Shown here piece after piece: positions 1 to 46,330 of a stretch of DNA of 46,330 bases. The notes under the pieces are model-generated. The model had not been told where the DNA came from, did not search any database, and worked only from the letters and a program-made list of their open reading frames with translations. Source of the DNA: a virus; the IMG/VR virus record IMGVR_UViG_3300028706_000433; one strand, written 5' to 3'. Numbering within the stretch: position 1 is the stretch's first letter; every line of letters begins with the position of its first letter. Position numbers and translations under genes: made by a program.

Positions 1-1
1 A

Positions 2-1102
2 ACCTACCTATCACAATGGGATTACAATCTTAGAGATGTGGAGTATTTTGGCGGATGTGTGTTATTCACCACCGAACAATTTGAGAAAGTGAACGGATAT
101 AATCCTAATTATTGGGATTGGGGATTCGAAGATGATGATTTATTTTATAGGTGTCAATTAGAAGGAATGGTAAATCACCGAACCATTGAGGGACTGGGAG
201 AGACATCGTATTTGCACTTTGATGGTGAGACACATATAGAGATACCTGTAAACCACTCTATCTCACGAACAATTAGTAAAGATTGTAAGATAGAAATAGT
301 AGTTAGGCCAGACGTGACGGGTCTCGACACATACCTAATTGGTGACCAAAGTAGAAAATTTACACATTTACCCATATTTGTTAGACAAGGATATGATTTT
401 AGGTTAGCATATGACAATTCGAGGGCATATTCAGCTACTTTTTGGAGTTGGAGAAATGATTTACATTATATATGGGCTAAAAAACAGCCAAGTGATTGGA
501 CAAAATTAACATATATGTCAAAAGATAAAGAACATTATTTAATGATAAATGATAAATATGAAGATGGTAGAACTGGAAGTGGGACTAAATTACCATTAAA
601 AGTAGATATTCCTACGAAAAGATATGCAAGAGTTCCCTATTGGATTGGTAAGGACTCAGAGGATATTCATTTTAAGGGAGATGTTGCAGAAATAAGAATG
701 GAAAATGATAGAGGTAAAACTGTATTACATTATGATTTTTCAGATGTGGGTGGTGGAGTAGTAGAGGATTTGACTGAAAATGATAATCATGGAATTATAC
801 ACGGAAATACTATTATAGAAAAAGATACAATAGATAAGTTATATGATTTACCAATTCCACACAGGAGATTTGGAAGATATAAATGTTTGAAACACGAGGA
901 TATGGGAATTGTAGATGGTAAATTTAATAGGGGTGAAAAAACTGCTATTAATGAACGGATTTATAGAACTAAGATGCAAGAAAAGAAATTAGATTATAAG
1001 TCAATAGGGTTAAATTCATCTAAGTATGAAATAACCTCTATAGATAAAAATGAAGAATTAAATTATGAAATTATTAATGTAAAGACTTTCTATGATAAGT
1101 GA
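2..1102 (+). CDS. GT7 (beta-1,4-galactosyltransferase-like) glycosyltransferase with inserted LamG/ConA-like domain, 5'-truncated
   Basis: Frame is open from base 2 (TYLSQWDYNLRDVEYFGGC...), so the true start lies upstream of the window. GT7 motifs YFGG, NGY-PN-YWDWGFEDDDL, C-terminal RYKCLKH and GLNS. LamG-like insert (YLHFDG...FKGDVAEIR...VLHYDFS). Confidence 0.85.
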   Translation, partial: TYLSQWDYNLRDVEYFGGCVLFTTEQFEKVNGYNPNYWDWGFEDDDLFYRCQLEGMVNHRTIEGLGETSYLHFDGETHIEIPVNHSISRTISKDCKIEIVVRPDVTGLDTYLIGDQSRKFTHLPIFVRQGYDFRLAYDNSRAYSATFWSWRNDLHYIWAKKQPSDWTKLTYMSKDKEHYLMINDKYEDGRTGSGTKLPLKVDIPTKRYARVPYWIGKDSEDIHFKGDVAEIRMENDRGKTVLHYDFSDVGGGVVEDLTENDNHGIIHGNTIIEKDTIDKLYDLPIPHRRFGRYKCLKHEDMGIVDGKFNRGEKTAINERIYRTKMQEKKLDYKSIGLNSSKYEITSIDKNEELNYEIINVKTFYDK

Positions 1103-1559
1103 TGTTAAGAAAATAAATTATGTTAAAAGAATTTATAAGAGAACTCCAGACAAATATTTAAATCTTTCAGAAATAGAGGGTTGGCCACGAGATGAGGATT
1201 GGATGAATGATGAACCTCATTTAAATCATGGTAAAATGAGAAGAAGGGGAACGGTTTGTCCGTGTGTATATGAGAAATATAGTGAGGTGACCAATAGAGC
1301 TATTGTAAATTATATTTCAGAACTGTTAGAATCCGAAATTTCAATTGTACTTTCTATCGTGGATGTTGAAGGAGTGAAATCGATGATAGATGGAGTACAT
1401 ACCGCACTGGCATATGATAAACTTGGAATAACAGAAGTTCCAGTTTATATTAATAGTAAAAGTTTACCATTTGGAGTTTGTTATAAAGATTATGTAATAG
1501 ATAAGAATGGAAATAAAATTAAAATAAACCCCGTGAGTGGATATTATGAGTCTAAGTAA
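1092..1559 (+). CDS. Hypothetical protein with a ParB/Srx-like C-terminal motif
   Basis: MIDGVHTALAYDKLGITEVPV resembles the ParB/Srx DGxHRxxA...LG...VPV motif, with Thr in place of Arg. Overlaps both neighbours. Confidence 0.45.
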   Translation: MISDVKKINYVKRIYKRTPDKYLNLSEIEGWPRDEDWMNDEPHLNHGKMRRRGTVCPCVYEKYSEVTNRAIVNYISELLESEISIVLSIVDVEGVKSMIDGVHTALAYDKLGITEVPVYINSKSLPFGVCYKDYVIDKNGNKIKINPVSGYYESK

Positions 1560-2655
1560 AGAATATGATGTATATTATACTACGGGTGGATTACATTTCG
1601 TAGGTGGTGGGTCTGATATATGGGTGAATGATTGGATAGAATTAATATCTAAAAGATTAGATGTAACTCCAGTTTTATGTATTGATAGAATTAAGATTGG
1701 ACATGATTCTAAAGAGTGGTATGAAGATTTTTATAAAGAAAAATTTGGTCATTTAAAAATAGTAGAAGTTAATAACGAATCTGATTTTGATGCAGAAGCT
1801 GACCTATATGTTATATGGGCTAGAGCAGAAATTAAAGATTTGTTCATGGAAGTAGTAAATAACTGTCGTAGATTAAATATTCTACACGGATATTATAGAC
1901 CAAAAGATATTATTGTAAAAAACTTCCAAAAATTATATTCTGTAGTTATTCACGTCACGGTAGAATTATCTTTAAATGCTGGATTTACTTTAAATTTACC
2001 TAAATTACAACATTTTTCAGGTACTATGGAGTGGGAAAATGAAGTTAGTAAACATGCAAAACATGTAATATGGATTGGATTAGATAAAATACCATTACAC
2101 GATAGAAGGGATTTAATCGATATACCAAATTATTATGTTTTTAATAAAAACTTACCAATTATGGAGAGTGATGTTGTTGCTTTTACTTCCAGATGTGAGA
2201 CAAGAAAGTGTCCTCATTTTATAGATACGGTAGATTCTTTGGCATACACTAATCCTAAAGATTTATGGTGGTGGACTCACAATCTTGGATATAAATTTGA
2301 AAAAACCAGAGTTGTACAATTTAGATATAGTACTTTAGATAAATTCTTTAAATCTAAACGGTGGGGAATCAGTCATTCTTCGTTTGTTAATGAACCATTT
2401 GGATATAGTATATTTCAGGCAATTGATTATGGAAAAATACCAATTTTAAATAGAGATTGGTGTAAGGATATAGAGTATCCTTTTAGGTCATATAGTAAAA
2501 GTCAATTTGAGAAACAAGTAAAAACAATAAAAGGAGTTTCATATCAAGAACGTAATGATATATTGGAAAATTTAAGAACCAAGTTAAATAATCTATATAA
2601 TAATCCCATAATTTGGGCAAATCAATATTTATCTATATACAATGGGAAAGATTAA
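1546..2655 (+). CDS. GT4-like (GT-B fold) glycosyltransferase
   Basis: N-terminal GGGSDIWV loop; C-terminal EPFGYSIFQAIDYGKIPIL matches the GT4 EX7E motif with Gln as the last residue. ATG 1546 preferred over GTG 1537. Confidence 0.6.
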   Translation: MSLSKEYDVYYTTGGLHFVGGGSDIWVNDWIELISKRLDVTPVLCIDRIKIGHDSKEWYEDFYKEKFGHLKIVEVNNESDFDAEADLYVIWARAEIKDLFMEVVNNCRRLNILHGYYRPKDIIVKNFQKLYSVVIHVTVELSLNAGFTLNLPKLQHFSGTMEWENEVSKHAKHVIWIGLDKIPLHDRRDLIDIPNYYVFNKNLPIMESDVVAFTSRCETRKCPHFIDTVDSLAYTNPKDLWWWTHNLGYKFEKTRVVQFRYSTLDKFFKSKRWGISHSSFVNEPFGYSIFQAIDYGKIPILNRDWCKDIEYPFRSYSKSQFEKQVKTIKGVSYQERNDILENLRTKLNNLYNNPIIWANQYLSIYNGKD

Positions 2656-3743
2656 TGGCAGCATCAAATACAGATTTATCATTAGCTAAATTAAGAAGAG
2701 CAACCGATCCTGGAAGTGTAAGTGATTATACTACATTATCAAGATTGGGGGCAGATTGTGCAGGGGCAACTTCGGATAATGCAAACTATTCTATCGGTGA
2801 ATTTTCAATAGATTCAGTAGATAATAGTTTAACTGGATATTTGTGGGTTGATGAACAAACTTCGGAAACCTATACAATGACTTTTGGAGGAGCCGGAGGC
2901 AGATTTACGGCAAGAATAGCTAGTCAGGGTGGTAATTTTACTTGGACTACCGCAAGTTCTTCGTTTGCAGTTGCAGCCGGATCTGATTATACTGCAGTTT
3001 ACACCGCGGCAGCAATTTCAAATGTGAATGTTCCGAATGCCGTGGGTGATGGAACTCGTGGAACTTTTTATGCGGCACATAATGCTGATGTAGATGTAGA
3101 AATTAGTGGTAAATATTGGGATGATGGTGTGAGTGATGGATTTAATGACCACGCAACAAGATATAATACCGCGATAACTAAAACCGTTGGTGTAGAGGAT
3201 ACATATAATGGTACTACTATTACTTGTTTTCTACCTGAAACTCCCGTTGAGTTGGCAGATGGAGAAATAATTCCTATTGAGGATTTAGTAGTTGGTGATA
3301 AGATTAAATCATATCATATAAAGGATTTACCAGATGAAACTCTCGGTAAAGAACGGTATAGAGGATTCCATTTGGAAGAAATGAATGGGGAACTTGGTGA
3401 TACTGAAGTAAAAAATGTGTGGTTTGACTTTAATCCTGGATATTTAGATATAAACGAGGGATTAATAAAAGTTACGAGTGAACATGAATTTTGGGTTTTA
3501 AATAAAACAACAAAAGAAGAAAGTCCATACATACCACCCATTGGTAAATGGGGATTTAAGAAAGCCGCCCAATTAGCGGTCGGAGATATATTATTTGGTA
3601 AAGAAGAACATATCGAAATAGAATCAATAGAATATCATCATACCGAAGTAGAGGTTGTTAATATAAATGTAGAACCAGTAGATGTATATTTTGTAAATAA
3701 TATTTTGGTACATAATAAGGGGAGTAATTCGGATCCAAGTTAA
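2655..3743 (+). CDS. Gly/Ser/Thr/Ala-rich (virion-like) protein with C-terminal Hint (intein-like) autoprocessing domain
   Basis: TAATG overlap gives ATG at 2655. Hint domain 3225-3716: block A CFLPETPV, block B VTSEH (TxxH), block F/G VVNINVE...NNILVHN, followed by KGSNSDPS-stop. Confidence 0.8.
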   Translation: MAASNTDLSLAKLRRATDPGSVSDYTTLSRLGADCAGATSDNANYSIGEFSIDSVDNSLTGYLWVDEQTSETYTMTFGGAGGRFTARIASQGGNFTWTTASSSFAVAAGSDYTAVYTAAAISNVNVPNAVGDGTRGTFYAAHNADVDVEISGKYWDDGVSDGFNDHATRYNTAITKTVGVEDTYNGTTITCFLPETPVELADGEIIPIEDLVVGDKIKSYHIKDLPDETLGKERYRGFHLEEMNGELGDTEVKNVWFDFNPGYLDINEGLIKVTSEHEFWVLNKTTKEESPYIPPIGKWGFKKAAQLAVGDILFGKEEHIEIESIEYHHTEVEVVNINVEPVDVYFVNNILVHNKGSNSDPS

Positions 3744-3789
3744 AATAGGTTTTAAATGTTATTAATAAATAAATTGGTTATACAGAGAA

Positions 3790-5373
3790 ATGAATAAACA
3801 TAAACTAGCGATAATAGTTCCATATAGAGATAGGCAAAAACAATTAGATGTGTTTTTACCTCATATGAAAAAGTTTTTGTCAAGAAAAGCACAACAAGAG
3901 TGGTATGGTGGTTCTTCTGCCGTAGAGGCAAATTATTTAGATTATGATATATTTGTAATAGAGCAAAAAGATGAATATCCTTTTAATAGAGGAATGTTAA
4001 TTAATAGTTGTGTTAAATTGTTGCCAGAAGAATATGATTATTTTGTTTTCCAAGATGTGGATTTATTACCAATAAATGATAATATACATTATGGTTATGA
4101 AGAACATCCAGTACATATGTCATCAAAGTTTGTAAAAAAAATTAAATTACCATATTTTGAGTATATAGGTGGATGTTTAAAAATATCTAGAAAACAATTT
4201 GAAAAAGTAAATGGTTATTCAAATGAATATTGGGGTTGGGGATTCGAAGATTTAGATTTATTAACTCGATTGAGAGAAACTAAATTGATTAAATTAGAAT
4301 CATATTATGATACTTCTAATTTATCTGAAAACTTTGAATATGATTATGTAGGTGTATCACCTTCCAAATTGAAAATAAAAAGAAATTTCAGAGCATTAAA
4401 TTTTAGTGGTGAGAATTATGTAAAGATAGAAAATAATAAAAGAATTACAGATATAACACACGGTTCTTTTAGTATGTCGGCATGGTTTAAACCAGAATTA
4501 GATTCTAATATACATACGTGTAGTAGAAAGAACCCAATTAGTATATTATCTCGGGCAGGATTTCATACTGGAATTCAAATAGTTGATATAAGTAAGAAGA
4601 ATGTGGTTGTTAGATGTATGGGATTTACTGAAAAAAAATCTAAAGAAAAACATGATAATTTTGCACAAGAATTTGTAGTACCACTTCACAAATGGAGTCA
4701 AGTTTCTTTTATTGTTAATGATAAAGAAAAGGAAATTCAAGTATATCTTGATGGTGTTTTATTAGATGGAACTAATCAAAAAATAACTTATAAGAACGAT
4801 TTAAGGTTTTATGAAACTTCTTATTTTATTGGAGCTTCGTATGAGAAAGAAGGCAATTTTGTAGGAGATATAGCAGAACCTTGTTGGTTTGATTACACAT
4901 TAAATGAACAAGAGGTTAAATTATTATATGATAAAAATCCATCAGAACATTCTTGGACACATTTTTATGATGAACCAAGTATGTATTTTCCACTTGACCA
5001 AATATATAATAAGTTTGTTTTTGATTCTTCTTATACACATTCCAATGGTAAATTACAAAAATGTTCTGTTACAGAAAAATTACTTAATGAATTTGAATTA
5101 ACTTTGGGTGTGGAAATTAATGTACCTAAACGTTTGGATGGAGAATTTAAATGTTTGACTAAAGATAAGATAAAAAATATAAGACAAATAATGAAATTAG
5201 CAAATATAGAATATTTTGAAGATCCAGATATACAAGAGAATTTTAAATTTTTTCATGAATTGGTAAAAGATTTGAAAGTCCTTAGTGTTGAAGATGGATT
5301 GTCGAATATAGAATTTAAATTTTTGAATGAGAAAAAATATAAAAATGCAAAAATAATTGAGGTAGTGTTATGA
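3790..5373 (+). CDS. GT7 glycosyltransferase with inserted LamG/ConA-like domain (divergent active site)
   Basis: AIIVPYRDR, FNRGMLIN, FQDVDLLP, NGYSNEYWGWGFEDLDL. LamG insert (FSMSAWFKP...QVYLDG...FVGDIAE). C-terminal DGLSNI. Confidence 0.85.
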   Translation: MNKHKLAIIVPYRDRQKQLDVFLPHMKKFLSRKAQQEWYGGSSAVEANYLDYDIFVIEQKDEYPFNRGMLINSCVKLLPEEYDYFVFQDVDLLPINDNIHYGYEEHPVHMSSKFVKKIKLPYFEYIGGCLKISRKQFEKVNGYSNEYWGWGFEDLDLLTRLRETKLIKLESYYDTSNLSENFEYDYVGVSPSKLKIKRNFRALNFSGENYVKIENNKRITDITHGSFSMSAWFKPELDSNIHTCSRKNPISILSRAGFHTGIQIVDISKKNVVVRCMGFTEKKSKEKHDNFAQEFVVPLHKWSQVSFIVNDKEKEIQVYLDGVLLDGTNQKITYKNDLRFYETSYFIGASYEKEGNFVGDIAEPCWFDYTLNEQEVKLLYDKNPSEHSWTHFYDEPSMYFPLDQIYNKFVFDSSYTHSNGKLQKCSVTEKLLNEFELTLGVEINVPKRLDGEFKCLTKDKIKNIRQIMKLANIEYFEDPDIQENFKFFHELVKDLKVLSVEDGLSNIEFKFLNEKKYKNAKIIEVVL

Positions 5374-5546
5374 TAAAATTCACAGAACAAACTATAAGGT
5401 TATTAGAAACTGTAGATAGAGATTTAAAATTATTATTAAAGAGAACTGATAAGAGACTATTATGGTCACAATTTATTTTAAATTTGGAAGTATTACATAT
5501 ATATGTATTAAAAAATCACCTAACGGAGAAAAAAAATGGCAGATAA
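5370..5546 (+). CDS. Possible 58-aa hypothetical protein (MIKFTEQTIRLLETV...), below the ORF-track cutoff
   Basis: ATGA overlap with the upstream GT7 stop and fills the gap to 5536. No recognisable motif; the region may instead be a promoter-containing spacer. Confidence 0.35.
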   Translation: MIKFTEQTIRLLETVDRDLKLLLKRTDKRLLWSQFILNLEVLHIYVLKNHLTEKKNGR

Positions 5547-5754
5547 AAAATCACTTGATGAACGAGGAGTAAAGGCATTAGAAAGTATTGCCGAATCTTT
5601 TCAAACTATAGAAGATTCTATTTTGGATTTAGATATTCCAATGTGGAGTGAAAGATTAGAGTGGTATTTAAATGAGTTCTATCTTGTGGCTAAAAATAAA
5701 GTGATTGGTTCAGAGACAACCAGACCAGAACGAAAAGTAACAGTCAAAAAATGA
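5536..5754 (+). CDS. Hypothetical protein, 72 aa
   Basis: GGAG RBS at about 5526; ATGA overlap with the next gene; acidic helical sequence with no recognised motif. Confidence 0.7.
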   Translation: MADKKSLDERGVKALESIAESFQTIEDSILDLDIPMWSERLEWYLNEFYLVAKNKVIGSETTRPERKVTVKK

Positions 5755-7181
5755 AAGAATTAAATTTGATTGTCCCGTATCGTGACAGACAATCACATTT
5801 AGAACGGTTTATTCCCTCGGTAGAAAAGTACCTTGATGATAGTGAAATACCTTTTACTATTAGTATAGTGGAACAGAATAATGATAAATCGTTTAACAGA
5901 GGAAAACTTCTAAATATTGGATTTGATATATCCAAAAATGAAAGTGATTATTTCTGTTTTCATGATGTTGATTTAATTCCCGACGAAGTAGATTATTCTT
6001 ATACTGAACATCCGATCCATCTTGCTACAAATTTAAGTAAAGATGATTATAAAGAAGGTTGGGAATATTATTTTGGTGGAGTAACTTTATTTAATAAACA
6101 AGATTTTATAAATATTAATGGATACTCTAATGAATATTGGGGTTGGGGATTTGAGGACGATGATTTATTAAGACGGTGTGTTAATTTTGGATTACCCATA
6201 GAAGAGAAAGAAGTTAAACTACCAGTCACATATGGTATGGGAACTGCATATTTTAATGGAGAAACTTCATATTGTGATATATTGTTAGGAAATAAAAAGT
6301 TAAAAGAGGTTTTTAATAAAGATTTTACAATAATGAATAATTTTTTACCAGACGAAGTATCTTATGTAGATGATAATTCTGGATGTATATGGTCAATACC
6401 TGAATTGGGTTTTAATTTGTTATTTAGTGATAGAGGTTCAGTAGATTTAGTATTGACTAATGTTGATGGTGAGAAGATAGTATGTCAAGAAATATTTAGA
6501 TTAGTTAATAGAGTACCTATTTTTAGTGTGGTGACATACGATAGTAAGAATAAAGATTTAAGTTTTTATATCAATGGAGAGTTGGCAGATACTCTTACTA
6601 TTGATTTGAATAAAATAGATAAACAAGAAAGTATGTATTTGGGAGTAGAAAACCCAAATGGATATCCCAATACATATTTATATAAGGGACAGATATTTGA
6701 ACATGCAGTTTATAATAGAAAGTTTTCTAAAAAAGAAGTTAAAGATTTATTTTTTAAACGACGAGGTAGAAGTTTGACACAAGATTTTAATTCTTATAAA
6801 TCAAAAAATTTATGTTGTTATTATGATTTTAATCACCACAATGAAAAATTATTTTTAGATTTGAGTAATAATAATGTAGTGAATAAACAGATAGATGTTA
6901 TGTCAGGAGTCTTGAACGAAGATTCTTATTTTACAAAACGTATAGTTAAAAAATTACCAATTCGTAGAAATTCAAAGTTTTTGTGTTTGTTTCATAAAAC
7001 CGAGGGTTGGGTTGGTAAAGGATGGAAACAACCAGAAACATATGTAAATCAAAAATATTATTTTGATTATGATAATGAAATAGATACAGTATTGGACGAT
7101 GGGTTATCTAATTTAGAATATGAAATTGAAAGTACAGAAAAATTGACTGATAAATCTACTTTATATAAGGTAACTATTTAA
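5751..7181 (+). CDS. GT7 glycosyltransferase with inserted LamG/ConA-like domain
   Basis: LIVPYRDR, FNRGKLLNIG, FCFHDVDLIP (DxD), YFGG, NGYSNEYWGWGFEDDDL. LamG insert (SFYING...MYLG...YKGQIFE...CYYDF). KFLCLFH and DGLSNL after the insert. Confidence 0.88.
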   Translation: MKELNLIVPYRDRQSHLERFIPSVEKYLDDSEIPFTISIVEQNNDKSFNRGKLLNIGFDISKNESDYFCFHDVDLIPDEVDYSYTEHPIHLATNLSKDDYKEGWEYYFGGVTLFNKQDFININGYSNEYWGWGFEDDDLLRRCVNFGLPIEEKEVKLPVTYGMGTAYFNGETSYCDILLGNKKLKEVFNKDFTIMNNFLPDEVSYVDDNSGCIWSIPELGFNLLFSDRGSVDLVLTNVDGEKIVCQEIFRLVNRVPIFSVVTYDSKNKDLSFYINGELADTLTIDLNKIDKQESMYLGVENPNGYPNTYLYKGQIFEHAVYNRKFSKKEVKDLFFKRRGRSLTQDFNSYKSKNLCCYYDFNHHNEKLFLDLSNNNVVNKQIDVMSGVLNEDSYFTKRIVKKLPIRRNSKFLCLFHKTEGWVGKGWKQPETYVNQKYYFDYDNEIDTVLDDGLSNLEYEIESTEKLTDKSTLYKVTI

Positions 7182-7197
7182 GAATGAGGAGATAAAC

Positions 7198-7314
7198 ATG
7201 AAATGTAAATGTTGTAATTGGTTAAAAAATATTATCGATAAGGTAAGATTAGAAATTAGATATAAGAAAAAAATAAAAGAATTACGAAAAAGAGATCCCT
7301 TTATTTATAAATGA
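7198..7314 (+). CDS. 38-aa basic peptide MKCKCCNWLKNIIDKVRLEIRYKKKIKELRKRDPFIYK (not in ORF track)
   Basis: GAGGAG RBS at 7186-7191; ATG 7198; TGA 7312-7314 overlaps the ATG of the first radical SAM gene. Confidence 0.75.
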   Translation: MKCKCCNWLKNIIDKVRLEIRYKKKIKELRKRDPFIYK

Positions 7315-8609
7315 GAAACGTAAATTTAAAAGATAGAATAAAATTTATAGGATCAGATTTCTTTTTAAATAAATCTAAAACTTTTTGTATATTACCGTGG
7401 ATGCATATGTACGTTAATACTGATTCTTCAGTATGGTCGTGTTGTGTTAATAAAACTATGACTAAAGAAACGCATGGTTTTAAGACTAATATTATGACAC
7501 AACCAATAGAAGAGATTATTAATAATGATTATTTTAAGCAATTACGGTTGGATATGTTAAATGATGACATGAATGAAAACTGTATAGATTGTTATTCTTT
7601 GGAAGAAAGTTCTGGACATTCTTATAGAAATGATTTTAATGACCAATTTAAAGAATCTTTTACTAAAGTATTGGAAACAAACAATGATGGTTCGATAGAT
7701 AATTTTGAAACAATATATTTAGATTTTAGATTTTCTAATCTATGTAATTTCAAATGTAGGTCTTGTAGACCTGAATGGAGTTCTACTTGGGCCAAAGAAG
7801 CAAAAGATAATGAAGATCATCCATATCACGAGTGGGATGGACATATACCAAGACATAATTTAACAGAAGAACAATTTATAGATAGATTTGAGGGAACTCT
7901 AAAAACAGTAGAAAGATTATATTTTGCAGGTGGAGAACCCTTAGCAGCAAAGGAACACTATTGGATATTAAATTATTTGATAGAAAATAATAATACAGAT
8001 TTAATTCTTGAATATAATACAAATTTATCTATGTTAAAGAATAATAAACTCAAATTAAGTGTTGTAGATTATTGGAAAAAGTTTAGTAATATTAGTATAA
8101 GAGTTAGTTTAGATGCAAGTGGTAAAAGGGCAGAATATTTAAGAAGTGGAACTGATTGGAAACTAATTGAAGAAAACTTTAGATATGTTAAGGAAAATTT
8201 ACCAGATGTAAATATGGGTATATCATCAGTCTTTCAATTAACTAACGCTTTACATTTACCTGATTTTTATCAAGGGTTTCTTGATAGGGGAGTACTTGAT
8301 ATAAAAGATTTAAATAATGTGTTTGTAATACCTCTAACTGGACCAGAACAATTGAGTTCTCGGATTTTACCAAAAGAATTAAAATTAAAAGTGGAAGAGA
8401 ATTGGAATAATTTTTTAAATGGGTTACCAGAACATATTAAACTTAAAGGTTATGTTGATAACTGTATTGGATATATGAATGAAGAAGATTTATATGATAG
8501 TAATAAAAAAGATTTTATAGACTTCACTATGTCGTTGGATAAAATTAGAAATGAAAGTTTTGGTGACGTATTTCCAGAATTAAAAGATTATTATGAAAAA
8601 ATACTCTAA
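7311..8609 (+). CDS. Radical SAM protein with N-terminal twitch domain
   Basis: N-terminal FCILPW...WSCC...CIDC; CxxxCxxC motif LCNFKCRSC; FAGGEP. Confidence 0.9.
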   Translation: MRNVNLKDRIKFIGSDFFLNKSKTFCILPWMHMYVNTDSSVWSCCVNKTMTKETHGFKTNIMTQPIEEIINNDYFKQLRLDMLNDDMNENCIDCYSLEESSGHSYRNDFNDQFKESFTKVLETNNDGSIDNFETIYLDFRFSNLCNFKCRSCRPEWSSTWAKEAKDNEDHPYHEWDGHIPRHNLTEEQFIDRFEGTLKTVERLYFAGGEPLAAKEHYWILNYLIENNNTDLILEYNTNLSMLKNNKLKLSVVDYWKKFSNISIRVSLDASGKRAEYLRSGTDWKLIEENFRYVKENLPDVNMGISSVFQLTNALHLPDFYQGFLDRGVLDIKDLNNVFVIPLTGPEQLSSRILPKELKLKVEENWNNFLNGLPEHIKLKGYVDNCIGYMNEEDLYDSNKKDFIDFTMSLDKIRNESFGDVFPELKDYYEKIL

Positions 8610-9810
8610 GTTATACAATTCTAAAGTTTTTTGTATGATGCCTTGGATACATACTCATATATGGCCAAGTGGTAAGGCCTTTCCTTGCTGTATGTCCGAT
8701 AGTACAGTCGAGTATGGTAATCTTAATGATAACAGTTTAGAAGAAATTTGGAACAATGACAAGTACAAACAACTTAGAAAGAATATGATAAATGATGATG
8801 AGACTAAGGAATGTAGTAGATGTTATGAGATGGAGAAGTCTAATGTATTTACATTAAGACAGATGGTAAATAAGCATTATATTGAACATTGGGATAGAGT
8901 GGAATCAACTAAAGAAGATGGAACGGTAGAAGAATTAAATATGGGTTATATGGATATTAGAGTTTCTAATATTTGTAATTTTAAATGTAGAACTTGTGGG
9001 CCAGAACTGAGTAGTGGATGGTATGAGGATCATATAAAACTATATTCACAACCATTAAATCCGAGAATAATGAATATAGCAAATAATGAAAAGTTTTGGA
9101 ATGACTTACAGCCATTACTACTTACAGTAGAAGAAGCTTGTTGGGCTGGTGGAGAACCAATCATCACAGAGGAACATTATAAGGTATTGGATTTTTGGAT
9201 TGAGAATAAGATGGAAGATGTTAGATTAAGATATACAACTAACTTTAGTAATCTTTATTTTAAAAAGAAATCTATATTAGACTATTGGAATAGTTTTAAG
9301 GATGTTAGGATAGCTGCAAGTCTTGATGGTATGGGTAAAAGAGGTGAGTTGATTAGAGCAGGAACTGAGTGGGACGTGATAGAAGATAATAGAAGAGAAA
9401 TGTTAAAAGAATGTCCTGATGTATATTTTGAGATAACACCAACGGTTAGTATTATGAATGTTTATCATCTACCAGATTTTCACAAGAATTGGGTTGAGAG
9501 AGGACTATTAGAACCACAAAATGTAAGAATGAATATACTAACTTATCCAGAAGATTATAGAATACAGATTATACCACCAAAGGAAAGAAAGATATTTATA
9601 GACAAGTATACAGAACATATAAAATGGATTGATGATAACTTTGGAGATGGTGCTGCAAAAAGTGGATTTGAATCAGTTCTTGATTTTTTACAACAAGAAA
9701 ATTATGAGAATCTTATACCTGAATTTATTAGTAGAAATAAAGGATTGGATGAATTAAGAGGAGAATCTTTATTTGAGATTTGTCCAGAGTTGGAATTTTT
9801 TAATGGATAA
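8593..9810 (+). CDS. Radical SAM protein with N-terminal twitch domain
   Basis: FCMMPW...FPCC...CSRC; ICNFKCRTC; WAGGEP. Confidence 0.9.
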   Translation: MKKYSKLYNSKVFCMMPWIHTHIWPSGKAFPCCMSDSTVEYGNLNDNSLEEIWNNDKYKQLRKNMINDDETKECSRCYEMEKSNVFTLRQMVNKHYIEHWDRVESTKEDGTVEELNMGYMDIRVSNICNFKCRTCGPELSSGWYEDHIKLYSQPLNPRIMNIANNEKFWNDLQPLLLTVEEACWAGGEPIITEEHYKVLDFWIENKMEDVRLRYTTNFSNLYFKKKSILDYWNSFKDVRIAASLDGMGKRGELIRAGTEWDVIEDNRREMLKECPDVYFEITPTVSIMNVYHLPDFHKNWVERGLLEPQNVRMNILTYPEDYRIQIIPPKERKIFIDKYTEHIKWIDDNFGDGAAKSGFESVLDFLQQENYENLIPEFISRNKGLDELRGESLFEICPELEFFNG

Positions 9811-10666
9811 TTTTCAATCAATAGGCACAGATAAGTTATCAATTGGTAAAAGAATTAAGATGGGTACAAGTTCTTTGGATACTTTACCATTTAAACAATA
9901 TGGAGTTTTAGATGATACTCAAACCACCGTAGTGTTAATACGAGATGTACTGGATAAATGGAAAAGTGGATATAAACAGGAATTAGAGGAAAAGTTTGAA
10001 CATGGGACTAATCTTTTTAATTTTGTAGAACGACCAGAAAATTTAAATCCAAATGCGTTAAGAAGATTTTGGCAACGATTTAAATATGGTTATTATACAA
10101 CATTTACAAACCCAGACGAAGTGACTTTGGTGGGATTGGAAATAATATCTAAATTACATGATTATTATGCAGATTTAAGTTGGATACATTATAGTCATGC
10201 AGAATTTTGGATGTGGAATGATGATACATATAAATCTTTATGGGAATTAGCATTAAAACCAAATGTATATTTTTTAGATTTAAAAGATTTAAGTAATCCA
10301 AAGTTTTTAGAATGGGCACATTATACTGATGCCGATTGGAAAAAAGTAAAAGAGTTTCCACATAGAAATCCAACCTTGAATAAATTTTGGCCTCAAATGG
10401 AGTTGTTATGGAAGGAATATAATGACGGTAAAATTTTGAAAGGGAAGATATTGGCATCACCATTTTTTGAAACTAAGTTACCAGATTTTATCGAAGGTAA
10501 AGAGTTTACATATAGAGAAATAGATTCTGAAACAAGATTAAAGTTTGATGTACATTTAAAATTGTGTAGGTTTCATCAAGATAGTGTAGATTATATAAGA
10601 ACTAATCCTGAGAGATATTTGAAGTTTGAAAAATTCAAAGGGAGAATAAAATCACGTTTGATATAG
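9803..10666 (+). CDS. Sulfotransferase-like protein (tentative)
   Basis: KMGTSSL resembles the 5'-PSB loop and IRDVLDKWKSGY the 3'-PB motif (RDPxxRxxSxY). ATG 9803 preferred over TTG 9773. Confidence 0.45.
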   Translation: MDNFQSIGTDKLSIGKRIKMGTSSLDTLPFKQYGVLDDTQTTVVLIRDVLDKWKSGYKQELEEKFEHGTNLFNFVERPENLNPNALRRFWQRFKYGYYTTFTNPDEVTLVGLEIISKLHDYYADLSWIHYSHAEFWMWNDDTYKSLWELALKPNVYFLDLKDLSNPKFLEWAHYTDADWKKVKEFPHRNPTLNKFWPQMELLWKEYNDGKILKGKILASPFFETKLPDFIEGKEFTYREIDSETRLKFDVHLKLCRFHQDSVDYIRTNPERYLKFEKFKGRIKSRLI

Positions 10667-12132
10667 AAAAACTAAAAAAGAGTAAAACATTTTGTCCATT
10701 TCCATTTATGAACCTAAACAGTAATACTGATGGTTCGGTAAAGATATGTTGTGCACAAAATGAAAACTTACATATAAAGAAAGATGATGGAGAAACTTTT
10801 AATTTATATGAGGATGATATAGACGAGGTTTGGAATTCTAAACATATTCAAGATATTAGGAAAAGACTTCTAAATGGAGAACAAATACAAGAATGTAATG
10901 TGTGTTGGAATATAGAAAATGCAGAAAAAGATTATGGTGGTCATGATGCACCAAAAAGTACGAGAATAGATAGTATAGAAAGTTATATGGAAAAAGATGG
11001 TATTTTTAATTGGATGGAAGATACACTTGAAAAAAATATACAATCCACTTTAGAATTTGGTTGGGTAAGAGAATCGTTAAAAAGTTTAGAACTTAGATTA
11101 GGAAACCATTGTAATCTAACTTGTAATATGTGTTGGGGTTATAGTAGTAGTAAGATTAATTCAGAGAGATTAACCTTATTAAAGAATAGGGATAAAACTA
11201 TGCCACCGTGGTTGTTTAATATGTGGTATCCAGAAGAATATAATATATCTAAAATTGATATGATGTGGCACGAGAATCCGAAATTCTTAGAAAATTTTAA
11301 AAAAGTAGCACCTACATTAAAACGATTGTATGTTACAGGCGGTGAACCAAGTATTATTGCAGCAAATACTAAAATTATAAATCATTTGATAGCTATAGGT
11401 AACAAGGACTGTCATGTATCTTTTACAACAAATTTGACAACTTGGAATATAGATTTGTATGAGAAATTAGAATTTTTTGACAAGAGTGAGGTTCAGGTTA
11501 GTATAGATGGTTATAAAGAATCTCAAGAATATATAAGATATGGTTCAACGTGGAGTGTAATAGAAGATAATTTTAAGAAGTTAATTCAATTACCAGATAA
11601 AGTTAGAATACAAATCTATACAGTATTTCAAGTATATAATATGTTTGAGACTTATAAAATGATGAAGTGGTTAGATTCTTTACGAATAGATGGATTGTTA
11701 AAAAGAGAAGTTGGGTTTTATTCTATATTGATAGACCAACCATTATATTTAAGGACGAATTTTATGCCTTGGGAAATTAGAGATAAGGCAATGAAACTAT
11801 ACAGAGAATTTTATGATTATTCAACATATGATAATGAATTTTTAGATTTTCATGGAACGGCCAATAAAATCATTTCTTATTTGGAAAGTAATTGGGAGCC
11901 ACATAAAAGTTATGGAAAGTATTGTCAAGGTGTAGAACAGACAGAATTAAACCAACGGAAGATGTTTTATCAATATACACGGTATATGGATAAAGTTAGA
12001 AATACGAGTTTTTTTGAAACTTTTCCAGAATGGCGGGAGTTAAAAGAAGAATTTAATGAAGCTCAAGATGAACATTTAATGACACCTAATTGGTGGATAG
12101 ATGATAGAATACCAAAGAATAAAAGAAAATGA
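10651..12132 (+). CDS. Radical SAM protein with N-terminal twitch domain (start codon non-canonical or mutated)
   Basis: HCNLTCNMC and VTGGEP. The conserved KSKTFCPFPF segment lies upstream of the first ATG (10708). Frame is open from 10630; ATC at 10651 follows a GGGAG RBS. Confidence 0.85.
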   Translation: MTFDIEKLKKSKTFCPFPFMNLNSNTDGSVKICCAQNENLHIKKDDGETFNLYEDDIDEVWNSKHIQDIRKRLLNGEQIQECNVCWNIENAEKDYGGHDAPKSTRIDSIESYMEKDGIFNWMEDTLEKNIQSTLEFGWVRESLKSLELRLGNHCNLTCNMCWGYSSSKINSERLTLLKNRDKTMPPWLFNMWYPEEYNISKIDMMWHENPKFLENFKKVAPTLKRLYVTGGEPSIIAANTKIINHLIAIGNKDCHVSFTTNLTTWNIDLYEKLEFFDKSEVQVSIDGYKESQEYIRYGSTWSVIEDNFKKLIQLPDKVRIQIYTVFQVYNMFETYKMMKWLDSLRIDGLLKREVGFYSILIDQPLYLRTNFMPWEIRDKAMKLYREFYDYSTYDNEFLDFHGTANKIISYLESNWEPHKSYGKYCQGVEQTELNQRKMFYQYTRYMDKVRNTSFFETFPEWRELKEEFNEAQDEHLMTPNWWIDDRIPKNKRK

Positions 12133-13154
12133 GTGATTTAGTAAAAATATTACCAGGAGAAAATAAATACTTAAGTGTTACTTGGCAAGTTAATAATTTT
12201 TGTAATTATAAATGTTCCTATTGTAATGAGGGTAATTGGAGTGGGACTCATAAGAATGAGGATACGGATACATATATACAATTTCTTGATAAGTTAATAA
12301 CAAGATTTCAGTTTAAAGGATATGATTCATTTAAGTTTTTCTTTTCAGGAGGAGAACCCGTATATTGGAAACCATTATTAGAAGTAGCGGAATTTATTCA
12401 TGAGAAATGTGATAAACCTTTATTGGCAATAAATACTAATTTGAGTAATTCAATAAATTGGTGGAAGAAAAATTATCATTTATTTAATGATGTGGTGGCT
12501 AGTTATCATATAGAATTTGTAAATAATGACCGTTATTTAGAGAATGCTAAATTCTTACAAGACAAAATGAATTATTTGGCATTACGAATGATGATGGACG
12601 ATTATCATTTTCAAGAAGTGATTGATGCAGGAAATAAGATTTGGGAAGAAATGGATAATTGTGTTTTGGAGTGGGTGCCATTATTAGATGAGTTGTCCAC
12701 TGGAGCACAACCTTGGTATTATAAAGAGAAATGGAAAAGAGAATTTTTTGAAAAGACTGATGGTTATCAAAGAAAGTGGGGAACGATAAACGAACACAGA
12801 GAATTTAGACCCGCGTATAGTTTAGAGGAATGGAACGATGGTAAAATACAACCAATAAATTCTAATAGATTAGCAGCCGAAAGATTGAATAATTTTGAGG
12901 GTTGGCATTGTTGGATAAATGATGCAATATTTATAAACCCATATGGAGATATTAGTGCGGCTAGTTGTGGAGTTAGTGGTAAAATAGGTAATATAAATGA
13001 GGATTGGATAGAATTTTTTGATTCACCAATTATATGTCCAAAATCACATTGTACTTGTGGAACTGATATAATAATTCCCAAGATAAGTCATAAAGTATAT
13101 AATGGAGAAGTAGATTATCCAGTATTAGATAAGAAAGAAATAAATGCCAGTTAA
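12129..13154 (+). CDS. Radical SAM protein with C-terminal Cys cluster (SPASM/twitch-like)
   Basis: FCNYKCSYC, FSGGEP, C-terminal HC...ASC...ICPKSHCTC. Confidence 0.88.
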   Translation: MSDLVKILPGENKYLSVTWQVNNFCNYKCSYCNEGNWSGTHKNEDTDTYIQFLDKLITRFQFKGYDSFKFFFSGGEPVYWKPLLEVAEFIHEKCDKPLLAINTNLSNSINWWKKNYHLFNDVVASYHIEFVNNDRYLENAKFLQDKMNYLALRMMMDDYHFQEVIDAGNKIWEEMDNCVLEWVPLLDELSTGAQPWYYKEKWKREFFEKTDGYQRKWGTINEHREFRPAYSLEEWNDGKIQPINSNRLAAERLNNFEGWHCWINDAIFINPYGDISAASCGVSGKIGNINEDWIEFFDSPIICPKSHCTCGTDIIIPKISHKVYNGEVDYPVLDKKEINAS

Positions 13155-15381
13155 AACAGCAATATGTATGTGTCCAGCTTGGTCTTTAGAGACTCCACCA
13201 TTAAGTCTTGGATTGTTGGCAGGTGCTCTAAAGAGTAAAGGTCGAGATGTTAAACAATATCATATTAATTTACTTTCTGCAATGCACGTAGATTATGAGA
13301 CTCATCAAGAATTATGGGCCCCAACTGGTCATTTCTTATGGACTAATGACCATTCTTTTGAAGATAAAATATTACCATTGTATGCAGAGTATTGGGATAC
13401 ATTAATAGAGGAATTGTCAACGTTTGATATTGTTACATTCACAACTTACTTCTCAAACATTGTAGTAACGGATTATATAGCTGAGAGATTATATAAGAAA
13501 AATCCCAATCTACATATTTTTTACGGCGGCCCATATTGTTGGAACGCACCACACGGGGGATTACGAATATCACATCCATTAGAAGAACCAGATAGAGATT
13601 GGATTAAACTTTCTTGTGATGCCGAAGGTGAATTAATAATAAATGATTTAGTAGATTGTTATGAGAATAATGAGAATTATGATACCGTACAGGGAATTTG
13701 GGTTTGGGGAGAAAATAAAAAACCGAAATTTACGGGTCTGAGAATACCACAAAAAGATTTAGATGTAATACCGAGAGCAAATTGGGAGGGGATGGAATTA
13801 CAGAATTATGCACCATTTCATTATGAAGGTCATGCACATTTACCATTACAAGGTTCTCGGGGATGTACTTATAAATGTACATTTTGTTCAGAGACAAGAA
13901 TTTTTAGATTTAAAAAAGGTCATTCTATAGCCAGAGAAATAATAGACCAAGTTGAGAAATATAATATAACACATTTCTCATTTGTGGATTCTCTTGTTAA
14001 TGGTTCAATGCCACAGTTTAAGATATTGGTAGATGAATTATGTGATGAAGTGGATAAAAATCCAAAATTGAAAGAATTAAGTCTTGGTGGATATGCAAGA
14101 ACACATGAGGAGATGGATGATAAATTAATGAAGAAAGCGGCCAAGGCAGGGTTTAAATGGTTATCTATTGGAGTGGAAAGTGGCACACCAAAAGTACTTG
14201 AGATTATAGAAAAGAGACAAACAAGAGAAGGAATTGAACAATTATGGAAGGCTTGTTGGAGACACGGAATACGAATGGATGCCAATTGGATTTCAGGATA
14301 TCCAAAAGAGAATCATATTGATTGGATAATTAGTTTATATTTCTTATATGAAAATAAACATTATATGCCAGTAGTTGCAGCAAATCAGTTTCCTGCAGGA
14401 GTAACTCCAGGTACGGCATTAGATCAATATAGAGATGTGTTTTCTATATCACAATATAGTACTATTTTTTATGATTGGGTAAGTGAAAATTTTAAGAACA
14501 CCTTTATTAATAGATTTTTAAGATTAAAATTAACTCACTTATATTTGGAGTTGTGGAAAGTATATTTTTCTGGATTTTGGACAGTTAGAGAAGATTTAAA
14601 ACATTTTAAAGTTAAAAATCCAAATAGTATTTTTAACCAAGAACAATATAAAGAATGGCCTCAAAGAACACAAGGAACTTATTGGCAACAATTACATAAT
14701 AGACACCAATTTCCACAAGAATTTGATATTAAAAAAATAAATTATAATGTTCCTTATTTAGAATTTGCAAATATTCCAGTACACGATGAGTATGATCCTA
14801 CGGTTAGTGTGGAAGATACTATAATGATAGAAACACGGAATGAAATACGTGTATGGTGTTGGTTAATATATCAATTGGTAGGCCCATATGATATTGAGGT
14901 AGAATTCGATGAGGATTATAGTGAGAGAAATATAGATGGTGCCAGATTAATAAGTAAGTTTAAGTTTACTTCAGAATTAGATGGTACTTATAAACTTGAA
15001 ATAAATAATAAATTAACCGTAGATGAGGCCGCCAAACAAACAATACATTTATGTTTACCGAATAAACTCGAACATTTTGATATGTTGGAATATAGAAAAA
15101 GAAAAAGACAGGTAAGAATTAAACACGCAGAAGATAAACATTTAAGAGCTAAACAGTATAAAATAAAAGATACTATAAATTTAAGTGCAGATGGAATGAT
15201 TGTAAATTATTATGATCTATCATTTGATGATAATTACGTAGATGAGGGAAATATGAACGAGAAATATGAAGATGAAAATTATTTGGTAGATAAATATGAA
15301 ATACCAAATTATATTGATGCTTTTGATATTGAAAAATATAAAATTAATTTAAAACGAACAATGATGACGGGAAAACATTAA
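13144..15381 (+). CDS. B12-binding radical SAM protein, 745 aa
   Basis: N-terminal PPLSLGLLAGAL...IFYGGPY cobalamin-binding-type domain; SRGCTYKCTFC; IGVESG; about 280 aa C-terminal extension. Confidence 0.88.
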   Translation: MPVKTAICMCPAWSLETPPLSLGLLAGALKSKGRDVKQYHINLLSAMHVDYETHQELWAPTGHFLWTNDHSFEDKILPLYAEYWDTLIEELSTFDIVTFTTYFSNIVVTDYIAERLYKKNPNLHIFYGGPYCWNAPHGGLRISHPLEEPDRDWIKLSCDAEGELIINDLVDCYENNENYDTVQGIWVWGENKKPKFTGLRIPQKDLDVIPRANWEGMELQNYAPFHYEGHAHLPLQGSRGCTYKCTFCSETRIFRFKKGHSIAREIIDQVEKYNITHFSFVDSLVNGSMPQFKILVDELCDEVDKNPKLKELSLGGYARTHEEMDDKLMKKAAKAGFKWLSIGVESGTPKVLEIIEKRQTREGIEQLWKACWRHGIRMDANWISGYPKENHIDWIISLYFLYENKHYMPVVAANQFPAGVTPGTALDQYRDVFSISQYSTIFYDWVSENFKNTFINRFLRLKLTHLYLELWKVYFSGFWTVREDLKHFKVKNPNSIFNQEQYKEWPQRTQGTYWQQLHNRHQFPQEFDIKKINYNVPYLEFANIPVHDEYDPTVSVEDTIMIETRNEIRVWCWLIYQLVGPYDIEVEFDEDYSERNIDGARLISKFKFTSELDGTYKLEINNKLTVDEAAKQTIHLCLPNKLEHFDMLEYRKRKRQVRIKHAEDKHLRAKQYKIKDTINLSADGMIVNYYDLSFDDNYVDEGNMNEKYEDENYLVDKYEIPNYIDAFDIEKYKINLKRTMMTGKH

Positions 15382-16646
15382 TGAAAGATTTAAAATATTT
15401 TTGTTCCCATTTATTTACTTCGTTGAGTTTTGACCATAGGGGAAAGGCTAGAGTTTGTTGTAACAACTATGAAGTACCAACAGGTGAAGACCTTGAACCA
15501 ATTGATGTATATTCAGAAGATTTTAATGTAAATGATGCATTTAATAGTGATTTGCATGTAAGAATTAGAAAGAATATATTAGAAAATAAACAGGATGAAA
15601 GTTGTAGTAGATGTTGGCAAACAGAAGATAATGGTGCTGAGAGTTATAGAACTATTTGGAATAATACTTTAGCAGGTGGATACCTAAAAGGAATAATGTT
15701 GGATTCAGTAGATGACGATGGTATTATAGATAAACCATTTATAACATTTTTAGATTTTACAATGGGTAATAAATGTAATTTGGTATGTCGAATGTGTAAT
15801 TTAAACAATTCTAATCAATGGGATTTAGAATCTGATTTATTGAATATAGAAATACCTTGGGATTATCCTAGCACTACATTACCAGTAGATGAGCGGTTTA
15901 TGGCTGATGAATTTTTTATGAAAAATTTCATGCATTTAAAACATATAAATTTTCTTGGTGGTGAACCTTTGATTGTGGATGAACATTATGAATTTTTAAA
16001 GAAATGTATTAAGTTTGAAGTAGCACAAAATATAGTTTTATCTTATACCACGAACTTAACAGTTATTAAAAAAGAACTTATGGGATTGTGGGAAAATTTT
16101 AGACACGTTTCAGTAGGAGTAAGTGTTGATGGTGTAGGTAAAGTAAATGATTATATTAGATATCCTTCAAAATGGAAAAATATAGAAAAAAATATTAAAA
16201 AAATATCAACTTATAAAGATGAGATTAGTATGGATTTACAAATACAATCTACTTTTCAAATGATGAATGTTTTGGATTGGGGTAATTTATTAGAATGGAC
16301 ATATAATTTAGGTGATTTGGGTTTTTGGAGATTACCTTTTAGTAATTGGGTAAGTTATCCAGAACATTATGATGCAAAATTATTACCAAAAGATTTAAAG
16401 ACGGAAGCATTAGAAAATATTAATAAGTTTCTTGATAGTAAGAAAGATGTTGTATGGGATATTGGTGAACAACAATGGTTAGGTATTTTGGAAAGTAACT
16501 TAAAGACTTTTGAGAAATCTTTTGATGATGACGAACAAGAGAGATATTACAAAACAATAAAAAAACATACTAAGTTACTTGATTTAAATAGAGGTCAACA
16601 TATTAAGGATTATATTCCAGAATTAGAAAAATTTATATATGAATAA
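15381..16646 (+). CDS. Radical SAM protein with N-terminal twitch domain
   Basis: YFCSHLF...RVCC...CSRC; KCNLVCRMC; FLGGEP. Confidence 0.9.
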   Translation: MKDLKYFCSHLFTSLSFDHRGKARVCCNNYEVPTGEDLEPIDVYSEDFNVNDAFNSDLHVRIRKNILENKQDESCSRCWQTEDNGAESYRTIWNNTLAGGYLKGIMLDSVDDDGIIDKPFITFLDFTMGNKCNLVCRMCNLNNSNQWDLESDLLNIEIPWDYPSTTLPVDERFMADEFFMKNFMHLKHINFLGGEPLIVDEHYEFLKKCIKFEVAQNIVLSYTTNLTVIKKELMGLWENFRHVSVGVSVDGVGKVNDYIRYPSKWKNIEKNIKKISTYKDEISMDLQIQSTFQMMNVLDWGNLLEWTYNLGDLGFWRLPFSNWVSYPEHYDAKLLPKDLKTEALENINKFLDSKKDVVWDIGEQQWLGILESNLKTFEKSFDDDEQERYYKTIKKHTKLLDLNRGQHIKDYIPELEKFIYE

Positions 16647-18135
16647 ATTATATTTTGGTTGGGATTATTATAATTATTCACATCAACCAGACATAAGTAG
16701 AATAATAGAGGAAAAATTTCAAGATTTTAGGCCGGATTTGACATACCCAAACGATTCTGATACTTTACCTTTGTTTAATGATGAGTATATGGTTACTAAT
16801 CCATGGCATCAACTTTTGGATGTATTAAAAGACTATGAAGTAGTAGCACATAGAGATACTACTGAATTAATAGAGAGGGATATTCCATTTATTTATCTTA
16901 TAGGTATAAGATCCGGCCCTCAAGAATGGGAAACTGATGATAGAAATAAATTATTTCATAATATAAAACAACATACTAAAAATTATATTAAAGATGGTAA
17001 GGTATTGGTAATAGTTGATATGTCGGGAGAAGGATATCCAGTAGAAAATTTGGACGAATTAACCTTTTCAGAAACAGGAGTAATTCCAAATATACCAATT
17101 GAAATAGAAAAGGCTGCTGACAGAGAAGACTTTCCATTAACTAATATGTGTTATTTAACTGGAAATGCAGAAGCAGTAAATTATGAACCGACTAAGATTA
17201 ATATTATTAATTTGTGTTGGTCTGAAATTGCTGTAAAGAAGTCAAATAATGAGGTAGATAATATTTTTGAAGAAGTTTTTGAATATAAGAAAAAACATGT
17301 ACGTAGACCAACAACAAAACATTTTTTAAGTCTTTGTAAGTTAGTAAAGGATTGGCGTTTATATCATTCGTTAGGTTTAAATCATTATAATTTACACGAA
17401 AAAGGATTAACTTCATTAATTATACCTAAAAATCAATTAATGATATTAAATGAACGACTTTGGCCAGGAGCAGCAGCTAAACCTTATGATTCGAGGATAG
17501 ATGATTCTTCTGATGAAACTGATTTTGTGTTTAATGAAAATATAACAGAGTTTGAAGAGTATATTAGAGTAATAAAACTTAAACTTCGATTGATAGGTAA
17601 TACGGAACACGGAAAGTATGTAAAATCTGATGAGAATATAAAAAGTTTACTTGAAAAATTACCATTATATGTTGATTTAAAATCATTTAAACAAAACGAT
17701 GGAACACCAATTAGTGGATTTAGTGTATGGGATGAGAGTTTTTATAACGATACATTTTTTTCATATTTGTATGAGAGTTACGCATATAATACTAAAACTA
17801 CTTATATTTCAGAAAAGTTTTGGAAAACAGTTTTAAATTTTCATCCAACATTATTAGTTACTAATCCACATACTTTGAGATATTTAAGAGATAGAGGATA
17901 TAAAACATTCTCACCTTTTATAGATGAGAGTTATGATAACGAAGAAGATTTTGATTTAAGAACAAATATGTTATTATCCGAAGTTAATAGATTATGTGAA
18001 ATGAGTAAAACAGAAATGTTGGATTGGTATTCTAAACAGTCTGATACACTTATTTATAATTTTAAAAAGTATTATGAGGATGATATTATAATAAAACCAA
18101 TTAATAAAATTAAAGGGTTGTATAACATATTATGA
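16639..18135 (+). CDS. Uncharacterised GT-B-like family protein, copy 1 (putative glycosyltransferase)
   Basis: C-terminal FSYLYES...YISEKFWK...FHP...GYKTFSPFIDESYD motif shared with five other ORFs in the window. Confidence 0.55.
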   Translation: MNKLYFGWDYYNYSHQPDISRIIEEKFQDFRPDLTYPNDSDTLPLFNDEYMVTNPWHQLLDVLKDYEVVAHRDTTELIERDIPFIYLIGIRSGPQEWETDDRNKLFHNIKQHTKNYIKDGKVLVIVDMSGEGYPVENLDELTFSETGVIPNIPIEIEKAADREDFPLTNMCYLTGNAEAVNYEPTKINIINLCWSEIAVKKSNNEVDNIFEEVFEYKKKHVRRPTTKHFLSLCKLVKDWRLYHSLGLNHYNLHEKGLTSLIIPKNQLMILNERLWPGAAAKPYDSRIDDSSDETDFVFNENITEFEEYIRVIKLKLRLIGNTEHGKYVKSDENIKSLLEKLPLYVDLKSFKQNDGTPISGFSVWDESFYNDTFFSYLYESYAYNTKTTYISEKFWKTVLNFHPTLLVTNPHTLRYLRDRGYKTFSPFIDESYDNEEDFDLRTNMLLSEVNRLCEMSKTEMLDWYSKQSDTLIYNFKKYYEDDIIIKPINKIKGLYNIL

Positions 18136-19688
18136 ATGATATAAAATTTGGTTGGGATTATTGGGATTACTCAAGACAGCCCGATATTAGAAAAATAATA
18201 AAAAAAGATTTTAATGGATTCTCTCCTGATGGAGTTTATCCAAACGATTCTGATACTTTACCGTTGTTTGATTCTAACTATCAACCAACAAATGCCTGGC
18301 ATAACATTTATAATATATTACAACACCACTATGATGGATATACTGAACTTGAAAATAAGGATACTACGGAGTATATAAAAAATAATGAAACATTTATATA
18401 TGTTATAGCAACAAATGGTGGGCCAGTAACTTGGTGTGGTGGTGATACAGAAAGAAATACTTTATTTCATAATATAAAAGAACACACAAAAGAATATATT
18501 AGAAAAGGTAAGGTGTTAGTTACTATAGATTTGTCGTTTGAAGGATTTCCAATAAATGGTGAGGATAAGTTAAGTATTTTAGATATGGGAAAACATCCTA
18601 ATTTAGCAGAAGTAGTTCATAGAAGAGCAAAAGAAGAAAAATTTCCAATAGAAAATATAGTATTTTTAAGTGCAAATTATAAAGATGTAGAATATTATAA
18701 AAATTGGTGTAAACGAAATAAAATTGAAACACCTATGAATTGGGTTTTACTTGATTGGTGTCAGAGAGCCATTTCTTCAGATTATAAACACTTAACAGAT
18801 AGATTTGAGGATCACTTTAATTATAAAAAAGATAATTTAGATAAAATGAAACATTATTTGTGTTTATGTAGACGATTAAAAACACCCAGAGTATTTCATC
18901 ATATGGCATTAAATTATTTTAATTTGTTAGATAAAGGTTCAGTATCTTGTATTTTACCAAGAAGGGAAATTTCACATTTATTTCCTGAATTAAATATAGA
19001 TAAATCTAAGATGGAAATGGATCATGCTGGAACGAAAACTTTTAGTGATTGTGCAAATTTAGAAGATTATGAATTTAATAAAACCTTGAAAGATAATGAA
19101 ATATTAGATGATATTACTGACGATTTTTATAATAGATTTAAATATCTTGAAGTGTTAGGTCGAACTAAATATTTATATAAAGTTAGAGATAAGAATAATA
19201 TAAGAGATTTTTTAAAAAAGTTACCTTTGACCGTAGATAGAAAAACTCACGATACTATAGATTCGTTTCATCATTGGGATTCTAAACTATATAAAGATAC
19301 TATGTTTTCTTATATATATGAAACTTGGTCTATGTCTACTAATATGGTTTTCTTTTCAGAGAAGATTTATAAAGCAATTTTAAATTTTCATCCATTTTTG
19401 GGAATGATTAATTCAGATACTTTAAAGTTTATGGAAAGAAATGGGTATAAGAGCTTTTCACCGTTTATAGATGAAAATTATGATGATGAAGGTGATCCAG
19501 ATATTAGAAGTGAGTTATTATTAAAAGAAATGCAGAGGTTATGTGAATTACCAATTAATAAAATGTTGGATTGGTATGGTGATCAATCAGATATATTGAT
19601 ACATAATTACGATGTTTTTATGAATAACACACATTTAGAGAAAAGTACAAAACAATTTTTAAAAGTATGGGAGAATATTAATGGCTGA
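18132..19688 (+). CDS. Uncharacterised GT-B-like family protein, copy 2 (tandem paralogue of 16639..18135)
   Basis: Shares FGWDY...QPDI...YPNDSDTLPLF with copy 1 (23-nt identity 16747-16769 vs 18240-18262); FSYIYET...FFSEKIYK...HPF...DENYD. Confidence 0.55.
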   Translation: MNDIKFGWDYWDYSRQPDIRKIIKKDFNGFSPDGVYPNDSDTLPLFDSNYQPTNAWHNIYNILQHHYDGYTELENKDTTEYIKNNETFIYVIATNGGPVTWCGGDTERNTLFHNIKEHTKEYIRKGKVLVTIDLSFEGFPINGEDKLSILDMGKHPNLAEVVHRRAKEEKFPIENIVFLSANYKDVEYYKNWCKRNKIETPMNWVLLDWCQRAISSDYKHLTDRFEDHFNYKKDNLDKMKHYLCLCRRLKTPRVFHHMALNYFNLLDKGSVSCILPRREISHLFPELNIDKSKMEMDHAGTKTFSDCANLEDYEFNKTLKDNEILDDITDDFYNRFKYLEVLGRTKYLYKVRDKNNIRDFLKKLPLTVDRKTHDTIDSFHHWDSKLYKDTMFSYIYETWSMSTNMVFFSEKIYKAILNFHPFLGMINSDTLKFMERNGYKSFSPFIDENYDDEGDPDIRSELLLKEMQRLCELPINKMLDWYGDQSDILIHNYDVFMNNTHLEKSTKQFLKVWENING

Positions 19689-21276
19689 ATATCATGATTA
19701 TGACGTAACAAATCAAAAATACGAGTTTCATAAAATAAAAGATAGAAAAAGAATACCGTTATACCACGAGAGGACTGATAGAGAATATAGTTGGACGGCT
19801 ACATATGAATTTAAAGGTCGTGATGGTAGTATGGGATTACCATTTCCAAATTGTTTACCCGATTCTGTATATGAAGAATTTAAAGAGAGTGAACATGAAG
19901 ATGCAAATTGGTGGATACAGTCTGGAGAGTGTAAAGAAATACCAAGGATTAGGGCGATAGAAAACGAACCATTTATGTTGATGTCACATTATGGGTTTTT
20001 AGTTACTCCAGAATCCGAAGAAAAAAATTATAAAGCAATAAATGAACAGTTTGAGTTATTAATAACAAATAAACGTGATGAAAAATATGTTTATTTAGTA
20101 CAACCTCAATCTATTGATCCAAATCCACAGTATGGTATATTTCAAGTATTGTCTAAAAATATACCGAAGGAAGTAATGGAAGATTTATCTAATGATAGGG
20201 CAGTTTTATGTTTATCTTTTATACAAGAAGGAGATAGTTATGGTGAATTTTTTCCAGAACTGCATAAGTTTTGTGAAAAACATACTATACCTCGAAAGAA
20301 TTTTGTATTTTGTTCGAATAATGCTATGTTAGAACTTGAATATGAAAACTATTGTGAGAAAAATAATATTACAGATAAGTCTACAATGATTTCAATTTAT
20401 TATTATTATAATCATGTTTCAACAATGTATAGATTAGATTATATGTGTTATAAAAATAATTGGGAGCCACCTCAAACAGTAAGAATTTCTAAAGAAGGAG
20501 ATAATTTTGAACATGATGGATTTAGAATAAATACATTAGAGAGATTTAATCCATTGAGAAAGGAAATTAGACCGTATCATTATATGTGTTATAATAGACA
20601 ACCAAAACTACATAGAACATTGATGGTAGCTTATTTGATGAAGGAGAATTTATTAGATAAGGGATTGGTAAGTTTAGCTTCGGTATATGCCATAAGTGCG
20701 GATGAACAAGATCAGTTTATACCATCATATAGAAATTTAAGAACACCAATATATACACAAGAAGAAAAGAACAACATAATGCCTTATTGGGATAAAGTAA
20801 TAAAACAAGGTTCATTTACTGTAGATTTAAATGAAAAAGAAATGGAACACGTTTGGTTATCTTCGTGGATAGATGTTTTCCCAAGTATATATAATCAATG
20901 TTATTTTTCAGTAGTGAGTTCTACAAGTTTTGATACTACTTGGATGCACCCTGACGAGAAATTTTGGAAGGAACTGGGACAATTTAAACCATTTATTTGG
21001 GTTGGCCCAGCACATTCATTACAACATCTACGCACACAGGGATTTAAAACATTTTCACCTTGGATTGATGAAAGTTATGATGAAGAAGAAGATTGTGAAA
21101 AACGGTTCTTGATGATAGTGGATGAAATCAAACGGCTGTGTGATATGAGTTTAGAAGAAATACATGAGTGGTATCACGAAATGGAAGATATTTTGAAACA
21201 TAATTGGAGAAGAATATTAAATTATAATCCTTCACCATTTTTTAAACCATACAATAAACTTTATGATTTACTATAA
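19681..21276 (+). CDS. Uncharacterised GT-B-like family protein, copy 3
   Basis: YMCYNRQPKLHR...YFSVVSST...PDEKFWK...KPFIWVG...GFKTFSPWIDESYD. Confidence 0.55.
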   Translation: MAEYHDYDVTNQKYEFHKIKDRKRIPLYHERTDREYSWTATYEFKGRDGSMGLPFPNCLPDSVYEEFKESEHEDANWWIQSGECKEIPRIRAIENEPFMLMSHYGFLVTPESEEKNYKAINEQFELLITNKRDEKYVYLVQPQSIDPNPQYGIFQVLSKNIPKEVMEDLSNDRAVLCLSFIQEGDSYGEFFPELHKFCEKHTIPRKNFVFCSNNAMLELEYENYCEKNNITDKSTMISIYYYYNHVSTMYRLDYMCYKNNWEPPQTVRISKEGDNFEHDGFRINTLERFNPLRKEIRPYHYMCYNRQPKLHRTLMVAYLMKENLLDKGLVSLASVYAISADEQDQFIPSYRNLRTPIYTQEEKNNIMPYWDKVIKQGSFTVDLNEKEMEHVWLSSWIDVFPSIYNQCYFSVVSSTSFDTTWMHPDEKFWKELGQFKPFIWVGPAHSLQHLRTQGFKTFSPWIDESYDEEEDCEKRFLMIVDEIKRLCDMSLEEIHEWYHEMEDILKHNWRRILNYNPSPFFKPYNKLYDLL

Positions 21277-21284
21277 TAACTAAC

Positions 21285-21413
21285 TATTTATATATAAGTC
21301 GAGTAGAGCTAACACGGGTGAAAAACCTGAAAGTCCTATCCCTCTACATTTAGACTATAAAACAAGGGTGGCATCAAGATAAATTGGTGCCTTCATTTAA
21401 TGGAGGCTTTTTA
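21285..21413 (+). promoter_or_regulatory. Putative promoter motif (TATTTATA) plus structured 5' leader with alternative hairpins over the RBS (riboswitch-like candidate)
   Basis: Pairings read by eye: AGTC 21297-21300/GACT 21353-21356; GTAGAG 21303-21308/CTCTAC 21342-21347; CGGG-TGAAAAA-CCTG 21315-21329; GGCATCAA 21370-21377/TTGGTGCC 21384-21391; GCCTTCAT 21389-21396/ATGGAGGC 21400-21407, followed by T5 and covering the GGAGG RBS. Confidence 0.6.
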
Positions 21414-22424
21414 ATGCGAGTTTTAATTACAGGTATAACAGGTTTTGTAGGTAGTCATATGGCAGACTACTTAATAAAAAATGTTCCAACTATACATATA
21501 TACGGACTTCGAAGATGGCGAAGCAGGTATGATAATGTACAACAATTATATAAAAATCCTAATGTTACTTTTATAGAAGGTGATTTAACAGATAGAAGTA
21601 GTTTAAATAGGGCAATAAAAATATCTAAACCAGATATTGTATATCATTTTGCTGCACAAAGTTTTCCAGAATCGAGTTTTGTAACACCCACATTAACATT
21701 AACAACAAATGTTCTCGGAACTACAAATTTATTAGAAGAATTACGTGAATCTTCAGAATGTGATCCCGTAATTATTAGTGTATCTTCTTCCGAAGTCTAT
21801 GGTAATCCTACCAAAGATGAAATCCCAATTAAAGAAACAAATCCAATTCGTGCTGCAAATCCATACTCAATATCAAAAGTTGGACACGATTTGATGTCAC
21901 AATATTATGCGAATGCGTATGATATGAAAGTTATAATTACAAGAATGTTTTCTCACGAAGGTAAAAGACGAGGAAAGTTATTTGCTTTATCTTCGTTTGC
22001 ATTTCAAATAGTAAAACACGAGAAATCAGAGGAATTTAATAAAGAAGGACATTGGTGTGAAATATATCATGGTAATTTAGGTTCAGTACGAACATATAAT
22101 CACATAGATGACGCAGTTCATGCATATTGGTTAGCAGCCAATAAGTGTGAGTATGGAGAAGTTTATAATATAGGTGGAGATGAAACATATACCGTAGGTG
22201 GAGCATTAGATATGTTGATATCAAAATCTAAAAACCCTGAAGTATTTATAAAATTACAAGATCCAGATAGAATGAGACCAACTGATATTACATTACAAGT
22301 ACCCGACAGTACAAAATTCAGAGAAAAAACTGGTTGGAAACCAACTAAAGGTTTAGAAGAAATATGTGATGATTTATTAGACTTTTGGAGAAGTCATAAG
22401 GATTTTTGGAGAGACCCCACATGA
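21414..22424 (+). CDS. gmd: GDP-mannose 4,6-dehydratase family SDR
   Basis: LITGITGFVGSH, HFAAQSFP, SSSEVYG, PYSISK (YxxxK), DITLQVPD. ATG 21414 with GGAGG RBS. A GDP-4-keto reductase (Rmd) role is not excluded. Confidence 0.75.
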   Translation: MRVLITGITGFVGSHMADYLIKNVPTIHIYGLRRWRSRYDNVQQLYKNPNVTFIEGDLTDRSSLNRAIKISKPDIVYHFAAQSFPESSFVTPTLTLTTNVLGTTNLLEELRESSECDPVIISVSSSEVYGNPTKDEIPIKETNPIRAANPYSISKVGHDLMSQYYANAYDMKVIITRMFSHEGKRRGKLFALSSFAFQIVKHEKSEEFNKEGHWCEIYHGNLGSVRTYNHIDDAVHAYWLAANKCEYGEVYNIGGDETYTVGGALDMLISKSKNPEVFIKLQDPDRMRPTDITLQVPDSTKFREKTGWKPTKGLEEICDDLLDFWRSHKDFWRDPT

Positions 22425-22939
22425 GTTTTAAAACTAAAATAACAAAATCAGAAATATTTCCAGAAGTACAATTAATACAGCCAGACCCTTGGTTTGATTA
22501 TCGAGGTGAAATGTGGACTTTTTGGGAAAAAGAAAACGAAGTTCTACCAAAAGAACACGAATTCAAAATATCTAAATTTACTCGTTCAAGAAAAAATGTT
22601 TTACGAGGACTCCATGGAGATAAAGTAACTTGGAAAAATATTACTTGTGTGTGGGGTGAGATTTATTTAGTTGTAGTTGATAATCGACCAGATTCTAAAA
22701 CATATAGAGAATGGGATAGTTTTATTATATCAGATAGAAATCATACAAGTGTTTTAGTACCTGCCGGATTTGTAAATGGTCATTTATGTTTAAGTGATGA
22801 ATGTTTATTTCATTACACACAATCATATCCAAAAGAATATGTGGATTGGATGGATCAAGATGTAGTGAAATGGAACGATGAAAGTATAGGTATAGATTGG
22901 CCAATAAGTAATCCAATATTAAATTGGAGAGATAAATGA
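22421..22939 (+). CDS. rmlC: dTDP-4-dehydrorhamnose 3,5-epimerase family (RmlC cupin)
   Basis: DYRG, SRKNVLRGLH, VPAGFVNGH, WND..IGIDWP; ATGA overlap at 22421. Confidence 0.88.
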   Translation: MSFKTKITKSEIFPEVQLIQPDPWFDYRGEMWTFWEKENEVLPKEHEFKISKFTRSRKNVLRGLHGDKVTWKNITCVWGEIYLVVVDNRPDSKTYREWDSFIISDRNHTSVLVPAGFVNGHLCLSDECLFHYTQSYPKEYVDWMDQDVVKWNDESIGIDWPISNPILNWRDK

Positions 22940-23766
22940 ATATAGTAACAGGCGGATGTAGTTATTCTAATACTGTAGATTGTGTAGATTATACGAGATT
23001 TAAAATGGAACATGATTCTTATCAATTAGATAATTACAAAAGTTGGGCACTACATTTAGAAGATATTGTTCCAGATTGTAAAGTATATAATACTGCTAAG
23101 CCGGCGGCAGGAAATGGTTATATATCAAGAGCAGTAATTTATAAAGTTAATGAATTGTTGGAACAATATAAAAAACCAGATTATGTTTTTATACAACTTA
23201 GTTCTTGTGATAGAAAAGAATTATTAGTGAATATAGATGATGCTACAAGTCAAACAGATAAAAATATAATTACTCATTTTATACCAGAGTTTGATATAAA
23301 GGATGTACGATATAATAAGGATGTTAAGTTAAAGAATAATAATATGATATGGTTAAAACATTCATATGAAGAAGATTCTTTGATGAAACATTGGTATAAG
23401 TATTATCATAGTGTAGAAGTTGGGTATTTAAGAACTTTAGAACATATTTTAAGATTACAATGGTTTTTTAAATCTAATGATATTAGTTATAAATTTTTTA
23501 GTGGGTGGAATATATTTAACGAGTTAAAAGTACCAAGAAATCCTATTGAGTTAAGACATTTATGGAAAATGATTGATTGGGATAATTTTTGGTTTCATAG
23601 AAAATTTGGTGGTATAACGCAATGGTCTGATGAGAATTTACCATTTAAAGATAGATATGTTACAGGAGAGATATTAAATGAAGAAGGTTTCCCTTTAGAC
23701 CAACACCCATCTAATATTGCACATAGAGAATTTGCAAAACAGGTAGTATCAAAATGGATAAAGTAA
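22936..23766 (+). CDS. SGNH/GDSL-like protein
   Basis: Block I GGCSYS, block II AAGN, block V DQHP..IAH. Confidence 0.55.
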   Translation: MNIVTGGCSYSNTVDCVDYTRFKMEHDSYQLDNYKSWALHLEDIVPDCKVYNTAKPAAGNGYISRAVIYKVNELLEQYKKPDYVFIQLSSCDRKELLVNIDDATSQTDKNIITHFIPEFDIKDVRYNKDVKLKNNNMIWLKHSYEEDSLMKHWYKYYHSVEVGYLRTLEHILRLQWFFKSNDISYKFFSGWNIFNELKVPRNPIELRHLWKMIDWDNFWFHRKFGGITQWSDENLPFKDRYVTGEILNEEGFPLDQHPSNIAHREFAKQVVSKWIK

Positions 23767-24824
23767 TTAATACATATTCGGATCACTTTTCAAATAATGT
23801 ATTGAATTATATTAGAGATAATGCCATCATATATGAGGAAATATATAGACATTCAAAATCTTTAAAAAGTAGTTTAAATTCGGAGATTTTAATTACATCA
23901 TATACTCGAATGAAAGATGAGAATAAAAAATTTATATTGATTATAGAAGTTGGAGAATCAAATTGGTTTAGTTATGATAATCAAATTAAAATACATGAGT
24001 TGTGTGAACAAACTGGAGTTCCTGAAAATAAAATAGTATATATTACAAATGATGTGATGTGTAATGTGGTGTATGATAAATGGTTTACAAATCAAACAAA
24101 ATATAAAATTAAAATTAATTTTATAAATTATCCTTGTTTATTAGTTGGAGATACAAAAGCAAAGCCCAATCCATCTCCAGGTTATTTTAATGTAGAAAAA
24201 TATAAAGATAGAGAAGTATTACCAACTAAAAAATTTATGTGTTTGATAGGACACCGCACTAAACAACGAGATTTTCTTTGGGATTTTTTAAAAGATAAAA
24301 ATGGTCATACATCTTATCTTGGTAGAAAAATAGTTTTACCAAATTCTGTTAGTTGGCAATCATCAGAAGAATCTCTCATCGAGTTCGGAAATTCAGATCC
24401 ATCTACAGATAGATTACAAAAATATTATAGAGATTCTTATTTTTCAATAGTTCCCGAAGGGGAAGGTGGTGGACAACTTTCAGAAAAAGTACATAAGCCT
24501 TTACTTTACGGCCATCCATTTATTTTATTTTCTTACAATCAAGATATTGGAGAATTTGCAACAGGGGTGTTAAGTAGGTTAAAAGAGTGGGGATTCGAAA
24601 CTTTTCCAGAATTGTTTGATGAATCATATGATGAGATTAGTAATGTATATGAAAGAAGAAATAATTTCAAACAACAAATTTTAAGATTATATAATATGGA
24701 AACGAAAGAATTACAGAAATTATGTGAGAGTGTAGTAGAGAAATGTATACATAACCAAAAAACAATATTAAGTTTGGAAATACCAGACGACCAATTAATA
24801 AGTAAATTAGAGAGTTTATTATGA
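23754..24824 (+). CDS. Uncharacterised GT-B-like family protein, copy 4
   Basis: YFSIVPEG...LSEKVHKPLLYGHPFIL...GFETFPELFDESYD. Confidence 0.55.
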   Translation: MDKVINTYSDHFSNNVLNYIRDNAIIYEEIYRHSKSLKSSLNSEILITSYTRMKDENKKFILIIEVGESNWFSYDNQIKIHELCEQTGVPENKIVYITNDVMCNVVYDKWFTNQTKYKIKINFINYPCLLVGDTKAKPNPSPGYFNVEKYKDREVLPTKKFMCLIGHRTKQRDFLWDFLKDKNGHTSYLGRKIVLPNSVSWQSSEESLIEFGNSDPSTDRLQKYYRDSYFSIVPEGEGGGQLSEKVHKPLLYGHPFILFSYNQDIGEFATGVLSRLKEWGFETFPELFDESYDEISNVYERRNNFKQQILRLYNMETKELQKLCESVVEKCIHNQKTILSLEIPDDQLISKLESLL

Positions 24825-25423
24825 TACATGATTATACAAAAAATATTATAAGTGAGTTAAATTGTGATGTATGGATAGAAACTGGCATAGGGGATGGTTA
24901 TGGGGGGAGTATCTATAAAATCCATAATTGGTTTCCTGAAATAATACAATATGAAGTAGAAATTTCTCAAAAAAATGTTGATGTTGTAATAAGTGAGAAT
25001 CTCCCAAAGAAATTTATTATTGAACAGGGTAATTCTCCGGGGTTTCTTAAAAAACATATAAATGATATTTCTAAGTATACTTTACCTATTTTCTTTTTAG
25101 ACGCCAACACTAATCACGGCCCTGATTATTGGCCTTTACGAGATGAACTTAACGTAATATTAGATTTACCAAAATGTGTTATAGTAATAGATGATTTTAA
25201 ACACCCGTCTAAACCATTTAATTATGATTCTCATTATGGTACAGAGACCAAACCACCAATACCAAATGATTTAAATCATATTAAAGATTTATTAAAAACG
25301 GCAAAAATAAAATCGGTGTATCATTGTAAAGAATCGGCAATGAGTAATATGGGAGTAGTGTTTATATTTAAGGGGATAGTTTATAACAATGATAATTTTT
25401 TTGATGAAGAACGAGTAAATTAG
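24821..25423 (+). CDS. Class I SAM-dependent methyltransferase-like protein
   Basis: WIETGIGDG (motif I-like), FFLDA, VIVIDDF. Confidence 0.6.
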   Translation: MIHDYTKNIISELNCDVWIETGIGDGYGGSIYKIHNWFPEIIQYEVEISQKNVDVVISENLPKKFIIEQGNSPGFLKKHINDISKYTLPIFFLDANTNHGPDYWPLRDELNVILDLPKCVIVIDDFKHPSKPFNYDSHYGTETKPPIPNDLNHIKDLLKTAKIKSVYHCKESAMSNMGVVFIFKGIVYNNDNFFDEERVN

Positions 25424-25433
25424 GGAGGCGAAA

Positions 25434-26018
25434 ATGGATAAACAATTTTTAATAGACTTCGAAACAGAAGTTAAAGAGAGATATGAAGCAGGAGAGATTA
25501 AGGCTCCAGTTCATCTTGCATCAAATAACGAAGATCAACTTATAGAAATATTCAAAGATGTTGGTAAAGATGATTGGGTATTTTGTAGTTGGAGAAATCA
25601 CTATCACGCATTACTACACGGTATTCCAAGAGATACACTTATGGATATGATTGTTCGTGGTAAGAGTATGAGTGTGTATTCAGACGAACCAAAGTTTTAT
25701 TCGTCATCAATAGTTGGTGGAATATTACCAATAGCACTTGGAGTAGCGAAATCAATTAAATTAAAGGGTGGAACAAATAAAGTGTGGTGTTTTGTTGGTG
25801 ATATGACATTCGAAACAGGTATATTTTATGAAACTTATAAATACAGTAGAAATTTTGAATTACCTTTAGAGTTTGTTATTGAAGATAATAACCTTTCTAC
25901 AAATACACCCGTTGATGAAACTTGGGGTGGAAAACAAACAGTGCCATCAGATGTATATTATTATCAATATAAAAGTGAGTATCCACATCACGGAACAGGA
26001 AATTGGGTGTTATTTTAA
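25434..26018 (+). CDS. Minimal ThDP-dependent dehydrogenase E1 alpha-like subunit (194 aa)
   Basis: PVHL, SWRNHYHAL, SSIVGG..PIALG, ThDP motif VGDM...IEDNN; GGAGG RBS. Confidence 0.85.
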   Translation: MDKQFLIDFETEVKERYEAGEIKAPVHLASNNEDQLIEIFKDVGKDDWVFCSWRNHYHALLHGIPRDTLMDMIVRGKSMSVYSDEPKFYSSSIVGGILPIALGVAKSIKLKGGTNKVWCFVGDMTFETGIFYETYKYSRNFELPLEFVIEDNNLSTNTPVDETWGGKQTVPSDVYYYQYKSEYPHHGTGNWVLF

Positions 26019-26548
26019 TGAAGTATAAAGATGAAATAATAAGAAGTATGGAGTGGTTAGGTAGAAAAAAAGATACTATTTTTCTTGGTCAATCCGTAAA
26101 ATTTAGTGGTAATGCAATTTACAATACATTAAAAACTTTACCTGAAGAAAAACGAATAGAATTACCAGTATTTGAAGAAATACAAATGGGAATGAGTACA
26201 GGAATGGCGTTAGATGGGTTAGTTCCTATTTGTTGTTTTCCACGATTTGATTTTATATTAAGATGTATGGATGCTTTAGTAAATCATTTAGATAAAATGC
26301 AACATATGACTGAAGGGACGTTTAAACCAAAAGTAATAATGAGAACTTCTATTGGTTCTAAGAAACCACTTGATGGTGGCATTCAACACACACAAGATTA
26401 TACAGACCCAATAATGCGAATGTTACATGAAGTTAATGTGGTGTTGTTAAATGAACCAGAACAAATATTTCCAGAATTTGAGGAAGCATATAATACAGAT
26501 TGTTCTACATTATTAATTGAGTGGGGAGATTATTATAATGAAAAATAA
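26018..26548 (+). CDS. ThDP-dependent E1 beta/transketolase pyrimidine-binding subunit lacking the C-terminal domain
   Basis: FLGQSV, ELPVFEEIQMGMSTGMAL, QLVNH-like ALVNH, QHTQ; TAATG overlap gives ATG 26018. Confidence 0.85.
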   Translation: MKYKDEIIRSMEWLGRKKDTIFLGQSVKFSGNAIYNTLKTLPEEKRIELPVFEEIQMGMSTGMALDGLVPICCFPRFDFILRCMDALVNHLDKMQHMTEGTFKPKVIMRTSIGSKKPLDGGIQHTQDYTDPIMRMLHEVNVVLLNEPEQIFPEFEEAYNTDCSTLLIEWGDYYNEK

Positions 26549-27458
26549 GAGTGCTCTTATTATTGGTGGAATGGGAATGGTAGGTAGACAATTAACAAAG
26601 TTGTGTGCTGAAGAATATGATGAGGTGTGTGTTCTTGATTTAGATTATAAGACACCCAAAGATTTACCAAAGGGAGTTAAATATCATCAGGCAGATTTAA
26701 CATTTAAATCAAATGCAAGTATTGTTGCAGATTTTGACCATGTGTATCATCTGGCAGGGAAGAAAGGTTCTCCCGATACGGCAAAAAATAGTCCAGCAGA
26801 ATATCTACCAATGTTACAATTTGACACTAATGTAATTGAGGCAGTTGGTAAATATAAACCAAAGTGGTTTCTATATACGAGTTCAATAGGTGTATATCCA
26901 CCAATGGAAATTTATGAAGAGGATAAAGTTTGGCATACAGTTCCGAGTGATAATGATAAAGTTCCTGGTTATATAAAACGTATGGGTGAGTTAAGTTGTT
27001 ATTCTATTAGAGCCACATATGGATATGAGAATATATCTATTGTGAGACCTGCAAACATTTATGGGCCGTATGATAATTTTGGAAAAAATTCTATGGTGAT
27101 CCCATCTTTGATTAAAAAGGGAGTAGAAGATGATGAGATAAATGTTTGGGGTGATGGAACACCAATTAGAGATTTTATTTATTCTGAAGATGTTGCACGA
27201 GGTATGTTACATATGGTTAAAAATAAACATAACGATACTGTAAATCTTGGTAGTGGAACGGGAGTAACAATCTCAGACATAGCAACAATAGTATCAGAGT
27301 ATTTTAAAAAACCGAGAATATATGATGAATCAAAACCAAATGGTGATATGAAAAGATTAATGAGTATGAGAAGGGCACACGAATTAGGATTTAATCCAAG
27401 AGTAAAGTTAAAAGATGGTATAGAAAAAACAATAGACTGGTATTTAAATGAAATATAA
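26538..27458 (+). CDS. GDP-L-fucose synthase (Fcl/WcaG)-like SDR with degenerate catalytic motif
   Basis: GGMGMVG, RPANIYGPYDNF, VWGDGTPIRDF, NLGSG, KPNG. The YxxxK position reads PGYIK. Confidence 0.75.
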   Translation: MKNKSALIIGGMGMVGRQLTKLCAEEYDEVCVLDLDYKTPKDLPKGVKYHQADLTFKSNASIVADFDHVYHLAGKKGSPDTAKNSPAEYLPMLQFDTNVIEAVGKYKPKWFLYTSSIGVYPPMEIYEEDKVWHTVPSDNDKVPGYIKRMGELSCYSIRATYGYENISIVRPANIYGPYDNFGKNSMVIPSLIKKGVEDDEINVWGDGTPIRDFIYSEDVARGMLHMVKNKHNDTVNLGSGTGVTISDIATIVSEYFKKPRIYDESKPNGDMKRLMSMRRAHELGFNPRVKLKDGIEKTIDWYLNEI

Positions 27459-28503
27459 TATTAATTGGGAAGAAAATTTACCAAAGTTGATACACGAATG
27501 GGGCCCTCTCCATACTGATCCTCCTTTACATCTTACAACTACACCTGATATTTTTTCTGGAGAAAATAATATATTAACTGATTCCGAATTAATTTTTAAG
27601 TGGCCACCAGTAAGTTCGGAGATTGATCCTGGTTCAATAACACATCCTAATACTGATGTGTTAGTTGAAAGAGGAAAAAAAGTATGTAGTGCATTTTTTG
27701 GGGAAAGTTTTACTTTTGGTGATAGTATGGCAACCACTATTAAATCGGTTGGAGAACAAAGATTTAGGTATGATAATTTTTCATATAGAATGAATAATAA
27801 TTTAGGTGGCCACTTTTCAAGATTATTAGATACAGATTATTTGTTAAAGGCAGTACCAGGACAATCTAATGTTGGTATTTTAATGGGATTAGAAAGTTCT
27901 ATTGAGTATTTATCAAACACATATGATAAAGTTTATGTAGTTGTACAATTAACCGAAACAGGCCGAGATTGGAAACACGAAACTGCTGATAGTGAAGAAT
28001 TAATAGGGTTACGAGGAAATTCATTTTATGATTATTTTGTAAATTATGAAAATTGGTTTAGTGATAAGTTAAATAAGTTACAAGAACAATATCCAAATTG
28101 TGAATTTATAGTATGGAGAAATTTTACTCGGTGGTTAGGTGGAGATTTTGGTAACATCAAAACGATTGATAAAGTTATGATTGAGTATTTTTATGAATTG
28201 ACTTTAAAATATGGTAGTGATAAGATAGTTAATTCACTTAAAAAGAAATATGGAGATACTTTACCTGTTAGTGTTGGTGGTAATCCACATTGGGAAGATA
28301 TATCTAAAAGTGGATTAGGTGGATTTTTTCATAAAGATACTGAAAGTATACAATGTATTTTAGATGAGTGTGACAAATGGGAGAAGGCAATGGATTGGAT
28401 GAAAGATAGTAATAATATTTTTGAAGATAGAGGAGCATATCATCCATCACTAATAGGACATAGAATATTTACAGAATATATAATAGGGAGTTTGAATTTA
28501 TGA
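27448..28503 (+). CDS. SGNH/GDSL-like protein
   Basis: FGESFTFGD, PGQSN, C-terminal YHPS..GH. Confidence 0.5.
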   Translation: MKYNINWEENLPKLIHEWGPLHTDPPLHLTTTPDIFSGENNILTDSELIFKWPPVSSEIDPGSITHPNTDVLVERGKKVCSAFFGESFTFGDSMATTIKSVGEQRFRYDNFSYRMNNNLGGHFSRLLDTDYLLKAVPGQSNVGILMGLESSIEYLSNTYDKVYVVVQLTETGRDWKHETADSEELIGLRGNSFYDYFVNYENWFSDKLNKLQEQYPNCEFIVWRNFTRWLGGDFGNIKTIDKVMIEYFYELTLKYGSDKIVNSLKKKYGDTLPVSVGGNPHWEDISKSGLGGFFHKDTESIQCILDECDKWEKAMDWMKDSNNIFEDRGAYHPSLIGHRIFTEYIIGSLNL

Positions 28504-29465
28504 GAATATTAATTACAGGTGGTGCAGGATATCTCGGATCAGTTATTGTTCCTTTATTATTAGATAAAGGACATAATGTAACCGTATATGATAATTTAAT
28601 GTATAATCAATTGACATTAACTGATTTATGTTATAAAAAGAATTTTAAATTTGTGTATGGTGATGTTAGAGATAATAAAAAATTGAAGAACTATATTGAT
28701 AAGTCTGATTGTATTATACCGTTGGCTGGAGTAGTTGGATTTCCTGCCTGTGAAAAGGATAAACAATTAGCAACTCAAATAAATTATTATCAAGTAACGG
28801 AAATTGTTGATAATATGTCTCCAGACCAATTACTATTATTTCCAAATACCAATAGTGGATATGGGAGTAGAACAGATGGAGAAGTTACAGAACAGGATAC
28901 GTTAACACCAATTTCACATTACGGACACACTAAATGTGATGCAGAAAATTATGTTAAATCATTTAGTAACGGAATTGTATTTAGATTAGCCACGGTATTT
29001 GGAGTATCACCTAAGATGAGATTGGATTTATTAGTAAATGAATTTGTGTATAAGGCACTAACTGATAAATATATTACAATATTTGAAAGAGAATTTATTC
29101 GTAATTATATTCATATTAGAGATGTGGCAAATGTATTTGATTTTATGATTGATAATTATGATGATTGTAGGGGAGAAATTTTTAATGTGGGGTTATCAGA
29201 TACGAATATTAATAAACAACAATTAGCAGAAAAAATTAAAGAATATATTCCAGATTTAACAATAACTTATTCGGATTATTATAAAGATCCAGATAAAAGG
29301 GATTATATTGTGAGTAATGAAAAAGTAGAAAAAACTGGATGGAAACCAGAATATTCTTTGGATGATGGAATTAAAGAATTGATAATGGCATATCAGATTA
29401 TTATCAATAATGATGTTAGTCATTTTAGAAATGGGTTTCCATTAACATATGGAGCATCATTATAA
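28500..29465 (+). CDS. NAD-dependent epimerase/dehydratase (extended SDR)
   Basis: ITGGAGYLG, HYGHTK (YxxxK), FRLATVFG, RNYIHIRD. Confidence 0.85.
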   Translation: MRILITGGAGYLGSVIVPLLLDKGHNVTVYDNLMYNQLTLTDLCYKKNFKFVYGDVRDNKKLKNYIDKSDCIIPLAGVVGFPACEKDKQLATQINYYQVTEIVDNMSPDQLLLFPNTNSGYGSRTDGEVTEQDTLTPISHYGHTKCDAENYVKSFSNGIVFRLATVFGVSPKMRLDLLVNEFVYKALTDKYITIFEREFIRNYIHIRDVANVFDFMIDNYDDCRGEIFNVGLSDTNINKQQLAEKIKEYIPDLTITYSDYYKDPDKRDYIVSNEKVEKTGWKPEYSLDDGIKELIMAYQIIINNDVSHFRNGFPLTYGASL

Positions 29466-30445
29466 TGTTTAAAGATAAAAAAGTAGTTATAACAGGTGGG
29501 AGTGGTTTTATAGCTACACATTACATAGAGGAATTATTATCAAGAGGAGCACAAGTAATAACTCATACACATAAGAATCCACTTAAAATTCAAGATGAGA
29601 GAATAGAAGTTGTTGATGATATAGATTTAGAAACTTTAGATGGTGCATTAAATTTGATAGTGGGTGCAGATTATGTTATTCATAGTGCAGGAAATATTTG
29701 TCATCCTGCTAGTGTTCCTACAGATTTTCAAGTTACACTTAATCAAATAAATGTTATTACAAATGTTTTGGATGCTAGTTATCAGGCAGGTATAGAAGGG
29801 TTTTTAGACCTAAATAGTTCAACTGGTTATCCCGATAGACGATATCCAATCACGGAAGATGAGTATTGGGATGATGAACCATATATTTCTTATTATGGTT
29901 ATGGGTGGATGAGAAGATATAGAGAAAAACTTATAGAACATACCTCACATCTAACAGATATGAAGATGGGGATTGCACGTGGAACAGCAATATTCGGGCC
30001 CCACGATAACTTTGATTTAAAAACTTGTCATGTAATTCCAGCACTCATTAAACGAGTGTTGATGGATGAAGATCCATTTGTAGTGTGGGGAAGTCCTGAT
30101 GTGGTTAGAGATTTTCTGTATGTAAAAGATGTTGTAAAGGGTGCTTTATTAGTATTAGAAAAAGGTGAATCTATGAGACCATATAATCTTGGTTATGGTT
30201 CAACAATCACCATAGGGGAAATAGTAGATACTATACTTAAAGTTACTGGTAAAACTCCTAAAGTTGAATGGGACAATTCTAAACCTACAACAATTCCTTT
30301 TAGGGCGTGTAGTACAGAGAGAATACAAAATGAACTTGGATTTAAACCCGAATATACTTTTGAGGAAGGTATAGAAGAAACAGTTGAGTGGTATTTGGCC
30401 AAATCGGGGTATTTGGCAAACATCGGTAAAAGTTTGGGATGGTAG
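29465..30445 (+). CDS. Fcl/WcaG-like SDR (epimerase/reductase) with YxxxR motif
   Basis: ITGGSGFI, YGWMR, FGPHDNFD..CHVIPAL, VWGSP..RDF. Confidence 0.78.
   Translation: MFKDKKVVITGGSGFIATHYIEELLSRGAQVITHTHKNPLKIQDERIEVVDDIDLETLDGALNLIVGADYVIHSAGNICHPASVPTDFQVTLNQINVITNVLDASYQAGIEGFLDLNSSTGYPDRRYPITEDEYWDDEPYISYYGYGWMRRYREKLIEHTSHLTDMKMGIARGTAIFGPHDNFDLKTCHVIPALIKRVLMDEDPFVVWGSPDVVRDFLYVKDVVKGALLVLEKGESMRPYNLGYGSTITIGEIVDTILKVTGKTPKVEWDNSKPTTIPFRACSTERIQNELGFKPEYTFEEGIEETVEWYLAKSGYLANIGKSLGW
30372..30394 (+). repeat. 23-nt direct repeat TAGAAGAAACAGTTGAGTGGTAT, copy 1 (3' end of SDR gene)
   Basis: Exact match to 31310-31332. Confidence 0.9.
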
Positions 30446-31224
30446 ATAGAAAACAAATATTAGATATGTGGAATCTAACTGGATTAATTAACTTACAACT
30501 TTTTTCTAAAGAGGAAGTTGCAGAATTGAGAAAAGAATCGTGGAGATTACTTAACGAAAGAGATCCAGATTGGGAAAAACACGGTATGGATGGACACCAA
30601 CCATATCAATATCCACATAAAGATTCTAAATTATTTGAGAGTGTGATGAAGGATAAAAGAATACTTGATGTGGTAGAGCTTTTAATTGGAAGTGATTTAA
30701 ATATTTCAAATTGTAAAGTTAATGGACACCAAACTTGGATGTATTTTAAACCACCAGGAGAACTTGGTAGAGATGTGCACCAAAACATATTTTATTCTCA
30801 TTCTGATTGGGGAGAAATAATTAATATTAGTTTAGCACTTAATGACTCAGATGAAGAAAATGGGTGTTTATATTATTATCCAGGTTCACATAAAGAAAAA
30901 ATATGTTATCCAATACCAGATGATTTAAAAGATGAAGAACGAATGAAAACAAATCCAAGTGGTTGGGAAAATGAACGAGGTAAACCGATATTTGTTCCTG
31001 GTACGTATGTGAATGGTGAGTGGGTGGATAAATATCCAAAAGTATACTTACCTGCAAAGGAAGGCACAGTAACATTTTTACATTCACACGTATTACATGG
31101 TTCAGATGATAATGTTTCTAAGGATAAGTGGAGAGGAGCATTTTTATCAGGATATGCTAAAAAGGGTGGAAACTTTTTTGCTGGTGCACATATGGAAAGA
31201 GAATTAATAGATGTTTATAATTAA
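30439..31224 (+). CDS. PhyH-family 2OG-Fe(II) dioxygenase, copy 1
   Basis: YFKPPG...HQN, ALNDSDEENGCL..YPGSH, FLHSHVLHGS..N.S...R. Confidence 0.82.
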   Translation: MVDRKQILDMWNLTGLINLQLFSKEEVAELRKESWRLLNERDPDWEKHGMDGHQPYQYPHKDSKLFESVMKDKRILDVVELLIGSDLNISNCKVNGHQTWMYFKPPGELGRDVHQNIFYSHSDWGEIINISLALNDSDEENGCLYYYPGSHKEKICYPIPDDLKDEERMKTNPSGWENERGKPIFVPGTYVNGEWVDKYPKVYLPAKEGTVTFLHSHVLHGSDDNVSKDKWRGAFLSGYAKKGGNFFAGAHMERELIDVYN

Positions 31225-31236
31225 AATGGAGTTAAA

Positions 31237-31356
31237 ATGATATATAAAAAAAGAGAGTGGGATAATTCACCCGTTCCGTCAAGTTGGACTAATAAGATAA
31301 TTGAGTGGTTAGAAGAAACAGTTGAGTGGTATGAGGAGAAATACTATGAAAAATAG
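31237..31356 (+). pseudogene. Chimeric 39-aa mini-ORF at a tandem-duplication junction
   Basis: MIYKKREWD resembles the start of the 32161 oxygenase (MINKKQEWD); LEETVEWY matches the end of the 29465 SDR (IEETVEWY). GGAG RBS retained; stop overlaps the next gene. Confidence 0.65.
31310..31332 (+). repeat. 23-nt direct repeat, copy 2
   Basis: Exact match to 30372-30394. Confidence 0.9.
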
Positions 31357-32149
31357 CGAACAGTTAATAAACACCTGGCAAGAAAATGGATTTATAAATT
31401 ATCCATTATTTACTCCAGAAGAAGTAGAAGAAATGAGAAGCGAATCTGTGAGATTACTCAACGAAAGGGATTCGGAGAAGAAAAAACGATTTGCTAATCA
31501 ATATAGATTTTATAGACACCCACATAAAGATTCAGAATTATTTTCAAAAATATTGAAAGATAAACGAATTGTTAGTATGATAGAAACTCTGATGGGGGAA
31601 GATTTGGATATTCCAGATTGTAAGATAGAGGCAACTCAAACTTGGATGTATTTTAAACCACCAGGAGAACTCGGTAGAGATGTGCATCATAATATATTTT
31701 ATTCTCATGCGAATTATGGAGAAGTAATTAATGTAAGTATTGCAATAGATGATGCAGATGAAGAAAATGGGTGTTTATATTGGTATCCTGGTTCACATAA
31801 AGATAGAATGGTATATCCTATTCCAGATTCATCACATACTGAATTTGCTTCAAGAGATGAAAAAAGAATTGCGGGAAATCCAGACGAACACCCAAATGAA
31901 CGAGGTAAACCTTTGTATGTTCCTGGTACTTGGGTTGATGGAGTATGGACAGACAAATGGCCAAAAATATATGTTCCAATAAAGGCTGGTTCAGTAACAC
32001 CATTAAATTCTCACGTATTACATGGTTCAGATGAGAATAAATCTAAAGATAGATGGAGAAGGTCTTTTTTAATACAATATCAAAAAATTGGTAATATACG
32101 AAGTGCTGGAACTCATATGAAAAGAGAATTTATAGATGTTTATAATTAA
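31346..32149 (+). CDS. PhyH-family 2OG-Fe(II) dioxygenase, copy 2 (tandem paralogue)
   Basis: TWMYFKPPGELGRDVH is identical to copy 1; HHN; HVLHGS. ATG 31346 with GAGGAG RBS preferred over TTG 31322. Confidence 0.82.
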   Translation: MKNSEQLINTWQENGFINYPLFTPEEVEEMRSESVRLLNERDSEKKKRFANQYRFYRHPHKDSELFSKILKDKRIVSMIETLMGEDLDIPDCKIEATQTWMYFKPPGELGRDVHHNIFYSHANYGEVINVSIAIDDADEENGCLYWYPGSHKDRMVYPIPDSSHTEFASRDEKRIAGNPDEHPNERGKPLYVPGTWVDGVWTDKWPKIYVPIKAGSVTPLNSHVLHGSDENKSKDRWRRSFLIQYQKIGNIRSAGTHMKREFIDVYN

Positions 32150-32160
32150 AGGAGATAACT

Positions 32161-32943
32161 ATGATTAATAAAAAACAAGAGTGGGATAAAAATAAAAAGG
32201 CAGGAGTTCCACATGCCGTTTTTGATAATTTTTTAGATGAAGAAACTTGTTTAAAAATATATGAGGAATGTATTAGTGCACCGAAAGGTGGATGGACAGT
32301 TTTCACACGGGCTGGTTCTCGTATGGAAGAGTTTAATGATTTAATCTCGTGTCCTACAGCACACCAAGTTACATATGACTTGATGCATTCGGGCGAGATG
32401 TTGTATGACTTAGAACAACTGACAGGTGTAGTAGGATTAATACCAGACCCACATTTAGTTGGTACTGGATTTTCTATATTTAGAAATGGAAGTAATCTTG
32501 GTTGTCATTATGATTTTAATTGGAATGATAGATTACGATTACACAGAACTTTAACATCACTTTTATTCATAACTCCAGATTGGAAAGATGAATGGGGTGG
32601 TCACCATCAAGTATGGGATAAGAATAAAGATGTTGATTCAAGTGCTAAACTGTTAGGTTCGGTAGCACCAACGTTTAATAGATTTGTTATTAAGGAAAAT
32701 ATGTGGTATGAAGAATCACAGCAAAAAGGAGATTGGCATTCAGTAAGTACTGTTAATTGTCCTGATGATGTTGAGGGTAGATGTGCAATAAGATTTTTTT
32801 ATTATCTTAGTTCAAGTGAGTATGATCCAAAAAATCTACCACATAGAAGTACTTATGCAAGTATGGAATACACACACCAAAAACTATATGAAGAAGAAGT
32901 TACTACTTCTCACTATGTAGGTGAAGGTGGAGAGGAGTACTAA
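32161..32943 (+). CDS. 2OG-Fe(II) oxygenase (prolyl-hydroxylase-like group)
   Basis: CHYD (HxD), DWKDEWGG, FNRFV, WHSV, R.AIRFFYY; AAGGAG RBS. Confidence 0.82.
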   Translation: MINKKQEWDKNKKAGVPHAVFDNFLDEETCLKIYEECISAPKGGWTVFTRAGSRMEEFNDLISCPTAHQVTYDLMHSGEMLYDLEQLTGVVGLIPDPHLVGTGFSIFRNGSNLGCHYDFNWNDRLRLHRTLTSLLFITPDWKDEWGGHHQVWDKNKDVDSSAKLLGSVAPTFNRFVIKENMWYEESQQKGDWHSVSTVNCPDDVEGRCAIRFFYYLSSSEYDPKNLPHRSTYASMEYTHQKLYEEEVTTSHYVGEGGEEY

Positions 32944-32945
32944 TT

Positions 32946-33833
32946 GTGAAGTATTTGATAACAGGAGGAGCAGGATATTTAGGACACCATTTGTGTGAAA
33001 AACTTTCTGGTCATGAATTGGTTGTAATTGATAAACTAATATATAATGTTAAAAGACGATGGGAAGATAATACTGTATTTATAGAAGATGATATAAAGAA
33101 TATAAAAGAATATGAAAAACATTTTGATGGGGTGGATGCAGTATTTCACTTAGCGGGCCCACGAATACAAGATATTAATTCGGATAAAGAAATAGAAGAT
33201 GGTTTAGAGGATTTAAAAGTATTACATGGTTTATGTCTTAAAAATAAAGTTAGAAAGTTTGTGTTTCCAAGTAGTTGTAGTGTTTATGGATTTAGGACTG
33301 GAGATATGAATGAACACGATAGTGTAGAGTTGATATCACATTATGCAGAATTAAAATATAAATCAGAATTATTTTTATATAATTTATATTCTGCTAATCC
33401 AGTTAGCCCAATAGTTGCACGACAGGCAACATTATTTGGAGTTAGTGATGTGGTAAGAAACGATTTAATGATAAATGAGTTTGTAAAGTGTGTTATGAAC
33501 AAAGAGAAATTTGAAATATATGGGAAAAATACTTGGAGACCAAATTTATATGTATCTGATTGTGCAGATATTTTGTTACAATTGTTAGATAAGGATTTTG
33601 AGGGAATAATAAATGTGGGTTGCGATGAATTAAATTTAACTAAACAGGATATAGTTGATGAAATATCAAAAACTTTAAATATAAATATTTCTGAATATGT
33701 TAGTTATGCCAATAATGAAGATACGAGAAGTTATAGAGCAGACTTTACTCATTTAGAAAATACTATTGATTTTGAATTTATAACATTGACGGAAGGTATA
33801 CAGAGGTTGTATGAATATAACAGAAAAATATAG
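32946..33833 (+). CDS. NAD-dependent epimerase/dehydratase (extended SDR)
   Basis: GTG start; LITGGAGYLG, SSCSVYG, HYAELK (YxxxK), RQATLFG. Confidence 0.82.
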   Translation: MKYLITGGAGYLGHHLCEKLSGHELVVIDKLIYNVKRRWEDNTVFIEDDIKNIKEYEKHFDGVDAVFHLAGPRIQDINSDKEIEDGLEDLKVLHGLCLKNKVRKFVFPSSCSVYGFRTGDMNEHDSVELISHYAELKYKSELFLYNLYSANPVSPIVARQATLFGVSDVVRNDLMINEFVKCVMNKEKFEIYGKNTWRPNLYVSDCADILLQLLDKDFEGIINVGCDELNLTKQDIVDEISKTLNINISEYVSYANNEDTRSYRADFTHLENTIDFEFITLTEGIQRLYEYNRKI

Positions 33834-34704
33834 AGGCGGGAACGCAATTCCAGATTTGGAAGTTGTAGAATTTTGGAAAGAATCGTTGAAGGATTTAACT
33901 GATGTGATTATCACAGACCATTATTCTTTCCCTAAAAATGGAAAGTTATTTACAGATAAATTTGATGAATATATTAAAGCATCAAAGTTAAATAATTTAA
34001 AAGGATTAGACACTTATGAACATAGGTCTTTTGTAGCAGGAACAAGTCAAACATTTGATAGTTTTTGGATGAGAAATCACGATAGAAGATTTAGATGTTT
34101 TAAAGGAGAATTCTTTTATCATAAAGCAAATTGGAAGAAGTTTCACACATGGTGTTATTTGGAAGATGAAGATATTCTACCTGATGATGCAGTTGTTATT
34201 AGTTTGCCATTTTCAGATTATGGTATGGAACATCCAAAGATGAGAGAAATATTAGATGAGTGTGAAAGATGGGGAGTACCTGTATTGATTGATTGTGCTT
34301 ATTATGTGATTGGAGAAGGAATAAACTTTGATTTCACAAAGTACGACTGCATTGAAGATATAACATTTAGTTTAAGTAAAGGTTTTCATCTTTCTAATAG
34401 AATACGAGGTGGTATAAGGTATACGAAAAAGTATTATGATGATAATATACATATTATGAATGAGTGGAATCAATACAGTCATTTATCCGCACATCTTGGT
34501 ACTAAATTGTTATCACACTTTCCTCCAGATTTTAGTGTGAACAAATATAAGAATAAACAACTTGAATTTTGTAAAGAGAATAATTTGAAACCAAGTGATT
34601 GTGTTATATTTGCTTTCGGTGGAGATGAATATAAAGAATTAAATAGAGGAACGGAAGTTAATCGTTTGTGTATATCATATCAGATTGGAGATAAATTAAA
34701 ATGA
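33811..34704 (+). CDS. PLP-dependent fold-type-I-like protein (aminotransferase-like)
   Basis: LIDCAY (Asp pairing with the pyridine N), FSLSKGF (Schiff-base Lys), RIRGG. Confidence 0.55.
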   Translation: MNITEKYRGGNAIPDLEVVEFWKESLKDLTDVIITDHYSFPKNGKLFTDKFDEYIKASKLNNLKGLDTYEHRSFVAGTSQTFDSFWMRNHDRRFRCFKGEFFYHKANWKKFHTWCYLEDEDILPDDAVVISLPFSDYGMEHPKMREILDECERWGVPVLIDCAYYVIGEGINFDFTKYDCIEDITFSLSKGFHLSNRIRGGIRYTKKYYDDNIHIMNEWNQYSHLSAHLGTKLLSHFPPDFSVNKYKNKQLEFCKENNLKPSDCVIFAFGGDEYKELNRGTEVNRLCISYQIGDKLK

Positions 34705-35948
34705 ATATAGGATTTATAGGATTGGGAAAACTTGGTTTACCATGTGCACTGGTAATAGAATCAAGGGGTCATAAAGTAGTAGGTTATGATCCTTCAGACC
34801 AAGTTAAAGAAATTATTGATACTAAAAAATTAAAGTATCAAGAAGTTAATGCACAAGGATTTTTAGATAAAAGTAAAATAGAAATAAAGAGTGTAGAAGA
34901 AGTAGTAAAACATTCAGAAATTATTTTTGTTCCAATACAAACACCACACGGTGAAAAGTTTGAAGGAACAACTAAAATACCAGATGAGAGAGAAGATTTT
35001 GATTACACTTATTTAAAACAAGGCCTTATGGATTTAGATGAGGAGTTAATAAAACAAAATAAGGAAATGGTAGTTATAGTGATTTCTACAGTTCTACCTG
35101 GAACAATTCGTAGAGAAATTTTACCAAATTTAAGTACTTATATTAAATTATGTTACAATCCATTCTTTATTGCTATGGGAACAACCATTGAAGATTTTTT
35201 AAGACCAGAAATTATTTTATTTGGTGTTGATGATAAAAAGGCCGCAGAAAAGGCAAAGAAATTTTATAGAACAATAAATCACGCTCCATTTTATGAAACA
35301 ACTATTGAGAATGCAGAATTGATTAAAGTTACTTATAACACTTATATTGGAACTAAGATAGCATTTGTAAATAACGTAATGGAAATGTGTGAACATTTAC
35401 CAAATACAAATGTAGATGATGTGATGAACGCCTTAAAAATGTGTGACGTTAGGATTATTTCAGATAAATACTTGAGTGGTGGTATGGGAGATGGTGGTGG
35501 TTGTCATCCACGAGATAATATAGCTTTGAGTTGGTTGAGTGATAAGTTGGGTGTGAGTTTTAATTGGTTTGATAATATAATGAAACAAAGAGAAGTTCAA
35601 ACTGAAATGTTTGCAGATTTGATAGAAGAACATTATGAAGATAAGAAAATTTGTATTCTTGGAAAGTCATTTAAACCTGAAACTAATCTCACGGTAGGAA
35701 GTCCAGCAATACTTTTAAAAAACATATTAGAAGATAGAGGACATGAGGTTTTTAACTGGGATCCTCACGTAGATGATTGGGATATAGTTTTAGATGAAAA
35801 ACCTTGTTGTTATTTTATAGGAACTAAACATCCAGAGTTTATAAGTTTCCCATATGAAAAGGGTTCGGTGATTATTGACCCTTGGAGATATATTTCAGAT
35901 ATAGATGGTTGTACAGTTATTCGATATGGTGATAATATAAATGATTGA
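34701..35948 (+). CDS. UDP-glucose/GDP-mannose dehydrogenase family protein
   Basis: IGLGKLG, VPIQTP, STVLPG, YNPFF, AELIKVTYN, GGGCHPRD (catalytic Cys), LGKSFKPET. Confidence 0.9.
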   Translation: MNIGFIGLGKLGLPCALVIESRGHKVVGYDPSDQVKEIIDTKKLKYQEVNAQGFLDKSKIEIKSVEEVVKHSEIIFVPIQTPHGEKFEGTTKIPDEREDFDYTYLKQGLMDLDEELIKQNKEMVVIVISTVLPGTIRREILPNLSTYIKLCYNPFFIAMGTTIEDFLRPEIILFGVDDKKAAEKAKKFYRTINHAPFYETTIENAELIKVTYNTYIGTKIAFVNNVMEMCEHLPNTNVDDVMNALKMCDVRIISDKYLSGGMGDGGGCHPRDNIALSWLSDKLGVSFNWFDNIMKQREVQTEMFADLIEEHYEDKKICILGKSFKPETNLTVGSPAILLKNILEDRGHEVFNWDPHVDDWDIVLDEKPCCYFIGTKHPEFISFPYEKGSVIIDPWRYISDIDGCTVIRYGDNIND

Positions 35949-37029
35949 CCAATTACACCCACAACGACTTGCTTATAATGAAGTTAATTGGGTTACTGGT
36001 AAGTTAAACGTAGTTTTTGAAAAGGTATGTAAAAATTCTATATTTCTTGTAAATGGGGGTGGATTTCAAGAATATGATATAGATTATTATAAAAGTTTAA
36101 TAGATGGTGGTTATGTTAAAGATAATGATTTATGGATATTTTGGATGAAAACTGAATCACATGCACCAAATGAAATTAGAGAATTACATACAGTATGTGA
36201 AGAATTGAAATTAGATGAAAGTAAGGTTGTTTTTATTAATGGTGATTTAGATTTAGATAAAAATTATGATACAAAATTTAATTGTATTGGGTTTCCTTGG
36301 TATTTTTTACATGATAAAGAAAATTTGATAAAAAATATAGGATATAATCCATATAAATTTGTAAAATATGAGGATAGAGAAGTATTACCAAGTAAAAAAT
36401 TTATAAATTTAAATGGAAATCATACTAAACCAAGAGAATATATTTTAGATAAGTTGGAGAGATTCAAAAATCTTGGATATATTAGTGATTTATCAAAAGG
36501 AATTACTTTAGATGTATCTTTAACTCAAAAAGAACTTTTAGAAAATTTGGCAGGTGGGAACGCTCGTTTTTTAGACCCCAATAAAAATGTATTGGATTTT
36601 TTTCATAATGATTCTTATTTTAGTATCGTACAAGAATCTAGTGGTGGGTGGGAAGCATTTGACCAAGATAAAATAAGTGCATATTTTACTGAAAAATTCA
36701 CTAAACCATTATATTATGGTCAACCGTTTATTCTAATTGGTTTTAAAAATTCTTTGAAGTTTTTAAACGAGATGGGATTCAAAACTTATAATGATATATT
36801 TGATGAATCTTACGATGAAATGGAAACTTGGGAAGAAAGAACAAGGGCAGTTTGGAAAGAAATAGAAAGAGTGTTGACTTTACCAGATAAAGAATTTTAT
36901 GAAAAATTAGATAAAGTGCAAGAAAAGGTTATTTATAATCAGAAGAGATTTTTTGCATATGATGGATATGTAGATGACCTTATAACTAAATTGATGAAAC
37001 TCTATGAAAAAACAAGTATATCTGTTTGA
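35941..37029 (+). CDS. Uncharacterised GT-B-like family protein, copy 5
   Basis: YFSIVQES...YFTEKFTKPLYYGQPFILIG...GFKTY..IFDESYD. Shares YEDREVLPSKKF with copy 4 (YKDREVLPTKKF). Confidence 0.55.
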   Translation: MIDQLHPQRLAYNEVNWVTGKLNVVFEKVCKNSIFLVNGGGFQEYDIDYYKSLIDGGYVKDNDLWIFWMKTESHAPNEIRELHTVCEELKLDESKVVFINGDLDLDKNYDTKFNCIGFPWYFLHDKENLIKNIGYNPYKFVKYEDREVLPSKKFINLNGNHTKPREYILDKLERFKNLGYISDLSKGITLDVSLTQKELLENLAGGNARFLDPNKNVLDFFHNDSYFSIVQESSGGWEAFDQDKISAYFTEKFTKPLYYGQPFILIGFKNSLKFLNEMGFKTYNDIFDESYDEMETWEERTRAVWKEIERVLTLPDKEFYEKLDKVQEKVIYNQKRFFAYDGYVDDLITKLMKLYEKTSISV

Positions 37030-38917
37030 AATAAGTGATATTACAGAAAACCAAGTTAAATTACCGTATAGCACTGGTTTAATTTGGGGATATTGTGCAT
37101 TAGATGACAAAATTAAATCAAATTATGAGTTAGGTGGTTGGATTTATTATAGAGATGTAATAGATAAAATTATGAATAAAATAGATAATCCTTCAGTCGT
37201 TGGATTTTCAAATTTTGTTTGGAATACTCATATAAATTATAAATTAGCCAAAAAAATAAAAGAAAAGTATCCAAATTGTCTTATAGTTTTTGGTGGGCAG
37301 GGCACACCTAAGTCAGATAAAGTTTTTAATTTTTTTATAGAACACCCGTATGTGGATATAACAGTTCACGGTGAAGGAGAGATTTCATTTAAAGAAATAT
37401 TACTTGAGAATTTAAAAGATACCTCAAATTTTAAAAATATTCCCGGAATTACTATTAATGGTGATAAATTTATCACTACATCATCAAGACCAAGAATTAA
37501 AGATATAGATTCAATGCCAAGTCCATATTTAGATGGGTTATTTGATAGTTTAATTAAAATTAAAGACCATAATTATGACTTTGAAGCATGTATTGAAAGT
37601 GTTCGTGGTTGTCCGTATCAATGCACATTTTGTGAAATAGGAGATAAATATTTTCAGAAACTCACAAAACAATCAAACGAAAAAATATTTAAAGAATTAG
37701 ATTGGATATCTAAAAATAAATTATTATTTTTTTATAACGCAGATTCTAATTTTGGATTATTTCCTGAACATCTTGACCAAGTTAGATATATGACAGATTT
37801 AAAGAAGAAAACAGGTTATCCAGATAATATTAGAATAGATTGGGCAAAATCTAGAGCAGATAAAGTTGTTGAATTGGCTAAATTATTGACTAAGGCTAAA
37901 ATGATGAAAGGGATAACGATTGCATTACAGTCCAGGAATCCTGAAGTGTTAAAGGCAGTAAAAAGAAAAAATGTAGATGATGGTAAATTAAAAGAATTTT
38001 TTGATTTATATAAAGATGAAAATTTGGTTAGTTATGTTGAAATAATTCTTGGATTACCTATGGAAACTGTTGAATCATTTAAAGATGGAATTTTTCAGTT
38101 ATTAGATTTGGGATATAATGATTATGTTGATATTCATCCATTGACGGCATTACCCAACACACCATTTTTTGACGCCGAATATATTAAGGAATATGATATT
38201 GATATTGTGGAAACTACTCCAGCATTTTATCATCATGAAAATGCAGATTTATTGAAAAATGAAAGTGAATATATGGTAGTTGGTAGTAAGACAATGACAA
38301 GAGAACAATATATTGAGGCTAGTGTATGGAAGTGGTTATTTATGTTTGGTTATAGTTTAGGGCATTTAAAGTATATATCAAGATTTATAAAAACTGTTAA
38401 GAAAGTATCTTATAAAGAATTTTATGAAAAATTTTATACATATATGGTTGATAATCCTAATAGTTTTATGGGAAAACAATATTTGATAACAAAAAATACT
38501 TTAGGTAAAGTTTTAAGAAAAGAAACTTTATGGGGAAGAGCTGTAGATTTAACTGGAAATTTTTATTGGAATTTTGAAGAAGCCACCGCTTTAGAGGTTG
38601 CATTAAATAGAGATGAGTTTTTTGATAGTGTTAGAGAGTTTTTAAATCAATTTAATTTAAATGAGAAAGTTGAAAATGATATAATAGAATTTCAATCTTC
38701 GATAATAAAGAATCCACTTGAAAAATATCCTATGATGAAAAGGTTTGATTATAATATAAAAGATGTTCTATTCAACAATAAAAAATTAACAAATAGTGGT
38801 TATAATTATCAGTTTGATTCTGAAAATTATAAAAATGATGTTAGAGAATGGGGTACAAAGGCTATATGGTGGGGAAGAAGAAATAAAGGTTTTGAGACAG
38901 TAGTTTATGAAAAATGA
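37004..38917 (+). CDS. B12-binding radical SAM protein
   Basis: PYSTGLIWGY, VVGFSNFVWN, IVFGGQG, VHGEGE; VRGCPYQCTFC. Confidence 0.88.
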   Translation: MKKQVYLFEISDITENQVKLPYSTGLIWGYCALDDKIKSNYELGGWIYYRDVIDKIMNKIDNPSVVGFSNFVWNTHINYKLAKKIKEKYPNCLIVFGGQGTPKSDKVFNFFIEHPYVDITVHGEGEISFKEILLENLKDTSNFKNIPGITINGDKFITTSSRPRIKDIDSMPSPYLDGLFDSLIKIKDHNYDFEACIESVRGCPYQCTFCEIGDKYFQKLTKQSNEKIFKELDWISKNKLLFFYNADSNFGLFPEHLDQVRYMTDLKKKTGYPDNIRIDWAKSRADKVVELAKLLTKAKMMKGITIALQSRNPEVLKAVKRKNVDDGKLKEFFDLYKDENLVSYVEIILGLPMETVESFKDGIFQLLDLGYNDYVDIHPLTALPNTPFFDAEYIKEYDIDIVETTPAFYHHENADLLKNESEYMVVGSKTMTREQYIEASVWKWLFMFGYSLGHLKYISRFIKTVKKVSYKEFYEKFYTYMVDNPNSFMGKQYLITKNTLGKVLRKETLWGRAVDLTGNFYWNFEEATALEVALNRDEFFDSVREFLNQFNLNEKVENDIIEFQSSIIKNPLEKYPMMKRFDYNIKDVLFNNKKLTNSGYNYQFDSENYKNDVREWGTKAIWWGRRNKGFETVVYEK

Positions 38918-40025
38918 AATACGAGAGGTTTGTAAAAAGTTTGGTAAATTAATAGGTAATGATATAAGAGATACATGGGATCTTTTAAATGATTCAAATA
39001 TAATTTCAAATTTAACCGATGATATAGTACATAGAGTTAATAACGAATCAAATTATTATTTATTAATAGATTGGATAACCGATTCAGATGTAAAGAGATT
39101 TATTTCTGATTTAGAAAAAGTTATAGATTTACGAGGAATAAAAAAAGATAAAGTTATGGTTTTAATTAATAGAAATCTTTCATTACCACAAACTGAAATA
39201 AAGTTTGTAAGTACTGATTATTTAATGTATAAGGTAGGATTACATTTTAATAGACAAGATAATATTAAGAGGTTTTATAAAGATTTAAGTTTTTTAACTG
39301 ATAAAAGAGAAAAGAAAATTTTATCGTTAAATAGACGATTGAATAATTGTTGGCATAGAGTATTGTTATTAGCATTATCAAGTAAACATAACTTATTTGA
39401 AACTAATTATATCACCTATAATTTAGACCCAGAGTTTGATTCAGAAGTACCACCATTAAATGAATTGATAAATTTAACCGCTCAACCAAAAGGAAGTTAT
39501 AATTTAATATCACAAAAAGAATTATATTCAGAGATGGATAAGTTAGTAAAAAATAAAAAAAATGTATATGAATCTTTTTCTCATGAGAGTCCTGGATATA
39601 TTTTTACTGTTAGAGATGAGACGGTTGATATTTATAAGAGTAGTTATATCAGTTTAGTTACTGAGACGTTTTTTTATGAGGCTGATTATATTATAACAGA
39701 AAAAGTTTATAAACCTATTATACATTATCATCCATTTATAGTTTTAGGTAGTCCATATACTTTAAAACATATGAGAAGTATAGGATTTAAAACATTTGGA
39801 GATTTTTGGGACGAGAGTTATGATGAAGAAGAAAATAACGATAAGAGATTTGAAAAAGTTTTTAACTTATTGATGAAATTTGATAAAATGCCTATTGAAG
39901 AATTACATAAGTTATATATTGATATGATTCCTACATTAAAATATAACTATGATTTGATAGTTGAACGAGGTAGTATGAAACATTTAACCGAGAATTTAGA
40001 AAAAAATATAACAGAGGAAAAATGA
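38907..40025 (+). CDS. Uncharacterised GT-B-like family protein, copy 6
   Basis: LSLNRR..HR...YISLVTET...IITEKVYKPIIHYHPFIVLG...GFKTFGDFWDESYD. Confidence 0.55.
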   Translation: MKNEIREVCKKFGKLIGNDIRDTWDLLNDSNIISNLTDDIVHRVNNESNYYLLIDWITDSDVKRFISDLEKVIDLRGIKKDKVMVLINRNLSLPQTEIKFVSTDYLMYKVGLHFNRQDNIKRFYKDLSFLTDKREKKILSLNRRLNNCWHRVLLLALSSKHNLFETNYITYNLDPEFDSEVPPLNELINLTAQPKGSYNLISQKELYSEMDKLVKNKKNVYESFSHESPGYIFTVRDETVDIYKSSYISLVTETFFYEADYIITEKVYKPIIHYHPFIVLGSPYTLKHMRSIGFKTFGDFWDESYDEEENNDKRFEKVFNLLMKFDKMPIEELHKLYIDMIPTLKYNYDLIVERGSMKHLTENLEKNITEEK

Positions 40026-40231
40026 AAATAGAATTACCAAATAATAAATATGTTATAACAGAAAGAGATATTTGTGATATTCTTATAGCATATAACAATC
40101 AGGACTATGATTGGATTTTAGATTTTTTTGAAACGTTACATCCGATTGAACATATGGATGAATTAGAAACATATACGTTTGAACAAATAATAGCTAATGC
40201 GGGGATAGTATCATATCAAGGAAAAAAATAG
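40022..40231 (+). CDS. Hypothetical protein, 69 aa
   Basis: ATGA overlap with the upstream gene; acidic; no recognised motif. Confidence 0.6.
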   Translation: MKIELPNNKYVITERDICDILIAYNNQDYDWILDFFETLHPIEHMDELETYTFEQIIANAGIVSYQGKK

Positions 40232-40926
40232 CTTTCTGTGGTGACAGTTTTGTAGTAGATTTTAGTCCCCTGAGTTGGCCGTCGAGAATAGTTAAAAAAT
40301 ATAATGCAGAAATTTTATGTAAGGGAACATCTGGGTTATCTTTATTTCATGCCTACGAGAGAATGATTGAAAATATTAAGGAGGCCGATTTAATAATATT
40401 TTGTATCACAGATCCAAGTAGGTTATCTAATCCATTTAAATTACCAATTACAATTAATCAAGGGATGGATAAAAATGCATTTATTGAAATACAAGATGAT
40501 AAGCGATATTCTCATAGTCATGGAATATTACCGTCAGTATTTAATTATAAGGAATTACAAACTGCAGTAAAATATTATTATAAAATGTTATATGATGATT
40601 CACATATGGAAACAACACATAGAGGATTATTGAGAGAAATAGAAAGTGTAGTGAAGAAATATAATAAAAAATGTATATTTTTAAAATGTTTTTCAGAAAG
40701 TTTTCCTGATTATATACCAGAAAATGTTGTTTGGGGAAATTTATATTTGTATGAAGATATTTCTATGAAAGAACCTAATTTTGATTCGAACACTATATCA
40801 AAGGATGATAGGAAAAATCATTTAAATGATAAAAATAATTATAATATGTATTTGTTTTTAAAAGATATTATAGACAGAGACGATTTCACACCGAGAGAAA
40901 TAAAGATGGAGAAATATTTCGAATGA
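40213..40926 (+). CDS. SGNH/GDSL-like protein (start codon non-canonical or mutated)
   Basis: KKIAFCGDSF (block I) lies about 45 codons upstream of the first ATG (40363). Frame is open from 40198. Candidate starts are ATC 40210, ATA 40213 or a mutated ATG (AGG) at 40219. C-terminal KNHL. Confidence 0.65.
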   Translation: MSRKKIAFCGDSFVVDFSPLSWPSRIVKKYNAEILCKGTSGLSLFHAYERMIENIKEADLIIFCITDPSRLSNPFKLPITINQGMDKNAFIEIQDDKRYSHSHGILPSVFNYKELQTAVKYYYKMLYDDSHMETTHRGLLREIESVVKKYNKKCIFLKCFSESFPDYIPENVVWGNLYLYEDISMKEPNFDSNTISKDDRKNHLNDKNNYNMYLFLKDIIDRDDFTPREIKMEKYFE

Positions 40927-41705
40927 AAACCCTATTAACAAGTGGTTGTAGTTTTACTGAAGATAGACCAGGTGGATTTTCTTGGCCAAATCTCATATCT
41001 AAACAAATGAATACAAAATTAGTTAATCTTGGTTCTGGTATGAGTGGAAATTCCTTTATAGCAAAACAGTTAATAAATACAATATCCCATCATTATATGG
41101 ATGAAAAAGATTTAGTGGTTGGGGTGATGTGGACTGATGTTAGTAGAAAAGATATTTTGATTAGTAGAAAAGAAACATTAAAATGGGGAGAGATTAAAAA
41201 ACAACCCAGTAAGTTATGGTTAGATCAAGTTATTGATGATAAATTAACATATCCAACTGTGACGATGAGTGGAGAGGCTTATAAAAAATCAAAAGATATC
41301 AATAGTTTATGGATGAAAAGTGGGATGCATAATTGGGTAGAAGCGGATACAGAATTTTGGAAAACTTGGTATACAGATTATTATACCTTTGAAGGAATGT
41401 TTTGGGAAACATTAGAAAATATATTGAGAACACAATGGTTTTTAGAAAAATATAATATACCATATTTTATGACAAGCTTAAATGATTTATTTACAGAAGG
41501 GTTATCCAAATACGAAGAACCAAAACATTTATATGATTTAATTGATATGGATAAGTTTTGTTTATATGATGGAACAAAAGGTATATATGAACATAATATA
41601 GAAAATAATATCCCATTCGATCATACAATACATTCTACACGAGAAGGACACGAAGCATTTTGTGCAGATGTTATTACACCAAAAGTAGAGGAATACTTTA
41701 AATGA
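40923..41705 (+). CDS. SGNH/GDSL-like protein
   Basis: LLTSGCSFT, GMSGN, C-terminal IHS..GH; clearly related to 22936..23766 (LEN/HILRxQWF). Confidence 0.55.
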   Translation: MKTLLTSGCSFTEDRPGGFSWPNLISKQMNTKLVNLGSGMSGNSFIAKQLINTISHHYMDEKDLVVGVMWTDVSRKDILISRKETLKWGEIKKQPSKLWLDQVIDDKLTYPTVTMSGEAYKKSKDINSLWMKSGMHNWVEADTEFWKTWYTDYYTFEGMFWETLENILRTQWFLEKYNIPYFMTSLNDLFTEGLSKYEEPKHLYDLIDMDKFCLYDGTKGIYEHNIENNIPFDHTIHSTREGHEAFCADVITPKVEEYFK

Positions 41706-43192
41706 AAATATTAGGAATAAACGCTTTAAACCACGATGCAGCCATAACTATGATAGAAGATGGTGAGATATTATTTGCTGCACATAGTGAACGTTATAGT
41801 GGTATTAAAAACGACCCTGATTTGAATCAACCACTATTTAGTGATTGTTTTAAATATGGTAGACCAGATAAGGTAGTATATTATGAAAGACCATATCTAA
41901 AAAAGTTAAGACAATTAAGAGCAGGTCAATACGGTGAAGTATTATCTCGTAAAAATTTACCATCTTATTATTTAAGAGATTTTGTTGGAAATACACCAAT
42001 AGAATATGTACAACATCACACATCTCACGCAGCAGCAGGTTATTTTACATCACCTTATGAAGAATCTGCAATTGTGGTTATAGATGCTATGGGAGAATGG
42101 GAAACTTGTTCTATTTGGTATGCGTATGGGGGACATTTAGAAAAACGATACTCGATAAGATATCCAAACTCATTAGGATTGTGGTATAGTGCAATGACTC
42201 AACGATTAGGATTGAAACCACAAGAAGATGAATACATTCTTATGGGAATGGCAGGTTGGGGAACGGTTGATAAAGAATTAAAACAGAATATACGGAATGA
42301 TTTTTTCAAAGAGACACCATTACCTATTAGATTAACACAAAATCTACATAGAGGATGTTTAGATTGGAATCCAACATACTACCCAGATGATGATAGTGAA
42401 CAATGGAAATTTGATATAGCCGCCAATGTACAGAGTATTTGTGAAGATGAGATATATAGTGTATTTGAATTGGCCCAAAGATTAGTTCCCGAAACAGATA
42501 ATTGTGTATATGGTGGTGGAGTTGCATTGAACTGTGTAGCCAATAGTATTATTGCAGAAGAGTTATATCCTAATTTATGGATATTACCAAACCCAGGAGA
42601 TGCAGGTAGTTCGTTAGGATGTGCGGCATATGCTTTCGGAGAGCACGTGAATTGGAAAACACCATTTACAGGTTATGATATAGGTGGCCGTTATCCAAGA
42701 AAGAAAGTATTAGATGAATTACTTCTAACTAACATAGTTGGAGTTGCAAATGGTAGAGCTGAGTTTGGGCCGCGCGCATTGGGCAATCGATCGCTGTTGG
42801 CTGATCCTCGTGGTAAGAAAATTAAAGATAAAGTGAATAAAATCAAACATAGACAAGAATTTAGACCATTTGCACCTGCAGTATTGGAAGAACACGCTCA
42901 TGAACTATTTGATATGCCCGTTAAGAAGAGTCAATTTATGCAATTTGTAGCAAAGTGTAAATATCCAAAGAAATATCCAGCTATATGTCATATAGATGGT
43001 ACTTCGAGAGTTCAAACTGTTTCTAAGGAAGATAATCTTGGATTTTACAAGTTAATTAAGGAATTTTACAAAAAAACGGGGTGTCCTATGGTATTAAACA
43101 CAAGTTTAAACATAAAAGGACAACCAATTGTGAATTCTTACATAGATGCGACTGCATTTTCTAAAAAATATGGAGTAAAGGTCTTTTCTTGA
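41702..43192 (+). CDS. Carbamoyltransferase (NodU/CmcH/TobZ family)
   Basis: HDAA, HHTSHAA, DAMGE, GGVALNC, PGDAG, GRAEFGPRALGNRS, FRPFAP, HIDGTSRVQ, LNTSLN. Confidence 0.92.
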   Translation: MKILGINALNHDAAITMIEDGEILFAAHSERYSGIKNDPDLNQPLFSDCFKYGRPDKVVYYERPYLKKLRQLRAGQYGEVLSRKNLPSYYLRDFVGNTPIEYVQHHTSHAAAGYFTSPYEESAIVVIDAMGEWETCSIWYAYGGHLEKRYSIRYPNSLGLWYSAMTQRLGLKPQEDEYILMGMAGWGTVDKELKQNIRNDFFKETPLPIRLTQNLHRGCLDWNPTYYPDDDSEQWKFDIAANVQSICEDEIYSVFELAQRLVPETDNCVYGGGVALNCVANSIIAEELYPNLWILPNPGDAGSSLGCAAYAFGEHVNWKTPFTGYDIGGRYPRKKVLDELLLTNIVGVANGRAEFGPRALGNRSLLADPRGKKIKDKVNKIKHRQEFRPFAPAVLEEHAHELFDMPVKKSQFMQFVAKCKYPKKYPAICHIDGTSRVQTVSKEDNLGFYKLIKEFYKKTGCPMVLNTSLNIKGQPIVNSYIDATAFSKKYGVKVFS

Positions 43193-43222
43193 TGTAAAAG
43201 TATGTATATTTTTGTAAGTTAA

Positions 43223-43254
43223 TATTTATTACTGAATAACTGCAATCATTGGAG
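43223..43254 (+). promoter_or_regulatory. Putative promoter motif TATTTATT and GGAG RBS ahead of the modular-protein cluster
   Basis: Same TATTTAT core as 21285-21292; GGAG 43251-43254, 7 nt before ATG 43262. Confidence 0.35.
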
Positions 43255-43261
43255 TAAATAA

Positions 43262-44269
43262 ATGTCAGATGCTTTGGAAGTTTTAAAACGCATAGTGCGT
43301 GAAGAATATAAGAATATAATAGATGGTGTAAATATACATCCAAGTGGATTTAGAGATTATGCACCAGAAGAAGATTCAGATTTTGATGAACCACATAGTA
43401 CTGAAAAAATGGAATCCGTAAATGAAAAAAAAATAGTAAATTCAGCTTTAAGAAAGAATATTACATCTACATTTAAAGATTTAGATAAAAAATTTCCAAA
43501 GAAAGCTCCTCGAAGCCAACTAAAAAAAATAACAGATTATTTAGCATCTAAATATCCAATATACAATCCCAGAAAATACCCAGGATTAAGTTATTTATCT
43601 GCTATGATAGCAAATGAGTTTTATAATTATAGACAAGGTAAAAAAAGTATAAAGCGTGCTATTTCGAGTGTTATAAATGTACAAAGAGGATATCCATCTC
43701 TTGAATCCATTAAAGAAGGAAAACTTACAAATAAAGAGTGTTGTGATAATTGTAAAGAAGGACATACTTGTTGTTCCGTAACTGAGAAAAAAACAATGAA
43801 AATAACTAAAACGAGAATTAAAGAAATAATTAAAGAAGAAATTCAGTCAGTATTAACAGAGGGAACTCGTTGGTCGGTTGGTATTGAAGCACCGAGTGGT
43901 AAAATAGCATCTACCTATGGACATTATGATGGTTACCCAGAATATGCAGGTAAAATGTTAAAACGGTATTATTCCAATACTGGTAAAGTTAAACAATTAA
44001 TGAAACTTGGCAAACAAGGTATTTCTACTATTGATAAAAGTATTAAGGGTGGTGATGACCATTCATTTGGACACCCAAAAAAAGGTGAAACAGTATTTTA
44101 TGGTCGTGATAGAGGTTCAAAAAGTAGTATGTCGAGCACATGGAGAAATAGAGATAAATTAAAATTTAATAGTGGTGATGAATTCGCATATATTTGGTCT
44201 GTAAAAGATAAAAAATGGTATTATAAATCACGATACAGTAATCCACAAGATTGGACGGAGTTAAAATAA
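43262..44269 (+). CDS. Modular protein (putative protease-processed internal head polyprotein) with C-terminal HxDGYP domain
   Basis: Segments separated by ESVNE, ESIKE, SVTE and SVLTE; CCDNC..HTCC motif; final domain GTRWSVG...YGHYDGYPE...FAYIW. Confidence 0.6.
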   Translation: MSDALEVLKRIVREEYKNIIDGVNIHPSGFRDYAPEEDSDFDEPHSTEKMESVNEKKIVNSALRKNITSTFKDLDKKFPKKAPRSQLKKITDYLASKYPIYNPRKYPGLSYLSAMIANEFYNYRQGKKSIKRAISSVINVQRGYPSLESIKEGKLTNKECCDNCKEGHTCCSVTEKKTMKITKTRIKEIIKEEIQSVLTEGTRWSVGIEAPSGKIASTYGHYDGYPEYAGKMLKRYYSNTGKVKQLMKLGKQGISTIDKSIKGGDDHSFGHPKKGETVFYGRDRGSKSSMSSTWRNRDKLKFNSGDEFAYIWSVKDKKWYYKSRYSNPQDWTELK

Positions 44270-44352
44270 TGATAAAATTAAAAGAATTAATAAAAGAACA
44301 CGCATGGAAAAGAAAATTTGGAGAACCTTTACCAACATTAGAAACCTCTACT
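44257..44352 (+). repeat. 96-nt direct repeat (RBS plus shared leader), copy 1
   Basis: Matches 44588-44683 with 4 mismatches by manual comparison. Confidence 0.85.
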
Positions 44353-44595
44353 GAAAAGCATAAAGTTAAAAAAGTAAATGAGGGTGGTATGGGTATATTA
44401 TCTTCCGACCAAGCCGATGTATTACAGGGTATAGTAATGAGAAATAAAAATAAAAATACAAAGGCTATTTTAAATGTTGCATTAAAAAGTGGATTTTTTA
44501 AGGGAGTTGATAAAAAAGAATTATTAGGATATATTGATGGTGCAAGACAATTCGTTAAATATATGAAAAGTCATCCAATGGAAAATAGGAGTTAA
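44269..44595 (+). CDS. Small protein with MIKLKELIKE leader (putative capsid-targeted internal protein)
   Basis: TAATG overlap gives ATG 44269; MIKLKELIKE-HAWKRKFGEPLPTLE...KVNE, then a unique domain. Confidence 0.7.
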   Translation: MIKLKELIKEHAWKRKFGEPLPTLETSTEKHKVKKVNEGGMGILSSDQADVLQGIVMRNKNKNTKAILNVALKSGFFKGVDKKELLGYIDGARQFVKYMKSHPMENRS

Positions 44596-44683
44596 AGTAA
44601 TGATAAAATTAAAAGAATTAATAAAAGAACACTCTTGGAAAAGAAAATTTGGAGAACCTTTACCAACATTAGAATCCTCTACT
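44588..44683 (+). repeat. 96-nt direct repeat, copy 2
   Basis: See copy 1. Confidence 0.85.
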
Positions 44684-44878
44684 AAGAAACATGAGGCTAC
44701 TATAAATGAAAGAAATCCAGATGCTGAATTATATAAAAAGTTAGGAAAAATTGGAACTGATGTAGGTAATCTCGTGAAAAAGTATGAGAAAATGGCAGAT
44801 ACAGATAAGGCCTTAACTACTTTTATGGTAGGTTTACATAGTATGTTAAGTAAAATGGGATATAAGGAATTTAAATAA
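44600..44878 (+). CDS. Small protein with MIKLKELIKE leader (putative capsid-targeted internal protein)
   Basis: MIKLKELIKE-HSWKRKFGEPLPTLE...TINE, then a unique domain. Confidence 0.7.
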   Translation: MIKLKELIKEHSWKRKFGEPLPTLESSTKKHEATINERNPDAELYKKLGKIGTDVGNLVKKYEKMADTDKALTTFMVGLHSMLSKMGYKEFK

Positions 44879-45165
44879 TGATAAAATTAAAAGAAATATT
44901 AACAGAAAAGAAAGAACTTGGTGGAGCTCTTATTAATAAAATAGAGCGACTTACTGATGTAAATAATCATACAGAAGCTAGAATAATTTTGGCAAAAGAA
45001 GTAGATAAAAAATTAGAACAAGCATATAAAGGACTTAATATAGTTCAAGATTATTTAAGACGAGCAAATGAAACAAATATTGCTCGAAACGCATTAGACA
45101 AAAAATTATTCGCATATGCTAAAAAGAAATTTAGTGATTATGATTCTATAGAGAGAGCATTTTAA
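44878..45165 (+). CDS. Small protein with MIKLKEILTE leader (putative capsid-targeted internal protein)
   Basis: TAATG overlap; third copy of the MIKLKE leader. Confidence 0.7.
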   Translation: MIKLKEILTEKKELGGALINKIERLTDVNNHTEARIILAKEVDKKLEQAYKGLNIVQDYLRRANETNIARNALDKKLFAYAKKKFSDYDSIERAF

Positions 45166-45170
45166 TTAAA

Positions 45171-46330
45171 ATGCCCTTCAAATCAGATAAACAGAGAAAA
45201 TGGATGTACGCAAACGATCCAGAAATGGCTAAGAAATGGGCAAAGGAAGAAGCTATAAGGGAAAAGTTACGCCGTGTTATAAGACAAGAAATAAAATCCG
45301 TAAATGAACTAAAGAAAATGACACCAATTCAAAAAATTGAAAAATTGGCTAAAGCTAACAAGTATGGTGAAGTTGATGGTATGCGTTTGAACGGTAAAAC
45401 AGCTAAAACAATAATGAAAGTTTACAATCATCCAAAGATTAAACCATTTCATCGTAAACTTGATGGTTTTAGATCTGATGAAATAATAGATGTATTGTTA
45501 AATTTAACTAAAGTTCTTGGTATAAAAGAAGAACGAGATTATAAAGCAGAATACAAGAAATATGGTTCATCTCCGAAAGCAAAAAAATATAGAGCAGAAT
45601 TAAATCAGTATAACAGAAAAAAAGGAACTTACGGTAATGGTGATGGTAAGGACGCATCACATAAGGGAGGAAAAATTATGGGATTTGAAAAAGAATCTAC
45701 AAATAGAGGTAGAGCAGAAAAAAGTCGTTTGAAAAAAGAAACGGCAAATGAAGGTTCATTCAAAACAACACTTCGCCCACAAAAAAAAGATATTAATAAA
45801 ATGAAAGTAAGATTTAAGAGTGACCCTCGTAGAGTATATACTTTGAAAAGTGTTAAAACTGGTCGTGTTGGGGGAACAAGTTATATGTTTGCTGCACCAG
45901 GTAATAGAAAAGAACATTTTACACCAAAAACTTGGGATTTAGCTAATAAAAAAGGATGGTTATCACTTGAATCTGTGAAAGAAGGAGTTTCTACTATATT
46001 AATTAAGAAAGCAGTAGATATAGCTAAAAAGATGAGTGGTAATATGACAGGGGCTGTTAAGAAAATTGAAAAAATTAAAAAAGGTTTATCTTTAAATTCT
46101 ACAGTAAAAGTGGCACTTCGAAACGCAAATGAATCCGTAAATGAAGGAAACTTAAAATATGTAATTCAATATAAGAAGGATAAAAATAGATATTTAAGTA
46201 ATAAATCCAGAGATGTTAAAAAAGTAAAAGACGCATTACAATTTAAATCTGAAAAGGACGCAAAAAATCAATTAAATGGATTGGATTGGCAATTCAGAGG
46301 AAATTATAAGATTGTTAAGTTAAAAGAATC
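45171..46330 (+). CDS. Lys-rich modular polyprotein, 3'-truncated (absent from the ORF track because no stop lies in the window)
   Basis: Manual translation from ATG 45171 (MPFKSDKQRKWMYANDPEMAKKW...) is open to the window end. Modules are separated by KSVNE, IKEE, TANE, ESVKE and ESVNE; HNH-like module at 45534-45752. Confidence 0.75.
   Translation, partial: MPFKSDKQRKWMYANDPEMAKKWAKEEAIREKLRRVIRQEIKSVNELKKMTPIQKIEKLAKANKYGEVDGMRLNGKTAKTIMKVYNHPKIKPFHRKLDGFRSDEIIDVLLNLTKVLGIKEERDYKAEYKKYGSSPKAKKYRAELNQYNRKKGTYGNGDGKDASHKGGKIMGFEKESTNRGRAEKSRLKKETANEGSFKTTLRPQKKDINKMKVRFKSDPRRVYTLKSVKTGRVGGTSYMFAAPGNRKEHFTPKTWDLANKKGWLSLESVKEGVSTILIKKAVDIAKKMSGNMTGAVKKIEKIKKGLSLNSTVKVALRNANESVNEGNLKYVIQYKKDKNRYLSNKSRDVKKVKDALQFKSEKDAKNQLNGLDWQFRGNYKIVKLKE

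Follow-up and report, generated by a model that had tools for sequence, protein, structure and literature searches.

Hypervariable LPS/host-recognition islands of marine myophages, namely the host recognition cluster of pelagimyophages and the LPS-type islands of cyanomyophages, were described earlier (PMC7029224; for P-SSM2, S-SCSM1 and S-SCSM2R, PMC12801897). They are proposed to change the surface of the infected cell, a function that is unproven (PMC7029224, PMC12801897). These islands are the closest described counterparts of the locus analysed here, which is a new and extreme form of them.

The window, i.e., the whole stretch of DNA analysed, covers 46,330 nt (IMG/VR record IMGVR_UViG_3300028706_000433; positions are given on one strand, 5' to 3'). 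ORF calling gave 47 ORFs, all on the plus strand and mostly overlapping or abutting (Table 1). GC content is about 0.30, with a GC skew of about +0.3 throughout. Identical copies of window proteins occur on numerous contigs from marine metagenomes, with index entries in 173 and 335 blocks of the collection. These contigs overlap the window and then reach T4-type gp23 and gp13. The gp23 capsid protein of these contigs is 52-57% identical to those of Flavobacterium phage immuto, Microcystis phage Mel-JY01 and a 484-kb uncultured phage. The gp23 gene is also present in two relatives whose genomes are rated complete, G002 (216 kb) and G003 (237 kb). The window thus comes from an uncultured marine T4-like jumbo phage, in line with the viral origin assumed in the first-pass annotation, and the co-occurrence of its genes extends to about 80 related viral contigs.

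A biosynthetic block of about 43 kb had been described at first. The block is real, but its size was set by the window edge and is underestimated: the island continues for about 33 kb upstream, reaching about 76 kb and about 75 genes, and the window holds its 3' 43 kb. The 76 kb represent a path through overlapping contigs of different samples, and alternative cassettes exist. A walk along overlapping contigs places the first enzyme gene, a GT9, at approximately window coordinate -33,036; 5' of it lie a gp46-like nuclease and a 2285-aa Gly/Ser/Thr-rich fibre-like protein. The fibre-like gene borders the island on the 5' side and the head module on the 3' side. In relatives, this position is occupied by islands of about 20 and 49 kb, so that placement between fibre-like and head genes is seen in three phages. 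Within the island, cassettes are swapped between strains, which fits a surface trait under diversifying selection. The whole island encodes at least 15 glycosyltransferases (GTs) of the GT7-LamG, GT4-like, GT8, GT9 and unnamed GT-B classes and 11 or more radical SAM enzymes. GDP-mannose enzyme genes and Sulfotransfer_2 genes with Pfam support are located in the part upstream of the window.

Table 1. Features of the window, with the evidence for each assignment
Feature	Position	Strand	Evidence
GT7, truncated by the window start to its 3' 366 codons (full length 466 aa)	2-1102	+	Glyco_transf_7C 66 bits
155-aa protein, no family	1092-1559	+	Pfam and PHROG searches without match
GT4-like (GT-B type) glycosyltransferase, core member of the GT7 module	1537-2655	+	Motif and co-occurrence
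Ig-like beta-sandwich (residues ~50-183) and BIL/Hint autoprocessing domain (~185-359)	2655-3743	+	Profile and model
GT7 with LamG/ConA-like domain	3790-5373	+	Glyco_transf_7N 68, 7C 65, Laminin_G_3 46 bits
Two small genes, 58 aa and 72 aa (the latter 5536-5754)	5370-5754	+	Gene calls in L007
GT7 with LamG-like domain	5751-7181	+	7C 71, 7N 70, Laminin_G_3 31 bits
Two N-terminal-twitch radical SAM enzymes (7311-8609, 8593-9810)	7311-9810	+	NF033640 370 and 401 bits
297-aa protein, possibly sulfotransferase-like (lead only)	9773-10666	+	Atlas
Four radical SAM genes: N-twitch (10708-12132), short (12129-13154), 745-aa B12-like (13144-15381), N-twitch (15381-16646)	10708-16646	+	Radical_SAM Pfam
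Three tandem GT-B-fold paralogues, 498/518/531 aa (16639, 18132, 19681)	16639-21276	+	BLAST paralogy
NDP-hexose 4,6-dehydratase (SDR)	21384-22424	+	GDP_Man_Dehyd 239, Epimerase 178 bits
RmlC-type 3,5-epimerase	22406-22939	+	dTDP_sugar_isom 112 bits
SGNH-like protein	22936-23766	+	BLAST to paralogue 40923 E 5e-11; GCSY/GNG/DQHPS blocks
Short GT-B paralogue, 356 aa	23754-24824	+	C-terminal ~120-aa domain common to 16639, 18132, 19681, 35941, 38907
200-aa possible class-I SAM methyltransferase	24821-25423	+	ETGIGDG motif only
Minimal ThDP E1 alpha/beta pair, 194+181 aa (25434, 26003)	25434-26548	+	E1_dh 48, Transket_pyr 28.5 bits
SDR epimerase/reductase	26517-27458	+	Epimerase 140 bits
351-aa SGNH-like protein	27448-28503	+	GDSM/GQSN/HPSxxGH blocks
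Two SDRs (28500, 29465), first RmlD-like	28500-30445	+	Epimerase 110 and 129, RmlD_sub_bind 57 bits
Two PhyH dioxygenases (30439, 31322) and one 2OG-Fe(II) oxygenase (32161)	30439-32943	+	PhyH 87/89, 2OG-FeII_Oxy_3 46.5 bits
SDR epimerase/reductase	32946-33833	+	Epimerase 99 bits
297-aa probable PLP-dependent (aminotransferase-fold) enzyme	33811-34704	+	Conserved LIDCAYY, FSLSKGF
UDP-glucose/GDP-mannose dehydrogenase family enzyme	34701-35948	+	UDPG_MGDP_dh_N 75, central domain 67 bits
Short GT-B paralogue, 362 aa	35941-37029	+	BLAST to 23754 E 2e-40, also to long paralogues
Cobalamin-type radical SAM enzyme nearest KedN5 sugar C-methyltransferases	37004-38917	+	Radical_SAM 45, B12-binding 21 bits
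Short GT-B paralogue, 372 aa	38907-40025	+	BLAST paralogy
69-aa and 187-aa proteins, no family	40022-40926	+	Family searches without match
SGNH-like protein, paralogue of 22936	40923-41705	+	GCSF block I; Lipase_GDSL_3 E 2e-4, below cut-off
O-carbamoyltransferase (NodU/CmcH type), final enzyme gene of the island	41702-43192	+	Carbam_trans_C 188, Carbam_trans_N 136 bits

The three GT7 genes, single GT4-like gene and six GT-B-like paralogues of the first-pass annotation were all recovered, the GT7 genes with Pfam support. The gene cut by the window start is full-length on L015 (15320-16720) and has both the 7N and 7C domains. The GT7 at 3790 has 90 relatives on IMG/VR contigs, and the catalytic motifs H-D-x-D and WGWGFEDDD of the one at 5751 are invariant in 13 homologues. 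The 72-aa protein encoded in front of the latter has no match in family searches and is a conserved GT7 companion in about 50 loci, with up to 67% identity there against about 30% for the GT7 genes. The GT4-like family at 1537 is present in 52-54 related loci and keeps the motif EPFGYSIF(E/Q/N)A.DYGK.P; its Atlas neighbours include viral clusters bearing CAP10-GT and AGT (PF11440) at 0.97-0.98.

The six paralogues at 16639, 18132, 19681, 23754, 35941 and 38907 are linked by all-vs-all BLAST, and the three tandem ones have no match in Pfam. An AlphaFold model of the 16639 product (pLDDT 69) aligned to GT-B enzymes with Z 9-11 in VIA, among them 8xsh (Z 11.1), T4 BGT (Z 11.0), GT10 FucT (Z 10.9/10.1, in the top rows) and AGT (Z 9.1). 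Foldseek matches of this model were nearly all GT-B but weak. By these alignments, the unnamed family consists of GT-B fold glycosyltransferases. Neither it nor GT7-LamG has a homologue among 50,697 deposited phage genomes.

Pfam and NCBIfam families in the window confirm a pathway combining nucleotide-sugar, transferase and tailoring enzymes. Pfam matches were obtained for the five SDRs, RmlC, the UDP-sugar dehydrogenase, the ThDP pair (87-90% identical in relatives), the three 2OG oxygenases (the PhyH paralogues are 57% identical to each other) and the carbamoyltransferase. Four SGNH-like proteins had been listed; three were found, on motifs and one weak Pfam match, and a fourth was not. The one at 22936 has neither a Pfam nor a PDB sequence match, and the one at 27448 has no Pfam match. 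The supposed methyltransferase (24821; no match in Pfam or NCBIfam) and PLP enzyme (33811; no match in Pfam) are assigned by motifs, the latter also by a profile match to aminotransferase 3if2 at E 0.046. In the window, the sulfotransferase claim comes down to the 9773 product, which has no Pfam match and falls in Atlas at 0.94 to viral clusters with Sulfotransfer_2 in 14% of members. This protein has a paralogue at L125:18215-19186.

All seven radical SAM enzymes proposed for the window have Pfam or NCBIfam matches and the CxxxCxxC motif. Four of them score 277-401 bits in NF033640 (N_Twi_rSAM), above its cut-off of 170 bits, including those at 10708 (277 bits) and 15381 (312 bits). The NF033640 family has no assigned reaction; here, across about 80 viral contigs, its members form tandem arrays in close linkage with GT7 genes, and the pair at 7311 and 8593 co-occurs with GT7 in 80 of 84 loci. 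The 13144 product has weak B12-rSAM family matches, and the 37004 product reaches 234 bits in NF033712, below the cut-off of 700. Distant N-twitch copies lie beside a GT gene and a HAD gene in KVP40. In a Saprospiraceae MAG, an N-twitch gene is found amid PhyH, SDR, GDSL, GT4 and GT2 genes, in a glycan locus which includes the membrane proteins UbiA and PMT/GT-C, two within 10 kb.

Homologues of the 155-aa protein are encoded in G001 (66%) and elsewhere in the G002 genome, adjoining sulfotransferase-like genes; a 274-aa homologue of the 187-aa protein is likewise encoded elsewhere in G002. The 2655 product and two upstream paralogues make three Ig-like-BIL proteins in the island. The profile of the 2655 product matched Hint domains in PDB (E 8e-7), and BFVD gave FN3+Hint phage proteins (E 2e-14). 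The model (pLDDT 68) aligned in VIA to BUBL BIL2 (Z 17.4), a bacterial intein-like domain (Z 16.6) and Hedgehog (Z 15.5), and its N-domain to Ig-like domains at Z about 7, among them lambda tail-tube Ig and capsid decoration domains. The predicted fold is that of the BIL/Hint domains of Tetrahymena BUBL BIL2 (PDB 6tmm) and Hedgehog Hog (Z 15-17, rmsd about 2 Å), likewise starting with Cys at position 1 and ending C-terminally in His-Asn; unlike in these counterparts, the domain is joined to an Ig-like one and lies within a phage glycan island. A splicing intein was considered and rejected because the C-extein nucleophile is absent. The modelled protein is a candidate virion-surface module.

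The giant fibre-like gene is closely tied to the GT genes. In G003, 7 nt separate the end of its homologue from the first GT gene, the homologue of GT4-like 1537; in G002 it was not seen beside the island, the contig starting at that point. In 48 of 79 IMG/VR loci, the 10 kb upstream of the GT7 module include an ORF with a length of at least 600 aa and a Ser+Thr+Gly content of at least 28%, against about 0.07 such ORFs per random 10 kb of G002. The N-terminal 160 aa of the giant are common to at least 22 of these 48 ORFs, while the remainder varies, as in phage fibres. Since the 79 loci are mutually related, the adjacency may be inherited synteny.

No convincing transmembrane helix was found in the 47 window ORFs and 47 flanking ORFs (about 94 ORFs, 76 kb), nor in the G003 island. 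The lack of a flippase, polymerase, ligase or priming transferase noted for the window therefore extends to any membrane protein over the whole region. No enrichment of T4 late-promoter motifs was found.

The best reading of the island, with a probability of roughly 0.45 in our view, is that it glycosylates surface proteins of the phage's own virions in the cytosol. Soluble acceptors, virion proteins or DNA, had been suggested before; the context favours virion proteins as the probable acceptor, as the fibre-like giant lies directly upstream and Ig-like-BIL proteins within the island; DNA is disfavoured on the grounds given below. Judging by its genes, the island would be a self-contained and entirely cytosolic glycosylation factory. 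It may supply activated 6-deoxy/4-keto hexoses (RmlB/RmlC/SDR), uronic acids and, through the upstream enzymes, GDP-mannose. These could be tailored by two-carbon branching (ThDP pair), C-methylation (B12-rSAMs), hydroxylation (PhyH/2OG), N-twitch radical chemistry, amination, SGNH O-acyl handling, carbamoylation and, by products of upstream genes, sulfation. The at least 15 soluble GTs would join the sugars, and the glycan would presumably be attached in the infected cell to phage surface proteins, the prime candidates being the giant protein and Ig-like domains released from the BIL/Hint proteins. New virions would in this way be coated with a glycan that varies between strains and affects adsorption, stability or recognition.

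Remodelling of the host envelope is the leading alternative, though rather unlikely in our estimate. The soluble enzymes would build or modify a glycan on host undecaprenyl-phosphate or LPS core, using the host priming transferase, flippase or ABC exporter, and ligase, e.g., to exclude superinfecting phages or avoid grazers. The classical substrates of GT9, GT8 and GT4-type enzymes are lipid-linked intermediates of LPS or oligosaccharides, and the enzymes themselves are not membrane proteins, so soluble GTs could work on host intermediates at the inner membrane face, and the lack of membrane genes is compatible with a route via host carriers and exporters. These GTs, RmlB/C, UDP-sugar dehydrogenase and GDP-mannose enzymes are typical of LPS/capsule loci, the tailoring set is shared with the membrane-linked glycan locus of the Bacteroidota (Saprospiraceae) MAG, and the most similar islands described have been interpreted as changing the host surface (PMC7029224, PMC12801897). 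However, that cellular counterpart has its two membrane components within 10 kb against none in about 94 ORFs here, host export of a foreign, heavily tailored glycan from at least 15 GTs is less parsimonious, and the island, which encodes Ig-like-BIL proteins, is in physical linkage with fibre-like and head genes.

Synthesis of a free oligosaccharide or glycosylated small molecule acting on host or competitors, as by orthosomycin- or aminoglycoside-type clusters, is very improbable. The ThDP pair, PhyH oxygenases, B12-rSAM C-methyltransferases, carbamoyltransferase and many GTs together recall oligosaccharide antibiotic clusters, and all proteins are soluble; yet no aglycone-forming enzymes, resistance genes or exporter genes were seen, the linkage to fibre-like and head genes is conserved, and the lectin-like domains of GT7-LamG and the Ig-like-BIL proteins point to macromolecular acceptors. 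Least likely of all is decoration of modified phage bases to evade restriction, as by the T4 alpha- and beta-glucosyltransferases: the lineage is T4-like, the unnamed GT-B family aligns to BGT and AGT, and the neighbours of 1537 include AGT clusters, but this likeness is at fold level, with equal Z for fucosyltransferases and protein GTs, the 2OG enzymes are of PhyH/Oxy_3 rather than TET/JBP types, no ThyA/gp42-type (dCMP-hydroxymethylase family) gene was found in G001-G003, two of them rated complete, and at least 15 GTs with dozens of tailoring enzymes exceed any known DNA glycan.

The proposed glycosylation of virion proteins has parallels in other viruses. Mimivirus fibril and chlorovirus capsid glycans are made by virus-encoded, host-independent rare-sugar pathways and attached to the virion surface in the cytoplasm. 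Sugar synthesis is likewise virus-encoded here, and attachment to the virion surface is proposed; those viruses infect eukaryotes and have clusters of about 9-12 genes, whereas the present island, in a tailed phage, comprises about 75 genes and other enzyme families. Virion glycosylation was demonstrated in mycobacteriophages (Freeman et al., 2023, as cited in PMC12619734 and PMC12801897). There, the genes for soluble phage GTs adjoin structural genes, and the virion proteins of the phage itself are modified, which is the mechanism proposed here; one to few GTs and host sugars are involved in those systems, while dozens of genes would supply and tailor the sugars here. With the pelagi- and cyanomyophage islands the locus shares its large size, strain variability, location in the structural region of a marine T4-like myophage next to fibre genes, and richness in GTs, nucleotide-sugar enzymes and radical SAM cassettes. 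It differs from them in its immuto/Mel-JY01-like capsid lineage, in size (about 76 kb, where they have means of 44.6 and 34.2 kb), in GT number (at least 15, the reported "record" for a whole genome being 13) and in being a purely enzymatic block with GT7-LamG, tandem N-twitch radical SAM enzymes, a six-copy GT-B family and Ig-like-BIL proteins.

The enzyme block is larger than the 43 kb that the first-pass annotation had delimited. Overlapping contigs were joined upstream by exact-protein look-ups, which lengthened the block by about 33 kb on the 5' side of the window. The resulting island measures about 76 kb; its genes number about 75 and include at least 15 for glycosyltransferases (GTs) and 11 for radical SAM enzymes (rSAMs). 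This size describes one haplotype path, because the contigs come from different samples and alternative cassettes exist (contigs L020 and L021 versus L019). The upstream part encodes two GT7 enzymes (one with LamG), a GT8, a GT9, one further relative of the GT4-like GT, four rSAMs, three 2OG/PhyH enzymes, three Sulfotransfer_2 proteins, a methyltransferase, a DegT fragment, a GNAT protein, two HAD phosphatases, a GDP-mannose pyrophosphorylase/isomerase fusion, a ClpP-like protease and two Hint proteins besides the one in the window. The ClpP-family protease (167 aa; CLP_protease, 80 bits) is encoded amid sugar genes about 2.5 kb upstream of the window start, with a DegT fragment on one side and a sulfotransferase gene on the other. 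At the 5' boundary a gp46/SbcC-like nuclease gene is followed by the gene for a giant fibre-like protein of 2285 aa.

A syntenic island of about 49 kb is present in the related phage genome G002 (216 kb) and one of about 20 kb in G003 (237 kb), both genomes being rated complete. The genes for terminase and portal, both recognised as ORFs of matching size, and those for the head follow downstream of it in both genomes. The head region of Flavobacterium phage immuto is without such an island. Further island-like gene groups, all of them small, occur in G002 far from the main island; they comprise SDRs, SGNH-like genes, a short GT-B paralogue, sulfotransferase-like genes and a homologue of the 155-aa protein.

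The window proteins are found letter for letter on many marine metagenome assemblies (173 and 335 collection blocks in the index). Contig L001 bears the last genes of the window letter for letter, followed downstream by PF07068 (Gp23) and PF26809 (gp13). The capsid protein of this contig is 52-57% identical (tblastn) to those of Flavobacterium phage immuto, Microcystis phage Mel-JY01 and a 484-kb uncultured phage (LR756508), whereas its identity to the capsids of cyanomyophages is only about 27%. In IMG/VR the GT7-LamG protein has 90 relatives, encoded on viral contigs of up to 251 kb; two of these records are G002 and G003. The locus, initially described as phage-type, can be assigned to a T4-like jumbo phage whose lineage has few cultured representatives, since gp23 and the neck protein gp13 stand together on an overlapping contig, its relatives are viral and gp23 is encoded by the complete genomes G002 and G003, as well as by G001. 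Neither the GT7-LamG protein nor the 498-aa GT-B paralogue had a tblastn match in 50,697 deposited phage genomes; at this sensitivity both families are absent from cultured or deposited phages. No DNA similarity to deposited phages was found for the 3' end of the window.

Five genes follow directly after the island, and three of them share an initial MIKLKE... leader. For the fifth, G002 has a homologue of 87% identity, whose gene lies shortly upstream of those for prohead protease, scaffold and gp23. As this homologue adjoins head genes, the five genes probably code for conserved head-module proteins and do not belong to the island. Contigs L001 and L002 carry identical island genes and diverge downstream of the island: one continues into head genes, the other into genes for a GH108 lysozyme, a 1593-aa protein and a GIY-YIG protein. 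This divergence reflects either strain-level mosaicism or a mis-join in one of the assemblies.

Features of the island and of the loci compared with it (window coordinates unless a contig or genome is named; single numbers are gene starts)
Feature	Coordinates	Remark
First enzyme gene of the island	about -33,036	coordinate arithmetic, two overlapping contigs
GT4-like GT gene	1537	372 aa
72-aa protein gene	5536-5754	
N-twitch rSAM genes	7311, 8593, 10708, 15381	NF033640 (N_Twi_rSAM), 277-401 bits (cut-off 170)
GT-B paralogue gene	16639	498 aa
Longest gap within the enzyme block	21277-21383	no Rfam match at gathering thresholds
Leader	21285-21416	no Rfam match at gathering thresholds
Candidate methyltransferase gene	24821	
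Candidate PLP enzyme gene	33811	
Genes right after the island	43262-46330	
Last of these genes	45171	
Diverging stretch of L001 and L002	11943-21008 in each	downstream of the island
ClpP-family protease gene	L015:12941-13444	
Long Hint paralogue gene	L019:2805-4955	
Further island-like groups, G002 (L116-L118)	about 127-138, 148, 164-166 kb	
Saprospiraceae MAG locus (L131)	CBDFMS010000020, 116-137 kb	
Vibrio phage KVP40 locus (L129)	NC_005083.2, 136-145 kb	

The window (46,330 bp, GC about 30%) contains 47 ORFs, all on the + strand, most of which overlap by a few bases. It has no tRNA genes, and no RNA family was found in it by Rfam at gathering thresholds. GC skew is constant at about +0.3; together with the strand asymmetry of G002 (239 of 247 ORFs on one strand) this is extreme for a genome of more than 200 kb. 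The T4 late-promoter motif TATAAATA was found 14 times against 18.7 expected, with no occurrence in the + strand gaps, and scans for sigma-70 promoters and terminators gave chance-level results.

Nearly all of the gene inventory proposed from sequence inspection was borne out by Pfam and NCBIfam. The window encodes three GT7 enzymes, two of them with a LamG/ConA-like domain, seven rSAMs, all with CxxxCxxC, and five SDRs, one of the 4,6-dehydratase type. It also codes for an RmlC-type epimerase and a minimal ThDP E1 alpha/beta pair; there are three oxygenases, two of them PhyH and one 2OG, and genes for a UDP-sugar dehydrogenase and an O-carbamoyltransferase are present as well. The Glyco_transf_7N/7C domains score 65-71 bits (Pfam cut-offs 23-27), which places the enzymes in CAZy family GT7, and H-D-x-D and WGWGFEDDD are invariant across 13 homologues. 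By the family criterion, these enzymes are predicted to transfer Gal or GalNAc from the UDP-sugar with inversion. The GT4-like protein has the EPFG...(E/Q/N)A motif, and its viral neighbours in the Atlas resemble GTs. The N-twitch rSAMs, clear members of NF033640, have SPASM Pfam matches at the N-terminus and contain CxxxCxxC, and the 637-aa rSAM is nearest to cobalamin C-methyltransferases of the KedN5 type. Some calls fared less well. Three of the four claimed SGNH-like proteins were found, on the strength of motifs; the methyltransferase and the PLP enzyme are supported by motifs and one marginal aminotransferase match; the sulfotransferase inside the window is a lead only, the recognisable ones lying upstream of it.

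All-versus-all BLAST confirmed the family of six paralogues, which have a common C-terminal domain of about 120 aa. The family has no match in Pfam or among PDB sequences. As profile searches against PDB sequences yielded nothing useful for this family, the GT4-like family or the SGNH-like family, folds had to be predicted. The AlphaFold model of the 498-aa member (pLDDT 69) was aligned by VIA over 265-300 residues with about 25 different GT-B enzymes at Z 8-11.1, the best rows being an Actinobacillus glucosyltransferase, T4 beta-glucosyltransferase and GT10 alpha-1,3-fucosyltransferases. Foldseek also returned GT-B enzymes, albeit weakly. Given these alignments, the original label of the family as GT-B-like and GT10-like is right at the level of fold. 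GT10 is one candidate for family membership; the GT10 structures (Z 10.9, 10.1 and 9.6) are level with T4 beta-glucosyltransferase and other GT-B enzymes.

The island genes co-occur in related genomes, as anticipated. We compared the window proteins by tblastn with 84 IMG/VR loci picked by the GT7 or GT-B family. GT7 genes were found in 81 of the 84 loci, N-twitch rSAMs in 75-80, the GT4-like GT in 52, the 72-aa protein in 50, the GT-B family in 32-36 and the SDRs in 16-38. The 72-aa protein is always encoded between two GT7-LamG genes and is up to 67% identical between loci whose GT7 genes are about 30% identical.

The absence of membrane machinery, first noticed in the window, holds over about 94 ORFs of the 76-kb path and in the G003 island. 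A hydropathy scan found no convincing transmembrane segment in the 47 window ORFs, the 47 flank ORFs or the G003 island, the few matches being Rossmann beta-1 strands or core strands. No priming transferase, flippase or ABC transporter, polymerase or ligase family was detected by Pfam across the same 94 ORFs. By both approaches the island differs from Wzx/Wzy- and ABC-dependent O-antigen or capsule loci.

We give a probability of roughly 0.45 to glycosylation of the phage's own virion surface proteins, and the support for it presented here is that of gene context. The giant protein consists of Gly, Ser and Thr by 32%, has no Cys and ends in a Gly-rich tail; in G003, 7 nt separate the end of its homologue from the first GT gene. 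Within 10 kb upstream of the GT7 module, 48 of 79 IMG/VR loci have an ORF that is 600 aa or longer and has a Ser+Thr+Gly content of 28% or more, the chance of finding one in a random 10-kb stretch of G002 being about 0.07. As the loci are mutually related, this adjacency represents conserved synteny and not 48 independent events. The first 160 residues of the giant are common to at least 22 of these ORFs and the remainder varies, which is the usual pattern of phage fibres. The main rival, remodelling of the host envelope, seems to us less likely than this; GT9, GT8 and GT4-type enzymes can work on lipid-linked intermediates without being membrane proteins and the closest islands were interpreted in this way in the literature (PMC7029224, PMC12801897). 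DNA is hardly credible as the acceptor: PF00303 (the ThyA/gp42 family), and with it the pyrimidine hydroxymethylase of T4-type DNA glucosylation, is absent from the relatives G001-G003 (two rated 100% complete) in a search that gave a match in 10 of the 14 control genomes, the oxygenases do not belong to the TET/JBP type, and there are far more GTs than a DNA glycan would call for.

The rSAM/SPASM array could also be read as a RiPP pathway with the 72-aa protein as the precursor. We rejected this as the primary reading because the rSAMs are of the N_Twi_rSAM type found in sugar loci of a bacterium and of phages, and the 72-aa protein is a conserved helical protein without Cys. A single-protein scan of bacterial genomes found the rSAM family in three loci. 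In one of them, from a Saprospiraceae MAG, an N-twitch rSAM 35% identical to that of the island has two PhyH genes and SDR, GDSL, GT4 and GT2 genes as neighbours. Since this rSAM sits among glycan genes, the analogy supports sugar tailoring, not peptide modification, as the likely role of N-twitch rSAMs. In this locus the phage tailoring set has a bacterial equivalent, whose membrane components, a UbiA-type prenyl-phosphate transferase and a PMT/GT-C-TPR protein, are encoded in the same 10 kb. This shows that the cellular version of the toolkit has membrane machinery, whereas the phage version is without it. The cultured T4-type jumbo phages of the KVP40 group have two or three distant N-twitch rSAM genes (about 24% identity). 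In Vibrio phage KVP40 one of them is two genes from a Glycos_transf_1 gene (KVP40.0272-0274) and another adjoins a HAD gene (0261-0262), making this phage a possible culturable model for the rSAM-GT pairing.

Three island proteins consist of an Ig-like beta-sandwich and a BIL/Hint domain. In phages, Ig-like domains are usually exposed at the surface of the virion. Cys1 and the terminal His-Asn are present in the Hint domain; its alignment ends in ...LVHN-K-G-S..., with Lys at +1 and only about 8 residues past the Asn. A splicing intein was rejected: the fold is Hint/BIL, but the Cys, Ser or Thr required at +1 of the C-extein is missing. Since the +1 nucleophile is absent, the domain should cleave or transfer rather than splice. 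One paralogue is longer (716 aa, against 350-376 aa in the other forms), being extended by a long stretch at the N-terminus and by about 180 residues past His-Asn, and may be a different kind of fusion.

Hedgehog and Tetrahymena BUBL proteins ligate via a Hint thioester, and alpha-lactalbumin tunes beta4GalT1. We speculate that the island might go beyond a sugar pathway and build a covalently assembled glycoprotein armour, improbable as this joint reading is. The Hint thioester would ligate the C-terminus of the Ig-like domain to an external nucleophile, either a lysine of a virion protein or an amino sugar of the island's glycan. The GT7-LamG enzymes would extend a sulfated, carbamoylated, branched glycan, possibly tuned by the 72-aa companion much as beta4GalT1 is by alpha-lactalbumin. 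Such a glycan might mimic marine polysaccharides and be caught by glycan-binding surface proteins of the host.

If about a third of a genome of about 220 kb serves one glycan, this glycan must be central to phage fitness at sea. Virus-encoded autonomous glycosylation occurs in giant viruses and, in a minimal form, in mycobacteriophages. If the virion were shown to be coated, such autonomy would extend to abundant marine phages, an explanation would be on offer for the "LPS gene" islands that have long puzzled students of cyano- and pelagimyophages, and the modelling of phage-host recognition and particle stickiness would be affected. The island also gathers uncharacterised enzymes in a small space and a defined context: GT7 with an inserted lectin domain, N-twitch rSAMs, a new GT-B family and Ig-like-BIL fusions. 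Through the distant N-twitch rSAM-GT pairs of KVP40-like phages, which can be cultured, part of the question becomes accessible to experiment.

Large hypervariable islands with GTs, LPS-type genes and rSAM cassettes beside fibre genes have already been described, with mean sizes of 44.6 kb in pelagimyophages and 34.2 kb in cyanomyophages (PMC7029224). The 13 GTs of S-SCSM2R were called possibly the highest number in a marine phage in a 2025 paper (PMC12801897), and the "Moraphage" paper (PMC12619734) concerns a different lineage. The present island corresponds to the host-recognition islands of marine myophages (PMC7029224) in that it keeps its place, with the fibre-like giant on one side and head genes on the other, in three phages while sizes and cassettes vary. 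Unlike the pelagi- and cyanomyophage islands, it comes with a different capsid lineage, has a greater size and a purely enzymatic make-up, consists of families absent from deposited phages by tblastn and is fully devoid of membrane genes. In view of these differences we rate it as an extreme form of the described hypervariable island.

Follow-up and report, generated by a model that had tools for sequence, protein, structure and literature searches.

The locus and its leader

In the window (the whole stretch of DNA analysed, 46,330 nucleotides), an intergenic stretch at 21277-21413 separates a gene of 531 amino acids (19681-21276), which belongs to no known family, from an SDR gene of the GDP-mannose 4,6-dehydratase (GMD) type whose ATG occupies 21414-21416. 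The GMD-type gene heads an operon of tightly packed ORFs that runs at least as far as 31224. The stretch had been singled out as the only long gap in the enzyme locus, which proved mistaken, as others lie at 5374-5750, 7182-7310, 31225-31321 and 40026-40362. No DNA similarity to the window was found among 50,697 phage records, and a covariance-model search (see below) recovered exactly one copy of the leader in it. The features considered here are as follows, where "cells" are the sequence-by-pair cells of the homologue alignment.

21285-21295, + strand: promoter-like element of A and T only, TATTTATATAT, 1-2 nt 5' of P1
21297-21356, + strand: P1 helix, AGUC (21297-21300) with GACU (21353-21356), enclosing P2, P3 and the junctions; 95.7% of cells paired
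21303-21347, + strand: P2 helix, GUAGAG (21303-21308) with CUCUAC (21342-21347); the five inner pairs 100% paired
21309-21314, + strand: junction J2/3, C-UAAC-A, unpaired and conserved; AAC invariant (core invariance being partly imposed by the search patterns)
21315-21329, + strand: P3 hairpin, CGGG (21315-21318), loop UGAAAAA, CCUG (21326-21329); 98.4% of cells paired
21330-21342, + strand: junction J3/2, AAAG-U-CC-UAU-CCC, in which 21335-21342 form the 5' strand of the pseudoknot and pair with 21366-21371
21357-21365, + strand: linker AUAAAACAA with a conserved UAAA, kept although the first search pattern left UAAA free
21366-21371, + strand: tail GGGUGG, the 3' strand of the pseudoknot; SD-like, with CCUUC (21390-21394) as its alternative partner
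21366-21394, + strand: antiterminator predicted by folding, hairpin A (21370-21391) extended by G21366-C21394, G21367-U21393 and G21368-U21392
21389-21412, + strand: hairpin B, GCCUUCAU/AUGGAGGC (21389-21407), with a U-tract (21408-21412); predicted terminator that would sequester the SD
21414-22424, + strand: first regulated gene, SDR of the GDP-mannose 4,6-dehydratase type (PF16363, 7.8e-71)

All helices of the original prediction are present at their positions in the window. Hairpins A and B are mutually exclusive, as it had proposed, with G21389-C21391 common to both, and GGGUGG (21366-21371) is complementary to CC..CCC at 21335-21342. The SD, GGAGG, lies at 21402-21406, 7 nt 5' of the ATG. 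Hairpin B consists of eight pairs, four of them G-C, followed by UUUUU, which by sequence is the make-up of an intrinsic (Rho-independent) terminator, and a consensus scan returned both hairpins as terminator-like (2 found against 0.5 expected). Folded as a single sequence, the leader has a minimum free energy (MFE) of -30.6 kcal/mol and z = -1.06 relative to shuffled sequences, which is not significantly stable; the argument that its structure is more than chance therefore rests on the comparison of homologues. A leader peptide was considered unlikely, as the sole ATG in the leader opens a frame of four codons that is not conserved.

A family of homologous leaders

Pattern scans and covariance-model searches of marine viral and metagenome contigs yielded 79 matches to homologous leaders, 77 of them distinct, with scores of 35-101 bits; these counts exclude homologue L122, which carries a deletion. 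The pattern scans matched the leader in 10 viral contigs and 98 marine metagenome stretches, the covariance models recovered divergent members beyond the reach of the patterns, and a scan anchored on the 3' half added more variants. Five pattern matches (L033, L041, L142, L161/L168 and L165) were set aside as chance occurrences in GC-rich coding DNA. The leader of the window scores 93.5 bits against the covariance model (E = 3e-18); the final model is designated R2, and the alignment used for pair statistics A5. On this comparison of sequences, 21297-21412 of the window is one member of an undescribed family of pseudoknotted 5'-leader RNAs of about 85 nt.

When one genome per species was scanned with the pattern (185,579 species), only two stretches matched, one true and one by chance. 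The true match lies on a contig in a MAG labelled Flavobacteriales; because five T4-type capsid genes are present on five contigs of this bin, the matching contig is probably a binned phage fragment, and for the same reason the match is not evidence of a host. No match to the leader model was found in 150 further genomes of the same order. From its distribution in these collections, the leader RNA so far seems confined to phages.

Covarying helices and a pseudoknot

The consensus of alignment A5 comprises P1 (AGUC/GACU), P2 with six pairs, UAAC, P3 (CGGG/CCUG) with a variable loop, AAAG-N-CC-NAN-CC-N, the 3' strand of P1, UAAA, and N-GG-N-GG-CA. Standard pairs occupy 97.6% of sequence-by-pair cells, compared with 84.1% in column shuffles (0 of 500 reach 97.6%), and the covariation score is 0.357 compared with 0.120; the shuffle statistics overstate independence to the extent that the homologues are related to one another. 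Controls in which the partner strand was slid were at most 47.5% paired. Compensatory changes on both sides were observed at 12 of 19 pairs, and RNAalifold, applied to a structure-blind MAFFT alignment, predicts both P2 and P3.

Variation is found in each helix. P1 appears as UGUC/GACA and, in extended form, as AGUCC/GGACU. P2 has compensatory changes at all five counted inner pairs and 16 different strand combinations; in leaders upstream of some dehydratase relatives on viral contigs, for example, GUAGAG/CUCUAC is replaced by GUGGUG/CACCAC. P3 includes the compensatory variants CGAG/CUUG and GGG/CCC, and its loop is variable (UGAAAAU, UAACCAAU and others), with an extra helix of 4-5 bp in its place in 14 members, GAGC/GCUU or GAGAA/UUCUU, which itself has a compensatory variant. 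The UGAAA pentaloop that had been read as a T-loop is present in only some members, with UAACC, UGAGA, UAUAA or an inserted helix elsewhere, and the proposed analogy to L4 of the cobalamin riboswitch finds no clear support in the sequences of the family. The AAC of J2/3 stays the same even in members retrieved by a pattern that did not require it.

A pseudoknot completes the fold: CC-NAN-CC(N), a strand of an internal loop, pairs with (N)GG-N-GG in the 3' tail. Two pseudoknot pairs covary, and the pseudoknot is absent from the covariance model behind the alignment. The outer pair is CG in 44 members, GC in 14, UA in 14 and another combination in 4; the middle pair is UA in 40, AU in 23, CG in 1 and another combination in 12, with U-U at the middle position in 12 members including the window (CCUAUCC with GGUGG). 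Four further pairs are invariant G-C and so uninformative on covariation. The original prediction had noticed that AGGGUGG could pair with CUAUCCCU and had supposed that this would disrupt the 5' fold; the pairing is instead a conserved, covarying pseudoknot that belongs to that fold. The covariation among homologous leaders that had been asked for as a check is thus present in 77 distinct sequences, and the fold and its conservation are established at the level of sequence comparison. Found together here are a structured aptamer-like domain, covarying helices and conserved unpaired nucleotides, which are among the attributes expected of a riboswitch, as are two more described below, a constant 5'-UTR position ahead of genes of related function and, by computation, a platform with an alternative fold that overlaps the aptamer.

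Genomic context of the leader

The T4-type major capsid protein gp23 (PF07068) is encoded in four of the five carrier viral records, and by sequence the carriers are uncultured marine T4-like phages; the nearest isolate capsids, those of Flavobacterium phage immuto and Microcystis phage Mel-JY01, are about 55% identical. Each of these five records contains one leader, and two metagenome loci contain two.

In all 77 distinct members, wherever the gene can be read, the next gene on the same strand belongs to the nucleotide-sugar set and begins 3-90 nt after the leader. The identity of this first gene varies: it is a GMD-like SDR in about 19 members, an RmlC-like epimerase (PF00908) in about 26, DUF6071 in 12 and Transket_pyr-like in 5 (weak hits, below Pfam's cut-off), the remaining members having other SDRs, PhyH or a 2OG-Fe(II) oxygenase. 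Families of all these classes of first gene are also present in the window's own operon, 3' of the leader. In 18-51 of 76 members, homologues of the window's GMD-like, RmlC-like, E1_dh-like and Transket_pyr-like genes and of three of its SDR genes follow the leader; the only upstream matches are one each for two of the SDRs. Two unknown genes of 500 amino acids are located mainly upstream (20 each, one of them also downstream in 7), as are radical-SAM/SPASM genes. Upstream genes vary between contigs and the downstream set is constant. Since the module genes are almost confined to the downstream side in this way, the leader sits at the 5' edge of a single conserved sugar-tailoring module, which comprises a 4,6-dehydratase, a 3,5-epimerase, several reductases and a thiamine-diphosphate-type pair resembling E1 alpha/beta.

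Promoter-like sequence and metatranscriptome contigs

The A/T-only element of the window has counterparts in the family: positions -13 to -5 before P1 are nearly free of G and C in 67 distinct homologues, 56 of which have TAT[AT][AT]ATA before P1, and some have TATAAATA, which is the T4 late-promoter consensus. These observations point to a promoter just 5' of P1. Its status stays putative because TATTTATA occurs 11 times on the + strand of the window, which equals the chance expectation; for the same reason TATTTATA was rejected as a general promoter word.

In two studies, metatranscriptome contigs span 21308/21315-21475. The leader joined to the start of the gene is thus represented in RNA libraries, in which DNA may also be present, and counts as weak evidence for the proposed element. 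One further metatranscriptome contig (21188-21338) crosses the proposed promoter, and read-through from the upstream genes into the leader is thus possible. Contigs assembled from RNA runs carry no information on transcript ends, and gaps in their cover are meaningless.

Expression platforms and predicted switching

The sequence that follows the aptamer-like domain takes one of three forms. In type a (13 members), the GGAGG of the tail is itself the RBS, 3-10 nt 5' of the AUG. In type b, to which the window belongs, the order after the tail is hairpin A, hairpin B, U-run. In type c, a strong terminator comes after hairpin A, and beyond it a second hairpin would bury the SD. The general architecture that had been proposed, in which a conserved aptamer-like domain leads into mutually exclusive hairpins that serve as the expression platform, is borne out.

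We folded the 59 members of types b and c twice, with the tail free and with the tail blocked, the latter mimicking the pseudoknot. The blocked-tail folds showed a predicted hairpin with a U-run behind it in 57 of the 59 members. With the tail free, this hairpin was replaced in 53 of the 57, and in 50 of the 57 the tail paired directly with the 5' arm of the terminator. For the window, the MFE fold with the tail free is hairpin A extended to the antiterminator (-14.1 kcal/mol), and with the tail blocked it is hairpin B (-12.1 kcal/mol); the gap between these energies is small, and the choice between them would therefore be kinetic. Switching is accordingly predicted across the family by these folding models.

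The direction of the predicted switch is the reverse of that first suggested, in which the gene is ON when the 5' domain folds. All three platform types associate a formed pseudoknot with the OFF state, types b and c through the folding models and the 13 type-a members through the placement of the tail at the RBS, and the leader most likely acts as an OFF switch. The earlier polarity arose because the pseudoknot had been taken as a competitor of the aptamer rather than as a part of it.

Proposed mechanism and candidate triggers

We propose the following sequence of events. Transcription would start just upstream of P1, and the P1/P2/P3 stack would constitute the aptamer-like domain, in which CC-NAN-CC(N) and the (N)GG-N-GG tail form the pseudoknot shown by covariation. 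The tail has a second possible partner in the CCU(U/C)C 5' arm of the downstream terminator. Where the pseudoknot forms, presumably stabilised by a ligand, this arm would be left free to pair with the SD GGAGG, giving hairpin B and its U-tract; transcription would then stop 1-6 nt before the AUG, and any mRNA produced by read-through would have its RBS buried. Where the pseudoknot is open, the tail and hairpin A would capture the arm, so that no terminator forms and the SD is free.

That the leader is a conserved, cis-regulatory, pseudoknotted element we regard as very nearly certain. On balance we favour its being a metabolite-sensing OFF riboswitch, and we infer that the trigger is a small molecule, although several other readings of the same features must be weighed.

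The most serious of these keeps the fold and the competition between terminator and antiterminator and replaces the metabolite with a protein or other macromolecule, candidates being a phage RNA-binding repressor or antiterminator, a ribosomal protein, or the 30S subunit acting on the SD-like tail. T4-type phages use protein translational operators, such as those of RegA and gp32; the carriers here are T4-like, with gp23 (PF07068) in four of five viral records, and the tail is SD-like in either of its forms (GGAGG or GGGUGG). However, typical protein operators are less elaborate than this element, which in about 85 nt combines three helices with a pseudoknot and several invariant unpaired blocks (AAC, AAAG, UAAA and GGCA). 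Its companion from locus to locus is also a metabolic module and not a regulator gene, and the comparison of genes at member loci showed no conserved candidate binding protein adjoining the leader. We consider a macromolecular trigger unlikely, if deserving of attention.

Very improbable, in our judgement, is that promoter, leader and terminator together define a short, stable, trans-acting non-coding RNA of about 115 nt, with control of the downstream gene secondary. The promoter-like element (21285-21295) and the terminator (21389-21412) would delimit such an RNA, and contig depth is highest over 21308-21475 in two runs, contig depth being a poor measure. Against this, 13 members have no terminator and place the tail directly at the start codon, both RNA contigs continue into the gene, and the leader always points towards and abuts a gene of one functional set. 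Scarcely credible, and largely refuted by the sequence comparison, is a role for hairpin B as a constitutive terminator of the upstream operon with the 5' fold a chance or stability element of no regulatory role: hairpin B and its U-tract do fit the terminator consensus and the single-sequence fold is not significant, but the fold is kept with compensatory changes in 77 distinct sequences, the upstream genes vary while the downstream set is constant, in 50 of 57 members the aptamer tail is the complement of the terminator's 5' arm, and type-a members have no terminator at all.

Returning to the metabolite-sensing OFF riboswitch, the most likely ligands would be a nucleotide or a compound that the controlled nucleotide-sugar pathway makes, as its product or on the way to it. 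A more specific version, which we offer as a speculation with a low prior of its own, is that these leaders form a riboswitch class restricted to phages, bind a nucleotide sugar or an intermediate in the branched- or deoxy-sugar pathway under their control, and provide feedback shut-off of the auxiliary glycan module during infection. If this were true, no riboswitch before it would have been known to sense a nucleotide sugar, and the class would have evolved in viruses instead of having been borrowed from hosts. Binding of a metabolite would more generally imply a new ligand class for RNA sensors and phages that meter their own auxiliary metabolism, and would provide a handle on the glycan chemistry of abundant marine phages.

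Comparison with known regulatory RNAs

Riboswitch-like leaders are a known kind of regulator, and the present fold is in no catalogue. The models of Rfam 15 (4227 families), those for cobalamin, TPP and SAM riboswitches included, gave no match in the leader of the window or in those of 20 homologues, either at the gathering score or at E <= 10, in keeping with the original prediction, which could match it to no known class. At E <= 10, Rfam matches were at chance level and outside the leader only (ctRNA_pND324, snoRNAs and cyano-S1). Small ribozymes (hammerhead, pistol, twister and others) likewise gave no Rfam match, and full-text literature searches turned up no description of the leader motif.

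In its layout the leader resembles several established pseudoknot riboswitches. In preQ1-II, SAM-II, SAM-V and the NAD+-II/pnuC motif, expression is shut down when a 3' tail resembling an SD pairs with a loop strand of the aptamer as a pseudoknot. By analogy, the compact type-a members (...AUAGGAGGCAAAUG) would have an identical layout, and none of these four classes has an Rfam match to the present leader at E <= 10. The leader differs from such RBS-sequestering classes in that its pseudoknot strand comes from an internal loop flanked by P3 and P2 in a stack of three helices, and in that a terminator/antiterminator relay is added in most members. This relay is in turn reminiscent of the OFF platforms of SAM-I and TPP riboswitches in Firmicutes, in which the 3' strand of the aptamer, the antiterminator and the terminator overlap pairwise, as they do in the window at 21366-21371 (aptamer strand), 21366-21394 (antiterminator) and 21389-21407 (terminator). 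Unlike in those platforms, the 3' arm of the terminator here doubles as the SD, and the aptamer is unrelated; a single hairpin, B, is thereby predicted by the folding model to give both transcriptional and translational control.

By genomic position, the closest known element is the wcaG RNA motif (RF01761), an orphan riboswitch candidate of marine T4-like cyanophages, which has been described from marine samples and phages in association with genes for exopolysaccharide and nucleotide-sugar synthesis (Weinberg et al. 2010, PMC2864571); wcaG goes unmentioned in PMC7266159. In Synechococcus phage S-CAM7, for example, a wcaG RNA (KU686213, 162957-163052, 77 bits) lies 5' of a hypothetical gene, a GDP-mannose 4,6-dehydratase and a GDP-fucose synthetase. 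What the two elements have in common is a 5'-UTR position before sugar genes in marine T4-like phages, which is a likeness of context and not of homology. Their architectures differ: wcaG has three tandem hairpins with UGGUGCGGA and GUGGCG boxes, which are absent from the present leader, whereas the latter has nested P1-P2-P3 helices and a pseudoknot. The wcaG model (gathering score 42 bits; E <= 10) had no match in the window, 20 member loci or the five whole carrier records, while scoring 77 and 92 bits in two cyanophages used as positive controls, and the model of the present leader found nothing in two wcaG-bearing cyanophages. Because neither model finds the element of the other and because the architectures differ, the two are, on these sequence criteria, analogues rather than relatives. 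The leader would therefore represent a second, independent RNA solution at the position occupied by the still-orphan wcaG motif, and, as they have this position in common, both may answer to the same signal, which offers a comparative route to identifying it.

Genomic setting of the leader

The window is a single glycan-tailoring island (38-46328), with all of its genes on the plus strand.

Main features of the glycan-tailoring island
3790-5373 and 5751-7181, +, GT7-like galactosyltransferases fused to Laminin_G_3 domains
7311-16646, +, seven radical-SAM/SPASM proteins
16639-21276, +, three 500-aa proteins without a family
25434-26548, +, split E1 alpha/beta-like thiamine-diphosphate pair
34701-35948, +, UDP-glucose dehydrogenase
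41702-43192, +, carbamoyltransferase
within 38-46328, +, five SDRs
within 38-46328, +, PhyH and 2OG oxygenases

Besides the gap that holds the leader, two further long gaps separate listed ORFs, at 5374-5750 (377 nt) and 40026-40362 (337 nt); neither contains an Rfam match.

Copy number and variation of the leader

Two contigs carry two leader copies each, L080 at 224-311 and 2358-2457 (minus strand) and L083 at 1040-1124 and 11267-11320 (plus strand). The paired copies precede different genes of the nucleotide-sugar module, which in L080 are a GMD-like and an fcl-like SDR, and thus, within one phage, a single signal can govern several transcription units.

The expression platform also varies between loci. 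At three of them (L112, L070 and L096), the nine-base tail GGGAGGCAU recurs exactly at the real ribosome-binding site, and both copies compete for the single anti-SD arm AUGUCUCUC; the arrangement looks like a switch built by duplication. L122 (4635-4723, minus strand) is a natural deletion variant of the leader itself: its terminator hairpin is whole, but P1 has lost its 3' strand and hairpin A its 5' half, and the tail is gone. Provided that this is no assembly artefact, the switch model predicts constitutive termination for it.

One leader contig (L141, genome G006) belongs to the MAG NZWA01, labelled Flavobacteriales. Because this bin contains five T4-type gp23 genes, each on a separate contig, it mixes contigs of several phages, and its label is therefore no evidence of host.

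Comparison with the wcaG RNA

In the cyanophage Synechococcus phage S-CAM7 (KU686213; comparison loci L146/L147, 162798-163052), the true wcaG RNA occupies 162957-163052. Another stretch, 60 nt upstream of it at 162798-162895, also resembles wcaG but matches only weakly (27 bits), and the pair may represent a tandem arrangement.

Follow-up and report, generated by a model that had tools for sequence, protein, structure and literature searches.

A locus of leader-tagged and chained small proteins in a viral sequence, probably encoding T4-style internal head proteins with exchangeable modules

Five consecutive genes, here named A to E, close a viral sequence from IMG/VR (record IMGVR_UViG_3300028706_000433; the whole 46,330-nt stretch analysed is referred to as the window). 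They are best explained as encoding prohead-core or internal-head proteins of a marine T4-type ("far-T4") myovirus, a reading we consider reasonably probable, in which T4-style targeting and gp21-type processing would be combined with exchangeable cargo polyproteins. The underlying observation of shared leaders and recurrent junction motifs was confirmed and stands far above chance; ORFs A and E consist of modules strung together like beads, with breakpoints of homology at ESVNE-type joints. By analogy with T4 biology, an N-terminal amphipathic leader would bring each protein to the scaffolding core during prohead assembly: the recruiting leader MIKLKELIKE is hydrophobic at positions 4 and 7, has I/L at position 8 and Glu at position 10, and in B and C is continued by the conserved RKFG(D/E)PLPT(L/F) piece. 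A gp21-type serine protease would then cleave after Glu in (V/I/L)-(N/K/T)-E, taking off the tag through one or two cuts and dividing both A and E wherever an ESVNE-type joint occurs, and the freed Lys-rich modules of 50-135 residues would remain with the DNA and probably exit the head with it. Judged from sequence, the tagged proteins and chains probably enter the capsid and are separated there by cleavage, and their cargo may plausibly consist of DNA-associated internal proteins or of early-acting modifiers of the host or its defences, as in T4 IPI and Alt.

All five genes were called on the plus strand. ORF A (43262..44269) is a chain of 335 aa, starting with an acidic module (A1, residues 1-55) that ends in ESVNE (51-55), followed by a basic helical module (A2, 56-147) and the joint ESIKE (148-152), a Cys-rich mini-module (A3, 153-175, CCDNCKEGHTCC) whose last residues are SVTE (172-175), an internal class-2 leader (A4, 176-200, MKITKTRIKEIIKEEIQSVLTE) containing VLTE (197-200), and a member of the phrog_1987 domain family (A5, 201-335). 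Gene B (44269..44595; 108 aa counted from ATG) joins a tag at residues 1-38, MIKLKELIKE-HAWKRKFGEPLPTLETSTEKHKVKKVNE, with KVNE at 35-38, to a basic module (B1, 39-108, GGMGIL...KYMKSHPME). In gene C (44600..44878; 92 aa), a tag as in B, ending ATINE (residues 1-37, TINE at 34-37), precedes a basic module unrelated to B1 (C1, 38-92). Gene D (44878..45165; 95 aa) has the minimal 10-aa leader MIKLKEILTE and then module D1 (KKELGG...). ORF E (45171..46328), a polyprotein of >386 aa, is open at the window end. Its N-terminus is a DUF3008-like piece with a leader-like helix ending in KSVNE (42-46, P1 Glu 46), and its later modules have bounds at Glu 120, 194, 271 and 325, with ESVKE at 267-271 and ESVNE at 321-325; in near-identical relatives the protein extends as VKLKE-SVNE-... 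by 110 to 280 residues more. Close matches to A and E (P0121 and P0002) are encoded on contigs of 20.6 kb and 29.8 kb. Every junction claimed in the earlier note is therefore there, in A, B, C and E. The heads of B and C share a 96-nt cassette repeat (44257..44352 and 44588..44683, plus strand), comprising the ribosome site GGAG, the TAATG stop/start overlap and tag coding sequence; there are 4 mismatches between the two copies, and both include GGAGTTAAA(A/G)TAATG, that is, ribosome site and start. A blastn search of the region against cultured phages gave no match.

The leader was claimed to be shared by three adjacent genes, and it is: B and C begin with MIKLKELIKE and D with MIKLKEILTE, and a regex scan of the window's six frames matched it only at these three starts. 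Its described length of 10 aa applies to the part common to B, C and D; in B and C the tag is longer, about 38 residues, which had been missed. The long tag runs from the leader through RKFG(D/E)PLPT(L/F), in B and C the conserved core RKFGEPLPTL, to a second [ILV]-x-E, giving two predicted cut sites. A profile of it matched 729 protein clusters (at 50% identity) with 60-116 bits, nearly always from residue 1, and the tag was N-terminal in 144 of the best 150 matches. Among these 144, 107 carried [ILV]xE within residues 34-58, and for 75 of these 107 the P2 residue was N, K or T. Behind the tag, 86 proteins carried cargo of 44 unrelated groups; in relatives, module D1 also follows a full tag, whose end reads (M/L)(M/L)TE. 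Neither the cultured Flavobacterium phage immuto nor contigs G002 and G003 carry the class-1 tag, and by its distribution among the sequences the long tag is restricted to a sub-lineage. Counting against the capsid-cargo reading, A and E start without the class-1 tag, and their N-termini are only leader-like.

The likeness to T4 lies at the positions that matter for targeting. The determinants of the T4 capsid-targeting sequence (CTS) are positions 4, 7, 8 and 10, and the gp21 motif is L/I-X-E (PMC9026906). The window leaders carry L4, L7, I8 and E10 (MIKLKELIKE) or L4, I7, L8 and E10 (MIKLKEILTE), and the T4 leaders read from NC_000866 (IPII and IPIII, MKTYQEFIAE; gp24, MAKINELLRE; gp22, MLKEQLIAE) share this pattern. 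The description of the leader as CTS-like is thus borne out at the determinant positions.

The junctions were compared with the rest of the window. Plain [VIL]xE was not enriched in the locus (2.07 vs 1.89 per 100 aa) and is equally common in the window's other 40 ORFs, which, together with the unreliability of some long, low-identity alignments among K-rich proteins, would favour a chance or low-complexity likeness in Lys/Glu-rich, AT-rich coding sequence. The more specific motifs behave differently: [VIL][NKT]E reached 1.87 vs 0.44 per 100 aa, and [EK]S[VIL]xE was enriched tenfold (0.49 vs 0.05 per 100 aa), with shuffle P = 0.006 for A and P = 0.002 for E. Homology edges coincided with junctions in 42 of 79 cases against 11.6 expected (P about 1e-15). 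Given these shuffles and this coincidence, the tag profile scores and a 96-nt repeat with just four mismatches, the chance reading was rejected and retains practically no probability.

The modules were also said to be unrelated to one another, and the comparison bears this out: individual modules have counterparts that occur alone as small proteins in unrelated phages, and homology edges gather at the junctions. The same module can be found behind the tag, behind another leader or within a chain, and always begins directly after Glu; B1, for instance, is preceded by LIKE|, SLKE| or VNE| depending on context. P3 is V, I or L in every junction, and the counterpart of the T4 FLTE|A site in the capsid protein is LIDE|A. 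Comparison thus supports the junctions as real boundaries between modules, conforming to the L/I-x-E rule once V is admitted at P3 as well, and in sequence the ESVNE joint fits the head-protease cutting rule of the relatives. Within module interiors of the window, [VIL]xE was absent from 752 aa where 4.9 were expected (P = 0.005); since the avoidance is weak across the wider set of relatives (33 observed vs 45.6 expected, P = 0.02), it was not taken as a main argument.

The joint is also conserved as DNA, which the earlier note had overlooked. ESVNE sites are coded by exactly the same 15 nt, GAATCCGTAAATGAA, in 55 of 82 cases; the junction Ser codon is the rare TCC in 20/30 cases against 7/163 elsewhere in the same six proteins, and the joint Val codon is GTA 100 times and GTT three times. 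Modules are gained, lost and swapped at the exact joint between near-identical phages, as between the relatives P0001 and P0002, where one module was swapped or deleted at ESVNE. Module E6 with its upstream joint (46125..46330, plus strand) has a nucleotide identity of 100% with L002 and L003 and of 99.5% with L008 and others, although the modules next to it are different, which marks E6 as a recently exchanged cassette. Because it is conserved as one 15-nt word, the joint probably acts as a recombination joint as well.

Such strong nucleotide conservation could mean that the main role of the joint lies at the DNA or RNA level, which counts against the capsid-cargo reading. Taken to its end, this would make A and E uncut multi-module proteins, with ESVNE a linker kept mainly as a DNA-level recombination joint or RNA signal and the leader a shared N-terminal helix spread by the 96-nt cassette head, neither protease nor capsid being involved. 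The nearly fixed coding of the joint, its rare Ser codon and the recombination of cassettes there would all agree, as would the fact that several modules stand alone as genes in phages lacking a gp21-type protease (such as T7-like cyanophages and one complete genome of 32 kb), so that the modules themselves do not require the capsid route. We nevertheless consider uncut proteins improbable, as they leave unexplained why Glu with V/I/L two places back precedes every module even behind different leaders, why a second [ILV]xE ends the tag at a fixed distance, why the genes cluster around an S77 protease and scaffold, and why the leader mirrors the functional pattern of the T4 CTS; moreover, a joint used for recombination could also be cut, so the two roles do not compete. 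On the reading of A to E as processed internal-head proteins, it is possible, and we suggest it tentatively, that the system amounts to plug-and-play capsid cargo, in which the word GAATCCGTAAATGAA would serve as head-protease site and recombination joint at once, cassettes would be exchanged either as tagged genes or as polyprotein beads, and the RKFGDPLPTL tag of about 38 residues would be a new portable capsid address.

A gp21-like protease, which the earlier note had proposed to look for, was found in relatives carrying these modules. Peptidase_S77 (T4 gp21-type) was present on 6 of the 14 related contigs searched (G001, G002, G007, G012, G013 and G014), and the G001 enzyme aligns to T4 gp21 (PDB 5JBL) and retains His, Ser and Asp. 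With such an enzyme next to genes of this kind in related contigs, the refuting condition set in the earlier note, a missing T4-type protease, does not tell against the reading. On two contigs its gene lies between the tag gene and the polyproteins; L003 has the order tag gene (6075-6401), protease (6401-7015) and polyproteins (7594-9600 and 9761-11047). Another relative's protease gene lies on the minus strand of L056 at 2646-3269, and the cultured Flavobacterium phage vB_FspM_immuto encodes an S77 protease and an 841-aa protein containing NESVNE|G and KESLNE|D. In G003, chain and leader genes stand immediately upstream of the scaffold and gp23-type capsid genes. In G001, which is syntenic with the window, the protease precedes a scaffold-like protein that has the tag core in its interior, and next comes an acidic protein starting with the tag; the G001 locus, however, lies about 16 kb away from the protease, which counts against the capsid-cargo reading.

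These neighbourhoods also bear on a role confined to assembly, in which A to E would be scaffold or core parts like T4 gp22, gp67 and gp68, cut up and expelled at maturation rather than carried as cargo. Those T4 proteins do resemble the present ones in having genes beside the protease, leader-like N-termini and multiple L/I-x-E sites. The presence of the tag core inside one acidic, scaffold-like protein and of the tag at the N-terminus of another, strongly acidic one beside the protease, the interleaving with scaffold genes in G003 and L003, and the failure of Pfam, PHROG and NCBIfam searches to recognise an effector domain in any module point the same way. Scaffolds, though, are acidic assembly parts cut into many small peptides and expelled, whereas the window modules are basic, rich in Lys like T4 IPII and IPIII, predicted to fold compactly and free of internal sites; 44 unrelated cargo groups in 86 tagged proteins, with fast cassette turnover, would also be unexpected for parts that must fit an assembly. 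An assembly-only role is accordingly regarded as unlikely, and processed internal-head proteins remain the preferred reading.

The composition and predicted structure of the modules agree with that preference. They span 50-135 residues with pI 9.2-10.6, and the proteins contain 14-19% Lys, matching T4 IPII and IPIII (pI 9.6-9.7, 13.5-15% Lys). Predicted structures resembled beads on a string (pTM 0.30 and 0.38), and the junctions mapped to linkers of low confidence or to the ends of helices. As the models place the junctions outside confident folded blocks, the refuting condition that they lie inside folded domains does not tell against the earlier claim; the first junction of E (Glu 46), though, falls where a long helix modelled with confidence ends and not in a loop, which counts against the capsid-cargo reading. 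Searches of Pfam, PHROGs and NCBIfam for module function returned only families of unknown function and the DUF3008-like N-terminus, Foldseek against BFVD and PDB gave no credible match, and the ESM Atlas yielded unnamed phage clusters only. Module E3 had been considered as an early gene of T7-like cyanophages; this idea was dropped because its relative in P-SSP2 sits between terminase genes.

Among known systems, the closest is that of the T4 internal proteins (IPI, IPII, IPIII and Alt). Both have a short, Glu-ending N-terminal leader that is hydrophobic at positions 4 and 7 with I/L at 8, one leader on unrelated, basic, hypervariable small proteins from adjacent genes, and a gp21-family (S77) protease in the lineage with a hydrophobic-x-Glu cutting rule (here predicted). 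No Pfam, PHROG or NCBIfam match to the IPI, IPII or IPIII families was found, so the system is an analogue and not a homologue. Unlike T4, it also has the B/C tag of about 38 residues with its RKFG(D/E)PLPT(L/F) core and predicted cutting at two sites, putative cargo in chains of up to six or seven modules with a fixed ESVNE joint, frequent Val at P3, and a joint conserved as DNA. The inner-body and ejection proteins of phiKZ, 201phi2-1 and SPN3US are processed by an S80 prohead protease and delivered to the host (PMC5694885, PMC9026906). They share head-internal proteins with Glu cut sites (here predicted), identical N-termini in paralogs, and propeptides that exceed the T4 CTS in length and contain several cut sites (again predicted here); they differ in the motif S/A/G-x-E, a diverged S80 enzyme and propeptides often >100 residues, and for those phages no chaining of small, exchangeable modules has been described. 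The junctions have V/I/L at P3 throughout, and the relatives' protease matches S77 and T4 gp21, which separates the present system from the phiKZ type. For polyvalent proteins of phages and conjugative elements (Iyer et al. 2017, PMC5512222), it has been proposed that they are packaged and delivered and that processing yields separate units; they likewise combine several unrelated modules per polypeptide, with genes near virion genes. They carry recognisable enzyme or LPD domains and an embedded metallopeptidase for release, whereas the modules here are small and release would occur in trans, by the head-maturation protease at a fixed joint; no embedded peptidase (MPTase), effector or LPD domain was found in A, E or longer relatives. 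A literature search on the motifs returned nothing relevant; in the library searched, no paper describing this system came up, nor did proteomic data for this lineage.

The T4 CTS is the classic phage route for loading proteins into the head and has been used to package foreign proteins. If the reading is correct, widespread uncultured marine and freshwater T4-type phages, as indicated by the 729 tag-bearing clusters and about 2950 polyprotein relatives, would have made this route a modular delivery system. Through its conserved long tag and fixed joint, small unrelated proteins by the dozen could be loaded, set free by the maturation protease and shuffled between phages. It would provide an extensive list of candidate effectors for the first minute of infection, a defined tag and protease site for laboratory tests, and an example of a peptide motif under selection both as protein and as DNA.

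The last five ORFs of the window comprise two multi-module chains, A (43262-44269, + strand) and E (45171-46328, + strand, open at the window end), and, between them, three small genes, B (44269-44595, +), C (44600-44878, +) and D (44878-45165, +). As the earlier note reported, the three adjacent genes share a common 10-residue leader (MIKLKELIKE in B and C, MIKLKEILTE in D), and a six-frame scan of the window located the MIKLKE leader exclusively at these three starts. B and C are further related by a 96-nt repeat (44257-44352 versus 44588-44683, with 4 of 96 nucleotides mismatched), within which lie the ribosome site GGAG, the stop/start overlap TAATG and the codons of a long, class-1 tag, MIKLKELIKEH(A/S)WKRKFGEPLPTLE(T/S)ST; D matches this repeat over its first 30 nt only. 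The D leader (44878-44907), in which MIKLKE is joined straight to the residues of the final predicted cut site, ILTE, looks by its sequence like a collapsed long tag. Among relatives, a full tag ending in PM(M/L)TE precedes the D1 module.

Alignment of 15 tags yielded the consensus MIKLKKLIKE-x(2-7)-RKFG(D/E)PLPT(L/F)-x(2)-(V/I)-x-(E/K)-x-H, and the profile derived from it, run against 1.84 billion cluster representatives, retrieved 729 proteins at E <= 0.001, including 191 at E <= 1e-10. The tag was N-terminal in 144 of the best 150 of the 729 matches, and 107 of these 144 proteins carried a second [ILV]xE with its Glu at residues 34-58, most commonly 38-43; among the 107, 75 had N, K or T at P2. 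The post-tag parts of 86 proteins fell into 44 groups with undetectable mutual similarity, so that a single profile-defined tag precedes many cargos. Relatives also commonly carry leaders of a second class, MKITK-x-QLKEIIKEE..S(V/I/L)xxE, of which the window has an internal instance in A (residues 179-200) and a looser one in E (residues 29-46). The class-1 tag was absent from the N-termini of both chains.

Every junction string listed in the earlier note was recovered in the window. Plain [VIL]xE was not enriched in A-E relative to the other 40 window ORFs (2.07 vs 1.89 per 100 aa); in the same comparison, [VIL][NKT]E was enriched fourfold and [EK]S[VIL]xE tenfold, and composition-preserving shuffles gave P = 0.006 for the junction motifs of A and P = 0.002 for those of E. 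Relatives were collected as 53 related loci from IMG/VR scans and, by protein search, as about 2950 proteins resembling E and 119 resembling A, among which single modules reappear in many differing orders. Homology edges coincided with a junction Glu (-6 to +3 residues) at 42 of 79 distinct internal edges, against 11.6 expected, and judged from these alignments the junctions are real module borders. The interiors of the ten window modules (752 aa) contained no [VIL]xE, compared with 4.9 expected from shuffles (P = 0.005), and 66 module interiors from relatives showed a weak depletion (33 observed vs 45.6 expected, P = 0.02). The leader and junction observation as a whole is confirmed.

Structure prediction placed the junctions outside the compact folds of the chains. 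The AlphaFold2 model of E, based on a 35-row alignment (mean pLDDT 62, pTM 0.30), alternates confident blocks with low-confidence stretches; the junction Glu residues 120, 194, 271 and 325 fall within loops or linkers of low confidence, and Glu 46 is in the final turn of an isolated long helix (17-49), two residues ahead of a break. In the model of A (pLDDT 59, pTM 0.38), all four junctions (Glu 55, 152, 175 and 200) are located outside the confident blocks 59-147 and 201-335. Neither model thus contained a junction within a compact fold, the arrangement that the earlier note had named as counting against its reading.

The clearest border case is the B1 module (GGMGIL...KYMKSHPME), for which four contexts are known: it follows the long tag in the window (...KKVNE|GG), a bare leader in L009 (MIKLKDLIKE|GG), a different leader in L003 (MKITKTQLKQMIREEIQSLKE|GG), and it lies within chains, between two ESVNE joints, in L034, L039, L048, L051, L052, L053 and L008. 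In L037, B1 is fused to C1 through HPMESVISE|RNPDAEL; in the window, a 37-residue tag stands at this boundary together with a stop codon and a ribosome site. D1 invariably starts with KKELGG after (M/L)(M/L)TE, with long and minimal tags alike. Two relatives of E are near-identical to it overall, with nearly the same flanks around the E5 site in all three; P0001 carries a B1-type module in place of E5, and P0002 has neither, so that the cassettes change at the joint. At the DNA level, E6 (46125-46330) matches L002 and L003 with 100% identity and L008 with 99.5%; its neighbouring modules reach 89% identity at most or are unrelated. No assignable function was found for any module in Pfam, PHROGs, NCBIfam, Foldseek or the ESM Atlas. 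Some modules also occur as plain small genes of phages that lack a gp21-type protease, with relatives of E3 in T7-like cyanophages and a DUF3008-like E1 in a complete 32-kb genome. A Cys-rich mini-module, CCDNCKEGHTCC, stands directly before a junction in A (43721-43786, residues 154-175), and similar pieces (CCGNCKEGKECC, GDCGCGGTHACAC, NDCSCSETTSCSC) precede junctions in relatives (including L009 10001-11701) and in tagged proteins; the mini-module is possibly a small peptide with a metal or disulfide knot.

The joint is also conserved at the nucleotide level. Among 151 distinct junction sites, 82 encode ESVNE, 55 of them exactly as GAATCCGTAAATGAA, a word conserved at ESVNE-type joints such as those at 43412-43426, 45294-45308 and 46134-46148. 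In six polyproteins, the junction Ser used the rare codon TCC in 20 of 30 cases, compared with 7 of 163 other Ser codons of the same proteins (TCC accounts for 3.3% of Ser codons across the window). Junction Val was encoded by GTA 100 times and by GTT three times, against a background of 45:40. This synonymous-codon preference goes beyond what protease recognition can explain and, combined with the swapping of cassettes at this joint, suggests as the simplest reading that the 15-nt word would also be a site of module recombination. The joint may also have an RNA-level role: read in its two other frames, GTAAATGA gives the stop codons TAA and TGA.

The capsid protein of the related contig G003 belongs to the gp23 family, its nearest named relatives being an uncultured 484-kb phage (57% identity) and Microcystis phage Mel-JY01 (55%), followed by Flavobacterium immuto phages (53%) and Rhodothermus phage RM378 (37%); by this sequence evidence the lineage is classed as "far-T4". 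The equivalent of the capsid maturation site is LIDE|A, the T4 counterpart being FLTE|A. A search of 14 related contigs detected Peptidase_S77, the T4 gp21 family, on six of them, and since the contigs are fragments, its non-detection on the other eight means little. The G001 protease aligns to the T4 gp21 structure 5JBL with His, Ser and Asp kept.

G001 is syntenic with the window (glycosyl island, A homologue, small leader genes, E homologue) and continues with a GH108 lysozyme, a 2463-aa multi-enzyme protein, terminase, portal, three small proteins (one beginning MLKLKNLLFTE), the protease, a scaffold-like protein with internal WKDRNWGDPLPTLADY and an acidic protein with the N-terminus VIKLKDIIKESKWSDRKWGDPLPTLEDY. 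In L003, the protease follows a tag gene and is itself followed by two short genes, a seven-joint chain of 668 aa and a tagged chain of 428 aa, and L049, judged by coordinates, has the same layout. In G003, a chain and leader genes lie immediately upstream of a scaffold-like protein beginning MAKLKDILNE, which is followed by a bS21 gene, by an acidic protein resembling gp22 and by the capsid gene. In the syntenic L009, the E homologue is followed (11727-19725) by the lysozyme, which combines GH108 with PG_binding_3, and by the 2463-aa protein, in which a kinase of the AAA_33/zeta-toxin-like kind is joined to a CCA-adding/poly(A)-polymerase head, an HD domain and a cytidylyltransferase-like domain. 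Ribosomal protein bS21 is encoded by the phages themselves (Pfam Ribosomal_S21, E = 8e-11): in L008 (3417-3620) and L003 (13278-13544) its gene lies in the head-gene cluster, with the scaffold-like protein on one side and the gp22-like and capsid genes on the other.

The window itself has a G+C content of about 30%, with every gene on the + strand and no tRNA genes found. Positions 1-43192 form a same-strand 43-kb island of sugar-nucleotide/glycan and modification genes. Three of its products are of the GT7 type (beta-4-galactosyltransferase-like), and two of these three carry a fused lectin-like domain, Laminin_G_3 or sialidase-N. Radical-SAM/SPASM proteins number at least seven, a B12-binding domain being present in one, and the island further encodes four epimerase/dehydratases, a dTDP-sugar 3,5-epimerase, a Nol-type carbamoyltransferase, a UDP-sugar dehydrogenase and oxygenases of the PhyH and 2OG types. 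Glycan/modification genes also lie upstream of the A homologue in G001.

In T4, gp21 cleaves after Glu in L/I-X-E, and the first ten residues of IPIII are enough for encapsidation, positions 4 and 7 serving targeting and positions 8 and 10 processing (PMC9026906; PMC3012670; PMC5694885). The N-termini in the T4 record are MKTYQEFIAE (IPII and IPIII), MAKINELLRE (gp24), MELITELFDE (Alt) and MLKEQLIAE (gp22). At the positions named for the T4 capsid-targeting sequence (CTS), the window leaders carry L4, L/I7, I/L8 and E10. Mature IPII and IPIII have a pI of 9.6-9.7 and 13.5-15% Lys, comparable to the window modules (pI 9.2-10.6) and proteins (14-19% Lys); A1, which is acidic, and A3, which is Cys-rich, are the exceptions. 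A full-text search of openly licensed papers and preprints found related literature on the T4 CTS, phiKZ/SPN3US-group processing and the polyvalent-protein concept, and no description of protease-jointed cargo chains, the class-1 tag or the ESVNE joint.

Capsid targeting and gp21-type processing of the chains into small proteins, as the earlier note proposed, is the best-supported predicted mechanism, one that we consider reasonably probable from the sequence comparisons. The small proteins may further be injected anti-defence effectors, a candidate role raised in that note. The cultured Flavobacterium phage vB_FspM_immuto_2-6A, which has an S77 protease and lacks the long class-1 tag, encodes an 841-aa protein (L063 1105-3630) with NESVNE|G and KESLNE|D upstream of its terminase, portal and protease genes, and is a possible laboratory model. 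The window system is a new variation on the T4 CTS/internal-protein system, rather than a member of it by homology.
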